A stretch of 64,000 bases of DNA from Eledone cirrhosa (lineage: Eukaryota): assembly GCA_964016885.1 (NCBI GenBank), contig OZ024745.1, positions 63,302,001 through 63,366,000 on the forward strand, in the 5' to 3' direction. The position numbers and the translations under genes are program-made. Each line of letters opens with the position of its first letter. The first letter of the stretch is position 1. The notes beneath the pieces are model-generated. The model was not told the origin of the DNA. It worked only from the letters and a program-made list of their open reading frames with translations, and searched no databases. Shown one piece after another: positions 1 to 64,000 of this stretch.

Positions 1-66
1 TATAGGGACACATGTATTATCCAACCATATGTCAATGTGGTTCGATGGCAGGTTAATAAATTTTTT

Positions 67-270
67 ATTCACATGACCTCTACCGACCAATCAAAATTGT
101 TTTGACCAAGAATTTTTGCTGGAGCCACTTTTTTAACATAAAAACAGTCTTGGCGCAAAATCAACTTTTTACATTCACATGACCTCTACCGACCAATCAA
201 AATTGTTTTGACCACAAGAATTTTTGCAACACAAAAATAACGCTGGAGCCACTTTTTTAACATAAAAACA
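67..270. repeat. Local direct duplication (~80-100 bp unit, 2 copies)
   Basis: attcacatgacctctaccgaccaatcaaaattgttttgacca...gctggagccacttttttaacataaaaacag occurs at ~67-147 and ~174-270; the second copy has small insertions. Confidence 0.85.
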
Positions 271-487
271 GGTAGAATTCCCAAAACTAATCAGATCAGA
301 GCAAACAGCACGGACACTCTATCTCAAAATTATTTTTGAAAAGCATTTAGAAATGCGCAACCGGTAAAAACTTAAAAACTTAAAACCACAACTGAATACT
401 AACCCATACAATCACTAATACTCTTTTATTCCTAATTAAACCATTTTTCAACTGTGAACAATTTGTCAGCATTTTCTATTCCGTTTA

Positions 488-529
<42 letters not shown>

Positions 530-932
530 TGTGCATGTGTATATGTATAATATATGTGTATATTTACACATTTATATGTTATTGTTAATATCATTATTAT
601 TATTATTATTACTATTATTATCCTCATCATATCTACTACCACTACTACGACAAGCTTAAATTTGTTCCAAAGATATGCCTCAGATTTAGCATAAGACGCC
701 TTGCACCTTTAATCTTGCAGCGTTCGGTAAACCAACATCACAAAGTGGCTTAGTTAATTTTGTTTGTCTATTTTTCTATGCGAATAAATTCTCATTGGAT
801 TTCTCATTGGATTCATTGAAACACTACTAAAGTTATGGATTCTCGAAAGACAAGTTTAGGAAAGCTCTCTCTCTCTATCTATCTATCTATCTATCTTTCT
901 CAATCTATACTTATATATATACATATAGATAG

Positions 933-1417
<485 letters not shown>

Positions 1418-1469
1418 TATATATATATATACTGACATTGATAAATATGGTGGGTACGTCAACCCTTAT

Positions 1470-1549
<80 letters not shown>

Positions 1550-1883
1550 GGTGAATAAAATGAATGGCACCATCTTTATATTTGTATAGATTATGAACTA
1601 ATGTAGCACAGAGTTACTTCACATATTCCAAGTGATCCCAATGCATTTTTGATGTGGTAAATTTTCGCTTAATCTCTTTACAAACATACACAGAGTTGAC
1701 TCTGATTACTTGTCTGATGTTTTACTTTAGCTCAGTGACGCACTTTGGTTTGTTGTCTCGTAAAAAGTCCTTCACAAGACATCGAAGAAAGGGTTATGTG
1801 ACTCCACTTTAAAAGTTTCACACGATTTCCAAAGTTAACTTTCAGTCCATTTGACAAACAATTCTGCATTCAAGAGACATTCA

Positions 1884-1956
1884 AGAAGAAGAAGAAGAAG
1901 AAGAAGAAGAAGAAGAAGAAGAAGAAGAAGAAGAAGAAGAAGAAGAAGAAGAAGAA
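1884..1956. repeat. (GAA)n microsatellite
   Basis: Pure gaa run. The many (TA)n, (CA)n, (CT)n and (CATA)n runs elsewhere are not listed individually. Confidence 0.95.
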
Positions 1957-2462
1957 ATTATTATCACAAAAACAAGGATAATACATAAATGAAGATATAT
2001 GATTACCACCAAGATGGTGACTGAAACTGGCTGTTTCAATCTGCTTCGACATCTATTTTCTTTTTTTAATTATCATAAATGATGAATTATATATGATCTA
2101 GTATCTATAATAATGGTGCCGTAATATTTAATTATACACAACACTAATACACCATTAAGGAAAATATATTCAAATGGATTTGATTCAAGATAAACAACAA
2201 ATATAACAGATAAATTAAATTATTACATGGTTTGTATTTTGTATAATTATCCTCTACATTTAAATTAATTTATACAACTCTGTTGGAAAATAAGTATTCA
2301 AGAAATGTTGATAAGTTATGTTTCTGTGTAATATATCATTAGTTTTAGCATAATCAATAATATCATATTATCGACACAAAAACATACATGTATGGTTATA
2401 TTATTAGATACCATATGTAACCTACTATAACAGCAATATATCTGTTAATTCTACTGTGCTAA

Positions 2463-2555
<93 letters not shown>

Positions 2556-2556
<1 letters not shown>

Positions 2557-2620
2557 CAATCATCATTTTCTTACAAAAGAAAATGTGTGAAACGCAGCAA
2601 GGCGCGGGTAATTCGGCTAG
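2556..2620 (+). mobile_element. Minimal Helitron-like element
   Basis: A|TC start and CTAG|T end inside (TA)n, with a GC-rich subterminal segment cgcagcaaggcgcggg. Confidence 0.45.
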
Positions 2621-2630
2621 TATATATGTA

Positions 2631-2699
<69 letters not shown>

Positions 2700-2703
<4 letters not shown>

Positions 2704-2999
2704 TTTCTTGATAAATTTTTATGTATTTCATTGGTCTATTTAAAATCTGTTCCCAAACAGACCTGTAATTTTGAATTGTTGTTATTATCAATAAATATGC
2801 ATCATTATTTCTGAAGACAGCATATATATGTGAAGGTATGTATATTCTCTTTGATAGTTTGTATAATTTTGTACATAGATCTTTTGAATATGCATACCAA
2901 TTCTAACACATATATGTCCTAGAAACGATCGTAAAATAATGAACTTTTTTTGTTTAATATAAGGAACTGTTTCTTTGTTTATTCATTATTTTTTTAATA

Positions 3000-3003
<4 letters not shown>
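2700..3003 (+). mobile_element. Penelope-like pLTR fragment in (TA)n (single-arm sister of the 59.2 kb palindrome)
   Basis: 2805-3000 aligns closely with 59378-59590; flanked by (TA)n on both sides; contains an HHR motif. Confidence 0.75.
2802..2942 (+). ncRNA. Hammerhead ribozyme motif with long helix II
   Basis: Helix I tcattattt/aaataatga, CTGAAGA 2811-2817, ~104-nt helix II, GAAA 2922-2925, palindromic helix III cgatcg, GUA triplet. Confidence 0.7.
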
Positions 3004-3074
<71 letters not shown>

Positions 3075-3194
3075 GGAATTTACATGTATACACGACTGCA
3101 TATAGAAGAATTTATGACCTGTTATTTTTATCTAAAGACATGTTTTCCAATTCCATCCCGCTCGTCCCCTCAATCTATTTCATTTCTAATTCTT

Positions 3195-3230
3195 TCTTCT
3201 AATGAAAGACTAGCGTCCGAAACGTTAAGA
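3195..3230 (+). ncRNA. Minimal HHR motif, core-mutated (CTAATGA)
   Basis: tctt-ctaatga-aagactagcgtcc-gaaa-cg-tt-aaga; G5>A substitution in the core; lies in a unique island between (TA)n tracts (3071-3318). Confidence 0.5.
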
Positions 3231-3314
3231 CCCTCTTCCTGCTATATCATGCGTTAACCCAATATATACCTTCCATATACTGTACCCATTGTGTTGTTAT
3301 TTCTCTTAACCTTT

Positions 3315-3391
<77 letters not shown>

Positions 3392-4660
3392 CTTAAATAT
3401 AACGGGTACTGGACACCGCTTCTAGTTGGTTAGTGTTTACTAATTGACTGAAAACGCTTTGATTCCTTGAGTAAATGAATAAATAAATAAATAACTAAAT
3501 ACATATGCATATGTTTTCATGTCCAACCGTCTAAACACTTATAGATCTCGAACAGTCACATGACTGCCTTCCTCGGGACCTGCTGTGGAAATGTTTGCAA
3601 GAGTATAAAATCGATGGTCAGCTTTTTGCTGTCCTGATGTCTGCCCTTGTATTTGTGTTCGAATAAATAGTACTAAATCGAAACCATTCAACGTGGGAGT
3701 CGCACAGGTTAAATTCCTTGAATAGTAATGGTTTATTATTAGTGACAAATTCCTCCAAGTATTCTCCTCTTCGCGGATATTTCTATGTCTGTACTTTTCA
3801 ATTAAACTTGTTCTTATTATTGCATATTTTATGTAATATTTTTTTCTTTAATAGTGTACATGCAACTTCACAGCATTGACCAGGAATATAGCTTCCTCTC
3901 GCTAAAATTAATCAGGTCAATATAATTAAGGATTACATATATGAAAATTATGAGTTTTTCGTTGTTTTTACGCGAGTCTAACACATTTCCATAATTAGTA
4001 CTCTTCCTCAGGGTGCTGTAATTGCTATTATTCCGAAAAGGACATTTGGTATTACAAATTTAAAATAAAAACATATAAAGGTCTTCAAAATAAAAACATT
4101 TCTTTTTTTCATTTATCGCATCATAATTGTTATAAGTACCCTTTAACATGCCACATAATAATTATTTTCATCAAAATGATCAAACACAAATTAATCTGGT
4201 CAACATCGATTCTCTAGTTTTGCTTGTTAACCTGTTTCAAGTGCAATGCACGAACCTTAAACAATGTAGTATTTGCTTAAATCTTAGATTAAAAATGTAA
4301 TAACTTGATGTTAGTGTTGCAATTAGGTATCAGGTATTTGTTCATTACCGCCTCTTTTCTAACATCACATTTAAAATAATAGAAAAATTACAGGCAAACT
4401 CTTGGAAATCATGTGTTGAAATCAAACCAGTAATGCCACTTTATGCAGGTGGGATCTATTACGCTACAATTAGTTTTACTTGTTTGTATAAATAGGAACA
4501 CGTGTTATAAATATGTTGGTTATAAACACAGGAGGATGCCAAGCATTTTTATACAATGGCTACTATGGCAGTTAAACTTATAAAAGATGCATGGATGTAA
4601 TAAATTGAGGTATTGATATTATAAATTGAAGCGCATATTTGATGTATATTATAACTAATC

Positions 4661-4726
4661 TTTCACGTTAATATTAAACAGTTACTACTATTTAAATAGT
4701 AGTAACTGTTTAATGTTAACGAGAAA
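4661..4726. repeat. 66-bp near-perfect palindrome
   Basis: cgttaatattaaacagttactactattt|aaatagtagtaactgtttaatgttaacg, centre 4693/4694. Confidence 0.9.
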
Positions 4727-5693
4727 TGCGAGAAATGCTCTTTATGCCAAGCAAACCAAAATAGAAAGTGTCAGAGCATTGTAAAGATTTAACTGTTGGT
4801 TTTTCGAGGCCCGGAGCTTTGAGCTATTCCCGAAGAATGTTTCCAATCCAACTGTAAAATAGTGGATCAACCTCTGAACAACATGTTTGGAGCCATAAGG
4901 GGGATACAACGAAGGTGATTAGCAATTGAACCGCACCAAAATCGTAATTCTTCCTATCGTCTGACTCTTTTTTTTCTATTGAATTAATATGATTCATATG
5001 TACATTACATGTTATTAGATTTTTGGATATGTTTGTTACGACTATTATTTCAAACATAACGTGATGAAATGCGAATCTGTCTCGGAGGAAAACCACCTCT
5101 CTTTCTCTTTCTCTTTTCCACAACTTAGCCCTAGGCTTATACTCATTATTAGGTATACTCAAGCAATCATTCCACGTATATACGAAAGACGTATCAAATT
5201 GAACGTTCAAAACCAATCATAAAACCAAAAGAAGTACGAGGAAATTAACGATTGGATATCATTTGATCGCGACGATGTCACCTTAGCCTAAGGTTAAGTC
5301 GACTATAAAATATAAATATAAGCGTGGAATTACAAAACGCTGATTTGAGAGTAACATTAAAAAAACTATTGATAAAAGATGACATGTTTCAATCGACTGG
5401 AAATACCCGCTAACAATTGGCATATCCAAAATTTTGAAAGTGCAAGGAAAATCAAGAAAAAGAAATGAAATACGTCAGCTGTTGTAAACGAATACGCGAT
5501 GTTTACATTATTACTCTGCCTATAGTCAACTTCTGTAATAGACAAATATGCATTACTTGAAAAGGTTGCTCTCGGGAACTATACAGTCACACAATTACAC
5601 TGTGTTTTGGGCTCAACTAGTAAATACCTTTCGATCGATGTCTACCTATAATTCTTTCTCTCTATATATATACATATATATATGTTATGGAAC

Positions 5694-5776
<83 letters not shown>

Positions 5777-5825
5777 TGTTATGGAACACTGTTAGCTTAT
5801 CGCTAAAACAATTTCTATACCTTTC

Positions 5826-5873
<48 letters not shown>

Positions 5874-5899
5874 TATAATTATTATTATTATTATTATTA

Positions 5900-6988
5900 C
5901 AGTTGCATTTATCTTGCTTTATGTTCATACGAGTTATCACCAAGTCACAACCAGTGACCTCAAGAGACAACAAGGTCCGCCATGTTGAATGAAGAATATA
6001 CATACACACACATGCATCTTTAGGTGTTTAGACGTGTGATGTACTTATATTGACAGAATCTTCCTTAGTATATGGGCAGTTCCCATTAGTACTATCATTT
6101 CTCCTATACGCAGGTTTCCTGGGATTTGCGATAAGTAATCATTAGACCTCTTAGATATCATTCCTAGAGCGCCTACAACCACTGGTATTATTTTAGTTCT
6201 CAATTTCCACACTTCTCCAATTTCTATCTCCAGGTCCTTATACTTGCTCAATTTTTAAAATGTTTTTATAGATACATTCTTGTATATTGGAACGGACATA
6301 CCAATTAGCAGGCATACCCTCTTTTTAAAGTCCTTCAATATTATATCAGATCTGTTTGCATCTATTTTTCGGGTTGTTTGGATGCTAAAGTTTCACAAGA
6401 TTGAGATGTGATCTTTTTCAAGTATGGGAGGTGGTTGATGCTCCCACCAATTCTTTTGATGGGGAACATCAAAATGCTTACACATTATCCAATGTATGCA
6501 TTGTGCAGCTCTGTCATGCCTGTTTAGGTATTCGGTTGAAGCTATAGGAGTGCACATTGAAATTATATGATCAATGGTCTCTGGTTGTTTTTTACATAGC
6601 CAGTTTCTGTAGCAGTTCTTTCTTTGCAGTTACTTTTACCTGCTTTGCTTTTTCTGTGTTTTCCATTTCAGCAGTAAATGGGACTTCTGAAATGTGTAGT
6701 CCATTACTGTATCTTTGTGCATCTTTTGAAATGGAGTATGATCTGTTGATGCTTTCGTGTTTCAAAACGAGTTTGATCATCCAATCATGTGATTCCCTTA
6801 GATAATCCAATTGTTGCAGTTTTCAACGCAATATCTAACTGGATTAACCCATGTCTTCCTTCTTTCCTAGGGAGATATATTCTATCTGCATCTGCCTTAG
6901 GGTGATGCATTATGTGCATGGTTAAGAATTTTCTAATTTCTGTATCGAGCCTACGGATCTCTGAATGACCAGTTCTGACATTTTAACT
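5900..6988 (-). mobile_element. Dong/R4 family B, 5'-truncated decayed copy (B0)
   Basis: Same 3' end (cagttgcatttatcttgc) and C-terminus (MGTAHILRKILSI) as B1/B2; internal deletions; 3' end abuts (TTA)n at ~5878-5899. Confidence 0.92.
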
Positions 6989-7942
6989 TTCAAATACTTC
7001 TTTTTGTAATATATCTTATTGTAATTATTTAAATTTTAATTAAATTCTAATAAAATTTTAATTAAATTCTAATTAAATTTTAATTAAATTTCTGGTTAAA
7101 TTTTTAACTAAATTATAACAATACTCTTTTGTAAAGTTTTCTTATCAATAATTTAATTTAATTTTTTAACTTTACCTTTATAAGTAATATAAACACAACA
7201 TAACGACGAATAATATATTTACATTTTGACTACTCATCTATATAAATTTATTTCTTCTCTGTCTTCGCCCATCTTTCTCTTTCTTTTTCTTCTCCCTCCC
7301 TCTCACTACTCTTTCTCCCTCTTTTTCCAATATTTTTTCAACATTCTTTTCTCTCTCCCGCACAATACTTTTTGCTTTCTCTCTCCATCTCAATTATTTG
7401 TTCTTCCCTTCACTCTCTCTCTCAATATTATATCTTTTCTCCTTTCCTTCTATCTCTCTCTTTCGCTTTCTATTCTCTTTATCTATTTTCTTTATCTCTC
7501 TCCCTCTCAATGTTTTGTCTCTCTCCTTTTTACATCTATCTTGTCTCTCTCCCTTTTACATCTATTTTCTTCCAACAGTTTAATTTAAATAAACCGTTGT
7601 TTTTTTTTCCATTTTTCCGACACTCATTTGCATACTCACTCACAAATTTGTCTCACCCGCAATTATCTCCATTATCCAGCGAATTTCAACCGTTGAGGTT
7701 GTCTTTTTTCCGGGTATGTCAATATTTATTTATAAAAGGAATCTGTATTTTATCTGATGAAAGCGCACCATAATTTACCTTGGTCACCATTGAAATATAT
7801 ATAATAAAATAATTATGGTTTTATAAATATAGTTTCCATTTATTAATATATGGTATATTTACTCCACTAACTTGTTGAGTGTTTTATATCAGTTATAAAA
7901 AATGTTAAGCTTGTTGAATCCCAACAAATTAAATATAACTTC

Positions 7943-7989
<47 letters not shown>

Positions 7990-7990
<1 letters not shown>

Positions 7991-8170
7991 TTGGAGGCAG
8001 TAAAAACCAGTTAGACCATTACTCATCAGAGTACTCGATACTTGGGGTAGTGGTGTGAGAAATATGAAAAATTCGAGACCCCCGACGACTGAGTTCCGAC
8101 CGTTTCAAAAGCTACATCTAGATTATGAAACGGCCGGAGCTTAGCCAACGGTGTCCCGAATTTTTCATAT
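7990..8170. mobile_element. Decayed fold-back PLE-derived element
   Basis: Imperfect inverted repeat 8062-8106 / 8126-8170; GAAACGGCCG half-HHR; homologous to 59645-59760. Confidence 0.6.
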
Positions 8171-8176
8171 ATGTAT

Positions 8177-8348
8177 ATAATTGTTTCTACTTTTAGGCAC
8201 AAGGCCAGCAATTACCCAGTGCATTACTGGTACTTTATTTTATCGACCCCGTAAGGATGAAAGGCAAAGTCAACCTCGGCGGGATTTGAACTCAGATCGT
8301 AAAGGGACGTAACTATGCTAGAAAGCATGGTGTCTGACCATCTACCGA
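8177..8348 (-). mobile_element. tRNA-derived SINE (octopod-type)
   Basis: B-box-like gagttcaaatcc on the minus strand; body gcctttcatccttacggggtcgataaaataaagtaccag; 3' end agtagaaacaattat; several more copies in the window. Confidence 0.85.
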
Positions 8349-8506
8349 ATAGAAGAAAACGAGGAAGTTTCGTTTACATATGAAAACTATTTATTGCGTA
8401 TCGACCTGTTACGCCCATACCGCAGATGTTTGGCTGAAATTGATCCATAGGAATTATGGACCAGACTCCAGTATCGATGTGCTCGTCACACTGGTGATGT
8501 TACAAA

Positions 8507-8542
<36 letters not shown>

Positions 8543-8555
8543 TATATATATATAT

Positions 8556-8669
<114 letters not shown>

Positions 8670-8795
8670 GTAGGAGGTGAGTTTTATTGTAGTACAATAA
8701 AGCAATGCAGATATCGGATAAGAAGCACTCTACAGTTTGTAGGACTGGAGTATACATAATATAAGATCAAAAGATGGTTAAAGGAGTTCCATGTA

Positions 8796-8862
8796 TTTTA
8801 TTATGCGCATTTCAAAAACAAACATCATCATGCAATAATATTTGTGTTTTCATCAGATAAAA
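8796..8862 (-). ncRNA. Hammerhead ribozyme motif (mirror copy)
   Basis: Exact reverse complement of 8981-9047. Confidence 0.7.
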
Positions 8863-8980
8863 CAGGAGAACATGATATGAAGGCTAAAAAACACTTGTGG
8901 ATAGTGCAGTTGATAGTATATGTTGATTTAAAACTGCACTATCCACAAGTGTTTTTTAGCCTTCATATCATGTTCTCCTG

Positions 8981-9047
8981 TTTTATCTGATGAAAACACA
9001 AATATTATTGCATGATGATGTTTGTTTTTGAAATGCGCATAATAAAA
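8981..9047 (+). ncRNA. Hammerhead ribozyme motif
   Basis: ttttat-CTGATGA(8987-8993)-36-nt helix II-GAAA(9030-9033)-tgcgca-TA-ataaaa; AUA triplet. Confidence 0.72.
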
Positions 9048-9080
9048 TACATGGAACTCCTTTAACCATCTTTTGATCTC

Positions 9081-9111
<31 letters not shown>

Positions 9112-9112
<1 letters not shown>

Positions 9113-9645
9113 GGTAAACATTGATGCAATTCAAATCAAGCACTCAAAGTACTCATTCCACATAGTAGTGACGGAGTAAATATCGAATAAGGAAAAGCGA
9201 AGTAGTTTCAGATGTTCAAGTCCTTTAATAATAATGCTGTGATATATATTTCAATGGCGAAATTGGCCGTACTGTTCTGTGCGCCAGTCTCGCGACATCG
9301 TCAGACAGCTTGTTACATAATAAGGTTATGTTTCCGAGGCAATCCAAATTGAATAAATATGGGAACGGACGAAGTATGTGCTTTTGGGTTCTTCATCCGT
9401 TCCCCAAGTGAGTACCAATTCACCCCTACTGGTCTGCGCAGGCGCAGGTCCAGGGGGATGTTGACAATTAGCTACCGCAGATTTAAACGAAATTCGCTTG
9501 GTCAGTTCCCTCTCTCAGCCAGACAATGACCCATTCAAGTCGGCACAATAGTTTACTGCTACCCATCCCATCTGAAATATATATCAGCATTATTATTAAA
9601 GGACTTGAACATCTGAAACTACTTCGCTTTTCCTTATTCGATATT
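9112..9645. mobile_element. Fold-back PLE-derived element (~73-bp arms, ~320-nt spacer)
   Basis: Arms ~9179-9252 and ~9573-9645; degenerate CTGACGA...GAAC on the minus strand at ~9265-9305; (TA)n flanks. Confidence 0.75.
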
Positions 9646-9646
9646 C

Positions 9647-9721
<75 letters not shown>

Positions 9722-9725
<4 letters not shown>

Positions 9726-9994
9726 GGTTACAGTATCGTAAAAGAGGATAGAAAGAAGAGATATAAAGAAGTGCGATACAGAATGTTACATGCCAAAAGC
9801 GGATGCGTCTTGTGCTCACTGCTTGGGTTATCAGGGTTAAATATTAGAGAAAGTTGATATTTAGTGTAAGGATTAAGCAGTGCTGTAATACGCAAAAGAA
9901 TGCTTGAATGGAAGAGTTACAAGCCGTTAAAACATATCTTTATATAAAGATATGTTTTAACGGCTTGTAACTCTTTCATTCACGCATTCTTTTG

Positions 9995-9995
<1 letters not shown>
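9722..9995. mobile_element. Fold-back element with 104-bp spacerless palindrome
   Basis: Arms 9892-9943 / 9944-9995 (2 mismatches), left extension, (TA)n flanks. Confidence 0.75.
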
Positions 9996-10057
<62 letters not shown>

Positions 10058-10060
<3 letters not shown>

Positions 10061-10228
10061 GGGCGGATAAAATTCCCGAGATCCATGGACGAGTTCTCTC
10101 CAGCGGTCTCTGTTCCTCATTATTGCTGCCATGTCCTGCGACTCCAACAGACCAGTGTCTGTCCTTAGGGCATCAACATACGTTGACCTTGGTCTTCCGC
10201 TTCCAGTGTGTCCATGTAGGGGCTCCCA
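10058..10228 (-). mobile_element. 3' terminal fragment of an RTE/RTE-X-like LINE
   Basis: Minus strand translates WEPLHGHTGSGRPRSTYVDALRTDTG...MRNRDRWRELV, the typical RTE-group C-terminus; the stop runs straight into (TA)n. Confidence 0.7.
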
Positions 10229-10229
10229 C

Positions 10230-10262
<33 letters not shown>

Positions 10263-10263
10263 A

Positions 10264-10315
<52 letters not shown>

Positions 10316-10317
<2 letters not shown>

Positions 10318-10930
10318 TTATTGTATAGAAGGAGCTTCTACAGGACTAGTACTGTTTCATTCAGATGAAATCTTCATGAAGCTGGGTGTCATATTAAGTT
10401 CTGGTATTTATACATTTAGGTAGTGGTAAGGGAGGGGTAGTGGCTGGGGGGGGGGGGTGATTTGGGGGTAGGATGGTATTTAGATACACAGGACCACAAC
10501 ATGGCACAGGCCGTTTTTTCTTTGGGGAGTGGTCAATTAGCCAGAGTGCTTTTGTGAAATAAAGGGAAAGAAAAAGAAAAAGTAAATAAATAAGTAAATA
10601 AATAAATAAATAAATAAATAAATGAATAAATAGATAAATGAATAAATAAATAAGAATAAATAAAAATAAATAAAAACCCCAAACAGATATATAGAAGGGA
10701 AATATTTTTAGAAAAATCCCCCCCCCCCCCAGCCACAACCCCTCCCTTACCACTACCTAAATGTATAAATACCAGAACTTAATATGACACCCAGCTTCCT
10801 GAAGATTTCATCTGAATGAAACAGTACTAGTCCTGTAGAAGCTCCTTCTATACAATAAATATATTTTACTCTGCCATGTATTGAGTACCTTACTTACTGT
10901 AGTTATCCCCGACTCAACCCGGGACCTACG
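10316..10930. mobile_element. Fold-back PLE-derived element (~147-bp arms)
   Basis: Arms ~10316-10462 and ~10714-10860; ~70-nt extension on the right; HHR-like motif in the arms; (TA)n flanks. Confidence 0.85.
10793..10843 (+). ncRNA. HHR-like motif with insertion 3' of the cleavage site
   Basis: agcttc-CTGAAGA-tttcatctgaat-GAAA-c-agtact-a-GTC-ctgta-gaagct, followed by AATAAA; the left-arm mirror has a C3>A change. Confidence 0.5.
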
Positions 10931-11028
<98 letters not shown>

Positions 11029-13199
11029 GTGTGTGCGTATGTGTGTGTCTGTGTGTATCCGTATGTGGTTGATGGCTGAAAGAGAGGAGTACTCAATACC
11101 AAAGTAGAGTTTTACAATGTTTGTATATTAAGGCTAAAAATTGAGTCACAGGTTCATCGGACAAGAACTAAGGTTTCAATGGCAGACACAGTATAAGGAA
11201 GACTTGGAGTGGGGGAAGGAGGATTTAGTTATATGTTTTTGATTATGTAATGTTTAACAACTCATTTGTTCCTTCTCAAAACTGATTACGCCACCACTGC
11301 ATTTGCATAATTTTGCACAGGTCATAATTGTCTTTTAACTCACCGTACGAGTACTTCAGAGCTATTTTTCAGTTCCTATGACTTTTGTACTCTGGATAGT
11401 AAAACAGCTTCCCTCTATTCATAAGAGAATTCTGGTATGTGAGGATTACTCAATAAAAAAAGAAGGTCTACCTAATCTGTATTTTGTGACTAAACATTAA
11501 TTTGAAAACATTTCATAAGCCTTTCATAGAAAGCGAAACATAGTTGCTTTTTAATTTCTTATTGCATAGATCGATGTTTCCACTTTGCTATAAGTGTGAT
11601 AAAAATTGTGCATATTATAGCGTTAAAACCTTATCATATTCTACGCATTAATGTAATTGTTTGCAATGCGATTAGATTAACGAACCAATACACCATACAC
11701 TCATTCATTTATTCCGCTACGATTACGAACAATGATAAGCAAAACGACCGAAATTTTGGGTTTTGCCAATAAATAGAACATCTATAGGACGCAAGCAGTA
11801 CGAAAGATTTGTTTATCTCTATGCCACACTTCATTGATACGAAATTAATATGGTAATACATTTCTATTTTACTATCTATTAAAAATATCATATGAACATG
11901 TACGACTTTATAATTTACTATCAATAATATAGATATTCCTCAAGATATGATACATTTCTTTATAAAATTAAATTCAAAAATACTTTCCGTCTCATATTTA
12001 TAGAAGCATTCTCAAAATAGGCTAGAAGAGAACGATTTTAGTTAAGATCAGTATTTGCTATATCTGAAGGCATTTTTTAGTTGCTTCTTTTCAAGAAAGT
12101 ACCATATTCACAGGCTATCATATGTTATTTTAATCCTAAAAAAATCTAATTAGGAAATTTGAACATGTCTGATTTTAATTTATTTTGCCGGTTTTTAGTA
12201 ATTTAAAAATAGTTAAGTTATTTTTATTTAGTTTCGAAACAAATATTTACGTAATATTACAGACGCAATCAACATGGAAAAATCATTGAAATTATCATGA
12301 TTTAAAGTTATTGATTTTTTTGAATAGTTAAATTAATGCAGAAGAAATATTATAGTTCGATAGTCTCAAAACTGTTGCGATATTTAATAGGACATTAAAT
12401 TTAATAAATTAAAGAATATCACAGCGAATGGTCATGTGTTTAGACTAAAGCAGTTCATTGGTAATTTTAATTAAAAAGGCTGTTTAAGTCTTCGTTTAGT
12501 TTCGCTAACGATCACTCTTTATCAACATACAGGCTCGTCGTTGCAGCGGTGATCATCCAATATATGTATGCAGATATAGGATCATATGATGTATAAACAT
12601 GCTTCTATTTTTTTTTAAATAGTAGCTTGTGATAGAGTAAAGGCTCTGTGTGGTTCTACTCCTCGACAGTTTTATTTCAGTGACAGCGTCCTCGCAAATG
12701 TAAGAAAGGAAATAATATAATATACATCGAAGAAAACAAACAAGTATAGTACATAATAGGAATGATTTTAGTAACTTTATCTCAATAAATACATGAGTAT
12801 ATTAGCATGACCGCAAAACACCAGAAAAAGTCGAATTGAGATCAATGACAAGAAAAGGGAGAAATGTCTTAAAAGGATGTGTGAAGTATATGGAAATGAA
12901 ATTAGTTAAAAAATGACATGCAGTTGATTTAGTAAAACAGAATATATATGGCCATAATCGATGGATAAAACGTTTCAAGCTTATTAGCCAAGGAATCAAG
13001 CATGGCTAGGTTGCCAGAAAGCTTCAAACTGAGAGTAATCTAGATAAGTAAAGTAGTCATGGACCAATTACCAGTATTCAGTCTCTCACCTTAAAGGATA
13101 AACTGATGAGGAGATAAAAACAAAATGCCTAATGCACAAAAGAAAATAAGATGCAGGCAATATAATTAGGTGTAACACGAGATGCAGAGTTCGCGGAAT

Positions 13200-13680
13200 A
13201 AAAGTCATAAATACCTGTCCAAGGATGCCAGTAAGACACTATCCAACTATGGGCATGATGTAATAGCCAAACGCTTATACAATGCAATCCGTGCAGAGTA
13301 TAAACGTATGAAATGTTAGTGATATGGAGGACATATGCATACATAATATGAAATATTATAGGTTGAATGTTGCAGTCAAAACTCCAACAAATTGCATACA
13401 TAACAGAGTAGACATACTTATCTGGGACATAGAACAGAAGACATGTACAGCTGTAGAAATTAGCTGCCAGTGAGATGTGAATATAATGCTAAGGATTAAT
13501 AAAACGCAGATGTATGCTGCAGATAATACACCCTTACTATAATTTCAGGTTTCTACATTTTATAATTGGGGTGCTGTTTATAATATGAACTCCCTCAGTA
13601 TTATTCCTGAGAAGCTGGGCTTCACAGTACCAAAATGAGCGCTGCTGTTTGCAAGTATAGTTTATTAATGGAACTAAAAA
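13200..13680 (+). pseudogene. Ancient relic of an RLE-type (R4/Dong-like) retrotransposon C-terminus
   Basis: Broken frames give HDVIA, HNRVDILIWDIEQKTCTAVEISC and FIIGVL, matching the RHD / RPDL..D / IVIGAL motifs of A and B. Confidence 0.6.
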
Positions 13681-13943
13681 AATATGTAAAACATTTCACA
13701 AATGTAGCATGTAATAACTTCATGTACTCATGTATTGATACAGAAACATATGCCCATATACACCTATATCTCAACACATACACATTCACATAATCAATAA
13801 CACCCATACCTGTACAAACGCCCACACATATGCATGCATACATACATACATACATACATACATACATACATACATACATACATACATACATACATACATT
13901 CTAAATTCCGGTGAAAGAATCTTGGCTCTATGCTAGAAATCAA

Positions 13944-14016
<73 letters not shown>

Positions 14017-14502
14017 AACTTTATAGAATAATAAAACCAGAAAAACATACATACATACAAGCAAACATAGATACATATATACATAAATGCATACATAATT
14101 ATACACAGATTTAGTAGCAACCAATCATTGATATTTGTTTACTTCACAGAGATTACTAACTTGTGTGTCGCATGACTTCGTGAAATCTATATTCAAACTC
14201 AGACTCATTCTTATATACATGTATGTCTTGATATTTCAATATATCTATGAATAGTGTCGTGCTGTTCGTATTTATAGTGTATGCAAAAAGCATATTTTTG
14301 TATCTGTGACTGACAGGCATCACGAATTACATTTAACGTTTGTAAAATCAAGCTCGACAGCCAGTTAATCAATAAATTATAAAATGATACGTTATAAAAC
14401 GAAACCTACATTCTGTTCATAATGATTTGAATGTGTCCTCAAACTATTACACATTCTACCCAATAAAATATATTATATCAGTGTATAGTATAAATATTTA
14501 TG

Positions 14503-14650
14503 CGCAGATATGATTGTGTTGTCAAGAAATTTACTTCGTCGTCATGTAAACCAAGCTTCGATCTCAGTGTACAGAGCCTCGGGTAAAGGAACTCTACTAC
14601 AGCCTATAGTCGATTGAAACCTTGTGGAAATATTATGCCAGATGAAGATT
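14503..14650 (+). mobile_element. Highly decayed SINE of a second octopod family
   Basis: Recognisable from memory as a diverged form of gtgtggtaagaag...ccttgggcaagtgtcttctactatagcc...gccttgtg; not verified by alignment. Confidence 0.35.
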
Positions 14651-16332
14651 CTCATAAAGTTTATATATGAAGACTAGGAATCTCTTGCTCCACTAAACAA
14701 AATACTTCATTGGATGGCGGTTGCCTTTCTTGAGTTCCTCCACCCTTTGACGTTTTTTTTCATCCCGCATGGTATCCAAAATCACCATCATCACCAAGCT
14801 AGCCTAGTGGGGTTGCCACATTCTTCCTTTATCCTGCAAAATCACTCCGGTTTCTCTCTGCGTATTGTTTTATTTTCTTGAAGCTATTTTTAATTCATGG
14901 AAGGGCCGCAAAAATAACTAATCTTAACGGGGTGTCTAATGCGAGTAGTGAAATATATGTGGTTATGTTTCAAGAAAAGATTAAACAAACATTTTACTCA
15001 CATTTCTAGTAATTTAGACACAATGAGAAGATGACAGCCTCAGTTTTTTTTTTTTTTTTTTTTTTGGCATTTCGAGTATTGCTGGACTGTCAGATGAATT
15101 CTACATTTAATAAAATAGAGAATTCATAAAAAGATCTATACAATATACCAATTGTTCAACGTGGTTTATTCTTTGAAATAACAAATAATCTCCAAGAATC
15201 ATCTAATGAATATTTGTACTCTAAATACGAGATTTTTAAGAACTCTTTACTTCTTGGAAAAAGGTCCACAATGTCTTTCGTAGTCTGTTAGAGTAGCTAC
15301 TATAACAGTTAAGGCAGCGTGACGTTCAAACTGTTAGGTTAAAATTGGCGAGAAGATGCCTAAAATGAAACCACAACCCTCAACTAACGAAACACTCAAC
15401 TGTACACATCGGAAGGTATAATTGATAACTGACTGATACATTTCAAAAGCCCGGTACAATGCAGTAGAAATAAATAAAGGGCAAACGATGAGAAATAAAA
15501 CATATAAGTGGATGAAACCTAAATCTTAACTTAGAAATGCAGGAAACTGCAGCAAATTTCTCTTAAAATCTCTTTGATCTCATACATTCTCATCGACTTT
15601 TATCATACTCACACATACACATACACATACACAAACATACACATACATACACCGACATATATTAGGTGTATATATACCTATATATATAGATATACATGTA
15701 TATATGATTGTGTATATATATATACATAGATGTATGTATACCTGTGTGGGTGTGTTTGCTGATGTAAAGAGCTAGGATATAACTCATTTTCCGAGTTTAA
15801 TGAAGCAAAATTAATGTCGTTTAAGATTTACTATGTGAAAATGATGTACTTGAAAGAGGCTACTACGTGAAATTAATGTGTAATCATAGCGACATTTTAC
15901 TCTGAAGATGGAAACGATTGTATATCTTGTTTCATTTCTCATCTTATGATTTGAGTCTGGCAATAAAAGTAAAGTTTATTAATTTCAATCATTTAAAGTC
16001 ATTTTAAATCACTTCATATAAACACCATTAAAATTAATTTAAATACCCTACTCGTATCTTTTGCGGGGTAACGTGCAGATCTCTACACGCAAAGATGTAA
16101 AATACTTTGAGAGTTATTTCTGAAGAATCGTTGAAATATATACACCAGATTCTGAAATTAATTTCCGGACCAACAGTATTCAAAGTTATTAAAGTGGACG
16201 GTCTTTCCAAATAGTCACTGTCGTCGCTAAATTGACTTTATTCTATGTCAGAATAATATGACTCTCTGTTTTCCTCATTCAATTCTACGTTCTCATCATC
16301 ATTTATCATATTTCTTCTTCTTCTTCTTCTTC

Positions 16333-16367
<35 letters not shown>

Positions 16368-16382
16368 GTTGTTATTGTTATT

Positions 16383-19300
16383 CCTTGAATCTCAGTCATT
16401 GATGTTGGTTAACTGGAAAGTCCGTTGGATTGAATATCAAGCCACTACCTGCAGCCTCAGATATCCAGGACGTATCGGAGGGTTCTTGCTGTTCCAAGCA
16501 AGCATGCCTTTTGAAGCGTTCCAAAAAGCGTGAAGAGGCCGATTTTCTTTAACCATCCCTGGAAACTTTTGGAGATAATCCCCAGTGCGCCTATGACAAT
16601 CGGGATCACTTTGACTTCATGGCAGTTCCAAATCCTTTTCACCTCCCACTTTAGGTCCTGGTATCGGTTAATTTTCTCCCTCTCCTTCTCTTGCACTCTC
16701 GTGTCGAACGGGCAGGCCACATCCACAATCAGGCACGATCTTTTTTCTTTGTCCACAACCACCAGGTCAGGTCTATTGTGTTCCAGTTTTTTGTCCGTCT
16801 GTATCCTAAAATCCCACAGCACCTTCACCTGATTGTTCTCCATCACCGCCTCTGGCCTATGCTCATACCATTTCTCAGAATGTGGTAGATTGTTTACTTT
16901 GCACAGGTGCCAGTGGATCACCCTGCCCATCACATCGTGTCTCCAGCCCTTATAGTGGGTCTGGGCTAGGTGTTTACACTCGGACACAATGTGAGCCACA
17001 GTCTCCTCTCTCTCTCCACAGATCCTGCACAGTGGGCTAGCCTCCTCCTTGTAGATATGGTGCTTCAACCACTTCGTTTTGAGGGCCTGCTCCTGCGCAG
17101 CCATTAGCATTCCTTCTGTAGCCTTTTTGAGGTCTCCTCTTCTCAACCAGTTCCATGTCTGTGGATATCTAAATTCAGTTTTCTCAAAGAAGGTACTATG
17201 AAGGGGTTTTCCCTTAAGGCTGCTCTTCCTCCTTGATGTTATTTCCTCCCTGGACATCCCCTGGCCTACTGTCCCCTCCTTCAGTACAGTTCTGAGCATT
17301 GGCTCCTTACTATAGGTCACGTATTTGTATAGGTTGTTTTTCTCCATCTGAACACAGTCCTCTATGCTGATAAGACCTCTTCCACCCTCAGATCTCCTTA
17401 GGTAGAGTCTATCGACATCACTCCTCTTGTGGAACATGTTGTAGATAGTCAATAGCTTCCTAGTCTTCCTATCCATTTCTTTCTGTTCAGCAACATTCCA
17501 TCTCAGAATTCCCACAGCTCGGGAATTTACTGCGCTTATGGCATTTCTGCTGTTCAGATGTGACTTCAATACGCTCCTTACTCTCCGAATGTATTCAGTT
17601 CTTAACAATTCCTTCATTTTTTTGTTCTTTATGCCATCAGCCTCCAGAACGCCCAAATACTTGTATCCTTCCTCAGAGTCAATTTCCTTTATCATCTCAC
17701 CTGTTGGTATCTGGATCCCGTTACTTCTGCTCAACCTACCCCTCTTCATCACAATGACTCCACATTTACCAATACCAAACTGCATACATATATCACTGCT
17801 GAAAATACGGACAGTGTCAACAAGCACATCCAACTCCTTCTCACTTTTCCCGAAGAGCTTAAGATCGTCCATGAAGAGGAGGTGATTGATGGTAAGCTCT
17901 CCCCTTCCCAACTTGTATCCTGCTCTCACTTTTCGCAGCATAATGGTCAAGGGCATCAGGGCAAGGACAAACAACAGAGGGGACAGGCTATCTCCCTGGA
18001 AGATACCTCTCTTGATCTTCACGCTTCCCAAGGATACTCCAGTTGATGTCAACTCTGTCTCCCAGGACCCCATACGCCTGCCTAGCAACTGTCTGATGTT
18101 ATCTGCCACCCTGAAGATCTCCAGGCTTTTGGTGATCCAGGAATGAGGCACCATGTCAAATGCCTTTCTGTAGTCTATCCATCCCATGGCAAGATCAGTG
18201 TGTCTCCTCCTGCAATTCCCCATTACCATCTTATCAATAAGCAACTGGTCCTTTGTACCACGTGACTTCTTTCGGCATCCTTTCTGTTCGTCCGGTAACA
18301 AGTTGTTTGTGTGGAGGTGATGGTAGATTTCCTCAGACACAATGCTCGTCAACAGTTTCCACATTACGGGCAGACATGTGATAGGTCTATAGTTGGTAGC
18401 ATCATTACCCTTGATTCGGTCTTTCATTATCAGAACTGTGGTACCTTTTGTCAACCACTCTGGCACCTCACCCGACACCAAGCAGTCATTGAACATGGCC
18501 GTCAGCTTCGGGTGGAGGGATGTTAGATGTTTAATCCAATACCCCTGCACACCATCTGGGCCTGGTGATTTCCAGTTGGTTAGTTTTTTGGCTTGCCCCT
18601 TAAGAGTTTCAACTGTGATACTCAAATCAGTCTGTTGCTGTGCCTGCTCACCGATCTCCCTCTGTACTGTCTCAATCCACCCTGCCTGGGCATTGTGTCT
18701 AACATCCTGCTCCCATATTCCTCTCCAGAATGTTTTAGTTTGCTCCGCCCCAGGGATCAAGTCGTTGCCTCTTTCTTTGCCCTCAAGCTGTCCAAACAGC
18801 ATCTTCTGGTTGTTGTCGAACATGCGGTTCTGTTTATACTGACTGACTCTGTTCTCGTATCGCCTGATTTTTGCACTCTTTGCTACAATGCGTTGCTTCA
18901 ATTCCTCTATGATAATATTTAGCTTTTTACTCCTAGTTTTGTATTTTATTTCCAGTCTATTTTTAGTGCCTATGTTTTTTAGTGTCCCATTCAGTAGTGA
19001 CTCAAGCTTTCCTATGTCATTTCTCATTTCCCCGATTTGCCCACTCAGTCGCTTCTTCCACCACGGCTCTGCTCTTTCTTGTCTGTTGTTTCCTCTCGCT
19101 TTTATACCAAGTAGTTTCCTCACCGTATTTGCTGTTGCTCTGAGGATATTGTTGCACTGGTGAAGGCTCCTCGCCTCAAGGTATGGGATGACTTTGTTTA
19201 CCTTAGCTGTTGTTTCTTTTAACTTTTTCCTGACTACAAATCTTAGGTTCATAGGTCTCCCACTATCATTGTTCAATTCATCTACCACTAAATTTAGGAT

Positions 19301-19990
19301 GTCAACCGAATCTTGTCCTAGCCCGTCAGCATTCATCTCCTCAGTGGCCGTATCTCTGTTCCAGGTATTATTTATCTCAGTACTCAGATCATTGTCTGCT
19401 TCGGGTGGTTCCTCCGTTCTCAGGTCCTCCTCACCTTCATTTCCCACCGGCTCGCTTGTCTGGCATACTACACCCGCCATCTCCAAGCCATTCTCTCTGC
19501 TCAGTTCCTCCAGTTCCAGCTCGCTTATCCACCCATTAGTTCTTATTACCCGAGCCTGCCCGGCCAATTTTTGTTCATCTAATTTAAATAAACCAATCTC
19601 GTTCCAGATGTTATGCATCCGTCTCCTGTAGCCCCTCTCCTTGGGGTTACTTTTCAGGTAGCATTGCATAACAGTTCTATTCAATTCTTTCGTCCAGTTG
19701 GTTCTGGCCCCTTTCCTTCTTCTCCTTCCTCCAACATCAGCAGTATTTGGTTGACAGTCAGGTTCCTGCTGCTGAGCCAGGGGGCACCTGTTGGGTGAGA
19801 GTCTGTCACATGACGTTCTAGTCTCCATTTCACCGTTATTTGAACTGTTTATGTTCGATATTTAAACACTCTTATCGAGGATTGGCGAATGTATGTTTAC
19901 ATAGCCATCTGTGGATCCGCCATCCCACTTGGCCCTTGTGTGGCATTATCACCACGCTGTATACGAACACACATAAACAAACAAACACAC
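16383..19990 (-). mobile_element. Dong/R4-clade non-LTR retrotransposon family A, full-length copy (A1)
   Basis: Single ORF, 74-nt 3' UTR ending in (TAA)n (16333-16382); 5' boundary approximate. Confidence 0.93.
16457..19828 (-). CDS. RT + CCHC zinc finger + restriction-like endonuclease polyprotein (1123 aa, uninterrupted)
   Basis: Myb-like N-terminus (RTNWTKELN), KSPGPDG, YRPITCL, DYRKAFD, QGDSLSPLLF, FMDD, YKYLG, CRIC-x8-H-x4-C, RHD, RPDLVV..DVACP..KINRY. Confidence 0.95.
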   Translation of the reverse strand: METRTSCDRLSPNRCPLAQQQEPDCQPNTADVGGRRRRKGARTNWTKELNRTVMQCYLKSNPKERGYRRRMHNIWNEIGLFKLDEQKLAGQARVIRTNGWISELELEELSRENGLEMAGVVCQTSEPVGNEGEEDLRTEEPPEADNDLSTEINNTWNRDTATEEMNADGLGQDSVDILNLVVDELNNDSGRPMNLRFVVRKKLKETTAKVNKVIPYLEARSLHQCNNILRATANTVRKLLGIKARGNNRQERAEPWWKKRLSGQIGEMRNDIGKLESLLNGTLKNIGTKNRLEIKYKTRSKKLNIIIEELKQRIVAKSAKIRRYENRVSQYKQNRMFDNNQKMLFGQLEGKERGNDLIPGAEQTKTFWRGIWEQDVRHNAQAGWIETVQREIGEQAQQQTDLSITVETLKGQAKKLTNWKSPGPDGVQGYWIKHLTSLHPKLTAMFNDCLVSGEVPEWLTKGTTVLIMKDRIKGNDATNYRPITCLPVMWKLLTSIVSEEIYHHLHTNNLLPDEQKGCRKKSRGTKDQLLIDKMVMGNCRRRHTDLAMGWIDYRKAFDMVPHSWITKSLEIFRVADNIRQLLGRRMGSWETELTSTGVSLGSVKIKRGIFQGDSLSPLLFVLALMPLTIMLRKVRAGYKLGRGELTINHLLFMDDLKLFGKSEKELDVLVDTVRIFSSDICMQFGIGKCGVIVMKRGRLSRSNGIQIPTGEMIKEIDSEEGYKYLGVLEADGIKNKKMKELLRTEYIRRVRSVLKSHLNSRNAISAVNSRAVGILRWNVAEQKEMDRKTRKLLTIYNMFHKRSDVDRLYLRRSEGGRGLISIEDCVQMEKNNLYKYVTYSKEPMLRTVLKEGTVGQGMSREEITSRRKSSLKGKPLHSTFFEKTEFRYPQTWNWLRRGDLKKATEGMLMAAQEQALKTKWLKHHIYKEEASPLCRICGEREETVAHIVSECKHLAQTHYKGWRHDVMGRVIHWHLCKVNNLPHSEKWYEHRPEAVMENNQVKVLWDFRIQTDKKLEHNRPDLVVVDKEKRSCLIVDVACPFDTRVQEKEREKINRYQDLKWEVKRIWNCHEVKVIPIVIGALGIISKSFQGWLKKIGLFTLFGTLQKACLLGTARTLRYVLDI

Positions 19991-20249
19991 AGGCAGAAAG
20001 GGCCCCAAAAATGAATAAGCATAAGTTTCATTGTAATGTAGTGTTCGAATGTCTGACTTAGTTTTAGTTTTTTAAGTTTTACTTTTCCCCCCCTCTTCTC
20101 TGTCCGTCCGCCTGCTTCTCTCTTCATTCTTATTTTCTTTACGTTTTTGGGGTTTCTTTTTTTTTGTTTTTGTTTTTCTCTGTTTGTTTTTCTCGTTTTT
20201 TGCTGTTGTTGCTGTGCTGCTTTGGTTTTGTTGTTTGTTTTTTCTTTTT

Positions 20250-20895
20250 TCTTTTGGGTCTATCTATATATTTTGATGCCTTCCTCTTTGTTAGTAGTAG
20301 GAATTCTATAATGTGGAAGTAGCAGCCAGCAGGGAAGTGGGAGACTGGCGGCGCTAGCGATACTGAGACAGTGGTGGTGGTGATGTCGATACCGAGGCAG
20401 TGGTGGCGGTGATGTGACCGTATTACTGTAGTGATGGTGCTGTAGCGGAGTCAAGGGGTGGTGGCGGCGGTGATGGGATAGTGGTGGTAATGATGGCCGT
20501 AGTGAGCGGTGGCGGTGAAGGTGAAAATGTGTCGTTATCTGGCTGTTGTGTTTAGTGTACACAGATGATGGGGTGGGTGGTGTATCTAGTTTCTGGTGTT
20601 GGTGAGTTTAGCTGTCCTATATAGTGTAGCCAGAGGAGAGGAGGGGAGGGGTTCTTCTTCCATTTATAGCCATTTTTTTTTTTTGGATATACAGTGTACA
20701 ATACAAAGTTGAATATTTGAATATTTGAGCCTTATAACAATATATTTTGGGTCCGAATTTTTTGGGGCTCAAGCCGGGTGCTTTACGTAGCATTTGTACT
20801 AAGAGTTGTTATTTCACAAATGATTTAAATATGTTAAAAATTCAAAACTTACGGGAGCGATTTCATGACCTCCGTCACCTCGTGCGTCTTCTTCC

Positions 20896-20896
<1 letters not shown>
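20250..20896 (-). other. Leader segment D, copy 1 (unknown origin)
   Basis: Homologous to ~35425-36105; right end ...cgtgcgtcttcttccc fused to (ATT)n; minus strand resembles a 5' UTR followed by T/P/S-rich coding-like sequence. Strand is inferred. Confidence 0.7.
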
Positions 20897-20934
<38 letters not shown>

Positions 20935-20959
20935 CATTATTATTATTATTATTATTATA

Positions 20960-20995
<36 letters not shown>

Positions 20996-21007
20996 AATGA
21001 ATAAAGG

Positions 21008-21076
21008 GGTCGATAAAATAAAGTACCAGTAATGCACTGGGTAATTGCTGGCCTTGTGCCTAAAGTAGAAACAATT
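21008..21076 (+). mobile_element. SINE 3' fragment whose tail runs into (ATT)n
   Basis: gggtcgataaaataaagtaccag...gtgcctaaagtagaaacaattattatt. Confidence 0.85.
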
Positions 21077-21100
21077 ATTATTATTATTATTATTATTATT

Positions 21101-21353
21101 CCTTGAATCTCAGTCATTGATGTTGGTTAACTGGAAAGTCCGTTGGAATGAATATCAAGCCACTACCTGCAGCCTCAGATATTCAGGACGTATCGGAGGG
21201 TTCTTGCTGTTCCCAGCAAGCATGCCTTTTGAAGCGGTCCCAAAAGCGTGAAGGGGCCGATTTTCTTTAACCATCCCTGGAAACTTTTGGAGATAGTCCC
21301 CAGTGCGCCTATGACAATCGGGATCACTTTGACTTCATGGCATTTCCAAATCC

Positions 21354-21354
<1 letters not shown>
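21101..21354 (-). mobile_element. Dong family A, 254-bp 3' fragment
   Basis: Matches 16383-16636; (TTA)n on both sides. Confidence 0.93.
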
Positions 21355-21387
<33 letters not shown>

Positions 21388-21396
21388 GTTGTTATT

Positions 21397-23306
21397 CCTT
21401 GAATCTCAGTCATTGATGTTGGTTAACTGGAAAGTCCGTTAGAATGAATATCAAGCCACTACCTGCAGCCTCAGATATTCAGGACGTATCGGAGGGTTCT
21501 TGCTGTTCCAAGCAAGCATGCCTTTTGAAGCGTTCCAAAAAGCGTGAAGGGGCCGATTTTCTTTAACCATCCCTGGAAACTTTTGGAGAAGTCCCCAGCG
21601 CGCCTATGACAATCGGGATCACTTTGACTTCATGGCAGTTCCAAATCCTTTTCACCTCCCACTTTAGGCCCTGGTATCGGTTAATTTTCTCCCTCTCCTT
21701 CTCTTGCACTCTCGTGTCGAAAGGGCAGGCCACATCCACAATCAGACACGATCTTTTTTCTTTGTCCACAACCACCAGGTCAGGTCTATTGTGTTCCAGT
21801 TTTTTGTCCGTCTGTATCCTAAAATCCCACAGCACCTTCACCTGATTGTTCTCCATCACCGCCTCTGGCCTATGCTCATACCATTTCTCAGAATGTGGTA
21901 AATTGTTTACTTTGCACAGGTGCCAGTGGATCACCCTGCCCATCACATCGTGTCTCCAGCCCTTATAGTGGGTCTGGGCTAGGTGTTTACACTCGGACAC
22001 AATGTGAGCCACAGCCTCCTCTCTCTCTCCACAGATCCTGCACAGTGGGCTAGCCTCCTCCTTGTAAATATGGTGCTTCAACCACTTCGTTTTGAGGGCC
22101 TGCTCCTGCGCAGCCATTAGCATTCCTTCTGTAGCCTTTTTGAGGTCTCCTCTTCTCAACCAGTTCCATGTCTGTGGATCTCTAAATTCAGTTTTCTCAA
22201 AGAAGGTACTATGAAGGGATTTTCCCTTAAGGCTTCTCTTCCTCCTTGATGTTATTTCCTCCTTGGACATCCCCTGGCCTACTGTCCCCTCCTTCAGTAC
22301 AGTTCTGAGCATTGGCTCCTTACTATAGGTCACGTATTTGTATAGGTTGTTTTTCTCCATCTAAACACAGTCCTCTATGCTGATAAGACCTCTTCCACCC
22401 TCAGATCTCCTTAGGTAGAGTCTATCGACATCACTCCTCTTGTGGAACATGTTGTAGATAGTCAATAGCTTCCTAGTCTTCCTATCCATTTCTTTTTGTT
22501 CAGCAACATTCCATCTCAGAATTCCCGCACCGTACCTAATAATAGACACAGCTCGGGAATTTACTGCGCTTATGGCATTTCTGCTGTTCAGATGTGACTT
22601 CAATACGCTCCTTACTCTCCGAATGTATTCAGTTCTTAACAATTCCTTCATTTTTTTGTTCTTTATGCCATCAGCCTCCAGAACGCCCAAATACTTGTAT
22701 CCTTCCTCAGAGTCAATTTCCTTTATCATCTCACCTGTTGGTATCTGGATCCCGTTATTTCTGCTCAACCTACCCCTCCTCATCACAATGACTCCACATT
22801 TACTAATACCAAACTGCATACATATATCACTGCTGAAAATACGGACAGTGTCAACAAGCACATCCAACTCCTTCTCACTTTTCCCGAAGAGCTTAAGATC
22901 GTCCATGAAGAGGAGGTGATTGATTGTAAGCTCTCCCTTTCCCAACTTGTATCCTGCTCTCACTTTTCGCAGCATAATGGTCATGGGCATCAGGGCAAGG
23001 ACAAACAACAGAGGGGACAGGCTATCTCCCTGGAAGATACCTCTCTTGATCTTCACGCTTCCCAAGGATACTCCAGTTGATGTCAACTCTGTCTCCCAGG
23101 ACCCTATACTCCTGCCCAGCAACTGTCTGATGTTATCTGCCACCCTGAAGATCTCCAGGCTTTTGGTGATCCAAGAATGAGGCACCATGTCAAATGCCTT
23201 TCTCTAGTCTATCCATCCCATGGCAAGATCAGTGTGTCTCCTCCTGCAATTCCCCATTACCATCTTATCAATAAGTAACTGGTCCTTTGTACCACGTGAC
23301 TTCTTT
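21397..23306 (-). mobile_element. Dong family A, 5'-truncated copy (A2)
   Basis: Near-identical to A1 16383-18271; premature TAG at 22361-22363 and a frameshift near the C-terminus; (TTA)n on both sides. Confidence 0.95.
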
Positions 23307-23320
23307 ATTATTATTATTAT

Positions 23321-25069
23321 TTGCATTTATCTTGCTTTATGTTCATACGAGTTATCACCAAGTCGCAACCAGTGACCTCAAGAGACAACAAGGTCCGCCA
23401 TGTTCAAGAAAGAACATACATATTCACACAAGCATCCTTAGTGTTTGGACTTCTGATGTACTTATATTGACAGGATCTTCCTTAGTATATGGGCAGTTCC
23501 CATTAGTACTATCTTTTGTATTTCTCCTATACGCGGGTTTCCTGGGATTTGCGATAAGTAGTCGTTAGACCCCTTAGGTATCATTCCCAGAGCGCCTACA
23601 ACGACTGGTATTGTTTTAGTTCTCAATTTCCACATTTTTCCAATTTCTATCTCCAGGTCCTTATACTTGCTCAATTTTTCAAATGTTTTTATAGATACAT
23701 TCTTGTCTATTGGAACAGACATATCAATTAGCAGGCATACCTTCCTTTGAAAGTCCTTCAATATTATATCAGGTCTATTTGCATCTATTTTTCGGTCTGT
23801 TTGGATGCTAAAGTTCCACAAGATTGAGATGTGATCTTTTTCAAGTATGGGAGGTGGTTGATTCTCCCACCAATTCTTTTGATGGGGCAGGTCAAAATGC
23901 TTACACATTATCCAATGTATGTATTGTGCAGCTCTGTCATGCCTGTTTAGGTATTCTGTTGGAGCTATAGGACTGCACATTGAAATTATATGGTCAATTG
24001 TCTCTGGTTGTTTTTTGCATACACGGCATAATGGGCTGCACCCATTTTGTATTATGTTGGCTTGGTAATTTTTTGTTGGCAGACACTGATCTTGTGCCGA
24101 TATAATCAGTCCAACCACTGATGGGTTAAAGGTTTGTCAACATCAGGATTGTTAGCTCGATCTGGGTATTTTCCATACAGAGGCTTTTCTTGCCATTTCT
24201 TAGCCAGTTTCTGTAACAGTTCTTTCTTTGCAGTTACTTTTACCTGCTTTGCTTTTTCTGTGTTTTCCATTTCAGCAGTAAATGGGACTTCTGAAATTTG
24301 TAGTCCATTACTGTATCTTTGTGCATCTTTTGTAATGGAATATGATCTTTTGGTGCTTTCGTGTTTCAAAACGAGTTTGATCATCCAATCATGTGATTCC
24401 CTTAGTTATGTGGATAATCCAATTGTTGCAGTTTTCAACGCAATGTCTAACTGGATTAACCCACGTCCTCCTTCTTTCCTAGGGAGATATATTCTATCTA
24501 TGTCTGCCTTAGGGTGATGCATTCTGTGCATGGTTAAGAATTTTCGGATTTTTGTATCGAGCCTACGGATCTCTGTGCTTGACCAGTTGATGACATTGTA
24601 ACTGTAGGTTACTACTGGTATGGCAAGCGTGTTTATGGCATCGATCCTATTCCTTGCATTCAATTCCGTTCTTAAGATTGCTCTGACTCTGCGGTAACAT
24701 TCCTTCCTTATCCTTTCCCTCATTGTCGAGTGCCTGATTCCGTCTCCTTCACAAACACCTAGATATTTGTAAGTTTTTTCTTGATCAAGCTCTCTTATCA
24801 CGTTCCCCCGATCAAGATTAATGTCTGAACTCTTCAGCAGCTTTCCTCTGGTGAACGTTGCTTTGGCGCATTTATCCAGTCCAAACTCCATTTTAATGTC
24901 ATCACTGAACTGCTTCACAGTGGATAATAGCCCTTGCAATTGTTCATCATTTTTTGCAAATAGTTTCAGGTCATCCATGTAGAACAGGTGATTAATGGTT
25001 TTGTCATAGACTCTATATCCATGTTTTGTTTCATTGAGCATTTTACTTAATGGTATAAGTGCGATGCAG

Positions 25070-25074
<5 letters not shown>
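23321..25074 (-). mobile_element. Dong family B, 5'-truncated copy (B1)
   Basis: ORF pieces 23462-24118, 24106-24384 and 24406-25041 (YMDD, CRVC..H..C, RHD, RPDI); ~30-nt deletion near 24110; (TTA)n on both sides. Confidence 0.95.
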
Positions 25075-25105
<31 letters not shown>

Positions 25106-25313
25106 GGCGACCTACGTAGGAAATCGTATTATCGTGAGCTCCGCAAAGGTTTGTTATTTCCGTTTGTTTAAAAATTGCCATTTATGGAAAATTTTATTGT
25201 AAACTGTTTATAAGCACTCATACATTGTTTTCCGAAAAGGACACCCAAAAAGATTGGGGCCTTGTGCCCAAAATTTTAACTTTTATTATTATCCAAAAAT
25301 TTCTTTGAAATAA

Positions 25314-27275
25314 ATGGCTAATTCCCCTCTGCACGAAGCAGCTGAAAGCCTTCCTCACAAAATAACACCTCACACCGACACCACCATTGTAAATGTTACT
25401 ACGTTTGCCAACACAAAAAAAATATAAGCAGTAGCAATATTTTAAATTTGTCTCAGGCAGACATTCATTTCCCGCCATTACCAATGACTGCAGGTGTTAA
25501 ACCCTCCACCACCACCACCACCACCGCGACAACAGAAACAAAAGAAGAAAAAAATAAATTAACTCGTGACGTCGAAATGAAATCAAGCAAAATGGACTCT
25601 TCCCCACCAAAGACGACTGACGTCACCACCACCACAACTGAAAATAAAATTAATATTAACGATAACAACAACAACAACAATGACATTATAAAACCGACCC
25701 TCAGTTTCGCCATCGTAGCAAAACAATTCGAAGCGTTCACGGTAACTCAAGAAGATTTAGAAAATGCCAAACAAATGGTAAAGAAAGATGGGTACAGGGT
25801 CAGCCCCCCCCCCCCACACCTAATAAAATGGAGCATCGGCGCCTGTGCACCGTGTCGTATAGAACAATAAATGTAAAATCGCGCCGAGTGAAACGGGCAT
25901 CCGAGTCCCAAATCCAAAAAGCTTTGGGACATGTGTGGGCAAGAAAAACCCACATCAGACGTGGGCAGAAGTATGGAACCGTGGACGTGTTCTTTGAAAC
26001 ACCAGAGGAGGCTAGAGAACACTCCATGGCCCCATTAAAAAGTGACGACTTCACACTCGTCCCAAGCTATTGTGGCCAGAGACTCGTAAAGATCAGAGTG
26101 ACCCACGTTCCACCGGCCATCGAAATTCCCTGGCTAATAGCGGCTGTCCTCGCCGGCATCGAAGCCAACACGAAAATAATAGCAGTAGCAAAAGAAAAGC
26201 AGGAAAACTGGTCCGGATCTGGGATGGAGCTCCTGATCCAAGCGGACGAAAAAAGCATTGAGGAGATCCCAGAGGTAATAGACCTCACTGACGGCAGCCA
26301 CCTCACCGTAATTGTCGAGGGCAGAAGACCTAGGTGTGTCGTTTGTGGTGAAGGAACCCACCTAAGGGCTTTCTGCCCTCAGGCTAAAAGGTTGAGGCCA
26401 CCTCTCCTACCCACCCCAGTGACACAACCATCAACACCACCAGTAGCAGAGATGGCAGCAACAACTGTAGCAGCAACAAGAGAAGCAACTATAACAGCAA
26501 CAACCCCAGCAACAGTAGCAAAACCAACACCACTACCACCACCAGCAAAACCAACACCACCACCACCCAACGCTTCAGAACTAGCACCAACGCCTACACC
26601 ATCCACCACACCACAACCAAAACTAACGGCTGTGGAGGATTTTCCACTCCCCGGCCTATCACAACTGGAGACAGATTGTGACGACGAGGAGTGGGAAACG
26701 ATATCCGGAAAAAAGAAAGAAACCAAAAAAGAAAAAATTCTCTTCCTTCCCCCTCCAAAAACAAAATACAGAGGGAAACAAATAAACTAAGAAACAAAAA
26801 AGTTAGGACAGATATGCCACCATCCACACCAGCATCACCAACCCCATCAACCCAAACACCAACACCATCACCATCATTATCCCCAGCACAACCATCACCT
26901 ACACCACAAAAGTCACCAAAATGCGAAACAGAAACAAACCCACAACAAACGCAAACAAAACAAAACAACCAAAACGATACACACTACACAGCATTAAATT
27001 TGAACAACAAGCAATTATTACACTACATCCAACACAACACCAGCATCACAGAAAAAGACTACACAACAACCCCAAAATTCACACCACCTCCACACATACA
27101 AATCACTCGCATCACACAGAAAACGTACATGACACTAAAACAAAAATTCCCCAAAGACATCGGAGACTTCCGACAAGCACTCTCCAGGAGGATTTATAAG
27201 GACATCCTTCCTGAGGAGGCCACAAGCAGTGAAAAGGATGGAAAAGACGTCCTTCCCCTACGAGAAGTAAGGTAA
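25314..27275 (+). pseudogene. Tx1 ORF1 (gag-like zinc knuckle), frameshifted
   Basis: Pieces 25448-25870, 25828-26790 and 26691-27275; CVVCGEGTHLRAFC (CX2CX4HX4C); T/P-rich linkers; start approximate. Confidence 0.8.
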
Positions 27276-27309
27276 GTGGTCTTTCCCATCTTTTCCACTC
27301 ATTTTCAAC

Positions 27310-30300
27310 ATGACCTCACTCAGAATAGGCAGCATAAATGCGCGTGGCTTGGGGTCGTCATGGAAGCAGGGCCACCTGCTCAACGACCTCAGGTCACTAA
27401 ACATAGATGTAGTGGCCATCAGCGAGACCAGAATCTCCGAAGCACAGGCTTTCGCACCGATCTTCGGCGGCTACGATGTGTACGCATCTCCCAGCCGTCC
27501 GCGATCGGGGGGAGGAGTTGCTGTGCTTTTTCGGAGAGGTTTGGATCTTGCCATACGGGCCATCTTCCTGGACCCAGAAGGTAAGTTGGTGGTGCTGGAC
27601 GTGACCAGCGGAGACGGGCAAGCTTTCAGGTTAGTGGCCGTCTATGCCCCGACAGGAGCAGGGCGGCCTGATTTCTTCCGGCGTCTGGAGACCTTTCTTG
27701 GAACGTCCCGCTCTTTAGTGTTAGTGGGCGACTGGAACGGGATCTTAGATGCACGCTGGGATTGTGTGGGATTAGTGGATAGGAGAGGAGGGTGCAAGAG
27801 TCTCACCAAGCTGCTCAGGCGTTTTGAACTGTCTGACAGGTACCGATTGGATTTCCCGAATGTACCAATGTGGACTTGGACAAATCGCATAGGGTCATCC
27901 AGATCATATCTAAATAGAGTATTTTGTAGGGAAATAGATAGGTCTAGCATAGGCTGTCCACAATTCAAGATAGTCAGCTACACGGACCACAAATTCGTGA
28001 TCTGTGTGCTTGACTTAGATAGGCTTCATAGACGAGGACCCGGCTACTGGAAGTTAAACGCGTCCTTACCAGCGCGCAAGGCCTACAGAGACCGGATTAG
28101 CGAACTAGTTAAGCGGGCGTTGACGGGGGCCATCGTCAACAACAAGTGGTGGTTTGCTCTGAAAAGAACAATTAGAATAGAGTCCATTTAGTAAGACTTT
28201 AGCAATAGAGAAAAAAAAAATAGAGCAGAGGGAGAATTAGTTAGAAAATTAGATGAGGCGCTTAGCAAAGGCATCGCGACCGACGTACTTGCGGCGAAAT
28301 TGGCCCTTGACCAATTCTTCAATGCAAAGCACGAAGGCTGCGTTGTCAGAGCTAGGGTGCGTGCTCTCAGACACGAGGGGACGAAAGCCGTTCAATGGGC
28401 CCAAGTGGCGGAGGCGCGTCGTGGCAACAAAGCCACGATCCGGTCTTTGGTGGACCACGACGGGCGCATGCTACTCGATCCCGGGCAAATGTGTGAAGCT
28501 TTTCAGCGACACTTCGCTCAACTGTTCGGGGGCAGTGGCGGGCCGGATCGAGGGATGGACTTTAGTGTCTACCTCGACGGACTGCCGCGGCTTTCGGCCA
28601 CTGAGGCGGAGTGTTGCGAAAAGCCGATAACAACCGCTGAAGTACGGGATGCAATGACTAGTTGCACAAGGTGTAAATCGCCTGGTTTGGTTGGTCTGCC
28701 CTATGAACTTTACGTACAAATGCCAAACTTGTTCGGAGGCCTCTTGGCGGACGTTTACTGCAACTGGCAACAGAACGGGAGAATTTCCAGCTCTGTGAGC
28801 CGAGGAGCGGTGGCGCTGCTGAGAAAGGATCCGAACAAGGGGGATAACATAGATAATTTTAGGCCCATAACTCTGCTAAACACAGAGTTCAAGATTTTGG
28901 CCAAGGTGCTAGCAAAGAGGTTGGCGCTTGTCGTTGGTGGTCTGGTGGGAGAGGCACAGACATGCGCCATTCCCGACAGATCCATCCACGACAACCTCCA
29001 CCTCATGCGATACATCGTAGAGAGGGTAGCTAGGGAACCTGGCACGGGTGGGTCTTTGATCAATTTAGATCAGTCGAAAGCCTTCGATAGGGTCGACCAT
29101 CGTTACCTAACGGCAGTCCTGAGGGCGGCTGGCTTTGGGCCCGTCTTCAGAGGCTGGATCGCTGCCATGCACAGCGACATCTGCTCTGTAGTGAGAGTGA
29201 ACGGTCGCCTTTCGGAACCGTTCAACATCATGCGCTCGGTCCGCCAAGGATGTCCCCTCTCGTCCCTCTTGTACGTATTGACTCTCGAGCCATTACTGCA
29301 CAAACTGGAGACGTTGAGGGGGGACCCGCGCGAACTAGGATGCGGAAGATCCGTGTCAGCATATGCCGACGATGTCACCGTAGTGGTGTCGAACGCCAAA
29401 CACATCGAGGCGATCGGCACTACACTAAGAGAATACGAAGCGGTGACAGGAGCAATGATCAACCAGGAAAAGTCAGTGGGCCTGCAGCTCGGCACCTGGA
29501 GAGGCAGGTCCATGCCGTCCAACAGCGTCGTCGGGCGCTGGACGGACGGACCGGTTAAATTGCTAGGGGTCTGGTTCGGTCCAGACCTCCAGACGGCTAA
29601 AAACTGGGACGAGGTGACGAGCAGGGTGGCTTCTCTCACCCAGAAATGGGCCGAGAGGAAGCTATCCCTGAAAGGTCGAGCGGAGGTGGCGAATGCGTAC
29701 ATCGCATCCGTCATCTACTACCGCCTGACCGTCGTACCTTGTCCTAAGCCCCGCCTGACTGCGCTGGAGCGTTTGTTCTTTCGCTTCTTGTGGAAGGGAC
29801 GCGCTCCGATGGTCAGGCGGTCCATCTGCTGTCAACACCCGCTACGTGGAGGGCTGGGCATGCCGTGGCTGATGATGCGCAGACACGCGCTCAGGCTACG
29901 ACATCTCCACCTCTTCCTCGACGGTGATCAGGTGTGGTCGCCGTTTGCAAGACACGTTTTTCCCCAGCTCGTCTCCTTGACGGAGCTGCAGTCCTGGGTC
30001 AAGCGAAGACCGAGAGGGAGCGCTTGGAGGCTGGAATGTCTTCAGGCGCTCACAGCCCTCGACCAATCGGGCAATGTGATCGGTGGAAACTCCACCTTGG
30101 CGTTCTATAGGGGATTAGTGGAGGGGAAGAGCGACGACGTACTTGGAGAAACTCTAGGCGTCGACGAAAATCAACTAGCCAATCTCTTCGGAAGGACTTT
30201 CGGGCCGGGGCCTATGGACAACTTCCAGAAATCCTTGGCCTGGCAGTGCTACCGAGGAGCTTTGCCAGTTCGGGATAAACTCTACAGGCATGGAGGTGCC

Positions 30301-30729
30301 GTCAGCCGGGCATGTCCGAGATGCGCGCAGGGCGACGAAACCGTCCTGCACGCACTCGTCCAGTGTCCGAGCATTGCTGACTTGTGGGTTTATGTCGAAC
30401 ACCTGCTGTCACGTGTAGGACGGATCCAGCTATCAGCTGAGTCCAACGTGAGGATTGCCCCGCCCCCTTCCTTTAGCCTGGAAGGGCAGGCAGTTTTTAT
30501 CTGTCTGGTGGCCATGGCGAAAGAGATAGTATGGTGGACACGTTTGAAAGGGCTGAAGACGAGCACTTACCTCTTCGGTGATGCCCTGATTAACTTTTTC
30601 AAATTTCATTTGAAAAGGAAAATCAGGGTAGAGAGGGAAGTGCTCTCTTCCCAGCATTTTGTTGAAAGATGGGTGAGAGAAGCAAGTATGGCCCGAATGA
30701 ATGGGCCTTCTCTGAGTATGTGTCTGTAA
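27310..30729 (+). pseudogene. Tx1 ORF2 (APE endonuclease + RT + Cys domain), disrupted near 28190-28220
   Basis: SINARGL, ISET, VYAP, VGDWN, TDH, GYWKLN; RPITLLN, DQSKAFD, QGCPLS, YADD; CPRC..ETVLHALVQC. Confidence 0.93.
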
Positions 30730-30971
30730 ATTAAAGGTGGAAAACGGGGAGAGGGCACTTGCCCTGGTGGTCAGGGCCTCTGTGGTCTTTTAATGGGCTT
30801 TCTCCACAAATGTCCCTTGGAAGTCTCCCCCCTATTGGGGAATTTTTCTTTGTTATTTTATTTCAACCTCTGTTTTTTTACACGCAGAAATGCCCATTTG
30901 TACCGTCCTGTATTGTCCTGTACTGTCCTTAATGTCTACTTTATGTGAACCCTTGTGGTTAATAAAGAAAA

Positions 30972-31044
<73 letters not shown>

Positions 31045-31045
<1 letters not shown>

Positions 31046-31158
31046 CTTGAATCTCAGTCATTGATGTTAGTTAACTAGAAAATCCGTTGGAATGAATATC
31101 AAGCCACTACCTGCAGCCTCAGATATTCAGGACGTATCGGAGGGTTCTTGCTGTTCCC
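31045..31158 (-). mobile_element. Dong family A, 114-bp 3' fragment
   Basis: Matches 16383-16495; (TTA)n on both sides. Confidence 0.9.
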
Positions 31159-31175
31159 TATTATTATTATTATTA

Positions 31176-34100
31176 CAGTTGCATTTATCTTGCTTTATGT
31201 TCATACGAGTTATCACCAAGTCAAGACCAGTGACCTCAAGAGACAACAAGGTCCGCCATGTTCAAGAAAGAACATACATATTCACACATGCATCTTTAGT
31301 GTTTAGACTTGTGATGTACTTATATTGACAGAATCTTCCTTAGTATATGGGCAGTTCCCATTAATACTATCTTTTGTATTTCTCCTATACGCGGGTTTCC
31401 TGGGATTTGCGATATGTAATCATTAGACCACTTAGGTATCATTCCCAGAGCGCCTACAACCACTGGTATTGTTTTAGTTCTCAATTTCCACATTTTTCCA
31501 ATTTCTATCTCCAGGTCCTTATACTTGCTCAATTTTTCAAATGTTTTTATAGATACATTCTTGTCTATTGGAACAGACATATCAATTAGCAGGCATACCC
31601 TCTTTTGAAAGTCTTTCAATATTATATCAGGTCTGTTTGCATCTATTTTTCGGTCTGTTTGGATGCTAAACTTCCACAAGATTGAGATGTGATCTTTTTC
31701 AAGTATGGGAGGTGGTTGATGCTCCCACCAATTCTTTTGATGGGGCAGGTCAAAATGCTTACACATTATCCAATGTATGTATTGTGCAGCTCTGTCATGC
31801 CTGTTTAGGTATTCGGTTGGAGCTATAGGACTGCACATTGAAATTATATGGTCAATGGTATCTGGTTGTTTTTTGCATACACGGCATAATGGGCTGCACC
31901 CATTTTTTATTATGTTGGCTTGGTAATTTTTTGTTGGCAGACACTGATCTTGTGCCGATATAATCAGTCCTTGAGTCTCCGATTTCAGTCCAGAGGATGC
32001 CAACCACTGATGGGTCAAAGTTTTGTCAACATCAGGATTGTTAGCTCGCTCTGGGTATTTTCCATACAGAGGCTTTTCTTGCCATTTCTTAACCAGTTTC
32101 TGTAGCAGTTCTTTCTTTGCAGTTACTTTTACCTGCTTTGCTTTTTCTGTGTTTTCCATTTCAGCAGTAAATGGGACTTCTGAAATTTGTAGTCCATTAC
32201 TGTATCTTTGTGCATCTTTTGTAATGGAATATGATCTTTTGATGCTTTCGTGTTTCAAAACGAGTTTGATCATCCAATCATGTGATTCCCTTAGATATGT
32301 AGATAATCCAATTGTTGCAGTTTTCAACGCAATGTCTAACTGGATTATCCCACGTCCTCCTTATTTCCTATGGAGATATATTCTATCTATATCAGCCTTA
32401 GGGTGATGCATTTTGTGCATGGTTAAGAATTTTCGAATTTTTGTATCGAGCCTACGGATCTCTGTGCTTGACCAGTTGATGACATTGTAACTGTAGGTTA
32501 CTACTGGTATGGCAAGCGTGTTTATGGCATCGATCCTATTCCTTGCATTCAATTCCGTTCTTAAGATTGCTCTTACTCTGCGGTAACATTCCTTCCTTAT
32601 CCTTTCCCTCATTGTCGAGTGCTTGATTCCGTCTCCTTCACAAACACCTAGATATTTGTAAGTTTTTTCTTGATCAAGTTCTCTTATCACGTTCCCCCAA
32701 TCAAGATTAATGTCTGAACTCTTCAGCAGCTTTCCTCTGGTGAACGTTCCTTTGGCGCATTTATCTAGTCCAAACTCCATTTTAATGTCATCACTGAACT
32801 GCTTCACAGTGGATAATAGCCCTTGCAATTGTTCATCATTTTTTGCAAATAGTTTCAGGTTATCCATGTAGAACAGGTGATTAATGGTTTTGTCATAGAC
32901 TTTATATCCATGTTTTGTTTCATTGAGCATTTTACTTAATGGTATAAGTGCGATGCAGAATAAAAGCGGTGATAAAGAGTCACCCTGAAAAATTCCACAA
33001 TTAATATTAACTTCTCCAGCTTCCAGTGATTTTGTTTCACTATTCAAAAGGAGTGTCGTTTTCCACGTCTTCATACTGAATGACAAAAACCTCCTGACAA
33101 CGGGGGATACTTTGAAAATCTCTAAACATTTTTCAATCCAACTGTGTGGCAAACTATCAAATGCTTTTTTATAATCTATCCAAGCAATCGATAGATTTTT
33201 GTGTCTATTATGACAATCTTCCAGTATCATTTTGTTAACCAGAAGCTGATCCTTACAGCCATATGAGCCTCGTTTACACCCTTTCTGCTCAATGGGAAAT
33301 AGGTAATTTGTTATCAGGTGGTCATATGTGTATTCAGTTAGGACTGATGTTAAAATTTTATACATTGTGGTCAAGCAAGTTATCGGTCTGTAATTTTTGG
33401 GATTGTTTGTCTCATCATTCTTCGGAAGCAGGAATGTAATGCCGTTAACTAGCCATGAAGGTATCTTTTCTGGCTCCTTAACTATTTCATTGTAAAGTTG
33501 GGCTAACAGCTCATGAAACTCTGTGAAGGCAGTTATCCAAAAGTTTTGTATTTTGTCTTTTCCTGGGGATTTCCATTTGCTGGTTTTTCTTAGAGCCAAG
33601 CGCAACTGTTCAACTGTTATATTTTCCCATGTTTGTTCCTCAAGGTGAGCTGTATCTTTCATTTGTCTGTCTATCCCTGGGACATGTATGTTATGAACTT
33701 TTTCTTCGGCCCAGATCTTTTCCCAGAATTCTTGCACTTCCTCCTTGGGTGGTATTGATTTAGCAGTTATTGTTGACTTACCAATTTTTCTGTAGAAGTT
33801 TCTTTGGTTGTTTTTGAACATATTATTGTCCTTATAGAATCTAGATCGTTTTTCAAAGCGCCTTATACGAGCAGCTTTGGCCGACACTCTTTGCTTGATT
33901 ATTTCTATCAGCATGTCTATGTCACATGTTGATTTTATAATGTACGTTTTTTTCAATTTTCTAAGTTTAGTTTGTTTAACATGTTCACCTACTTTATAGT
34001 TTGTTAAAATTTCTATGTCAGATCGGAGAAGGTTTATTTGGCGATTGATGTTCTCTTGCCAAGTAGATTTCTTGTGGGAATTCCTTTGTTTTTTCATCTT

Positions 34101-35150
34101 CACTCCACATAAGTGAGTGGTGACTTTAGCCGATGCATAATAGAGATGATTTAAATCAGTAATCTTTAGTTTGTTTGTGATGATAATGTTTTTGAGAATT
34201 ATGTTAGTCTTGTGTATTATCTTTTGGTTCTGTTTGGAGTTCTGGATCTTAGGGAGGGTGTCTCGTTGCCCCATGTCAGATTCTTTCATTTTCATCCATT
34301 CGATCATAATTTCATCCTTCAAGTTGGCAAGTTCATTCTCATTCATTTCCTTATCATTTACGATCTCATTATTTTCATTTGGAGTTTCATCCTGAGCATG
34401 CACTCCCTCCACTTTTTCGATCCTTTCTTTAATTTGTTCTGTTGCCAGTGATTCCGCCCCAACCCTGGGATTCGAAGTGTTACAGTTTACCTCATCTTCA
34501 CTGACACATGTTTCATTTTCCCTTCGCTGACTTTGTGCTAATAGCTTGATCTGATCAATTTCTATATCAGTTAGTAACTTTTTTCTTACAATATTTCTTC
34601 GTATATTGGCTAGTTTGTTACTGTCAATATAGCCTCTGTTTTCGGGATGTTTCTTTTTCCAGTTGATATATGTCTGTTCTGTATTCGATGTATTTGATGG
34701 GTAGTACATGGCAGTGTAGAAAGCCTCAAGGACTTCTTTATTATCTTCCCTTGACCATTTTTCTCTCTTTTTCTTTGGATTTCTTGGTGGTGAGCATGGA
34801 GGGCCAACAGTAGGAGTATTCCGGTTATGGGAGGTCTCCAGCTCCGAAGTGATGGGAAGGTTTGAACCATTAGCTGATTTTTCGACCCCAGTCTGGTTCC
34901 TCTCTGAGCGACGCGGCCCTTTTTTACCCGGGTGACGGCCGATCCGGTATGAGATTTTATTATTAGACATTTACTTTATTTTTTCGCGTTTTATCCTTAT
35001 CCGCCAAGGGGTAATCATTTCGTGTTACCACTTCTAGAACGAGTGTCAACCAAGACTAGAGGGGTCGTTCTCCCCTAGAGACACGGCTATTCCCCTCCGG
35101 CCGCCATCCCGGTATTTCTTGGTCACGGGGTTTTCTTTTTGTTGTTTTTT
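31176..35150 (-). mobile_element. Dong/R4 family B, full-length copy (B2)
   Basis: 144-nt 3' UTR into (TAA)n; structured 5' UTR at ~34971-35130. Confidence 0.93.
31320..34970 (-). pseudogene. Family B RT-RLE ORF (1217 codons) with one in-frame stop and YMDD>YMDN
   Basis: ORFs 32361-34970 and 31320-32327 share a frame; motifs EKWSRED, KSPGKD, DYKKAFD, QGDSLSP, YMDN, CRVC..H..C, RHD, RPDII. Confidence 0.92.
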
Positions 35151-35217
35151 TTTAAATTGTTATTATCATGAGTGGTTCCTTAATGTGAGCATTGCTTGGC
35201 TTAAGAATGAAATTATT

Positions 35218-35268
35218 AATAATTGTCTCCACTCCAGGCACAAGGCCAGCAATCACCCAGTGCATTAC
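35218..35268 (-). mobile_element. SINE 3' fragment
   Basis: aataattgtctccactccaggcacaaggccagcaatcacccagtgcattac. Confidence 0.75.
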
Positions 35269-35279
35269 AATAATATAAT

Positions 35280-36105
35280 ATACGTTTTGTTGTAGTTGGC
35301 TGTTATTGTTGTTGGCTATGTCGGTGGTGGTGCCGGGGCTTTTTATGTTGTTGGTGAGGAAGGGGTGAGCCAGCAGTCCCATATTTGTTGATATTGTCGT
35401 TTGTCCTTGGCCAGGTCACTAAGTCAATCTATTTATATCTTTTGCTAGCCTCTCCCTTGTCTAGTGATACCACCACCTTCCCCTTTCTCTCTCAAGTTAA
35501 CAGGGGAATAGTGGTGGTAGCATTGAAGGAGTGGTGGCGGCGGGGAGATGTGGGAGACAGTAGCGGCGGTATCGATACTGAGACAGTGGTGGTGGTGATG
35601 TCGATACCGAGGCAGTGGTGGTGGAGACGTGATCGTATTACTGTAGTGATGGTGTTGTAGCGGTGGTAGCAATGAAGGAAGGATGGCGGCGGTGATGGGA
35701 TAGTGGTGGTAATGATGGCAGTAGTGAGTGGTGGTGGTGAAATTGCCGTTATCGGGCTGTTGTGTTTAGTGTACACAGAGAGGTGATGGGGTAGGTGTTG
35801 TATCTAGTTTCTGGTGTTGTTTGGCTGTTCTATATAGCGTAGACAGAGGAGGGGGGGGGGTTCTTCTTCCATTTATAGCCATTTTCTTTTTTGAATATAC
35901 AATGTACAATATAAAGTTGAATATTTGAATATTTGAGCCTTATAACAATATATTTTGGGTCCGAATTTTTTGGGGCTCAAGCCGGATGCTTTACGTAGCA
36001 TTTGTACTAAGAGTTGTTATTTCACAAATGATTTAAATATGTTAAAAATTCAAAACTTACGGGAGCGATTTCATGACCTTCCGTCACCTCGTGCGTCTTC
36101 TTCCC
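35280..36105 (-). other. Leader segment D, copy 2
   Basis: Homologous to 20250-20896 with the same right-hand junction to (TTA)n; left end differs. Confidence 0.7.
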
Positions 36106-36155
<50 letters not shown>

Positions 36156-39100
36156 GGCGGCCTACGTAGTAAATCGTATCATCGTGAGCTCCGCAAAGGT
36201 TTGTTATTTCCGTTTGTTAAAAATTGCCATTTATGGAAAATTTTATTGTTAACTGATTATAAGCGCACATACATTGTTTTCCGAAAAGGACACCAAAAAG
36301 ATTGGGGCCTTGTGCCCAAAATTTAAACATTTATAATTATCAAAAAATGTCTCTGAAAAAAAAAACATGGAAGTCTCACAGCCACACGAAGCTGACAGCC
36401 TTCCTCATAATCTAACACCTCACACCGACACCACCATTGTAAATATTACTACGTTTGCCAACACTAAAAATTTAATCAGTAGCAATATTTTAAATTTGTC
36501 TCAGGCAGACATTCATTTCCCGCCATTACCAATGACTGCAGGTGTTAAAGCCGCCACCACCACTACCACCACGACAACCCCCACCACCACCACCACCGCG
36601 ACAACAGAAACAAAAGGAAAAAATAAATCAACTCATGATGTCGAAATGTTTTCAACCAAAATGGACTCTTCCACACCGAACACCTCTGACGTCACCACCA
36701 CCACCACAACTGAAACTAAAATTAATAATAACAAAAATAACGATAACAACAACAGCAACAATAACATTAAAAAAACCACCCTGAGTTTTGCCAGAGTAGC
36801 AAAACAGTGCGAAGCATTTATGTTAACTCAGGAGGAATTAGAAAATGCCAAAAAAATGGTAAAGAAAGATGGGTACAGGGTCAGCCCCCCCCCCCCCCCC
36901 ACACACACACACACCTAATAAAATAGACCATCGGCGCTTATGCACCGTGTCGTATCGAATAATTAATGTAAAATCGCGCCGAGTGGAACGGGCATCCGAG
37001 TCCCAAATCCAAAAAAGCTTTGGGACATGTGTGGGCAAGAAAAACCCACATCAGACGTGGGCAGAAGTATGGAACCGTGGACGTGTTCTTTGAAACACCA
37101 GAGGAGGCTAGAGAACACTCCATGGCCCCATTAAAAAGTGACGACTTCACACTCGTCCCAAGCTATTGTGGCCAGAGACTCGTAAAGATCAGGGTGACCC
37201 ACGTTCCACCGGCCATCGAAATTCCCTGGCTAATAGCGGCTGTCCTCGCCGGCATCGAAGCCAACACCAAGATAATAGCAGTAGCAAAAGAAAAGCAGGA
37301 GAACTGGTCCGGATCTGGGATGGAGCTCCTGATCCAAGCGGACGAAAAAAGCATTGAGGAGATCCCAGAGGTAATAGACCTCACTGACGGCAGCCACCTC
37401 ACCGTAATTGTCGAGGGCAGAAGGCCTAGGTGTGTCGTTTGTGGTTAACGAACCCACCTAAGGGCTTTCTGCCCTCAGGCTAAAAGGTTGAGGCCACCTC
37501 TCCTACCCACACCAGTGACTCAACCATCAACAGCACCAGTAGCAGAGATGGCAGCAACAACTGTAGCAGCAACAAGAGCAGCAACTATAACAGCAACAAC
37601 CCAGCAACAGTAGCAAAACCAACACCACCACCACCCAACGCTTCAGAACTAGCACCAGCGCCTACACCATCCACCACGCCACAACCAAAACTAACGCCTG
37701 TGGAGGATTTTCCACTCCCCGGCGTATCACAACTGGAGACAGATTGTGACAACGAGGAGTGGGAAACGGTATCAGGAAAAAATAAAAAATAAAACCAAAA
37801 AAGTAAAGAAAATTCTCTTCCTTCCCCCTCCAAAAACAAAATACAGAGGGAAACAAATGAATTAACAAACAAAAAAGTTAGGACAGATATGCCACCATCC
37901 ACACCAGCATCACCAGCCCCATCACCCCAAACACCAACACCATCACCATCATTAACCCCAACACCACAATCACCTACACCACAAAAGTCACCAAAATGCG
38001 AAACAGAAACAAACCCACAACAAATGCAAACATAATAAAACAACCAAAACGATACACACTACACAGTATTAAATTTGAACAACAAGCAATTATTACACTA
38101 CATCCAAAACAACACCAGCATCACAGAAAAAGACTACACACCAACCCAAAAATTCACACCACCTCCACACACAAATCACTCGCATCACACAGAAAACGTA
38201 CATGACACTAAAACAAAAATTCCCCAAAGACATCGGAGACTTCCGACAAGCACTCTCCAGGAGGATTTATAAGGACATCCTTCCTGAGGAGACCACAAGC
38301 AGTGAAAAGGATGGAAAAACCGTCCTTCCTCTACAAGAAGTAAGGTAAGTGGTCTTTCCCATCTTTTCCACTCCGTTTCCACATGACCTAACTCAGAATA
38401 GGCAGCATAAATGCGAGTGGCTTGGGGTCGTCATGGAAGTAGGGCCACCTGCTCAACGACCTCAGGTCACTAAACATATATGTAGTGGCCATCAACGAGA
38501 CCAGAATCTCCGAAACACGGGCCTTCGCACCGATCTTCGGCGGCTACGATGTGTACGCATCTCCCAGCCGTCCGGGATCTGGGGGAGGAGCTACTGTGCT
38601 TTTTCGGAGAGGTTTGGGTCTTGCCATACGGGCCATCTTGCTGGACCCAGAAGGTAAGTTGGTGGTGCTGGACGTGACCAGCGGAGACGGGCAAGCTTTC
38701 AGGTTAGTGGCCGTCTATGCCCCGACAGGAGCAGGCGGCCTGATTTCTTCCGGCGTCTGGAGACCTTTCTTGGAACGTCCCGCTCTTTAGTGTTAGTGAG
38801 CGACTGGAACGGGATCTTAGATGCACGCTGGGATTGTGTGGGATTAGTGGATAGGAGAGGAGGGTGCAAGAGTCTCACCAAGCTGCTCAGGCGTTTTGAA
38901 CTGTCTGACAGGTACCGATTGGATTTCCCGAATGTACCAATGTGGACTTGGACAAATCGCATAGGATCATCCAGATCATATCTAAATAGAGTATTTTGTA
39001 GGGAAATAGATAGGTCTAGCATAGGCTGTCCACAATTCAAGATAGTCAGCTACACGGACCACAAATTCGTGATATGTGTGCTTGACTTAGATAGGCTTCA

Positions 39101-42042
39101 TAGACGAGGACCCGGCTACTGGAAGCTAAACGCGTCCTTACCAGCGCGCAAGGCCTACAGAGACCGGATTAGCGAACTAGTTAAGCGGGCGTTGACGGCG
39201 GCCATCGTCAACAAGTGGTGGTTTGCTCTGAAAAGAGCAATTAGAATAGAGTCCATTAGGTTTAGTAAGGCTTTAGCAATAGAGAAAAATAGAGCAGAGG
39301 GAGAACTAGTTAGAAAATTAGACGAGGCGCTTTGCAAAGGCATCGCGACCGACGTACTTGCGGCGAAATTGGCCCTTGACCAATTCTTCAATGCAATGCA
39401 CCAAGGCTGCGTTGTCAGAGCTAGGGTGCGTGCTCTCAGACACGAGGGGACGAAAGCCGTTCAATGGGCCCAAGTGGCGGAGGCGCGACGTGGCAACAAA
39501 TCCACGATCCGGTCTTTGGTGGAATACGACGGGCGCATGCTACTCGATCCCGGGAAAATGTGTGACGCTTTTCAGCGACACTTCGCTCAGCTGTTCGGGG
39601 GCAGCGGGGGGCCGGATCGAGGGATGGACTTTAGTGTCTACCTCGACGGACTGCCGCGGTTCTCGGCCACTGAGGCGGAGTGTTGCGAAAAGCCGATAAC
39701 AGCCGCTGAAGTACGGGAGGCAATGACTGGCTGCACAAGGGGTAAATCGCCTGGTTTGGATGGTTTGCCCTATGAACTTTACGTACAAATGCCAGACTGG
39801 TTCGGAGGCCTCTTGGCGGACGTCTACTGCAACTGGCAACAGAACGGGAGAATTCCCATCTCTGTGAGCCGAGGAGCTGGCGCTGATGAGAAAGGATCCG
39901 AACAAGGGGGATAACAGATAATGTTAGGCCCATAACTGTGCTAAACACAGAGTTCAAGATTTTGGCCATGGTGCTAGCAATGAGGTTGGCGCTTGTCGTT
40001 GGTGGTCTGGTGGGAGAGGCGCAGACATGCGCCATTCCCGACAGGTCCATCCACGACAACCTCCACCTCATGCGATACATAGTAGAGAGGGTAGCTAGGG
40101 AACCTGGCACGGGTGGGTCCTTGGTCAATTTAGATCAGTCGAAAGCTTTCGATAGGATCGACCATCGTTACCTAGCGGCAGTCCTAAGGGCGGCTAGCTT
40201 TGGGCCCGTCTTCAGAGGCTGGATCGCTGCCATGCACAGCGACATCTGCTCTGTGGTGAGAGTGAACGGTCACCTGTCGGAACCGTTCAACATCATGCGC
40301 TCGGTCCGCCAAGGATGTCCCCTCTCGTCCCTCTTGTACGTATTGACTCTCGAGCCATTACTGCACAAACTGGAGATGTTGAGGGGCGTCCTGTGCGAAC
40401 TAGGATGCGGAAGATCAGTGTCAGCATATGCGGACGATGTCACTGTAGTGGTGTCGAACGCCAAACACATCGAGGCGATCGGCACTACACTAAGAGAATA
40501 CGAAGCGGAGACAGGAGCAATGATCAACCAGGAAAAGTCAGTGGGCCTGCAGCTCGGCACCTGGAGAGGAAGGTCCATGCCGTCCAACAGCGTCGTCGGA
40601 CGCTGGACGGACGGACCGGTTAAATTGCTAGGGGTCTGGTTCGGTCCGGACCTCCAGACGGACAAAAACTGGGACGAGGTGACGAGCAGGGTGGCTTCTC
40701 TCACCCAGAAATGGGCTTAGAGGAAGCTATCCCTGAAAGGTCGAGCGGAGGTGGCTAACGCGTACATCGCGTCTGTCATCTGCTACCGCCTGACCGTCGT
40801 ACCTTGTCCTAAGCCTCGCCTGACTGCGCTGGAGCGTTTGCTCTTTCGCTTTTTGTGGAAGGGACGCGCTCCGATGGTCAGGCGGTCTATCTGTTGTCAA
40901 CACCCGCTACGTGGGGGGCTGGGCATGCCGTGGCTGATGATGCGCAGGCACGCACTCAGGCTACGACATCTCCATCTCTTCCTCGACGGTGATCAGGTGT
41001 GGTCGCCGTTTGCTAGACACGTATTTCCCCAGCTCGTTTCCTTGACGGGGCTGCAGTCCTGGGTCAAGCGAAGACTGAAAGGGAGCGCCTGGAGACTGGA
41101 ATGTCTTCAGGCGCTCACAGCCCTCGACCAATCGGGCAATGTGATCGGTGGAAACTCCACCTTGGCGTTCTATAGAGGATTGGTGGAGGGGAAGAGCGAC
41201 GACGTACTTGGGGAAACTCTAGGCGTCGACGAAAATCAACTAGCCAATCTCTTCGGAAGAACTTTCGGGCCAGGGCCTATGGACTACTTCCAGAAATCTC
41301 TGGCCTGGCAGTGCTACCGAGGAGCCTTGCCAGTTCGGGATAAACTCTACAGGCATGGAGGTGCCGTCAGCCGGGCATGTCCGAGATGCGCGCAGGGCGA
41401 CGAAACCGTCCTGCACGCACTCGTCCAGTGTCCGAAAATTGCTGACTTGTGGGTTTATGTCGAACACCTGCTGTCGCGTGTAGGACGGATCCGGCTATTA
41501 TCTGAGTCCATCGTGAGGATTGCCCCGCCCCCCTCCTTTAGCCGGGAAGGGCAGGCAGTTTTTATCTGTCTGGTGGCCATGGCGAAAGAGATAGTATGGT
41601 GGACACGTTTGAAAGGGCTGAAGACGAGCACTTACCTCTTCGGTGATGCTCTGATTGACTTTTTCAAATTTCATTTGAAAAGGAAAATCAGAGTAGAGAG
41701 GGAAGTGCTCTCTTCCCAGCATTTTGTTGAAAGATGGGTGAGAGAAGCAAGAATGGCCCGAGTGAATGGGCCTACTCTGAGTATATATCTGTAAATTTAA
41801 GGTGGAAAGCTGGGAGAGGGCACTTGCCTTGGTGGTCAGGGTCACTGTGGCCTTTTACTGGGCTTTCTCCACAAATGTCCCTCCGAAGTCTCCCCCTATT
41901 GGGGAATTTTTCATTGTTATTTTTTTGTTACATCCTCTGTTTTTGTTTTTTACACGCAGAAATGCCCATTTGTACCGTCCTGTATTGTCCTGCACTGTCC
42001 TTAATGTCTACTTTATGTAAACACTTGTGGTTAATAAAGAAA

Positions 42043-42044
<2 letters not shown>
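36156..42044 (+). mobile_element. Tx1-clade family C, full-length copy C2 (multiply disrupted)
   Basis: Colinear with C1, 5889 bp; ORF1 ATG at 36367; ORF2 pieces ~38383-41794 with stops and frameshifts; AATAAA then (ATT)n 42045-42083. Confidence 0.93.
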
Positions 42045-42084
<40 letters not shown>

Positions 42085-42452
42085 CAGAGAGGGCCGTGGG
42101 TTAGCTTTAGAGTTAGGGTTAGGGTTAGTTTTATCATTAGTTTATTAAATTGCGTACAGTTAGAGTAAGCGACCATAAATCTATTTGCATTTTATATGTA
42201 CAATGTTGTTTTTAGTGTTATATTTATTGTGCTGTATGTACACAATGTCTAATAAGACTATATACTATGTTTGTAATTCTTTGGAATTTTTTCATGAGTT
42301 TCATTGTTCTTCAGTTTATGCATTTTGTTTTTCAGAATTTCCATTCGTATTATTTCTAATTTTTTTTTAATCGTGTGTTATCTCCATGTAGTTGGAAATA
42401 CATTGTCTCAAACATCGATTTGAAAGCACCTATTTTTTGGTGTGGGGGCAAA

Positions 42453-42910
42453 TTATAATTGTTTTTTACTTTTGGCACAAGGCCAGCAATTATCCCAGTG
42501 TATTACCTCGTAAGGATGAAAGGCAAAGTTAACTTCATTAGGATTTGAACTCAGACCATAAAGAGCCGTAACTCTTTGCTGTAAATTATAATTGTTTCTA
42601 CTTTTGGCACAAGGCCAGCAATTACCCCTGTGCATTACTGGTACTTCATTTTATCGACCCCGTAAGGATGAAAGGCAAAGTTAACCTCGGCGGGATTTGA
42701 ACTCAGAATGACAAGGGCCGTAACTCAAAGTATGGTATCCGACCCTCTACCGATACTGCCAAATTATAATTGTTTCTACTTTTGTCACAAGTGCCAAATT
42801 ATAATTGTTTCTACTTTAGGCACAAGGCCAGCAATTACCCAGTGCATTACTGGTACTTTATTTTATCGACCTCGTAAGGATGAAAGGCAAAGTCACAAGT
42901 GCCAAATCAT
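42453..42910 (-). mobile_element. Tandem array of SINE copies and fragments
   Basis: ataattgtttctactttt.gcacaaggccagc starts at ~42455, 42586, 42764 and 42800. Confidence 0.85.
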
Positions 42911-43886
42911 AATACCTGCCAATTAGATTTGACATGGCACTCTGTGTTTCTTGGCATTTCTCAGAGTACGGTTGTCTTTTCATTCTCCAGCATAGTTTCT
43001 CAGATATACCTATACCTTTTCTGTTGGCATTTAAGCATACGTAAATACCGCCTCTGTCACATTTCTGGGTTCATTCTTTTCCAGTTCTATAGTTTGCAGC
43101 TGGTTTCTGGTACGTGTTCTTTAATGTGTTACTGCAATTAAGGATTCTTCAGCAACGTCTGAAACTAGCTTAGAAAGTGGTGTGGATTTTCTTAGTCAAC
43201 ATCATATCTATTCATCTATTTAGGAAATTTGCTGTGTATGAGCTTTTCCTACCATCATTTTATTATGTAATTCTGGGGATCTGTTTTCAATTTTCATATT
43301 AGCTTTTGTATGAATTCTTTTATTATTTCTGATATTTTATTATAGCTATCAATAAATTCAGCTTCTAATTGCTGCCTTCCCAGAAGGCAGACATCTGTTG
43401 TTTTCTCCGTTCATGTTCTTTGTATTTACTTTCCATTATTCTATTTTTCAGTCCTTCATTGGATATATTATAATATAATTATAGTCACAATATCTCCCTT
43501 ATTACCTTGTGTTTTGTAGTAAATATTACTTTTATCTGATTTGTATTATATTTTCATAATCCAGTAATTGTTTTCTTATTTTTCGTTCATGTCTGACCAT
43601 AGTGGACGTTTAATGTCTAGCTAAGAATATTAAAATGGTAGCCTTTTGTTGAGACAAATAGATCATTGAAGATTGTTACTATGTTGGTTTCATTCGTTTA
43701 ATCCGGAATATTTGTAGTCTTGTATTTGATCTAATTCTCTTACGCCAGGTACTTTATCTAGCACGATAATAGAGTTTTAATTAATATTCGTTAACCTTCT
43801 TCAAGTATGCAAGACCAAAGGTATATAGATGCTCATTTCCACCTAGTGCGAACTTGATTAGCAGTATTGCTAACATAGATTGGTAT

Positions 43887-44027
43887 ATAATTGTTTCTAT
43901 TTTTGGCACAAGGCCAGCTATAACCCAGTACATTACTGGTACTTTATTTATCGACCCCGTAAGGATGAAAGTCAAAGTTAACCTCGCCGGAATTTGAACT
44001 CGGATCATAAAGGGACGTAACTCTATG
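43887..44027 (-). mobile_element. SINE copy
   Basis: Same body and B box as 8177-8348. Confidence 0.85.
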
Positions 44028-46836
44028 CACTCTATGCCAATCCACATAATAATACATGAAAGCATATACGATGTGTTTATGAATATTAGTCAAACGAAAG
44101 TCTTGCTATATATGTTTAATCTGTGGCCATGTTATATTTAGTGCAATACCCTGTGAGAATGCCAAGTAGCAGTTTCTGGAGTTTTATCTTTAGTCGGTGA
44201 CATTTACTTGATCAGTACTGAGAAGAGAATAATCCTAAGCCTATATGACATTTGTGTTTGAGACATCGACTGGAGGTTCGCAGTTGTATATTGTGCAAAA
44301 CACCCAGTCTGGAGATACTCCATAACATGTAGTGCGAACGTGAATGGCTACAACTAAGTAGCAGTTGCACTAATATAGCGTAGTTCATAATAGACATAAT
44401 AGAAGCTTATACAATATGTGTATGCACAGACATCAAGAAATATGTGTCTGGCATTCTCACCGGCTGGTGAGTTAGCTGCGATATTATCACAACTTGAAAC
44501 ATTCATAGCGAACCACCCGGATGTTTATTATACAAAAACATATAATATATGAAATCATATACATCACTATAAGGAATCAAATGAAGCATGTGCCACTGCT
44601 AATTGACACTAGCGAGTGCAGTTAGCACTATATGGAAATTGACATCTCCAGCCGATATTCCCATATAAGCTTTAGTGTAATCTCAACTCAGAACCGAGTG
44701 AGTAAATATAATCGATGAATGATAAAAATCCAGAAATCGCTGGCTGGAATTATCACTGGCTAATTAGATAGTTCGTTGTTGAAGGCAAATATGGTTACTT
44801 GCATAATAAACATCATATTCTAGTTTTATTTGTATGCTTTCCGTATGTTTCTAATAAAAGATTTCATATATTTTTTTCGAACTCAATACTTTCGAAATAT
44901 ATTTGACAGCTACGTTTTTAAACTTACCCGACGTCAAAATGCATGTTATATATAACATTTCTTCGAATATTTAGTTGATTGCAAATTGAAGTTTTTTATA
45001 GAATAGTAATAGATTGATGTAATATTCAACATAATATTTATCTAGTGACAGATTAAGTAGAATAATTCAAATAACCAATGACATACGCAAAAAAAAAAAG
45101 TTTCCATATATTATTAAAAATAGCCTCATTTCAGAAATTCTTATTACTTTAGACAGATATCTGGATAATGTTTTCCTTAGACGTTATGTTACTAGTATCA
45201 AGTAGAAACTGTTAAATAACTGGTATTCAAATTTAATTTCATATACGTATGCAAATCTATTTAAAAGTTTATTGGAGAAAATTGGCTTAAAATATATTAT
45301 CTTTTGAAATATATTTTTTTGTAAATAAATTCGAAGACATGGTGAGATATATGAAAGGATCATCAAATTTTATTTCATGAAACGAAAAATTGAAACACCT
45401 GCTTTTCTCGCTATTTACGCCTTAAGTTGTATTTCACATTAAATACTTTACCTATACATATGCTGTCAGTATTATTTGAGAAATAGAATATCATATAGAC
45501 GATTGGAGAATATTGTGTTATTACCCCATTAAGAGGGATGAATTCCCAAAATATCTGTATGTGCGGCTTAAAAACGTAAGGGAACAGAAGAGTATTTAAA
45601 TGAAGCTCCTCTTTTACTCATCAGCTTCCAAATACACATGAAGACGTTCACACATATATATATATATGAACGCACATCTGACATGACAAATATTGCTGCT
45701 ACTGTTGAAAATGTTACATGCAGATAAACATGTACCAACCTTGTACACATTAAATGTCGCAATGCTGGTTAAAAAGATTTTAAGGAAGATTTCTGTTAAA
45801 TCATTGTACACATTTTAATCAAACGAATAAAGATTTGGAAGAAATAAAATATCTTGAATTCCAGCAGAAATGCTACCATATTGAGTTGTGTGACTATAGT
45901 GCGATAATCGTTAGGACTTTCAAAAAATATATTTGGGTTAAGATCATAATGTATATCTACCGTTCTATACTTGAACAGTTTATGGTGATATTCTCCAACA
46001 AAATGCTTTTGAAATTTCCATGACCTCCAAGACTTTTTTATATCGTCCTAAATAAAAGCTAGAGAACATTTTTAAGCGGCATCTTTATGTTCACTTGTAG
46101 CAAAATACAGACAGTTTCATTACTTATAACCCTCAAATAAATGTCTATGTATAGTTATTGAGACGGTAGAGTGGTTTCCTAGTTCAAAACTAAATGTTCT
46201 ATAACTTTATAAGTAATAACATATTGGTTCTTGCTTCTATTGTCACCGAAACATTTCCAATTTCATTTTCATGTACAATAAAGTAAACTTTTTTTAAAAT
46301 ACACACATAGACCCTGTCACGCAGTGCAACAATTATACATATATATATATATCCATCGTGAATACTTGCTGAAATAGAGCTTTGGTGGTATTTGAGCATT
46401 GGAGGTGGTCTAATGAGTGGGGAAGCACATATGAGACAGATAAGCTAAGGAAGCATGTCTTTTATTCTCTTCACTCTTTACAACCTTATTCAGACTCACA
46501 CTATTATAAATATGTACGTACTCCTTATAACCAGCCAAGGAATACCGCATCTACAATGATTTACATAACGTCGAGCGCTTTAACTAATTACAACATGATT
46601 TACTAACCGGAATGACTAGAACTACCAATTTATATACCATTTTTGTTGTGTGGTTTACTACCCACATTGGCGCTTATTTTTATCTCACACTGCATATCAT
46701 TGTTTATTGTCTCTACTGTTTTCTCACGACGTGTCGTTCGCTGTAATAGCTTAAACTCTATACACCAGAAACCTAATACCAACATTCTTTGTCATGAATC
46801 TCTATAAACTTTACACAAATGCATACATACACACAG

Positions 46837-46877
<41 letters not shown>

Positions 46878-47076
46878 GTGTGTGTCTGTGCACGGGTTTA
46901 TATATGTATATACATGCATTTATGATGGCTGCAAACTCTGCCAAGAGTATTGCAATCGCTTGTCAGATTCAGATGTAGGACGCTCAGATATGGCTTTTCA
47001 AGCCTACTAGAGACTTGCAGTCCTTCACACACTGACGACAACTATGAATCTCCCTAGCTTGAGGTCCTTCATCAGG

Positions 47077-49455
47077 TTACCCATGAACCCTCACAACACT
47101 GTGGAGATCATAGTTCACTGGTTCTCTCTGAACATGGCTGTGAGTGTGGCTCCTGAGACCAGACTTGCTCAAGCAAATGTTTCCACACTCAGGGTTCTTC
47201 AACTCAATGGAGACACCGATCGTTTCGAGAGATACACCATGGCATTGCTTACGCACATCCCGTTTGATCTTCTCGTGCTCATTGCGTCTGTCCTCAAAAT
47301 TATGGACCCCATCACTAACCATTCCACGCCAAGTTTCTCTTTCAAGAGCTTCTATCTCCCAGTCAGCCATCATCAAACCAATTTTTTTCAATGAGTCCTT
47401 TACACAATCCTTGAATCGGAGCTTTGGTTTGTGAGGTTGTCTCTTACCCTCACAAAGCTCGCCATACAACAGTTGTTTTGGGATTTGATCATCCTCCATT
47501 CTGCAGTGGTGTCCGGTCCATCGCAAAGGCCGTTGATGGATGATACTCTCAATGCTCCGACACTCACTTCTCTCAAGGACCTCAACATCACTCACATACA
47601 TCTGCCACTTGATACCGAGCATCTTTCTGAGACACTGCTGGTGAAACCGTTCCAGTCTGTGGATATGCCGTTTGTAGGCAACCCATGCCTCACATGCATA
47701 CAGCAAAGCTTACAGTACACATGCAGCATACACTCTCACCTTTGTCCTCATTGTGATTCCTCGCCTGCACCAAAGACGGTCGTTGAGCCTTCCAAATGAC
47801 TCACTTGCCTTACTAACACGTAGACTAACTTCTGCATCCAGAGAGCAGGTCACACTCAGAGTACTCCCCAAATGTGTCAGCAGCATTCAGCTTTTGACCA
47901 TATACGTGTATGGAGGGTTCCTTGAAAACTTTATCCGGAGCAGGTTGGTACATGACGACAGTCGTCTTCAGACTGATTGTCAGTCCCACAGCACTGCACG
48001 CATTGGAAAAAGAATCCATAAGGTGTTGCATGTCACTCCTGGAGTGTGCAAAGAGATCACAATCATATGCATATAAAAATTCTCTGATCACGGTACTCAG
48101 TACCTTAGTGTTGGCGGTGAGACGCCTAAGGTTAAACAGCTTGCCGGAAGTGCGATATCTGAGATAGATACAGTGTTGACAATCTTTGAAGGCCATCAAG
48201 AACACCATCGCGAAATACAAGGCAAACAAAGTTGGTGCAGGTATATCACCCTGCTTGACACCATTTTCAACCGAGATTGGCTCAGACAGTTTACCTCCAA
48301 TATTCATCCATGCCTGCATGTCATCGTGGAAGAGTTTCAGAATGTTCACAAACTTTTCAGGACAGCAAAATAACACACAAAGCCTTCCGATTAACGGTGT
48401 CAAATGCCTTGGTCAGATCGACAAAAACTTGGTATAAGTCCATGCGCTGCTCAATGCATTTCTCTTGAAGTTGTTTGGCCGAGAAGATCATGTCAACAGT
48501 GCCTCTGCCATTCCTAAAGCCACATTGGGACTCAGGAAGTACCTCAGCAGCAATGTGTTGTATCAATCTGTCCAACAATATCCTGCACAAGATCTTCCCA
48601 GCCACAGATAGCAGTGAAATACCTCTGTAGTTGCCACAGTCATCTTTGGCTCCCTTTCCTTTGTAAAGTACCACCATCAATGCATCTTTCCAATCCTGTG
48701 GCACATCTTCTTCATTCCAAACATTCACAAAGAGATCAGTGAGGCAGTTTAAGAAGTTATCACCAACACACTTGAAAATCTCGGCATTCAGTCCATCCAT
48801 TCCAGTGACTTGCCGCTGTTTAATTTAACAATGGCCTTCGCCACCTCATCAAATAAAGGAGGATCAGCCATTGCCAGCTTTGTAGGTCTGGATGGAATCG
48901 ACCGGATGACCTCATCATCAATTTCTGATGGTATGTTGAGAAGCTCATCAAAGTTGTCATGCCACCTGATCAGGATTTCCTACGGATCTCTGAGCAATTC
49001 CTTTGCAGTCCCCGGAGCGAAGTGGTGATATTTGTGAACCGGTCGGACCATACACCTCCCTGAGCAGAGAGTATAGGAGCTTTGTATCATGTCTATCTGA
49101 GACCTTCTGGATTTCATCAGCCTTTTGGCTCCACCAGGTATCCTACATGACTCTCAGTCGATGTTGCACACGTGCCTTGATCTGCCTGAAGGTCCGGTCA
49201 CTCCCGTCAGAACGTGTCTCATACAACAATGATGTCAGCACTTTTTGTTTCTCTTTAAGCAAGGTCTGGATCACTGGATCATTTTCATCGAACCAGTCTT
49301 TATGCTTTCTATTGGTATGACACAAAACTCCGGCACTAACATCATAGACGGTTTTCTTCAATGATTCCCAAGTGTTTTCACATTCCATGGACTCAAGGGA
49401 CCTCGACAGCTCAGCTCTGACTTTCTCTGTTTTCAGACGAGCCACATTTAGTTGT
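47077..49455 (-). mobile_element. RTE (BovB-like) LINE, 5'-truncated and decayed
   Basis: HKDWFDEND, NYRGISLLSVAGK, ESQCGFR, QEKCIEQ, VDLTKAFD, GVKQG, FLYAYD, LRWTGH, PKQLLYGEL across frameshifted ORFs. Confidence 0.92.
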
Positions 49456-50849
49456 TTTGGAAGTGTGTGTGTGTGTACTTATGTGTGCATGTCATGTATG
49501 TGTAGGCGCATGAGTGCCTTTGAGTGTATCAAAGAAGCTGAGGATTAAACAAGTTGACATATTAGCAATATTTCCTTTTGTATTTAACACTTTATTCGTG
49601 TTTTTGTTGTTTTTACAACAGTAGAATATTTTGTTTACCTCAGTGCATTACTAATAATAGAAACACCAATGTAAATGTGATTGAAAATTGCACTGATAAT
49701 AGCTTTGATTAGTTTCTTGGTGATAAGTGAGAGATTTGTTTCTACAACTGCATTAGACTTTACTTTTTACCAATAGTCTTACTACCTTTTCTGTTTTATC
49801 GTTCGTTGAAATTTGGTATTGCAGAAAGTTACTTTTCTTATATTTGTCAGATAATTAGAAATTTTGTCTTTTTGTGTTCCAAATGTAATTCCGATAAGTT
49901 CACATACTTTCTATTTGCCTGGGCCTAGATTATTTCTACGTGTCCTTCATATATTATCATATTAGAAAGTTCGATATAAACATGGACAAGGTAGATTGCT
50001 TTGCTAATTCTATCATCAACAATATACCCTAAAGAGATATATTTTACGACGTCGTTGATTAGTTTATTCGGATATATACTCGTATATGGGTGAAAACTAA
50101 AATAATTAATGCATTTCTAAGAGATTATTTGGAATCATTATTGGAAATATTGCTGTTACCTCTAGCCCTTTTGTGTTTCTTGATATGCATTTGAGGTGTT
50201 GTTGGAGAAGGAATCCTGCTGTGCGCAAAGTTTTGCATTTTAAAATTCTTCCACAATGGCTGGTACATATGCACAACCACGTACATATAAAGGCATACGA
50301 GCTGTGTCAGAAAACTAATCTGACTTAGTGTGCTGTGTGAGCTATGAGTGAAGTAGGGATTAATCGGTTCTGTCACTGTATGACGGAATATTCGGGGAGT
50401 ATATAATTGCGATCTCATCTCACTGCAGAAATAGTATGTTTTTTTAGTGTTCCTCATATCTAGGCCGCTGAGCGATGGGTCCAGGGCAAAGAACCAACAT
50501 AAAGCTTCTGGTCTGGTTGGGGAAAGCTACATCAGATATACGCAGAACACTGCAGCAAGTGTATAGAGATGAGGTGATGGCGCACTCACCGGTTTCTGAG
50601 TGGCATAAAGGATACAATGAGGGACACAAGTAGGGAAAAGATGACCCCAGGAGTGGAAGGCGTTCAACCAGCAGGACTGACACCAATGTTGAGCACGTGA
50701 GGTAGGTGAAGCGTGGTGATTGTCGGTTGACTTAGACTGATCATAAGTAACATGCTCCAGGGTCTTGAAACCGAAAGTAGTCATGGGTATTCGACTATGA
50801 CCAGGAGACCCAGCGACAGAACCTTTAGAGGTTGAGTCGGTATAAAGTT

Positions 50850-51160
50850 GTCAAGTTCAAAGAAAACAAGACATTCAAACGCATGTTATTCGCGTTCTTT
50901 GATGTTAGAGACATCGAGCACATAGAGTTCTTGGCACAAGGCCAGACGATCAAACAGCATGTCTGCAAATAGATTCATCCTGCGGCGTTTGCTTCGTTCA
51001 TTGCGCGAGAGTTGACGTAGGATAACTCGTGTCTGCTTTACCACGACAATGCCCTGAACATTCAGCAGTTGCGGGCCGAGAATATCGCCGTGCAGAAGCA
51101 ACCACCCTACTTACCTGACTTGGCTCCGTCGGATGTCTTCCTTTTCCCCAAGCTCAAGAC
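50850..51160 (+). pseudogene. Mariner transposase catalytic-domain fragment
   Basis: MLFAFFDVRDIEHIEFLAQGQTIKQH...LYHDNA...QPPYLPDLAPSDVFLFPKLK (YSPDLAP motif). Confidence 0.88.
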
Positions 51161-51194
51161 GGTCATGCTACCAATAAAAAACACAGGCAGCTGT

Positions 51195-52385
51195 TGCTTG
51201 CAATAGTGTACCACCCTAGCTCCGCAGTGCCATACTGCGGCACCTTATGTCCGAAGTGCCTTATTTTACTACAATATCTCCCCATTGCCATATTTTCCCA
51301 TCCTATCTTCCCAGTGCCATACTGCTTCACCTTGGCATCTAGTTCCATAGTGTGTCACCCTAGCTCCATGTGCCATAGTGCGTAACGCTAAATTTGAAAT
51401 GCCGTATGTTCATACATTATCTCTCTATTTACAAGGCTAGCTCCGTACTGCGTCACTGAAGTTCACCAGGTACATAGTCTACCACGCTAGTCCCAGAGTG
51501 CCATAGTGCGGCACCCTAGATTAGATTCAAAGTGTCATATTTTCCCACACTCTCCCTCCATTGCTATAGCGGGGTCACCATAACTCCATATTTCCACACT
51601 GCGTCACTGAAGCTCCCCAGTTCCCTAGTGTGCCATCCTCTTCCACAGTGCCATAGTGCGGCACACTAGCTTCAAAATGCCATATTTTCCCACACTATCT
51701 ACCCAATGCTATAAGGTTGTCAAACTAGCTCCATATCTTCATACAATGTGCTCCACATTTCCATAATGTGTCATCGAAGCCCCACAGTGGCATAATGTGG
51801 GACCCTAGATGCAAAGTGCCATATTTTCCCATACTATCCCACCATTGCTATATTTACAATAACTCCATATTTACATACTGCTTCACTGAAGCTCCCCTGT
51901 TCCATAATGTATCATCCAAGCTCCGCAGTGTCATAGTGCGGCACCCTAGCTTCAAAGTGTCATGTCGCCACACTATCTCCCGATTGTTATAGGGGGATCA
52001 CCCTAGCTCCATATATCTATACTGTTTCAATGAAGCTCCGCAGGTCCCTAGAGTGCCATTTTGTGGGACCCTAGCTCCGATGTACCATATTTTCCCACAC
52101 TATCTCCCCATTTCTATGTGGGGTCACACTAGCTCCATATATCCATACTGTTTCACTGAAGCTCCCCAGGTCCATAGTGTGTTCCACCCTAGCTTCAAAG
52201 TGCCATATATTCCCACACTATCTCCCCATTGCCATAGGGAGTGACCCTAGCTCCATATTTCCATACTGTGTCACTCATGCTCCCTAATTCCGTAGTGCAG
52301 CACGCTTGCTCCGAAGTGCCGTATTTTACCACCCTATCTTCCCATTGCAATATTTTACCATCCTAGGTTCCCAGTGCCATATTGT
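51195..52385. repeat. Diverged tandem repeat, ~120-bp unit, about 9-10 units
   Basis: Recurring caccctagctccatatt..catactg..tcactgaagctcccc and aaagtgccatattttcccacactatctccc blocks. Confidence 0.85.
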
Positions 52386-52399
52386 CCCTTAACAGAATC

Positions 52400-52562
52400 T
52401 GATGACGATGATGATGATGATGCTGTTGATGGTGGTGATGATTATGATATTGATGTTGTGAATGATGTCGAAGATGATGATGATGATGATGATGATGAGG
52501 AGGAGGAGGAGAAGGAGGAGGAGGATGGAGAGGGGAAGTAGGGGGAGGAGGACGATGATGAT
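52400..52562. repeat. (GAT)n/(GAG)n low-complexity tract
   Basis: Direct reading. Confidence 0.85.
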
Positions 52563-53640
52563 AATTATTTACTCACCTGTTCATTCTCCGTTTGGCTACA
52601 CACTCACACAGAGAGCATAGATTTTTACAGCATACCCCTTCCTACTTTTTACACTCATACACACACACGCACGCGCGCACGCGTACTAATACAGAGCTTT
52701 GTGCAAAAGTTGAAACACTGATTTTTTTTCTCGCCGAAGAATTTTCAATTTCCCCTTCCTTTGTTTTAACTCATTCATCTCACGAACTGACTGACATACG
52801 GACAGACATAATTCGACTTTTATTTAATGTTTACTTCATGGTTATGAAATTAATGACTCTAATATATTATTTACACTGTGTTGTAACCTTATAGTTTTCA
52901 TTACTGATTTTACTTCTTACTTCTTTTGTGTATTTTCAGATGTATTAATTATCATTACCACTTACTTTACAATAAAAAGAAATTAGTTATTTGTAACGGG
53001 TAACGAATTCTTTGATTTCCCCGTTTCTTCCTTATTACAGAATCAATTTCGTTGCTTATAATTACAATTCTTATATATATTCCTCTTTAGTAATGCTCAC
53101 ATCATGATAGTAACGAAGAACAAAATGGTAGCTATCATCATCATAAACATTAACGTTAATATTAATGATGTGCGTTTTATCCTCATTGTTATTTTATATA
53201 AAGAACGATGGATTGGAATAATCGCTAGAGGTTTGGAAATTATATTTTGTGACATATTTCGGATGTTTATGTCCTAGGTTTCTATCCAACTGAGTTCCAT
53301 TTTACAATTCATCATACCAGTATATAATATAGTACTAGTCAATTACTGGTGTCGATTTAATCGTCTCTCCCACTAGAAAACTTAGTTGGATTTGCGACAA
53401 TATTGAAAGCAAGTATCATTGTCATAAATATTTAGGGATTATAGGGTGTCGGATTCAATGTGCTCTATCCCTTGCACCATTTTGAATATACCGAATTCTT
53501 ATTCCATAAGGTTCTATAAATTTACTTCCTACAAAATGACAGTTTCCAATCTAGCACATTTCAATCTTTGCAAAACGTTTGTTATATTGCGAAGAATCTT
53601 TACTTCATGAAATATTAAGATTGAATATATTTAATTATCA

Positions 53641-53672
53641 CTAGCAGAATGGCCCGGCGTTGCTCGGGATTC
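53641..53672 (-). mobile_element. Helitron-like 3' terminus
   Basis: Minus strand reads cccgagcaacgccggg (hairpin) then ccattctgCTAG|t. Confidence 0.5.
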
Positions 53673-54078
53673 TAAACATAGATTGGCATGTTTATCCCTC
53701 CTTTCTGAAACAGTACAGAGAAGTACGGAATACCTCGGCCTGGAGATGGTCTCTACATTTTGTGCTTATAAAAAAAATTTGCTAGTATATATTAAAATAA
53801 CAGATTAAAGTTTAAACAAAGAATCGCTGCTTTCACGCTTAATGGGATCTTCTGTAACTAAAAAGATCAATCTGTGAACGCAGAAGTAAATATTTCGAGA
53901 AACGTTACACACTATATATATATATATATATAGTGTGTAACGTGTATATATATATACACACACACCACAGATACCGAAGTCAATGTTTTCATAATGTTGT
54001 AATGCAGACACCCAGACATACAGACAGATATTATAAGGGCGCGACGTTATAGTTATGTATCTATCTAAAAAGACAGAC

Positions 54079-54119
<41 letters not shown>

Positions 54120-54154
54120 ACAGCCACTGAGTAACACTGGTAAAGGAAGTACAC

Positions 54155-54193
<39 letters not shown>

Positions 54194-55277
54194 ATAATAA
54201 TAAATGTGAAGACTAAAATCCAAAGAGGGTTCGATAAGGATAAATATATATCAAATATATAAGAACTGTAGAGCAAATATTTATTAAAATAACAGATTAA
54301 AGTTGAAGCAAAGAATCACTGCTTTCACCCTTAACGTGTGTGTGTGTGTGTGTCTGTGTGTGTGTATGTGTGTGTGTGTTTATACTTATGCATCTATATG
54401 TATATATATTTTATTAATTTGTCAAAATTCCCTTACGTTTGAGTAAACATTAGGCGGAAACTGATTGCTTCTTCTGGCAAATATGTTACTGAAAACTGTC
54501 GTCCCTTTTCCACCCTCTGCGACAGTTATGCCACGTGATAATACTCCCACCCGAAATTATTCACTGGTAGCGGTTAGTTCAGGAATTTGTCCTTTCATTG
54601 AGGAAGCCTTGACAAGCAGATAAGCTCGCGGCTAGATGCATCCTGGTTGTATATAAATCGGTGGAACTGTGCAGTAGGTACTTTCAAGAAAAACATTCAG
54701 TACAACTTTATCTATTTCCTCTTTACACGTATAATTGTTAAATATATAGATATATTGGTATTTTTTAACGTTGTTGTTAAGGTCAAGTCTTTCAAGTTAT
54801 TCAACCTCTTGTATTGGTAATTTCTTACTCCAGTAATTGGTGAATTCTGGAGAATCCACTCCTATGTCAATGGGATGAAATTTTGCCAGCTGTATAACTT
54901 GGAGAAGTGGAATTTACTCTCGCAACTGGCTTCAGGGAAAACGCTGATTAAATGCCCGCCCTCGGTCGTTGTGCTCATAAAGCAAACTTTATTGTGAAAA
55001 ATGGTCTGGACCGAATTAATTGAATTTATTTTCTTTTAATTTTCTACTTAACCCCTGAGCTCCCTGTGTAATACATTTTTTCAAACTTGGTTTATTTTCA
55101 TACGGAATTGATGCATAATAGCTGCAGATGTGTAATTGGACGAAGCTAGCGCCATGTTTAGTCAGTGCTAGTCCATTGGCTAGTTCCTAAGTTAGCCCTA
55201 AGTTATGGAACAATCCTAATAATAATGGACTTGCTGACATTACATATGTCTGATCTTGAAATTTCAATTTGTCTTAC

Positions 55278-55443
<166 letters not shown>

Positions 55444-55471
55444 CGTGAAACACAGAAACACACACACACGC

Positions 55472-55503
<32 letters not shown>

Positions 55504-56328
55504 ACGTGCCCTGCTTAAACAAAAACTGAAATACATAGGATCAAATAAAACAGAAACGGGATCTTTAAGGTCTATTAACTGGTTCAACACTGTCAAACAA
55601 AACAAATCCAGTATGAATGAATCAAACGCTTGTAATAATGTTTGACTCATAATTGAATACATCTAATCCATATTACACGTATTTTCAAATATACATTTAT
55701 CAAATTTCCTGGCAATACCTGCTTCCGTGCTTTATGTTCCACATATCTGTTAATTTATGATATTTAACTCATAGTTGCATAACTAATTTTCAGGACCTTT
55801 ATTTAAACATTAAGCCAAAGAAATATAAAATAATTAACACAAAATATATATATATATCTCGATGTCTGAAATTAGACGTACATAACTTTGAAACATAATC
55901 TGCAAATATTATTTAATCCAGGAACATGCTAATATCATTTCATTTTAGAAATATTGTATTGAACTGTCCCGCTCAGGGCCATCAGTGTGTGCGAGGATAT
56001 TGTAGGTTTCAAGATGTAGCTTGTCAGAGATTAAAATCAATATCCCTATAAAATATTCATATTATTTTAATAACTGCAATTTTAGCTAATGGACTTCCTT
56101 TTAAAACACTTTTCTTCGTATCATGTTCCTAAATGTGTGCATCAATTTGTCATTTTTACACATCAACGAAAAATATTGTTATAAATGTTGTTATGAGAAA
56201 GTTATATAGATAAATTTCTTACTGACATAATTAAATATCTATGTGTGTGTGATAGTACATTTCTGTGATTTAGAGTGAATATATGTTGTGCTCATGTGTA
56301 TGCTTATTACTATACATATGTGTATATT

Positions 56329-56453
<125 letters not shown>

Positions 56454-56556
56454 ATATACATATATATATATATATGTATGTATGTATATATATACATATA
56501 TATTTTTTTTTTTATATACATACATATATATACATATATATGTATATGTATGTATG

Positions 56557-56587
<31 letters not shown>

Positions 56588-59024
56588 TTTACTTGTATGA
56601 TGAAATTAATAATCTATAAGGACAAATATTACGCTAGTCTCAATTTGTTAATACTTTGAGTTCGACGTTAGAGAGTAAATGTCATTTCACACTTTTCATC
56701 CTTATCTTTTATAGAATAAAAAATATATTTCAAAATATAGCCGTCTATTTTCCTTATTCTATTTTTGCATATTTTGAATATATTTCAAGACTGCAATTGA
56801 AATAGTGCCAGATTCCACATTAGTAATCTAATTTAAAATGACTTTTAAATAATTCTGTCGATAATGGATTTATGATGGTTACTTTTCTTGAATCCGTCAC
56901 TATGTGTAATATATAGCTAAACGTTGGGCTCCAATGTGACTTGGAAATGAAGTACGGAAAAGTGAATACTCAGTATGAGGTACATTAAAGATTCAAGATG
57001 GTGACATCGTTTCAGTTCTTGGTTCACATGTCTACTTTACTTTCATAGCTAATAACATCAATATATCCACTTGTTCCTAATACGAGGTCTTTGTTGCAAA
57101 AAAAAATAATCAATATATTTTTGTAATAAAGATATGAAAGCGAAAATGTAGTTTTATGCAATGATAAAAATATGGCTCTAACATATTGAGAAAATTATGA
57201 ATTATAAAGGATAAGTGCCGGGTTTTCTTCCATTCGAAGAAATATGTTTCATCATATCTTAAAATCCATGGGGATATTTACTTAATAGCTGGGAAGAGAA
57301 AATAAATTTTGAAATCTTTGACATTTTCAAGAGCCATAGGGTTAAAATAGCTTCAAAGACTCTGGAGAACCAACAAACTGGGAGGAATAGGAATTCTCAT
57401 TCTCTGGTGTTGTCCAATACAAAATATTTTGGTATAACTTTAAGCCAGGATTTGTGAAATTCTAGGTCATTTAACTCATGACGCGAATGAAGTTATATAT
57501 TTTTTCATCAAGATATGTCTGAACATATTTTATTGAATATAAAATAGAAAACTATTTAGCTGTTTTCTATTTTGTATGCAGGTGTTGGAAGACTATTCAG
57601 AGAGATACATGATTTAATGTTAAGCTGATATCTTGCATATAACTGACAAATAATATCTCAGAAACAATTCGAGAGATTAACATAAAACTGTAAAAATTTG
57701 AAAGATTTTTTTTTCGATCCGTTAATTATTTTACCATGATCTTGATCTCCTTTTTTTTCAGATCTTTCGAAGAAATGGACGAAATTGATAACGATGGTAT
57801 TCTTGAAATTCTTTCTGAGTTCAAAAGAAACGCAGCAGCAAATTGTTCAACCCAAAATTTCTTCAATGAAAAAATACGCAATAAAAAATAGTTTTCTCAA
57901 AATATGACCGCGTATTTGAGGGAAACCGTATCTTCAAAATACTATAATTCAGTAACTTCGAAATTAGAACATTAGGCATTACTATTGAATAAAAAAGCAT
58001 GAACAGCAGATTTATTAACAGATAATTGATTAGTTTATTAAGGTTTAAAAATTTCTATACTTATATTTTCCCAGGAAAATACACATTGGAAGGTTTCAAA
58101 TAATACAAACTGCTGAACTACTCATCTACTCTCCCATAATATTTTGTGATACATTGAAATACTGATACATCAAATCATGAGTTGTAATATACCCGTCTCG
58201 TGTAAAGTTCAATTAGAAGGATTTTGCATGAAACTGCTCTCGTGATAAAAGTGGTTTTCTCGTTTCCATTATAGAGAACTGTGTTAAATCTTCTTGGATT
58301 TATCCTAATGTATAATTTCACAGCCAATCGGATGAGGCTTGCATGTGAATAAGCTCGAAATAGTTGGCAACTGAAGTTTCAAACATGCACTAACAAATTT
58401 ATAAGACAGCAATGATGTCTTTTGAGCTAAACTTAAATGTAGATGATTTGAAAATGAAACATGATATTCTTGCATTATTCCATTGCAATGTCTCAGTATA
58501 CAAAGTGTGGAGTTCACTGATGCCACAATGTTATATTGTCCCGTTGAATTCCAAAACACGTTGGTACCCTGTGGAATGCTGCTACACCTTTGGAAACTCA
58601 AGGCTTGTATGTTCGTTATATCATGCGATCTTGATTCAAGAAGATACACTTTTGCTCATAGAATATGTTCATGATCTCTGGTGGTAAAAGTAAAGAGGGC
58701 TGCAGAGAGAGATAGAGGGTGAATGCGGAGGAGAGATTCGCACAGATCAGCGCAATTGTTAACACAGTCACCCTGCACTCAGAGTTTATGGGTTTGAATT
58801 ACTTATTAGGTAACATAGCAAATTTTGTCTACTGTTAATTATAGTCTTCGAATATTATTGTTACACATATTTATGTTTGGAAACTGCATTTAACATAAGA
58901 ATAATTTAAACAGTTGTAAGGTATGTGCAGCTATGGTATATTCGGCAATTCAATTCCGTTCTACTATATTTAGCCTTCTGATCACGAATGTATTCGAATG
59001 GAATATATATATATATATATATAT

Positions 59025-59581
59025 GTAGATAAATCTACCAAGAGTTTACGGTAGTGTCCAATCCGTATGAAGAACTCAATGTATTCCGGATATCATGGAA
59101 AGAAGAGATGTAATGAAAAATCACTTTCGGTGAAAGATAAACGGTATACAGAGTCAAGATAAAATATTAAACAAATAATGAATAAAACAATGAAACAGTT
59201 CCTTATATTAAACAAAAAAAGTTCATTATTTAACGATCGTTTCTAGGATATATATGTGTTAGAATTGGCATGCATATTCAACAGATCTATGTACAAAATT
59301 ATACAAAATTATACAAACTATCAAGATTAAATATACATACCAACACATATATACGCCGTCTTCAGAAATAATAATTATTATTTCTGAAGACGGCGTATAT
59401 ATGTGTTGGTATGTATATTTAATCTTGATAGTTTGTATAATTTTGTATAATTTTGTACATAGATCTGTTGAATATGCATGCCAATTCTAACACATATATA
59501 TCCTAGAAACGATCGTTAAATAATGAACTTTTTTTGTTTAATATAAGGAACTGTTTCATTGTTTTATTCATTATTTGTTTA

Positions 59582-59590
<9 letters not shown>
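59025..59590. mobile_element. Fold-back PLE-derived element with perfect 432-bp palindrome (59159-59590)
   Basis: 216-bp arms with no spacer, centre 59374/59375; ~135-nt left extension; (TA)n flanks. Confidence 0.9.
59375..59526 (+). ncRNA. Hammerhead ribozyme motif with 115-nt helix II (mirror on minus strand at 59223-59374)
   Basis: ttattattt-CTGAAGA(59384-59390)-...-GAAA(59506-59509)-cgatcg-TT-aaataatga; GUU triplet. Confidence 0.65.
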
Positions 59591-59636
<46 letters not shown>

Positions 59637-59644
59637 AAATATAT

Positions 59645-59760
59645 TAGGTGGACCATAACGCACCAGAGTACTCAATACTTAGGTTAGTGGAGTGGGTAAT
59701 AGGAAAAGAGTCAAGACCCCGACAGCTGCGCTCCGGCCGTTTCGACAGCTAGATCCGAAC
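59645..59760 (-). mobile_element. PLE-derived fragment, same family as 7990-8170
   Basis: gaccat..cagagtactcaatactt.gg.tagtgg...gacccccgac..ctg.g.tccg.ccgtttc shared with 8014-8106. Confidence 0.65.
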
Positions 59761-59834
59761 GTAAAACTGTAGGAAGTAAAAATAGCTGTAAAATGGTAGA
59801 CTGTTATGATCGTCATAGAACCCGCACACACCCG

Positions 59835-59872
<38 letters not shown>

Positions 59873-60011
59873 TGTGTGTGTGTGTGTGTGTGCGTGCGTG
59901 TGCGTGCGCGTGTGCGTGTGCGTGTAGCTACATGCTGTCTACAAATTCTCTTAAACTTGGCATTAATGTTACAATGAGATTTGATGTAACTTTATCTTCA
60001 AATTTAATTAA

Positions 60012-60106
60012 TTTGCCTTTCATCCTTACGGGGTCGATAAAATAAAGTACCAGTAATACACTGGGGTGATAGCTGACCTTGTGCCAAAAGTAGAAACAAT
60101 TATTAT
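60012..60106 (+). mobile_element. SINE 3' half
   Basis: tttgcctttcatccttacggggtcgataaaataaagtaccag...agtagaaacaattattat. Confidence 0.85.
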
Positions 60107-61817
60107 CTAATCTATGAGATTGACCATCCACGATCTTCACTTATATTCTATACTTATTTAATCGCCAACTTGCCAGAAAAATAAATGTTACTACACATTA
60201 AACCAGTATTTAGACAACGGTAACTTGTATACCCGATACGTGATAAAAACTGAGATATAATACTTACTACATTTACTTGATAAATACTTTAGTATAACAT
60301 GCCTCATATTCATCAGGAAAACACTACAATAAAGTTTCTGTCTAACATTGATCTAATACGCTGAGTGGTATGTCATACCATATTTATCAGTTAGCAAGTA
60401 ATGTACAAATTTACTTTATTCGAGGCCTTTAGTAGTGAGGACTATTTGCTTCGAGGATATTCATGATATCGATAAAGACAATAGAAATCTACAACATTAT
60501 CGCAGATATATTGAACACAATCCCCAAATTTGCTTCAGGATTATTAGTGGTCATACTACAATAATTACATAAAATACACAGCAATTGAGATTTCGCTCTG
60601 AAAACTAGATATATATCAACAGAATGCTATAATGACGTTATCTCATGGCTGATATCAGATGAAACAGTACGTTCTGCGACACGTAAAGTCTCGCACTGCA
60701 ATCCACCTACTAGAACATATTTAGTGCTCCATCATTAAAACTTTATCTAAACTTTTCCTTCACAGCTGATGCAAGAAACGGATTCAATTAGAAATAGTTG
60801 ATTCACTCTTACGTGGGAATTATCTTAGAAAAGTAAACTTTCCTTTCATTGTGACAAAAACGATTTTTCTCTTGTGGTAGATGATAATAAATACAAATTG
60901 GATATTGCAGTATTGAAAGTATGCGCTGCACACATCAACATCAAAGGTGGAAAGAGAAAAATATGGTTATTTGATGTACGACAAATAAGTCAAACTACGT
61001 TTTACAAAGTTAAATATCACTGGCTCTAGTCAGATAATATATTATAGAACAAGGCACTAAACATGAATACAAAGAAATGCAGAAAGATAAAATAAGATTT
61101 TTAAAATTCTACTGGAAGTTTTTAACGAAAATAAAACAATAAAATGTCAAAATAAGTTAACAATTTTTTTTTTTAAATGAGGGATCCGATGGAATAATGT
61201 GTTAAAATGTTCAGCACAAATAAGCAGATAAAAATAGAGTGAGAAGCGATATATTTTCATCGAAAAAAACTGGCACCAAATATATTAAGATTAAAAGATT
61301 ATAAGAATTGGATGCATGCATGTGAGTACGTATGTATTTTCCATAAAATATTGTCTTCTATGTTTCTGATTTAAGTATAGTCAAATAAATGAATGCCATT
61401 GTTGTACGAAAGTCTGTGGTTGGTAAACAAATATGTATATATAGTTGCGACGTATAATTATAAATAACACAAACCAGGTTTACCCTGTCCAGTTTATAAT
61501 ATTTTTGAATGAGTTCAAGTAAAATATACTTGTGTAATCCCAAACATCATTTGGGATTTAATTCATATTAACATATCAAACACGAGGAGTTTTGGGATTG
61601 TCTGACACTTGATTCGTAAAACGAATGCAGTCTAAGGCAAACGTGCTTTGCTTCACATTAAATACTCTTCGAAAGGAATCTTGGTGAACCAGATAGCGTT
61701 CAGAATATTTCCAACATACATATGTACATATACATGCATACATATACTTTACACACTCACACACACACGCACACACGCACACACATACATACACACAAAC
61801 ACACACACACACACATG

Positions 61818-61857
<40 letters not shown>

Positions 61858-62011
61858 TATAAAAATAACAGATTAAAGTTTAAGCAAATTATCGCTGCTT
61901 TCATCCTTAATGGGAACTTCTGAAACTAAATAAGTATTTGCTCTAGGGTTTTAGATATATATATTTATCCTTATCGAGCCCTTGGATTTTAGTCTTCACG
62001 TTTATTACCAT

Positions 62012-62075
<64 letters not shown>

Positions 62076-62122
62076 AATGAATAATAACAGGTAGACATCA
62101 TAAAAAGGTAATTTATTCCGTG

Positions 62123-62234
62123 TGCTTACAAATGTTTCCACGGTGGTACTACAGCGTAGTTATGCTATGTGCAAATTTACAAGAATTTGCAGAACTCAAA
62201 TATCCAATGCTGTGACCACTGTATCCTCAGAGCA
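62123..62234 (-). ncRNA. Hammerhead ribozyme in the PLE pLTR
   Basis: Minus strand: tgct-CTGAGGA(62230-62224)-tacagtggt...accaccgtg-GAAA-catttg-TA-agca, then AATAAA (62117-62112). Confidence 0.72.
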
Positions 62235-62733
62235 GAATGGTAAAATGTACAATGTAAATACCCTTAAGTGGGGTTGTTGGGGAAGATAGAGTAGAAAAGG
62301 AAGAGAGAAAAGTAGGGGAGAGGGAGAGAGAGAGAAAGATATGCAGAGGTTGGAGAAGTAGGAGAGAGTGGTTTGTAGATATCTTAATCAAAATGTTATG
62401 GTAGGGGTTTTATTATACTGGTTACTTTTGGAGAGATGCGTTGATAGTTAAGGTCGGAATTATTTATTGCCCCAGAGGGCAGGTTCATAGATGTGGAGAG
62501 GGAGGTAGGCCAAAGGCGAGAGAGAGAGAGAGTGTAATGGATGTAGAGAGAGAGGTAGAGAGGGGACAGACGAAGTTTATGTGGTGAGTGAACTTTGGGT
62601 TTGTAGTAGTAATCTGTGAATTGCACTGAGTTACCATTTATAGTGATAAGCAGTGTATTGTCTTGTAGTGTGTAGTGTGGGAGAAGAGAGGGTGGTTAGC
62701 TAGAAAGCGATGTTATAGTTACGGGTTCGAATG

Positions 62734-64000
62734 TTAAGTTATTTTATAGTGAGAGAATTTAGCTTTTAGTTTGTGGTTGCAGTATAATGATCGTTCAATT
62801 CTATCGTTAAGTAGTTTGTTTTTGGATTTTAATATGTAAAAGAGTTCAAGGTTACATAACCTGCAGTATTTCAATCCACTCCGATATGCACTTGCGCTGG
62901 AAAGTATATCCCATTTTAAGGTGAACTGTTGGTTGCGTTCACGGAGTTGCCAGGTTTTGTTGGCGAGCGTGGTCACAAAACGGTGATTAGGATGTTTGAT
63001 TGAGAATCGATGACGGTACCAGCGAGATTTAAACGAGGTGGTGGTAGATCCGATATAATACCATTTCTGGTCGTTCGATTCAACCGTGCATTGGTAAACA
63101 ATGTTGGACTTTAGGCATTCATTTTTCAATGGACATCTTTCAGGTAGATGGCAGTTACATTCTTTGTTGTGGGTAGCGGGTATACCATGGATAGGTTGTG
63201 ATAGCGGTACAGGTGGATTGTGTAATACCCGTCTCCCATTTAGTGGTTGGGAGGCAGATATTACGTTCTGCCCATCTGTTACTAAAATGTTTTGTTTTGT
63301 AGAGTTGTTTAATTGCCTTAAGTTAAGTTCTTTTATGTATGCTTCAAGGTTTGGTGCCGTGGAGTATGATAGTCTAATAGTTTTAGAGTTCAGAATTTTG
63401 CTGTATTTATGGGAACTAGGGAAATGTTTGTTGATTAACTTAAATAATGAAAGAGATAGTTTTGTACTAATCGAGGCATTAAAAATAGGATTGTACCAGA
63501 TATACTTTCTACAACGTGATTTATTTAGTGGTGATTTTCTATTATTAGTATGTCTGGTAGTACTGTGTGTGTGCGCTTGTATTTTAGTCCCCCGGTTACG
63601 TATTCCTTGATTTCGTGTAGAGCTATGTATGTTATGGAAATTCCTATCAATGTATTCTATTGTATCCCGGCGGTCGGTCTTGCTTAATGCATTATTGTAG
63701 TATTCAGCGTGTTCACTAAAAATATCAGAGTTAGACGATAGGCGAGAGATTCTAAGAGAAATACTCCGGGGAACTGATTTGATCATGGAGAGTGGGTGGT
63801 TTGAGTTAAAGTTAATATACGTAAGGTTCTCATTCATCTTGTGGAAGGGTCGTATCTGTCCGGTATTTAAATTAAGAGTTACGTCCAGAAAGTTTACTAC
63901 TTTAAGATTGTATTCGTATGTTATTTTTAGACCCAGTTCACTAAATGATTTTCTAATATTTTTCCGTAGCCTTTCAAGATTTTGGTTATTCAAGTTATTA
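62734..64000 (-). CDS. PLE RT (C-terminal part) + GIY-YIG endonuclease, 5'-partial
   Basis: VNFLDVTLNL, YINFNSNHP, YIWYNPIF, CNC-x5-C-x5-C linker, IVYQC...YIGST..FKSRW..H, CRLC..E, C-terminal CNH; frame is open to the window edge. Confidence 0.92.
   Translation of the reverse strand, partial: NNLNNQNLERLRKNIRKSFSELGLKITYEYNLKVVNFLDVTLNLNTGQIRPFHKMNENLTYINFNSNHPLSMIKSVPRSISLRISRLSSNSDIFSEHAEYYNNALSKTDRRDTIEYIDRNFHNIHSSTRNQGIRNRGTKIQAHTHSTTRHTNNRKSPLNKSRCRKYIWYNPIFNASISTKLSLSLFKLINKHFPSSHKYSKILNSKTIRLSYSTAPNLEAYIKELNLRQLNNSTKQNILVTDGQNVISASQPLNGRRVLHNPPVPLSQPIHGIPATHNKECNCHLPERCPLKNECLKSNIVYQCTVESNDQKWYYIGSTTTSFKSRWYRHRFSIKHPNHRFVTTLANKTWQLRERNQQFTLKWDILSSASAYRSGLKYCRLCNLELFYILKSKNKLLNDRIERSLYCNHKLKAKFSHYKIT

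Follow-up and report, generated by a model that had tools for sequence, protein, structure and literature searches.

The closest described parallel to the locus analysed here is found in the telomeric (TTAGG)n of Bombyx, in which TRAS1 and SART1, two structurally similar APE-type families, share one simple repeat and are inserted in opposite directions, the specificity being provided by the endonuclease (as outlined in PMC7265360). A shared repeat, opposite orientation and tandem build-up are already known from that system; here, by contrast, an RLE and an APE clan take part, the repeat has a 3-bp unit and is dispersed and interstitial, and a SINE travels as a passenger. Dong elements target TAA microsatellites in silkworm, mosquito and a snail (as outlined in PMC3812793), and the families A and B described below resemble them in the TAA target and the single-ORF RLE anatomy. 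The differences lie in the thousands of copies, the mixed arrays, and the two lineages of 35% protein identity with a common and apparently exchanged 5' leader. The same review places Dong with the APE-type elements, whereas A and B have RLE motifs and no APE. Among Tx1-type LINEs, Kibi, Koshi and crocodilian Tx1 are specific for microsatellites (TC, TTC and TTCC/TTTC), and, as here, they show successive insertions in tandem that enclose a duplication (SINEU-3) and a SINE that uses its partner's target (as outlined in PMC4494074). Their targets differ from the (TTA)n of this locus, which is common to an RLE clan. A (TTA)n-specific Tx1 was not found in the open literature, Repbase and subscription papers being outside the scope.

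The window, i.e., the whole stretch of 64,000 nucleotides of Eledone cirrhosa that was analysed, sits at 63 Mb on a 135-Mb contig and contains an array of eight LINE units and one SINE piece with ten TTA tracts between them. The original prediction had treated this array as a single locus, but the pattern is genome-wide, and similar or larger arrays occur elsewhere. We are fairly confident that the array is one of probably thousands in this genome in which Dong and Tx1 elements occupy TTA tracts, each lineage having a fixed orientation and the two clans opposite ones, and that it likely arose as target-primed insertions followed one another into tracts that earlier ones had lengthened. This reading draws on the observed flanks and polarity, on the clustering, on tails specific to each element and on the growth of the tract at one host site that several insertions share.

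The predicted order, coordinates and strands of the units hold, with six RLE units all on the minus strand and two APE units on the plus strand. The left edge (16312..16382) consists of (TTC)7 followed by (TTA)11 and A-type tail variants. Beside it lies A1 (16383..20897, minus), a full-length Dong/R4-like RLE LINE with an open frame of 1134 aa (16457-19861, minus) that shows a 7-aa in-frame gap against A2, and with the module D1 (20334..20897, minus; 89% identical to D2), common to A and B, within its 5' leader. A TTA tract of 12+7 units (20898..20957) and (GAAA)10 (20959-20997) precede the 3' half of a SINE (21006..21074, plus), putatively tRNA-type from a B-box-like motif, with a tail of ATT repeats and the polarity of Tx1. 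Three 5'-truncated copies follow on the minus strand, namely an A fragment of 255 bp (21101..21355; tracts 21075-21098 and 21356-21385), A2 (21397..23304; 97% identity to A1, one in-frame stop), and B1 of the Dong family B (23322..25076; 96% identity to B2, tracts 23305-23319 and 25077-25103). The full-length Tx1-like element C1 (25104..30973, plus) has an ORF1 and an ORF2 of APE, RT and zf-RVT, with frameshifts and one stop, and carries AATAAA immediately ahead of the tract. Another 5'-truncated A fragment, of 114 bp (31045..31158, minus; tracts 30974-31042, with 23 units, and 31161-31175), is followed by B2 (31176..36105, minus), a full-length member of family B that has one in-frame stop and reads YMDN for YMDD, and whose leader holds a SINE piece (35202-35268) and D2 (35547-36105). 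The array ends with C2 (36154..42045, plus; tracts 36106-36153 and 42046-42081), a full-length Tx1-like LINE with several frameshifts and 93% identity to C1. The tracts, of 5-23 units each, occupy all junctions, those at the truncated 5' ends of four Dong copies among them, as had been predicted. Likewise, no unit breaks the ORF of another within this array, probably because the ORFs are without long tracts; at other loci (L305, L307), SINEs interrupt A and C. The prediction that the array grew inside one microsatellite fits the right flank, which is unique except for a GGGTTA run and has no paralogous empty site, but an empty allele of the array itself was not found. An Rfam scan over 16000-44500 gave two chance matches and nothing else. 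Elsewhere in the window, a further B copy, B0 (5900-6988), has TTA at its 3' end only.

RVT_1 is the sole Pfam hit in A and B, whose single ORF encodes an RT followed by CCHC and restriction-like endonuclease motifs without an APE; we take CxxC..H..C, RHD, RPD-x-D and K-Y to be these CCHC and RLE motifs. Their best relatives among solved structures are R2 proteins, the match running to the C-terminus. The homologs are unnamed or uncharacterised and the RT tree has no named Dong, the Dong/R4 assignment coming from anatomy and the TAA target. At the protein level, A and B show 35% identity, and their DNA matches nowhere but in D. ORF2 of C has Exo_endo_phos, RVT_1 and zf-RVT and matches L1 endonuclease structures; a Tx1-like ORF2 is intact in one copy (L196, 1195 aa). 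Two of nine scanned Tx1 relatives are followed by U2 snRNA, as in Keno, but the RT identity is about 35% and the tree has no named references. An HDV-ribozyme descriptor, applied without a positive control, had no match in the 5' regions of A, B, C and E.

The orientation of these elements follows the same pattern throughout the genome. Of the Dong 3' ends, 188/200 meet TAA (A 123/132, B 65/68), while 76/80 of the 3' ends of C meet TTA and 1/80 meets TAA. Similarly, TTA precedes 84/85 Tx1 5' ends (C 53/53), and 60/69 Dong 5' ends lie at TAA. These counts are de-duplicated and leave out six self loci, two duplicates and L092-L105; the samples of D, B 5' ends and C are biased to best-scoring young copies, one further set consists of variant copies, and only one locus set and 60 evenly spaced stretches are free of score selection. 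The census agrees with the prediction that one repeat serves as target for an RLE and an APE clan, each using the strand opposite to the other's, and the flanks and orientations of A, B and C show a fixed polarity per lineage. Among truncated 5' junctions, 51/66 lie in the expected tract and 15/66 do not, one of them lying in the opposite tract (copies of <90% identity or with in-register internal deletions were left out). SINEs are less strict, with 80/121 of their 3' ends lacking a tract of at least three units. Thousands of junctions at which two unrelated nucleases meet one 3-bp repeat provide a natural high-copy test of strand choice and target sharing.

It is very improbable that the tracts are nothing but 3' tails made by the elements, with AT-rich, unspecific insertion and clusters kept by selection. 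The tails of A are indeed partly element-derived, as CAA variants occur in 51/60 and 44/60 A ends and in 0/27 B ends, which implies that the element itself contributes some of each tract, and SINE tails end in ATT repeats. Tails alone are insufficient, however, for the truncated junctions found in the expected tract, nor do they account for the tract ahead of every C 5' end, for the common orientation of close pairs described below, or for three inserts in one pre-existing tract of an RTE leader.

At these three sites (L042, L052/L301 and L331), a C or A insert is flanked on either side by the same RTE 5' leader. In L042, 28 bp are duplicated and the tract has 8 units, and L052/L301 and L331 have about 23-27 units in total. 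Insertion into this shared site was accompanied by approximately threefold tract growth, where the duplication length and the 8-unit 'native' tract both come from one locus, L042. The predicted regeneration of the target is supported, the tract being not only regained but lengthened, although slippage could be another source of longer tracts. RTE was considered as a third APE-type targeter and rejected, because the TTA tract belongs to RTE's own leader. These observations point to retrotransposons that target and also lengthen a class of microsatellites.

The original prediction went further and held that polarity is set by the endonuclease class. Taken as a rule, this would have every RLE on this repeat prime on the TTA strand and every APE on the opposite, TAA strand. 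All Dong-like lineages seen, including the distant L200, L203 and L209, are oriented as A and B, and seven TTA-flanked Tx1 5' types together with the SINE are all oriented opposite to Dong, as the rule would have it. Nevertheless, the rule is unlikely. The TTA-targeting Tx1 lineages (C, E and the T-lineages) form one clade (SH-aLRT 100), which leaves about one origin per side, and neither of two copies from the basal sister lineage (L208, L220) has TTA at its 3' end. RTE, which seemed to be a further case, is a host and not a targeter, a T/A step is available on both repeat strands, and TRAS1 and SART1 are oppositely inserted in TTAGG (as outlined in PMC7265360). Among distant Tx1 relatives in metagenome contigs, 0/64 have a TTA/TAA run of at least four units. 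Most likely, each lineage evolved its own strand choice, which would then not be a property of the enzyme class. In Dong, the nick would fall on the strand that reads TTA, and priming would use a (UAA)n RNA end, while the Tx1 lineage would nick the TAA-reading strand, probably at the T/A step, and duplicate about 25-28 bp of target. Each insertion would convert one tract into two usable tracts, so that occupied sites draw more insertions, and the opposite clans likely stand back to back in one repeat because each insertion lengthens the target of the next. Read-through from both directions might, as the original prediction proposed, yield antisense RNA in the manner of a piRNA cluster.

The genome contains 8,449 exact A 3' ends, and the elements are scattered along the contigs in both orientations. 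For the first 100 A 3' ends of contig C1, the distance between neighbours is at most 12 kb in 29/99 pairs, where 2.1 would be expected; such close pairs share the strand in 29/29 cases and distant pairs in 27/51. Six of eleven arrays extended from Tx1 copies reach at least 25 kb. In a 600-kb evenly spaced sample, 7/12 TTA tracts of at least five units lie at A/B/C junctions and three more beside a SINE. It is very improbable that a faulty join at TTA tracts in the assembly, or a local tandem duplication, produced the array at this locus, even though no contig spans the stretch and other locus pairs look duplicated (L031/L032, L178/L179). The copies are 93-97% alike with differing truncation points and partners, and random joins would not preserve a family-specific polarity over hundreds of ends. 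Copies have a best identity to another locus of 96.7-99.5%, and their differing age argues for separate arrivals. Contigs from one sample, possibly the source sample (X1-X3), and RAD reads (X4) neither confirm nor refute the array at this locus, but the raw reads of the latter, from another sample, contain the same D-TTA-B and truncated-A-TTA-B junction types. Such copies may be split wrongly or overlooked by repeat libraries and by programs that call insertion polymorphisms.

The D module and the second SINE piece (35202-35268) had been taken for units of their own, which the other copies contradict. D joins the 5' region without a tract in 30/30 A and 30/30 B loci (the self locus being counted in both), so that A1 and B2 are full-length, and the SINE piece recurs inside the leader of other B copies as a fixed part of it. 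The 210-nt core of D1 is 94-98% identical to that of young B copies. In the tree of this core, young A and young B form one group (100/99) to the exclusion of older A/B variants at 77-84%, and monophyly of A is rejected (p-AU 0.0024). This phylogenetic discordance indicates that Dong A and B exchanged their 5' leader at least once, probably by template switching or gene conversion. A wider account is doubtful, though less so than the class rule: the arrays, at thousands of sites and in some cases >40 kb long, would form a self-feeding niche throughout the genome, from which a large part of the long TTA microsatellites derives and in which 5' leaders are exchanged, and D would have begun as a Tx1-type promoter and ORF1 start, crossed the APE/RLE divide and then passed among Dong lineages. 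Against a Tx1 leader profile, D scores 3.0 bits in nhmmer, a value reached by 2/500 shuffles and 0/540 background windows, with 3/7 true Tx1 5' ends failing leave-one-out; D2 and five older D variants score about 0 or below. A TTA tract ahead of D, as a possible Tx1 donor would have, was seen at four places against 1,154 D ends, all four being Dong with a short inverted tract. In mouse L1, 5' leaders are replaced and exchanged among coexisting families (as outlined in PMC3600994), whereas the exchange here involves deeply diverged RLE lineages with unalignable coding DNA. On the Tx1 side, E likewise combines the ORF2 of C with another 5' UTR and ORF1.

Within the 3.0-Gb, microsatellite-rich genome of this animal, the pattern of Dong and Tx1 elements arrayed on TTA repeats is real, genome-wide and coherent in its mechanism. 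The multi-family array described at 16333..42083 was borne out by self-comparison, ORFs and junction reading, which resolve it into eight LINE units plus a single free piece of SINE, with ten TTA tracts among them. The Dong-like families A and B (minus strand) carry one ORF with a reverse transcriptase and C-terminal CCHC and RLE motifs, R2 proteins being their best solved relatives, and the Tx1-like family C (plus strand) has an ORF1 followed by APE-RT-zf-RVT. The frame is open in A1 only, with stops or frameshifts in elements B2, C1 and C2; the array copies are 93-97% alike and truncated at different points. Two of the units originally proposed did not stand. D is a 5' leader common to A and B, joined to the 5' region of A in 30/30 loci and to that of B in 30/30 (window copy counted in each), and the SINE piece within B2, taken for a second SINE, belongs to the B leader.

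The orientation of the repeat was consistent in a census of de-duplicated element ends across the fetched loci. TAA was present at 123/132 A and 65/68 B 3' ends, and TTA at 76/80 C 3' ends (TAA at one) and 11/12 of T205, a further Tx1-like lineage. At 5' ends, TTA was found in 84/85 Tx1 and TAA in 60/69 Dong cases. Which strand each clan would nick is predicted from the standard mechanism of target-primed reverse transcription. The two Dong 5' ends with TTA are both fold-back tracts, obtained by searching for such cases; (TAA)n(TTA)m fold-backs precede Dong 5' ends at L316, L318, L319 and L321, and suggest occasional priming on the other strand. SINE 3' ends (n=121) had TTA in 38, TAA in 2, both in 1 and neither in 80. 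The expected tract was present at 51/66 truncated 5' junctions, and several of the exceptions, where Dong and Tx1 are joined directly, look like later deletions. Another exception is B0, an older B copy that lies outside the array and has an internal deletion (window 5883-6988), with TTA at its 3' end only. Dong 5' junctions at L087, L288, L306 and L311 show (GAA)n runs, possibly slippage on the GAAGAAG start of D; a matching (TTC)7 lies at the left edge of the array.

The original prediction that endonuclease class sets this polarity should be lowered to the level of lineage: independent cases number about one on each side, and a counter-example has been published. TRAS1 and SART1 insert in opposite directions into one repeat, and a swap of the endonuclease swaps specificity (PMC7265360). 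All Tx1-like lineages of this genome form one clade in the tree, in whose basal branch (L208; L220 is similar) TTA is missing from the 3' end. A TTA/TAA run was found in 0/64 distant relatives; three of these, Tx1/L1-like elements in metagenome contigs (L355, L358, L365), have U2 (two) or U1 (one) snRNA downstream. As originally suggested, read-through of the arrays in both directions may yield antisense RNA in the manner of a piRNA cluster.

Regeneration of the target upon insertion was supported. A TTA tract is native to the 5' leader of one RTE family, and at three loci an insert sits in it, C at two and A at one, with RTE sequence on either side. At L042 the duplication is 28 bp long and the tract has 8 units; the other two loci have about 23-27 repeat units in total. 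CAA variants are specific to A tails, B tails having none. Hence, from the RTE-leader inserts and the A-tail variants, the duplication and the RNA-templated tail both seem to add units. A short non-autonomous element at L229 and L256 is an RTE 5' leader fused to an RTE 3' end.

The studied locus is typical of the genome. Exact-pattern counts gave 8,449 A 3' ends, 1,154 D 5' ends and 23,479 (TTA)6 tract matches in one left-boundary phase, against 44,770 for the reversed control pattern. Among the first 100 A ends of genome contig C1, 29/99 neighbouring pairs lay within 12 kb (2.1 expected), co-oriented in 29/29. By our own count, the far side of the tract is immediately occupied by another Dong or Tx1 unit at 19/30 unselected A 3' ends, 22/30 C 3' ends (L031-L060) and 29/29 full-length C 5' ends (L167-L195), an asymmetry between C ends that were counted in two differing samples. 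Among 11 of 30 C-anchored loci that were extended, an anchoring biased toward long arrays, six hold arrays of at least 25 kb (about 26, 28, 28, 31 and 32 kb, and one above 40 kb; several are open-ended), three hold arrays of 17-19 kb and two hold small ones. In 60 evenly spaced 10-kb stretches, A/B/C junctions hold 7/12 long tracts. Extrapolation from the sampled fractions gives thousands of such arrays.

The families have also exchanged 5' leaders. D is the only alignable DNA between A and B, and a tree built from 59 D cores groups young A with young B (support 100/99), older A and B variants being 77-84% alike. Monophyly of all A cores was rejected in a post hoc test (p-AU 0.0024), the bootstrap being not fully settled. 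Among the Tx1-like lineages, E has the ORF2 of C (95% DNA identity) with a different leader and ORF1. By eye D is similar to Tx1 leaders; a profile test gave no clear signal either way. A copies L004, L010, L016, L018, L023, L024 and L026 carry tandemly repeated D segments resembling L1 promoter monomers. In the 5' UTR of family E, a hairpin with the loop CCTCCTCGTG (L196:130-290) is reminiscent of R2/HDV ribozyme cores; a ribozyme there was not called by our descriptor.

Several of these features have precedents in parts of the published record. Dong targets TAA (PMC3812793), the Tx group is target-specific (PMC3747384), and Tx1-clade elements target TC, TTC, TTCC and TTTC repeats, with tandem insertions of a related SINE (PMC4494074). 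Tandem arrays were noted for Utopia (PMC4640811) and 5' UTR exchange among L1 families (PMC3600994). Recent octopus annotations report TE hotspots and active families of both Dong-R4 and L1-Tx1; shared TTA targeting goes unmentioned in the portions of text covered (PMC13282606, PMC8967140, PMC9115989). The literature searched reported neither TTA-specific Tx1 elements nor mixed Dong/Tx1 arrays, and Repbase or Kojima and Fujiwara (2004) may already note the target. The arrays vary the TRAS/SART-type niche, in which families share one repeat.

To the right of the array, about five telomere-like GGGTTA units (window 42098-42128) lie 15 bp from the junction, and similar runs cluster on genome contigs C8 and C9. 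Four SINE pieces form a tandem cluster immediately right of the array (42450-42893). Further on are a decayed minus-strand RTE-type LINE (47077-48824), its DNA about 69% identical to the L206 RTE copy, and, at 51203-52552, a degenerate tandem repeat of 58/118 bp with (TGA)33 and (GAG)19 after it.

Follow-up and report, generated by a model that had tools for sequence, protein, structure and literature searches.

The window, that is, the whole 64-kb stretch of Eledone cirrhosa DNA analysed here, carries an array of elements set in TAA tracts, in which head-to-tail packing is the rule. Six Dong-type copies of two families, A and B, lie on the minus strand. A1 (16381..20032) is a full-length Dong/R4-type element with a 5' UTR of about 204 nt and one ORF; its open frame (16457-19861) encodes 1134 amino acids with a Pfam RVT_1 match, and a 33-nt perfect TAA tract lies past its 3' end. 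Two further A copies (21099-21355 and about 21395-23304) are 5'-truncated, as is the B copy B1 (23320..25075), and a 118-nt A 3' fragment occupies 31043..31160. B2 (31176..35155), a full-length Dong/R4-type element of the second family, contains one in-frame stop, its 5' end at 35155 being placed from the window sequence alone. As the sequence-only reading of this DNA had held, A1 and B2 are the only full-length Dong copies (a 5' end is present in just two of the six) and belong to different families, their proteins being 35% identical and A and B sharing no DNA similarity. Both families have a single ORF with RT, a C-terminal CCHC and a nuclease, which we take to be of the PD-(D/E)xK type from a motif read by eye. 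Neither carries an APE domain, nor did Pfam match an N-terminal Myb domain in either at E 0.01. A search of metagenomes with the N-terminal protein of A confirmed none of 74 candidate stretches.

Between and beyond the Dong copies, on the plus strand, lie C1 (25106..30973) and C2 (36156..42045; 93% identical to C1). These we call Tx1-type on the basis of their architecture, an ORF1 with a zinc knuckle and an ORF2 with APE and RT. The 3' part of a SINE at 21006..21076 is also on the plus strand, the array's usual (Tx1) orientation. A perfect tract of 15-72 nt is found at all six Dong 3' ends, in keeping with a (TAA)n target, at both Tx1 3' ends and at the plus-strand SINE (9/9).

Directly upstream of A1 and B2 lie two copies of a further sequence, D, also on the minus strand. 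D1 is 864 bp and D2 (35269..36105) 837 bp long. The core of D1 (20334..20896) consists of a 224-nt leader and an ATG at 20671-20673 within AAATGGCTA, a motif common to D1, D2 and C1 at the first ATG; past the ATG it is frameshifted, of low complexity and rich in Thr, Pro and His. The core of D2 spans 35547-36105 (ATG at 35880-35882), and the two cores share 560 bp and the same 5' start. On the minus strand both begin with GGGAAGAAGACGCACGAGG directly after a TAA tract, that of D1 at 20897..20956 (36 and 21 nt perfect) and that of D2 at 36106..36153 (48 nt perfect), the phase of the tract differing by one base between the two. Tract included, the self-BLAST pair 20334-20947/35547-36155 is 89.5% identical over 628 columns; identity is 97.3% over the initial 224 nt and 83.9% over the remainder, which is gapped. 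The common distal end described earlier is thus borne out, and so are the differing proximal ends. The proximal part of D1 (20033..20333, minus strand; 54% A, with a Lys/Gln-rich translation) is absent from D2, which has a proximal part of its own, and the two align at chance level (21 of 300 shuffles reach the same score). The D2 proximal part shows weak collinearity with the beginning of the C ORF1 (score 51, against a maximum of 50 in 100 mononucleotide shuffles). Elsewhere in the 64-kb window there is no third copy, as had been claimed, and tblastn found neither a Tx1 remainder in it nor a remainder of D past either end of the array. We rejected a solo LTR as an identity for D, a TG start being present in D1 only, and also an element with terminal inverted repeats, the ends being unrelated by eye.

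D precedes both full-length Dong copies and none of the four truncated ones. With n=2, the probability of this pairing by chance is 1/15 post hoc and 1/45 over about ten tract slots. Its orientation is that of Dong and opposite to that of C1, C2 and the SINE at 21006; should D's own family target the TAA strand, this polarity argument falls. As a 5' transduction would have it, D extends 5'-complete elements on their upstream side, in sense orientation and from a fixed start. The joins themselves also set D apart. Every other junction of the array carries a perfect repeat of 15-72 nt, whereas the D proximal ends have none (0/2). The junctions had been described as lacking a tract, which holds for perfect tracts; a lone AAT unit is nevertheless present at the D1-A1 join (20030..20032, minus strand; ATT on plus), and a degenerate 11-nt TAA tract at the inferred B2 5' end (35156..35166, minus strand), its score being equalled by 1 window of 275 within LINE bodies and, outside the array, by 14 of 777. 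Both ends of the D-Dong units lie in TAA tracts, which mask target-site duplications.

The two joins differ in make-up, with 3 nt between D1 and A1 and a spacer of about 113 nt in three parts between D2 and B2. Beyond the degenerate tract, the spacer holds a 29-nt piece resembling the 3' tip of Dong A (35176..35204, minus strand; score 23, reached in 3 of 1000 shuffles), the sole such result among eight anchored tests. The co-oriented SINE 3' fragment reported between D and B2 was found at 35217..35268, on the minus strand and hence against the strand rule of the array. It is flanked on both sides by ATT-type microsite sequence. Compared with its nearest copies it differs at five positions, every one an A>G change; the other seven SINE copies have 16 differences, one of them A>G. 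Judged from its sequence, the spacer resembles a mini-array of greater age that has decayed and was brought from elsewhere.

Read contigs bear on both the boundary and the copy number of D. Contigs of A end exactly at 20032 in the runs X4 (record 12) and X5 (record 21), from two organisms, and D1 therefore spans about 20033-20896; the earlier reading was right about two copies and misplaced the proximal end of D1 at 20250. Among the contigs listed none crosses 20032/20033, and no read among those listed spans a D-Dong join. Record 14 of X4 (depth 554) bridges 20260-20386. Contigs of the D 5' end extend 25-26 nt into the tract in both organisms, in a Dong-like orientation, and D is multi-copy in both. 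As its 5' end abuts (TAA)n in both, D is not randomly dispersed, contrary to one way in which its link to Dong might have proved spurious. The depth of the D 5' end is close to that of the A 5' end (20 against 28 in X5, 156 against 145 in X4). Positions 20033-20130 are covered at high depth in X1 and X4 and are absent in X5, the other organism, where A and the D 5' end are present and 20060-20199 is empty. The proximal 100 bp of D1 are deeper than the A 5' end (867-4900 against about 180 in X4; 61-123k against 33-59k in X1), so many such copies must exist without A behind them. The ratio of D to A depth is far greater in X4 than in X1, which come from the same organism and whose library types are not on record. 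Over its first 178-195 nt D shows no differences from the X4 and X5 contigs, compared with 13 in 1190 and 18 in 1085 for A (P 0.14 and 0.04 against D). Age matching by CpG decay was rejected, the sites being too few and the ages not separated (D1 2, D2 3; B1 0, B2 3).

The closest match to the D leader is the 211-nt 5' UTR of C1, with which it aligns collinearly, weakly but above chance; for the four D/C leader pairs, 0, 7, 41 and 21 of 1000 shuffles scored as high, as did 0, 1, 3 and 1 of 1112 real segments of the window. These alignments suggest that D is probably the start of a Tx1-related element. As tblastn found neither a conserved Tx1 ORF1 core nor an ORF2 downstream of D, we file it as likely Tx1-derived and not as a Tx1 element. 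Searches with the C ORF1 returned 2 and 357 relatives; against the 152 Tx1-type ORF1 relatives retrieved, D gave no match after low-complexity filtering, and the unfiltered matches were P/T/K-rich low complexity, as were those of control regions. Two D frames used as protein queries matched none of 957 and 24 candidates, and the exact D 5' pattern had no match in metagenome and viral contigs. At its other end D1 resembles no element's 3' end (the four anchored tests against A, B, C and SINE 3' ends were at chance), which indicates that D was not primed there. Nor does D look like a SINE or SIDE, having neither a partner-LINE 3' end nor a target-derived tail of its own, with no tract. An unvalidated descriptor of HDV-like ribozymes found no match at the A, B and D 5' ends and a hammerhead motif none at the relevant ends, both being run without a positive control; the six Rfam matches all fell far under the gathering score.

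With no 3' tail of its own and no 3' remainder in the window, D did not come to its present ends as an independent insertion of the usual kind. The explanation that we favour, tentatively and at somewhat less than even chances, is that D arrived with Dong on one read-through RNA, by 5' transduction, D being a candidate promoter-bearing start of a Tx1-related element. At two separate source loci, a Dong would have entered a D-type element at a short TAA-like microsite, within the low-complexity start of its ORF1. A putative D promoter would then transcribe the first 0.85 kb of D and the entire Dong, the Dong RT/endonuclease would prime at the Dong 3' end within a TAA tract, and reverse transcription would copy the RNA up to the D start site. 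Such a route would give a fixed 5' end, differing proximal D ends and Dong polarity, and would leave D with neither tail nor remainder. Against this reading count the depth of the D1 proximal 100 bp, greater than that of the A 5' end, the emptiness of 20060-20199 in X5, the lack of a listed contig across 20032/20033 and the weakness of the Tx1 alignment. Among the earlier suggestions, that of a promoter module carried by 5' transduction comes closest, with the amendment that D appears to be a captured Tx1-type 5' end rather than a dedicated module shared by Dong families. The proposal that D is the 5' end of a fourth TAA-targeting element suits its origin, given the Tx1 leader similarity, but not its presence at the site.

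Sequential nesting, in which D would be an independent short repeat with a TAA target, about 0.85 kb long, stemming from the 5' end of a Tx1 element and adjoining A1 and B2 through successive insertions in tracts, strikes us as unlikely, though several observations are in its favour: D is multi-copy in two organisms with its 5' end abutting (TAA)n, the proximal segment of D1 is deeper than the A 5' end while A contigs stop at 20032, D1 and D2 are alike in length, and the array is packed head-to-tail. A mobile family, however, needs a common tail, and the proximal ends of D1 and D2 are unrelated, that of D1 matching no LINE 3' end; a 3' tract is missing from both D copies and present in all nine other elements; and D stands solely before full-length Dong. 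Slightly less probable is that during insertion the Dong RT, having run off its own template at the 5' end, switched to a broken D RNA, producing one-off chimeras, serially so for B2. The sense orientation of every piece, even of the SINE fragment that breaks the strand rule, the confinement of D to 5'-complete copies and the five A>G changes, which point to an edited RNA template, all speak for such template jumping, and R2 jumps to U12 and tRNA in vivo according to the portion of PMC3414825 consulted. The 3 nt at the A1 join fit as well, so that the earlier suggestion of template jumping suits this junction but not the three-part B2 spacer, for which three jumps would be required and whose SINE piece has an ATT-type microsite on both sides, as in an ordinary insertion. 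Moreover, the acceptors known are RNAs that are small, stable and abundant, and use of the same 0.85-kb RNA in two of two events would require a very abundant D RNA.

Alternatively, D1 and D2 could be what is left of full-length Tx1-like insertions after deletion in place of the 3' 5 kb, by recombination or in resolving the Dong 5' end. The D leader is indeed similar to C, and target deletions are known at R2 5' junctions (PMC2718515, in part). This is nonetheless improbable, as it calls for two independent losses of similar length, both ending exactly at full-length Dong 5' ends, in elements of a polarity opposite to that of C1 and C2. Descent of both D copies from an old segmental duplication had been named as a result that would undo their link to Dong, and the doubling of C1/C2, B1/B2 and A1/A2 in the array might be read that way. 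The flanks of D1 and D2 are unrelated, however: on one side similarity reaches no further than the tract, on the other it breaks off within D, their neighbours are not the same (SINE against C2; A against B, which lack DNA similarity), and D is multi-copy elsewhere, making a duplication highly improbable.

5' transduction from a borrowed promoter has parallels. In LINE-1, an upstream foreign promoter may transcribe the element and foreign 5' sequence is carried in sense, as in RAP1GDS1-L1PA2 (PMC13174262, in the part consulted); in the present case a single-ORF RLE element does the carrying, the donor is apparently another retrotransposon and, unlike RAP1GDS1-L1PA2, the D-Dong joins show no sign of splicing. 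The sole GTRAG within D, in a scan for splicing at the joins, lies 45 nt from its 5' end; splice donors at the D proximal ends would not be visible without the parent element. The shared 5' extension of SINEU-2B_Crp is explained, in the part of PMC4494074 consulted, by a master copy inside Mariner-N4. That is a non-autonomous SINE, whereas here two autonomous families with 35% protein identity bear the same extension. R2 elements joined to U12 snRNA or tRNA are likewise RLE elements with foreign sequence at a full-length 5' end, and the authors suggest that a subfamily may go back to one form of this kind (excerpts of PMC3414825). Those extensions are small stable RNAs, 18-170 nt long, whereas D measures about 0.85 kb, is LINE-like and meets Dong via target-like remnants. 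The R2/R1 hybrid SIDEs of the same excerpts are also RLE/APE cross-clade hybrids at one shared target locus, one clade giving the 5' part and the other the 3' part. Those hybrids are non-autonomous and short, their 5' end being an R2 ribozyme and their 3' end that of R1; in the D-Dong units the APE clade supplies the 5' part and the RLE element is complete.

How Dong is expressed gives these observations their wider meaning. Transcripts of R2-type elements are made together with the rRNA target and released by a ribozyme (PMC3414825, in part), but Dong in scattered microsatellites is without a host transcript of this kind. In the portions of the literature searched, we found neither an account of Dong expression in scattered microsatellites nor a description of a 5' extension of Dong or of a source for its promoter. 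If D bears a promoter, it would supply the on-switch which A1 and B2 seem to lack, and a captured Tx1-type promoter would be a concrete, testable answer to the question of Dong expression. Two unrelated retrotransposon clades with a common target would then exchange regulatory parts; were nesting true, D would be one more repeat family in a TAA array. It is possible, if on balance doubtful, that the microsatellite-targeting Dong families of this animal repeatedly capture a Tx1-type promoter within the same TAA niche, such that active masters are composites, in a cross-clade dependence with at least two origins that accounts for most genomic D 5' ends.

A and B otherwise resemble Dong/R4 elements as described in the part of PMC7998251 consulted, with one ORF, RT and C-terminal nuclease, and (TAA)n insertion. 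In Octopus vulgaris, five recently active Dong-R4 families comprise 1129 insertions and 4,732,901 bp (PMC13282606, in part). The longer insertions there are only a hint, as families and species may differ: their mean, computed from Table 1 of that paper, is 4.19 kb, and both A1 (3.65 kb) and B2 (3.98 kb) fall below it without D.

The leader-like sequence D lies in a head-to-tail retroelement array (16333-42083 in the window) whose members are separated by TTA/TAA tracts. The minus strand carries six Dong/R4-type pieces from two families, A and B: the full-length A1 (16381-20032), two truncated A copies (21099-23304), a 118-nt A fragment, the truncated B1 and B2 (31176-35155), which is full length with one stop. 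The plus strand holds a SINE 3' part and two copies of Tx1 type, C1 (25106-30973) and C2 (36156-42045), among which ORF1, APE and RT were found. The A and B proteins, both with an RT, are 35% identical across 1202 columns, and both end in what we take, by eye, to be a C-terminal CCHC and a PD-(D/E)xK-type motif. The A and B 5' UTRs show no likeness besides an exact 10-mer, GGGATGGCGG (about 19920-19935 and 35095-35110, minus strand), possibly a chance match. Recent activity of Dong-R4 and L1-Tx1 is reported for O. vulgaris (PMC13282606), and the usual target of Dong is described as (TAA)n (PMC7998251).

The sequence-only reading had placed the same minus-strand D before both A1 and B2, and this observation is real. 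D1 and D2 (35269-36105) both open with a shared GGG just past a TAA tract and have their distal 560 bp in common, with 97.3% identity over the first 224 nt and 83.9%, with gaps, over the remainder; no third copy occurs elsewhere in the 64-kb window. The ends nearest Dong do differ as proposed, and are unrelated (21/300 shuffles reach their alignment score). Of the extent first given to D1, 20250-20896, the distal end stands but the proximal end does not. Contigs of A stop exactly at 20032 in two public runs from two organisms, and X1 and X4 (runs of one organism; X5 is from another) cover segment 20033-20130 at high depth; D1 is therefore 20033-20896. Four runs were compared in all, X24 contributing no reads. 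No contig joining both sides of 20032/20033 was present among the matches listed. One X4 contig (depth 554) crosses the D1/D2 divergence point and then tracks D1 to 20260. In X4 and X5, contigs covering D's 5' end read on through 25-26 nt of (TTA)n. At least two organisms thus carry D in multiple copies anchored to TAA. Its copies differ by indels of 1, 5 and 13 nt in contig comparison and also carry frameshifts; D is thus non-coding at present. In X4 and X5, contigs matching D at 20341-20439 diverge from it upstream, which suggests putative sister subfamilies with other 5' ends.

Both joins to Dong had been thought free of a tract. Neither has a perfect one, but one AAT unit separates D1 from A1 and a degenerate 11-nt TAA tract precedes B2, its score matched by 1/275 LINE-body windows and 14/777 outside windows. 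A SINE 3' piece does lie between D2 and B2, but not in a clean fusion: described from the window sequence alone, the spacer runs, in sense order, through an ATT-type microsite, the SINE piece (52 nt, 35217-35268, minus strand), 29 nt resembling the very 3' tip of A (3/1000 shuffles; the sole such result among eight anchored tests) and the degenerate tract, and reads as a decayed mini-array. Five substitutions set this SINE apart from its nearest copies in the window, and each is A>G on the SINE sense strand; across the remaining seven copies, A>G accounts for 1/16 differences. The pattern is consistent with A-to-I editing at the RNA stage, an editing-like scar now fixed in DNA, and would fit an edited RNA of the SINE alone or of the entire composite. 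Neither D2 nor B2 has an A>G excess of its own.

Among Dong copies, 2/2 of full length but 0/4 truncated ones have D upstream, an arrangement with a post hoc chance of 1/15 to 1/45; D lies in Dong's orientation and opposite to C. A perfect tract of 15-72 nt marks the 3' end of 9/9 other elements versus 0/2 D copies, and in anchored tests the D1 end resembles no other element's 3' end; D is therefore unlikely to have been primed at the 3' end it now has. The remainder of D is absent from the 64-kb window. The simplest single account (n = 2), and the leading one, though at somewhat less than even odds, is that Dong would have landed at two source loci in a TAA-like microsite inside the opening part of a D-type element, that D's putative promoter would then drive transcription of Dong, and that Dong would retrotranspose with D's 5' part still attached. 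This joint retrotransposition is weakly supported by the similar depth of D and A 5' contigs (20 vs 28 in X5; 156 vs 145 in X4) together with zero differences from contigs in D's first 178-195 nt. The D1 proximal segment is deeper in contigs than the A 5' end, which is compatible with the same account if parent copies continue onward. That excess equally supports an independent D family placed beside Dong by sequential nesting, and X5 lacks the segment altogether; for these reasons nesting keeps a minor but real share of the probability. Template jumping onto D RNA during Dong insertion, which has a precedent in R2 (PMC3414825), suits the A1 join and the edited SINE that breaks the array's strand rule, but would require three jumps at B2, and we consider it slightly less probable still. 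Deletion in place fits poorly and is improbable; segmental duplication, also a poor fit, is very improbable.

D is itself rather likely to be of Tx1-type origin. Its leader is collinear with the C 5' UTR in alignment, and AAATGGCTA at the first ATG is common to D1, D2 and C1. Among 1000 dinucleotide shuffles, 0, 7, 41 and 21 scored as high as the four D/C pairs, and among 1112 real segments of the window 0, 1, 3 and 1 did so. Downstream of its ATG, D is low-complexity and T/P/N/K-rich, resembling the variable start of C ORF1, with which the D2 proximal part is marginally collinear (score 51, where the best of 100 shuffles reached 50). Two direct protein searches with D gave no match. D was not assigned as a Tx1 element proper: it ends ahead of the conserved ORF1 core, and after filtering 0/152 ORF1 relatives match it. 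That Dong is expressed through recurrent capture of a Tx1-type promoter is a tentative idea, on balance doubtful.

The composite may represent a new form of 5' transduction-like capture, by the mechanism proposed here and with n = 2. The proposed route would resemble 5' transduction by L1, in which a promoter is co-opted (PMC13174262), and the SINEU-2B extension, with its master copy inside another transposon (PMC4494074). Among cross-clade hybrids the R2/R1 SIDEs come closest, with roles reversed relative to D and Dong (PMC3414825). No account of Dong 5' extensions or promoters was found in the literature searched, mostly outside subscription journals and Repbase.

Several smaller features accompany the array. 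The A1 RT region lacks 7 codons (about 17400-17450, minus strand) present in A2 and B. In C1, a strong splice-donor-like AAG|GTAAGT (27269-27277, plus strand) lies at the ORF1 end, just ahead of the APE ORF, with a second such site at about 27581. A (GAAA)n tract (about 20960-20998) separates D1's TAA tract from a SINE, and a (TTC)n tract (about 16314-16332) adjoins the array's left end, in whose flank (15990-16310, minus strand) a short Asp/Glu-rich frame is possibly a decayed DNA-transposon start. Outside the array are a degenerate tandem repeat (51203-52384, period about 150-270 bp) and, in the regions 47077-48824 and 62734-63999 (both minus), frames labelled by eye: fragmented RTE-like RT frames and, where the window ends, a Penelope-like one.
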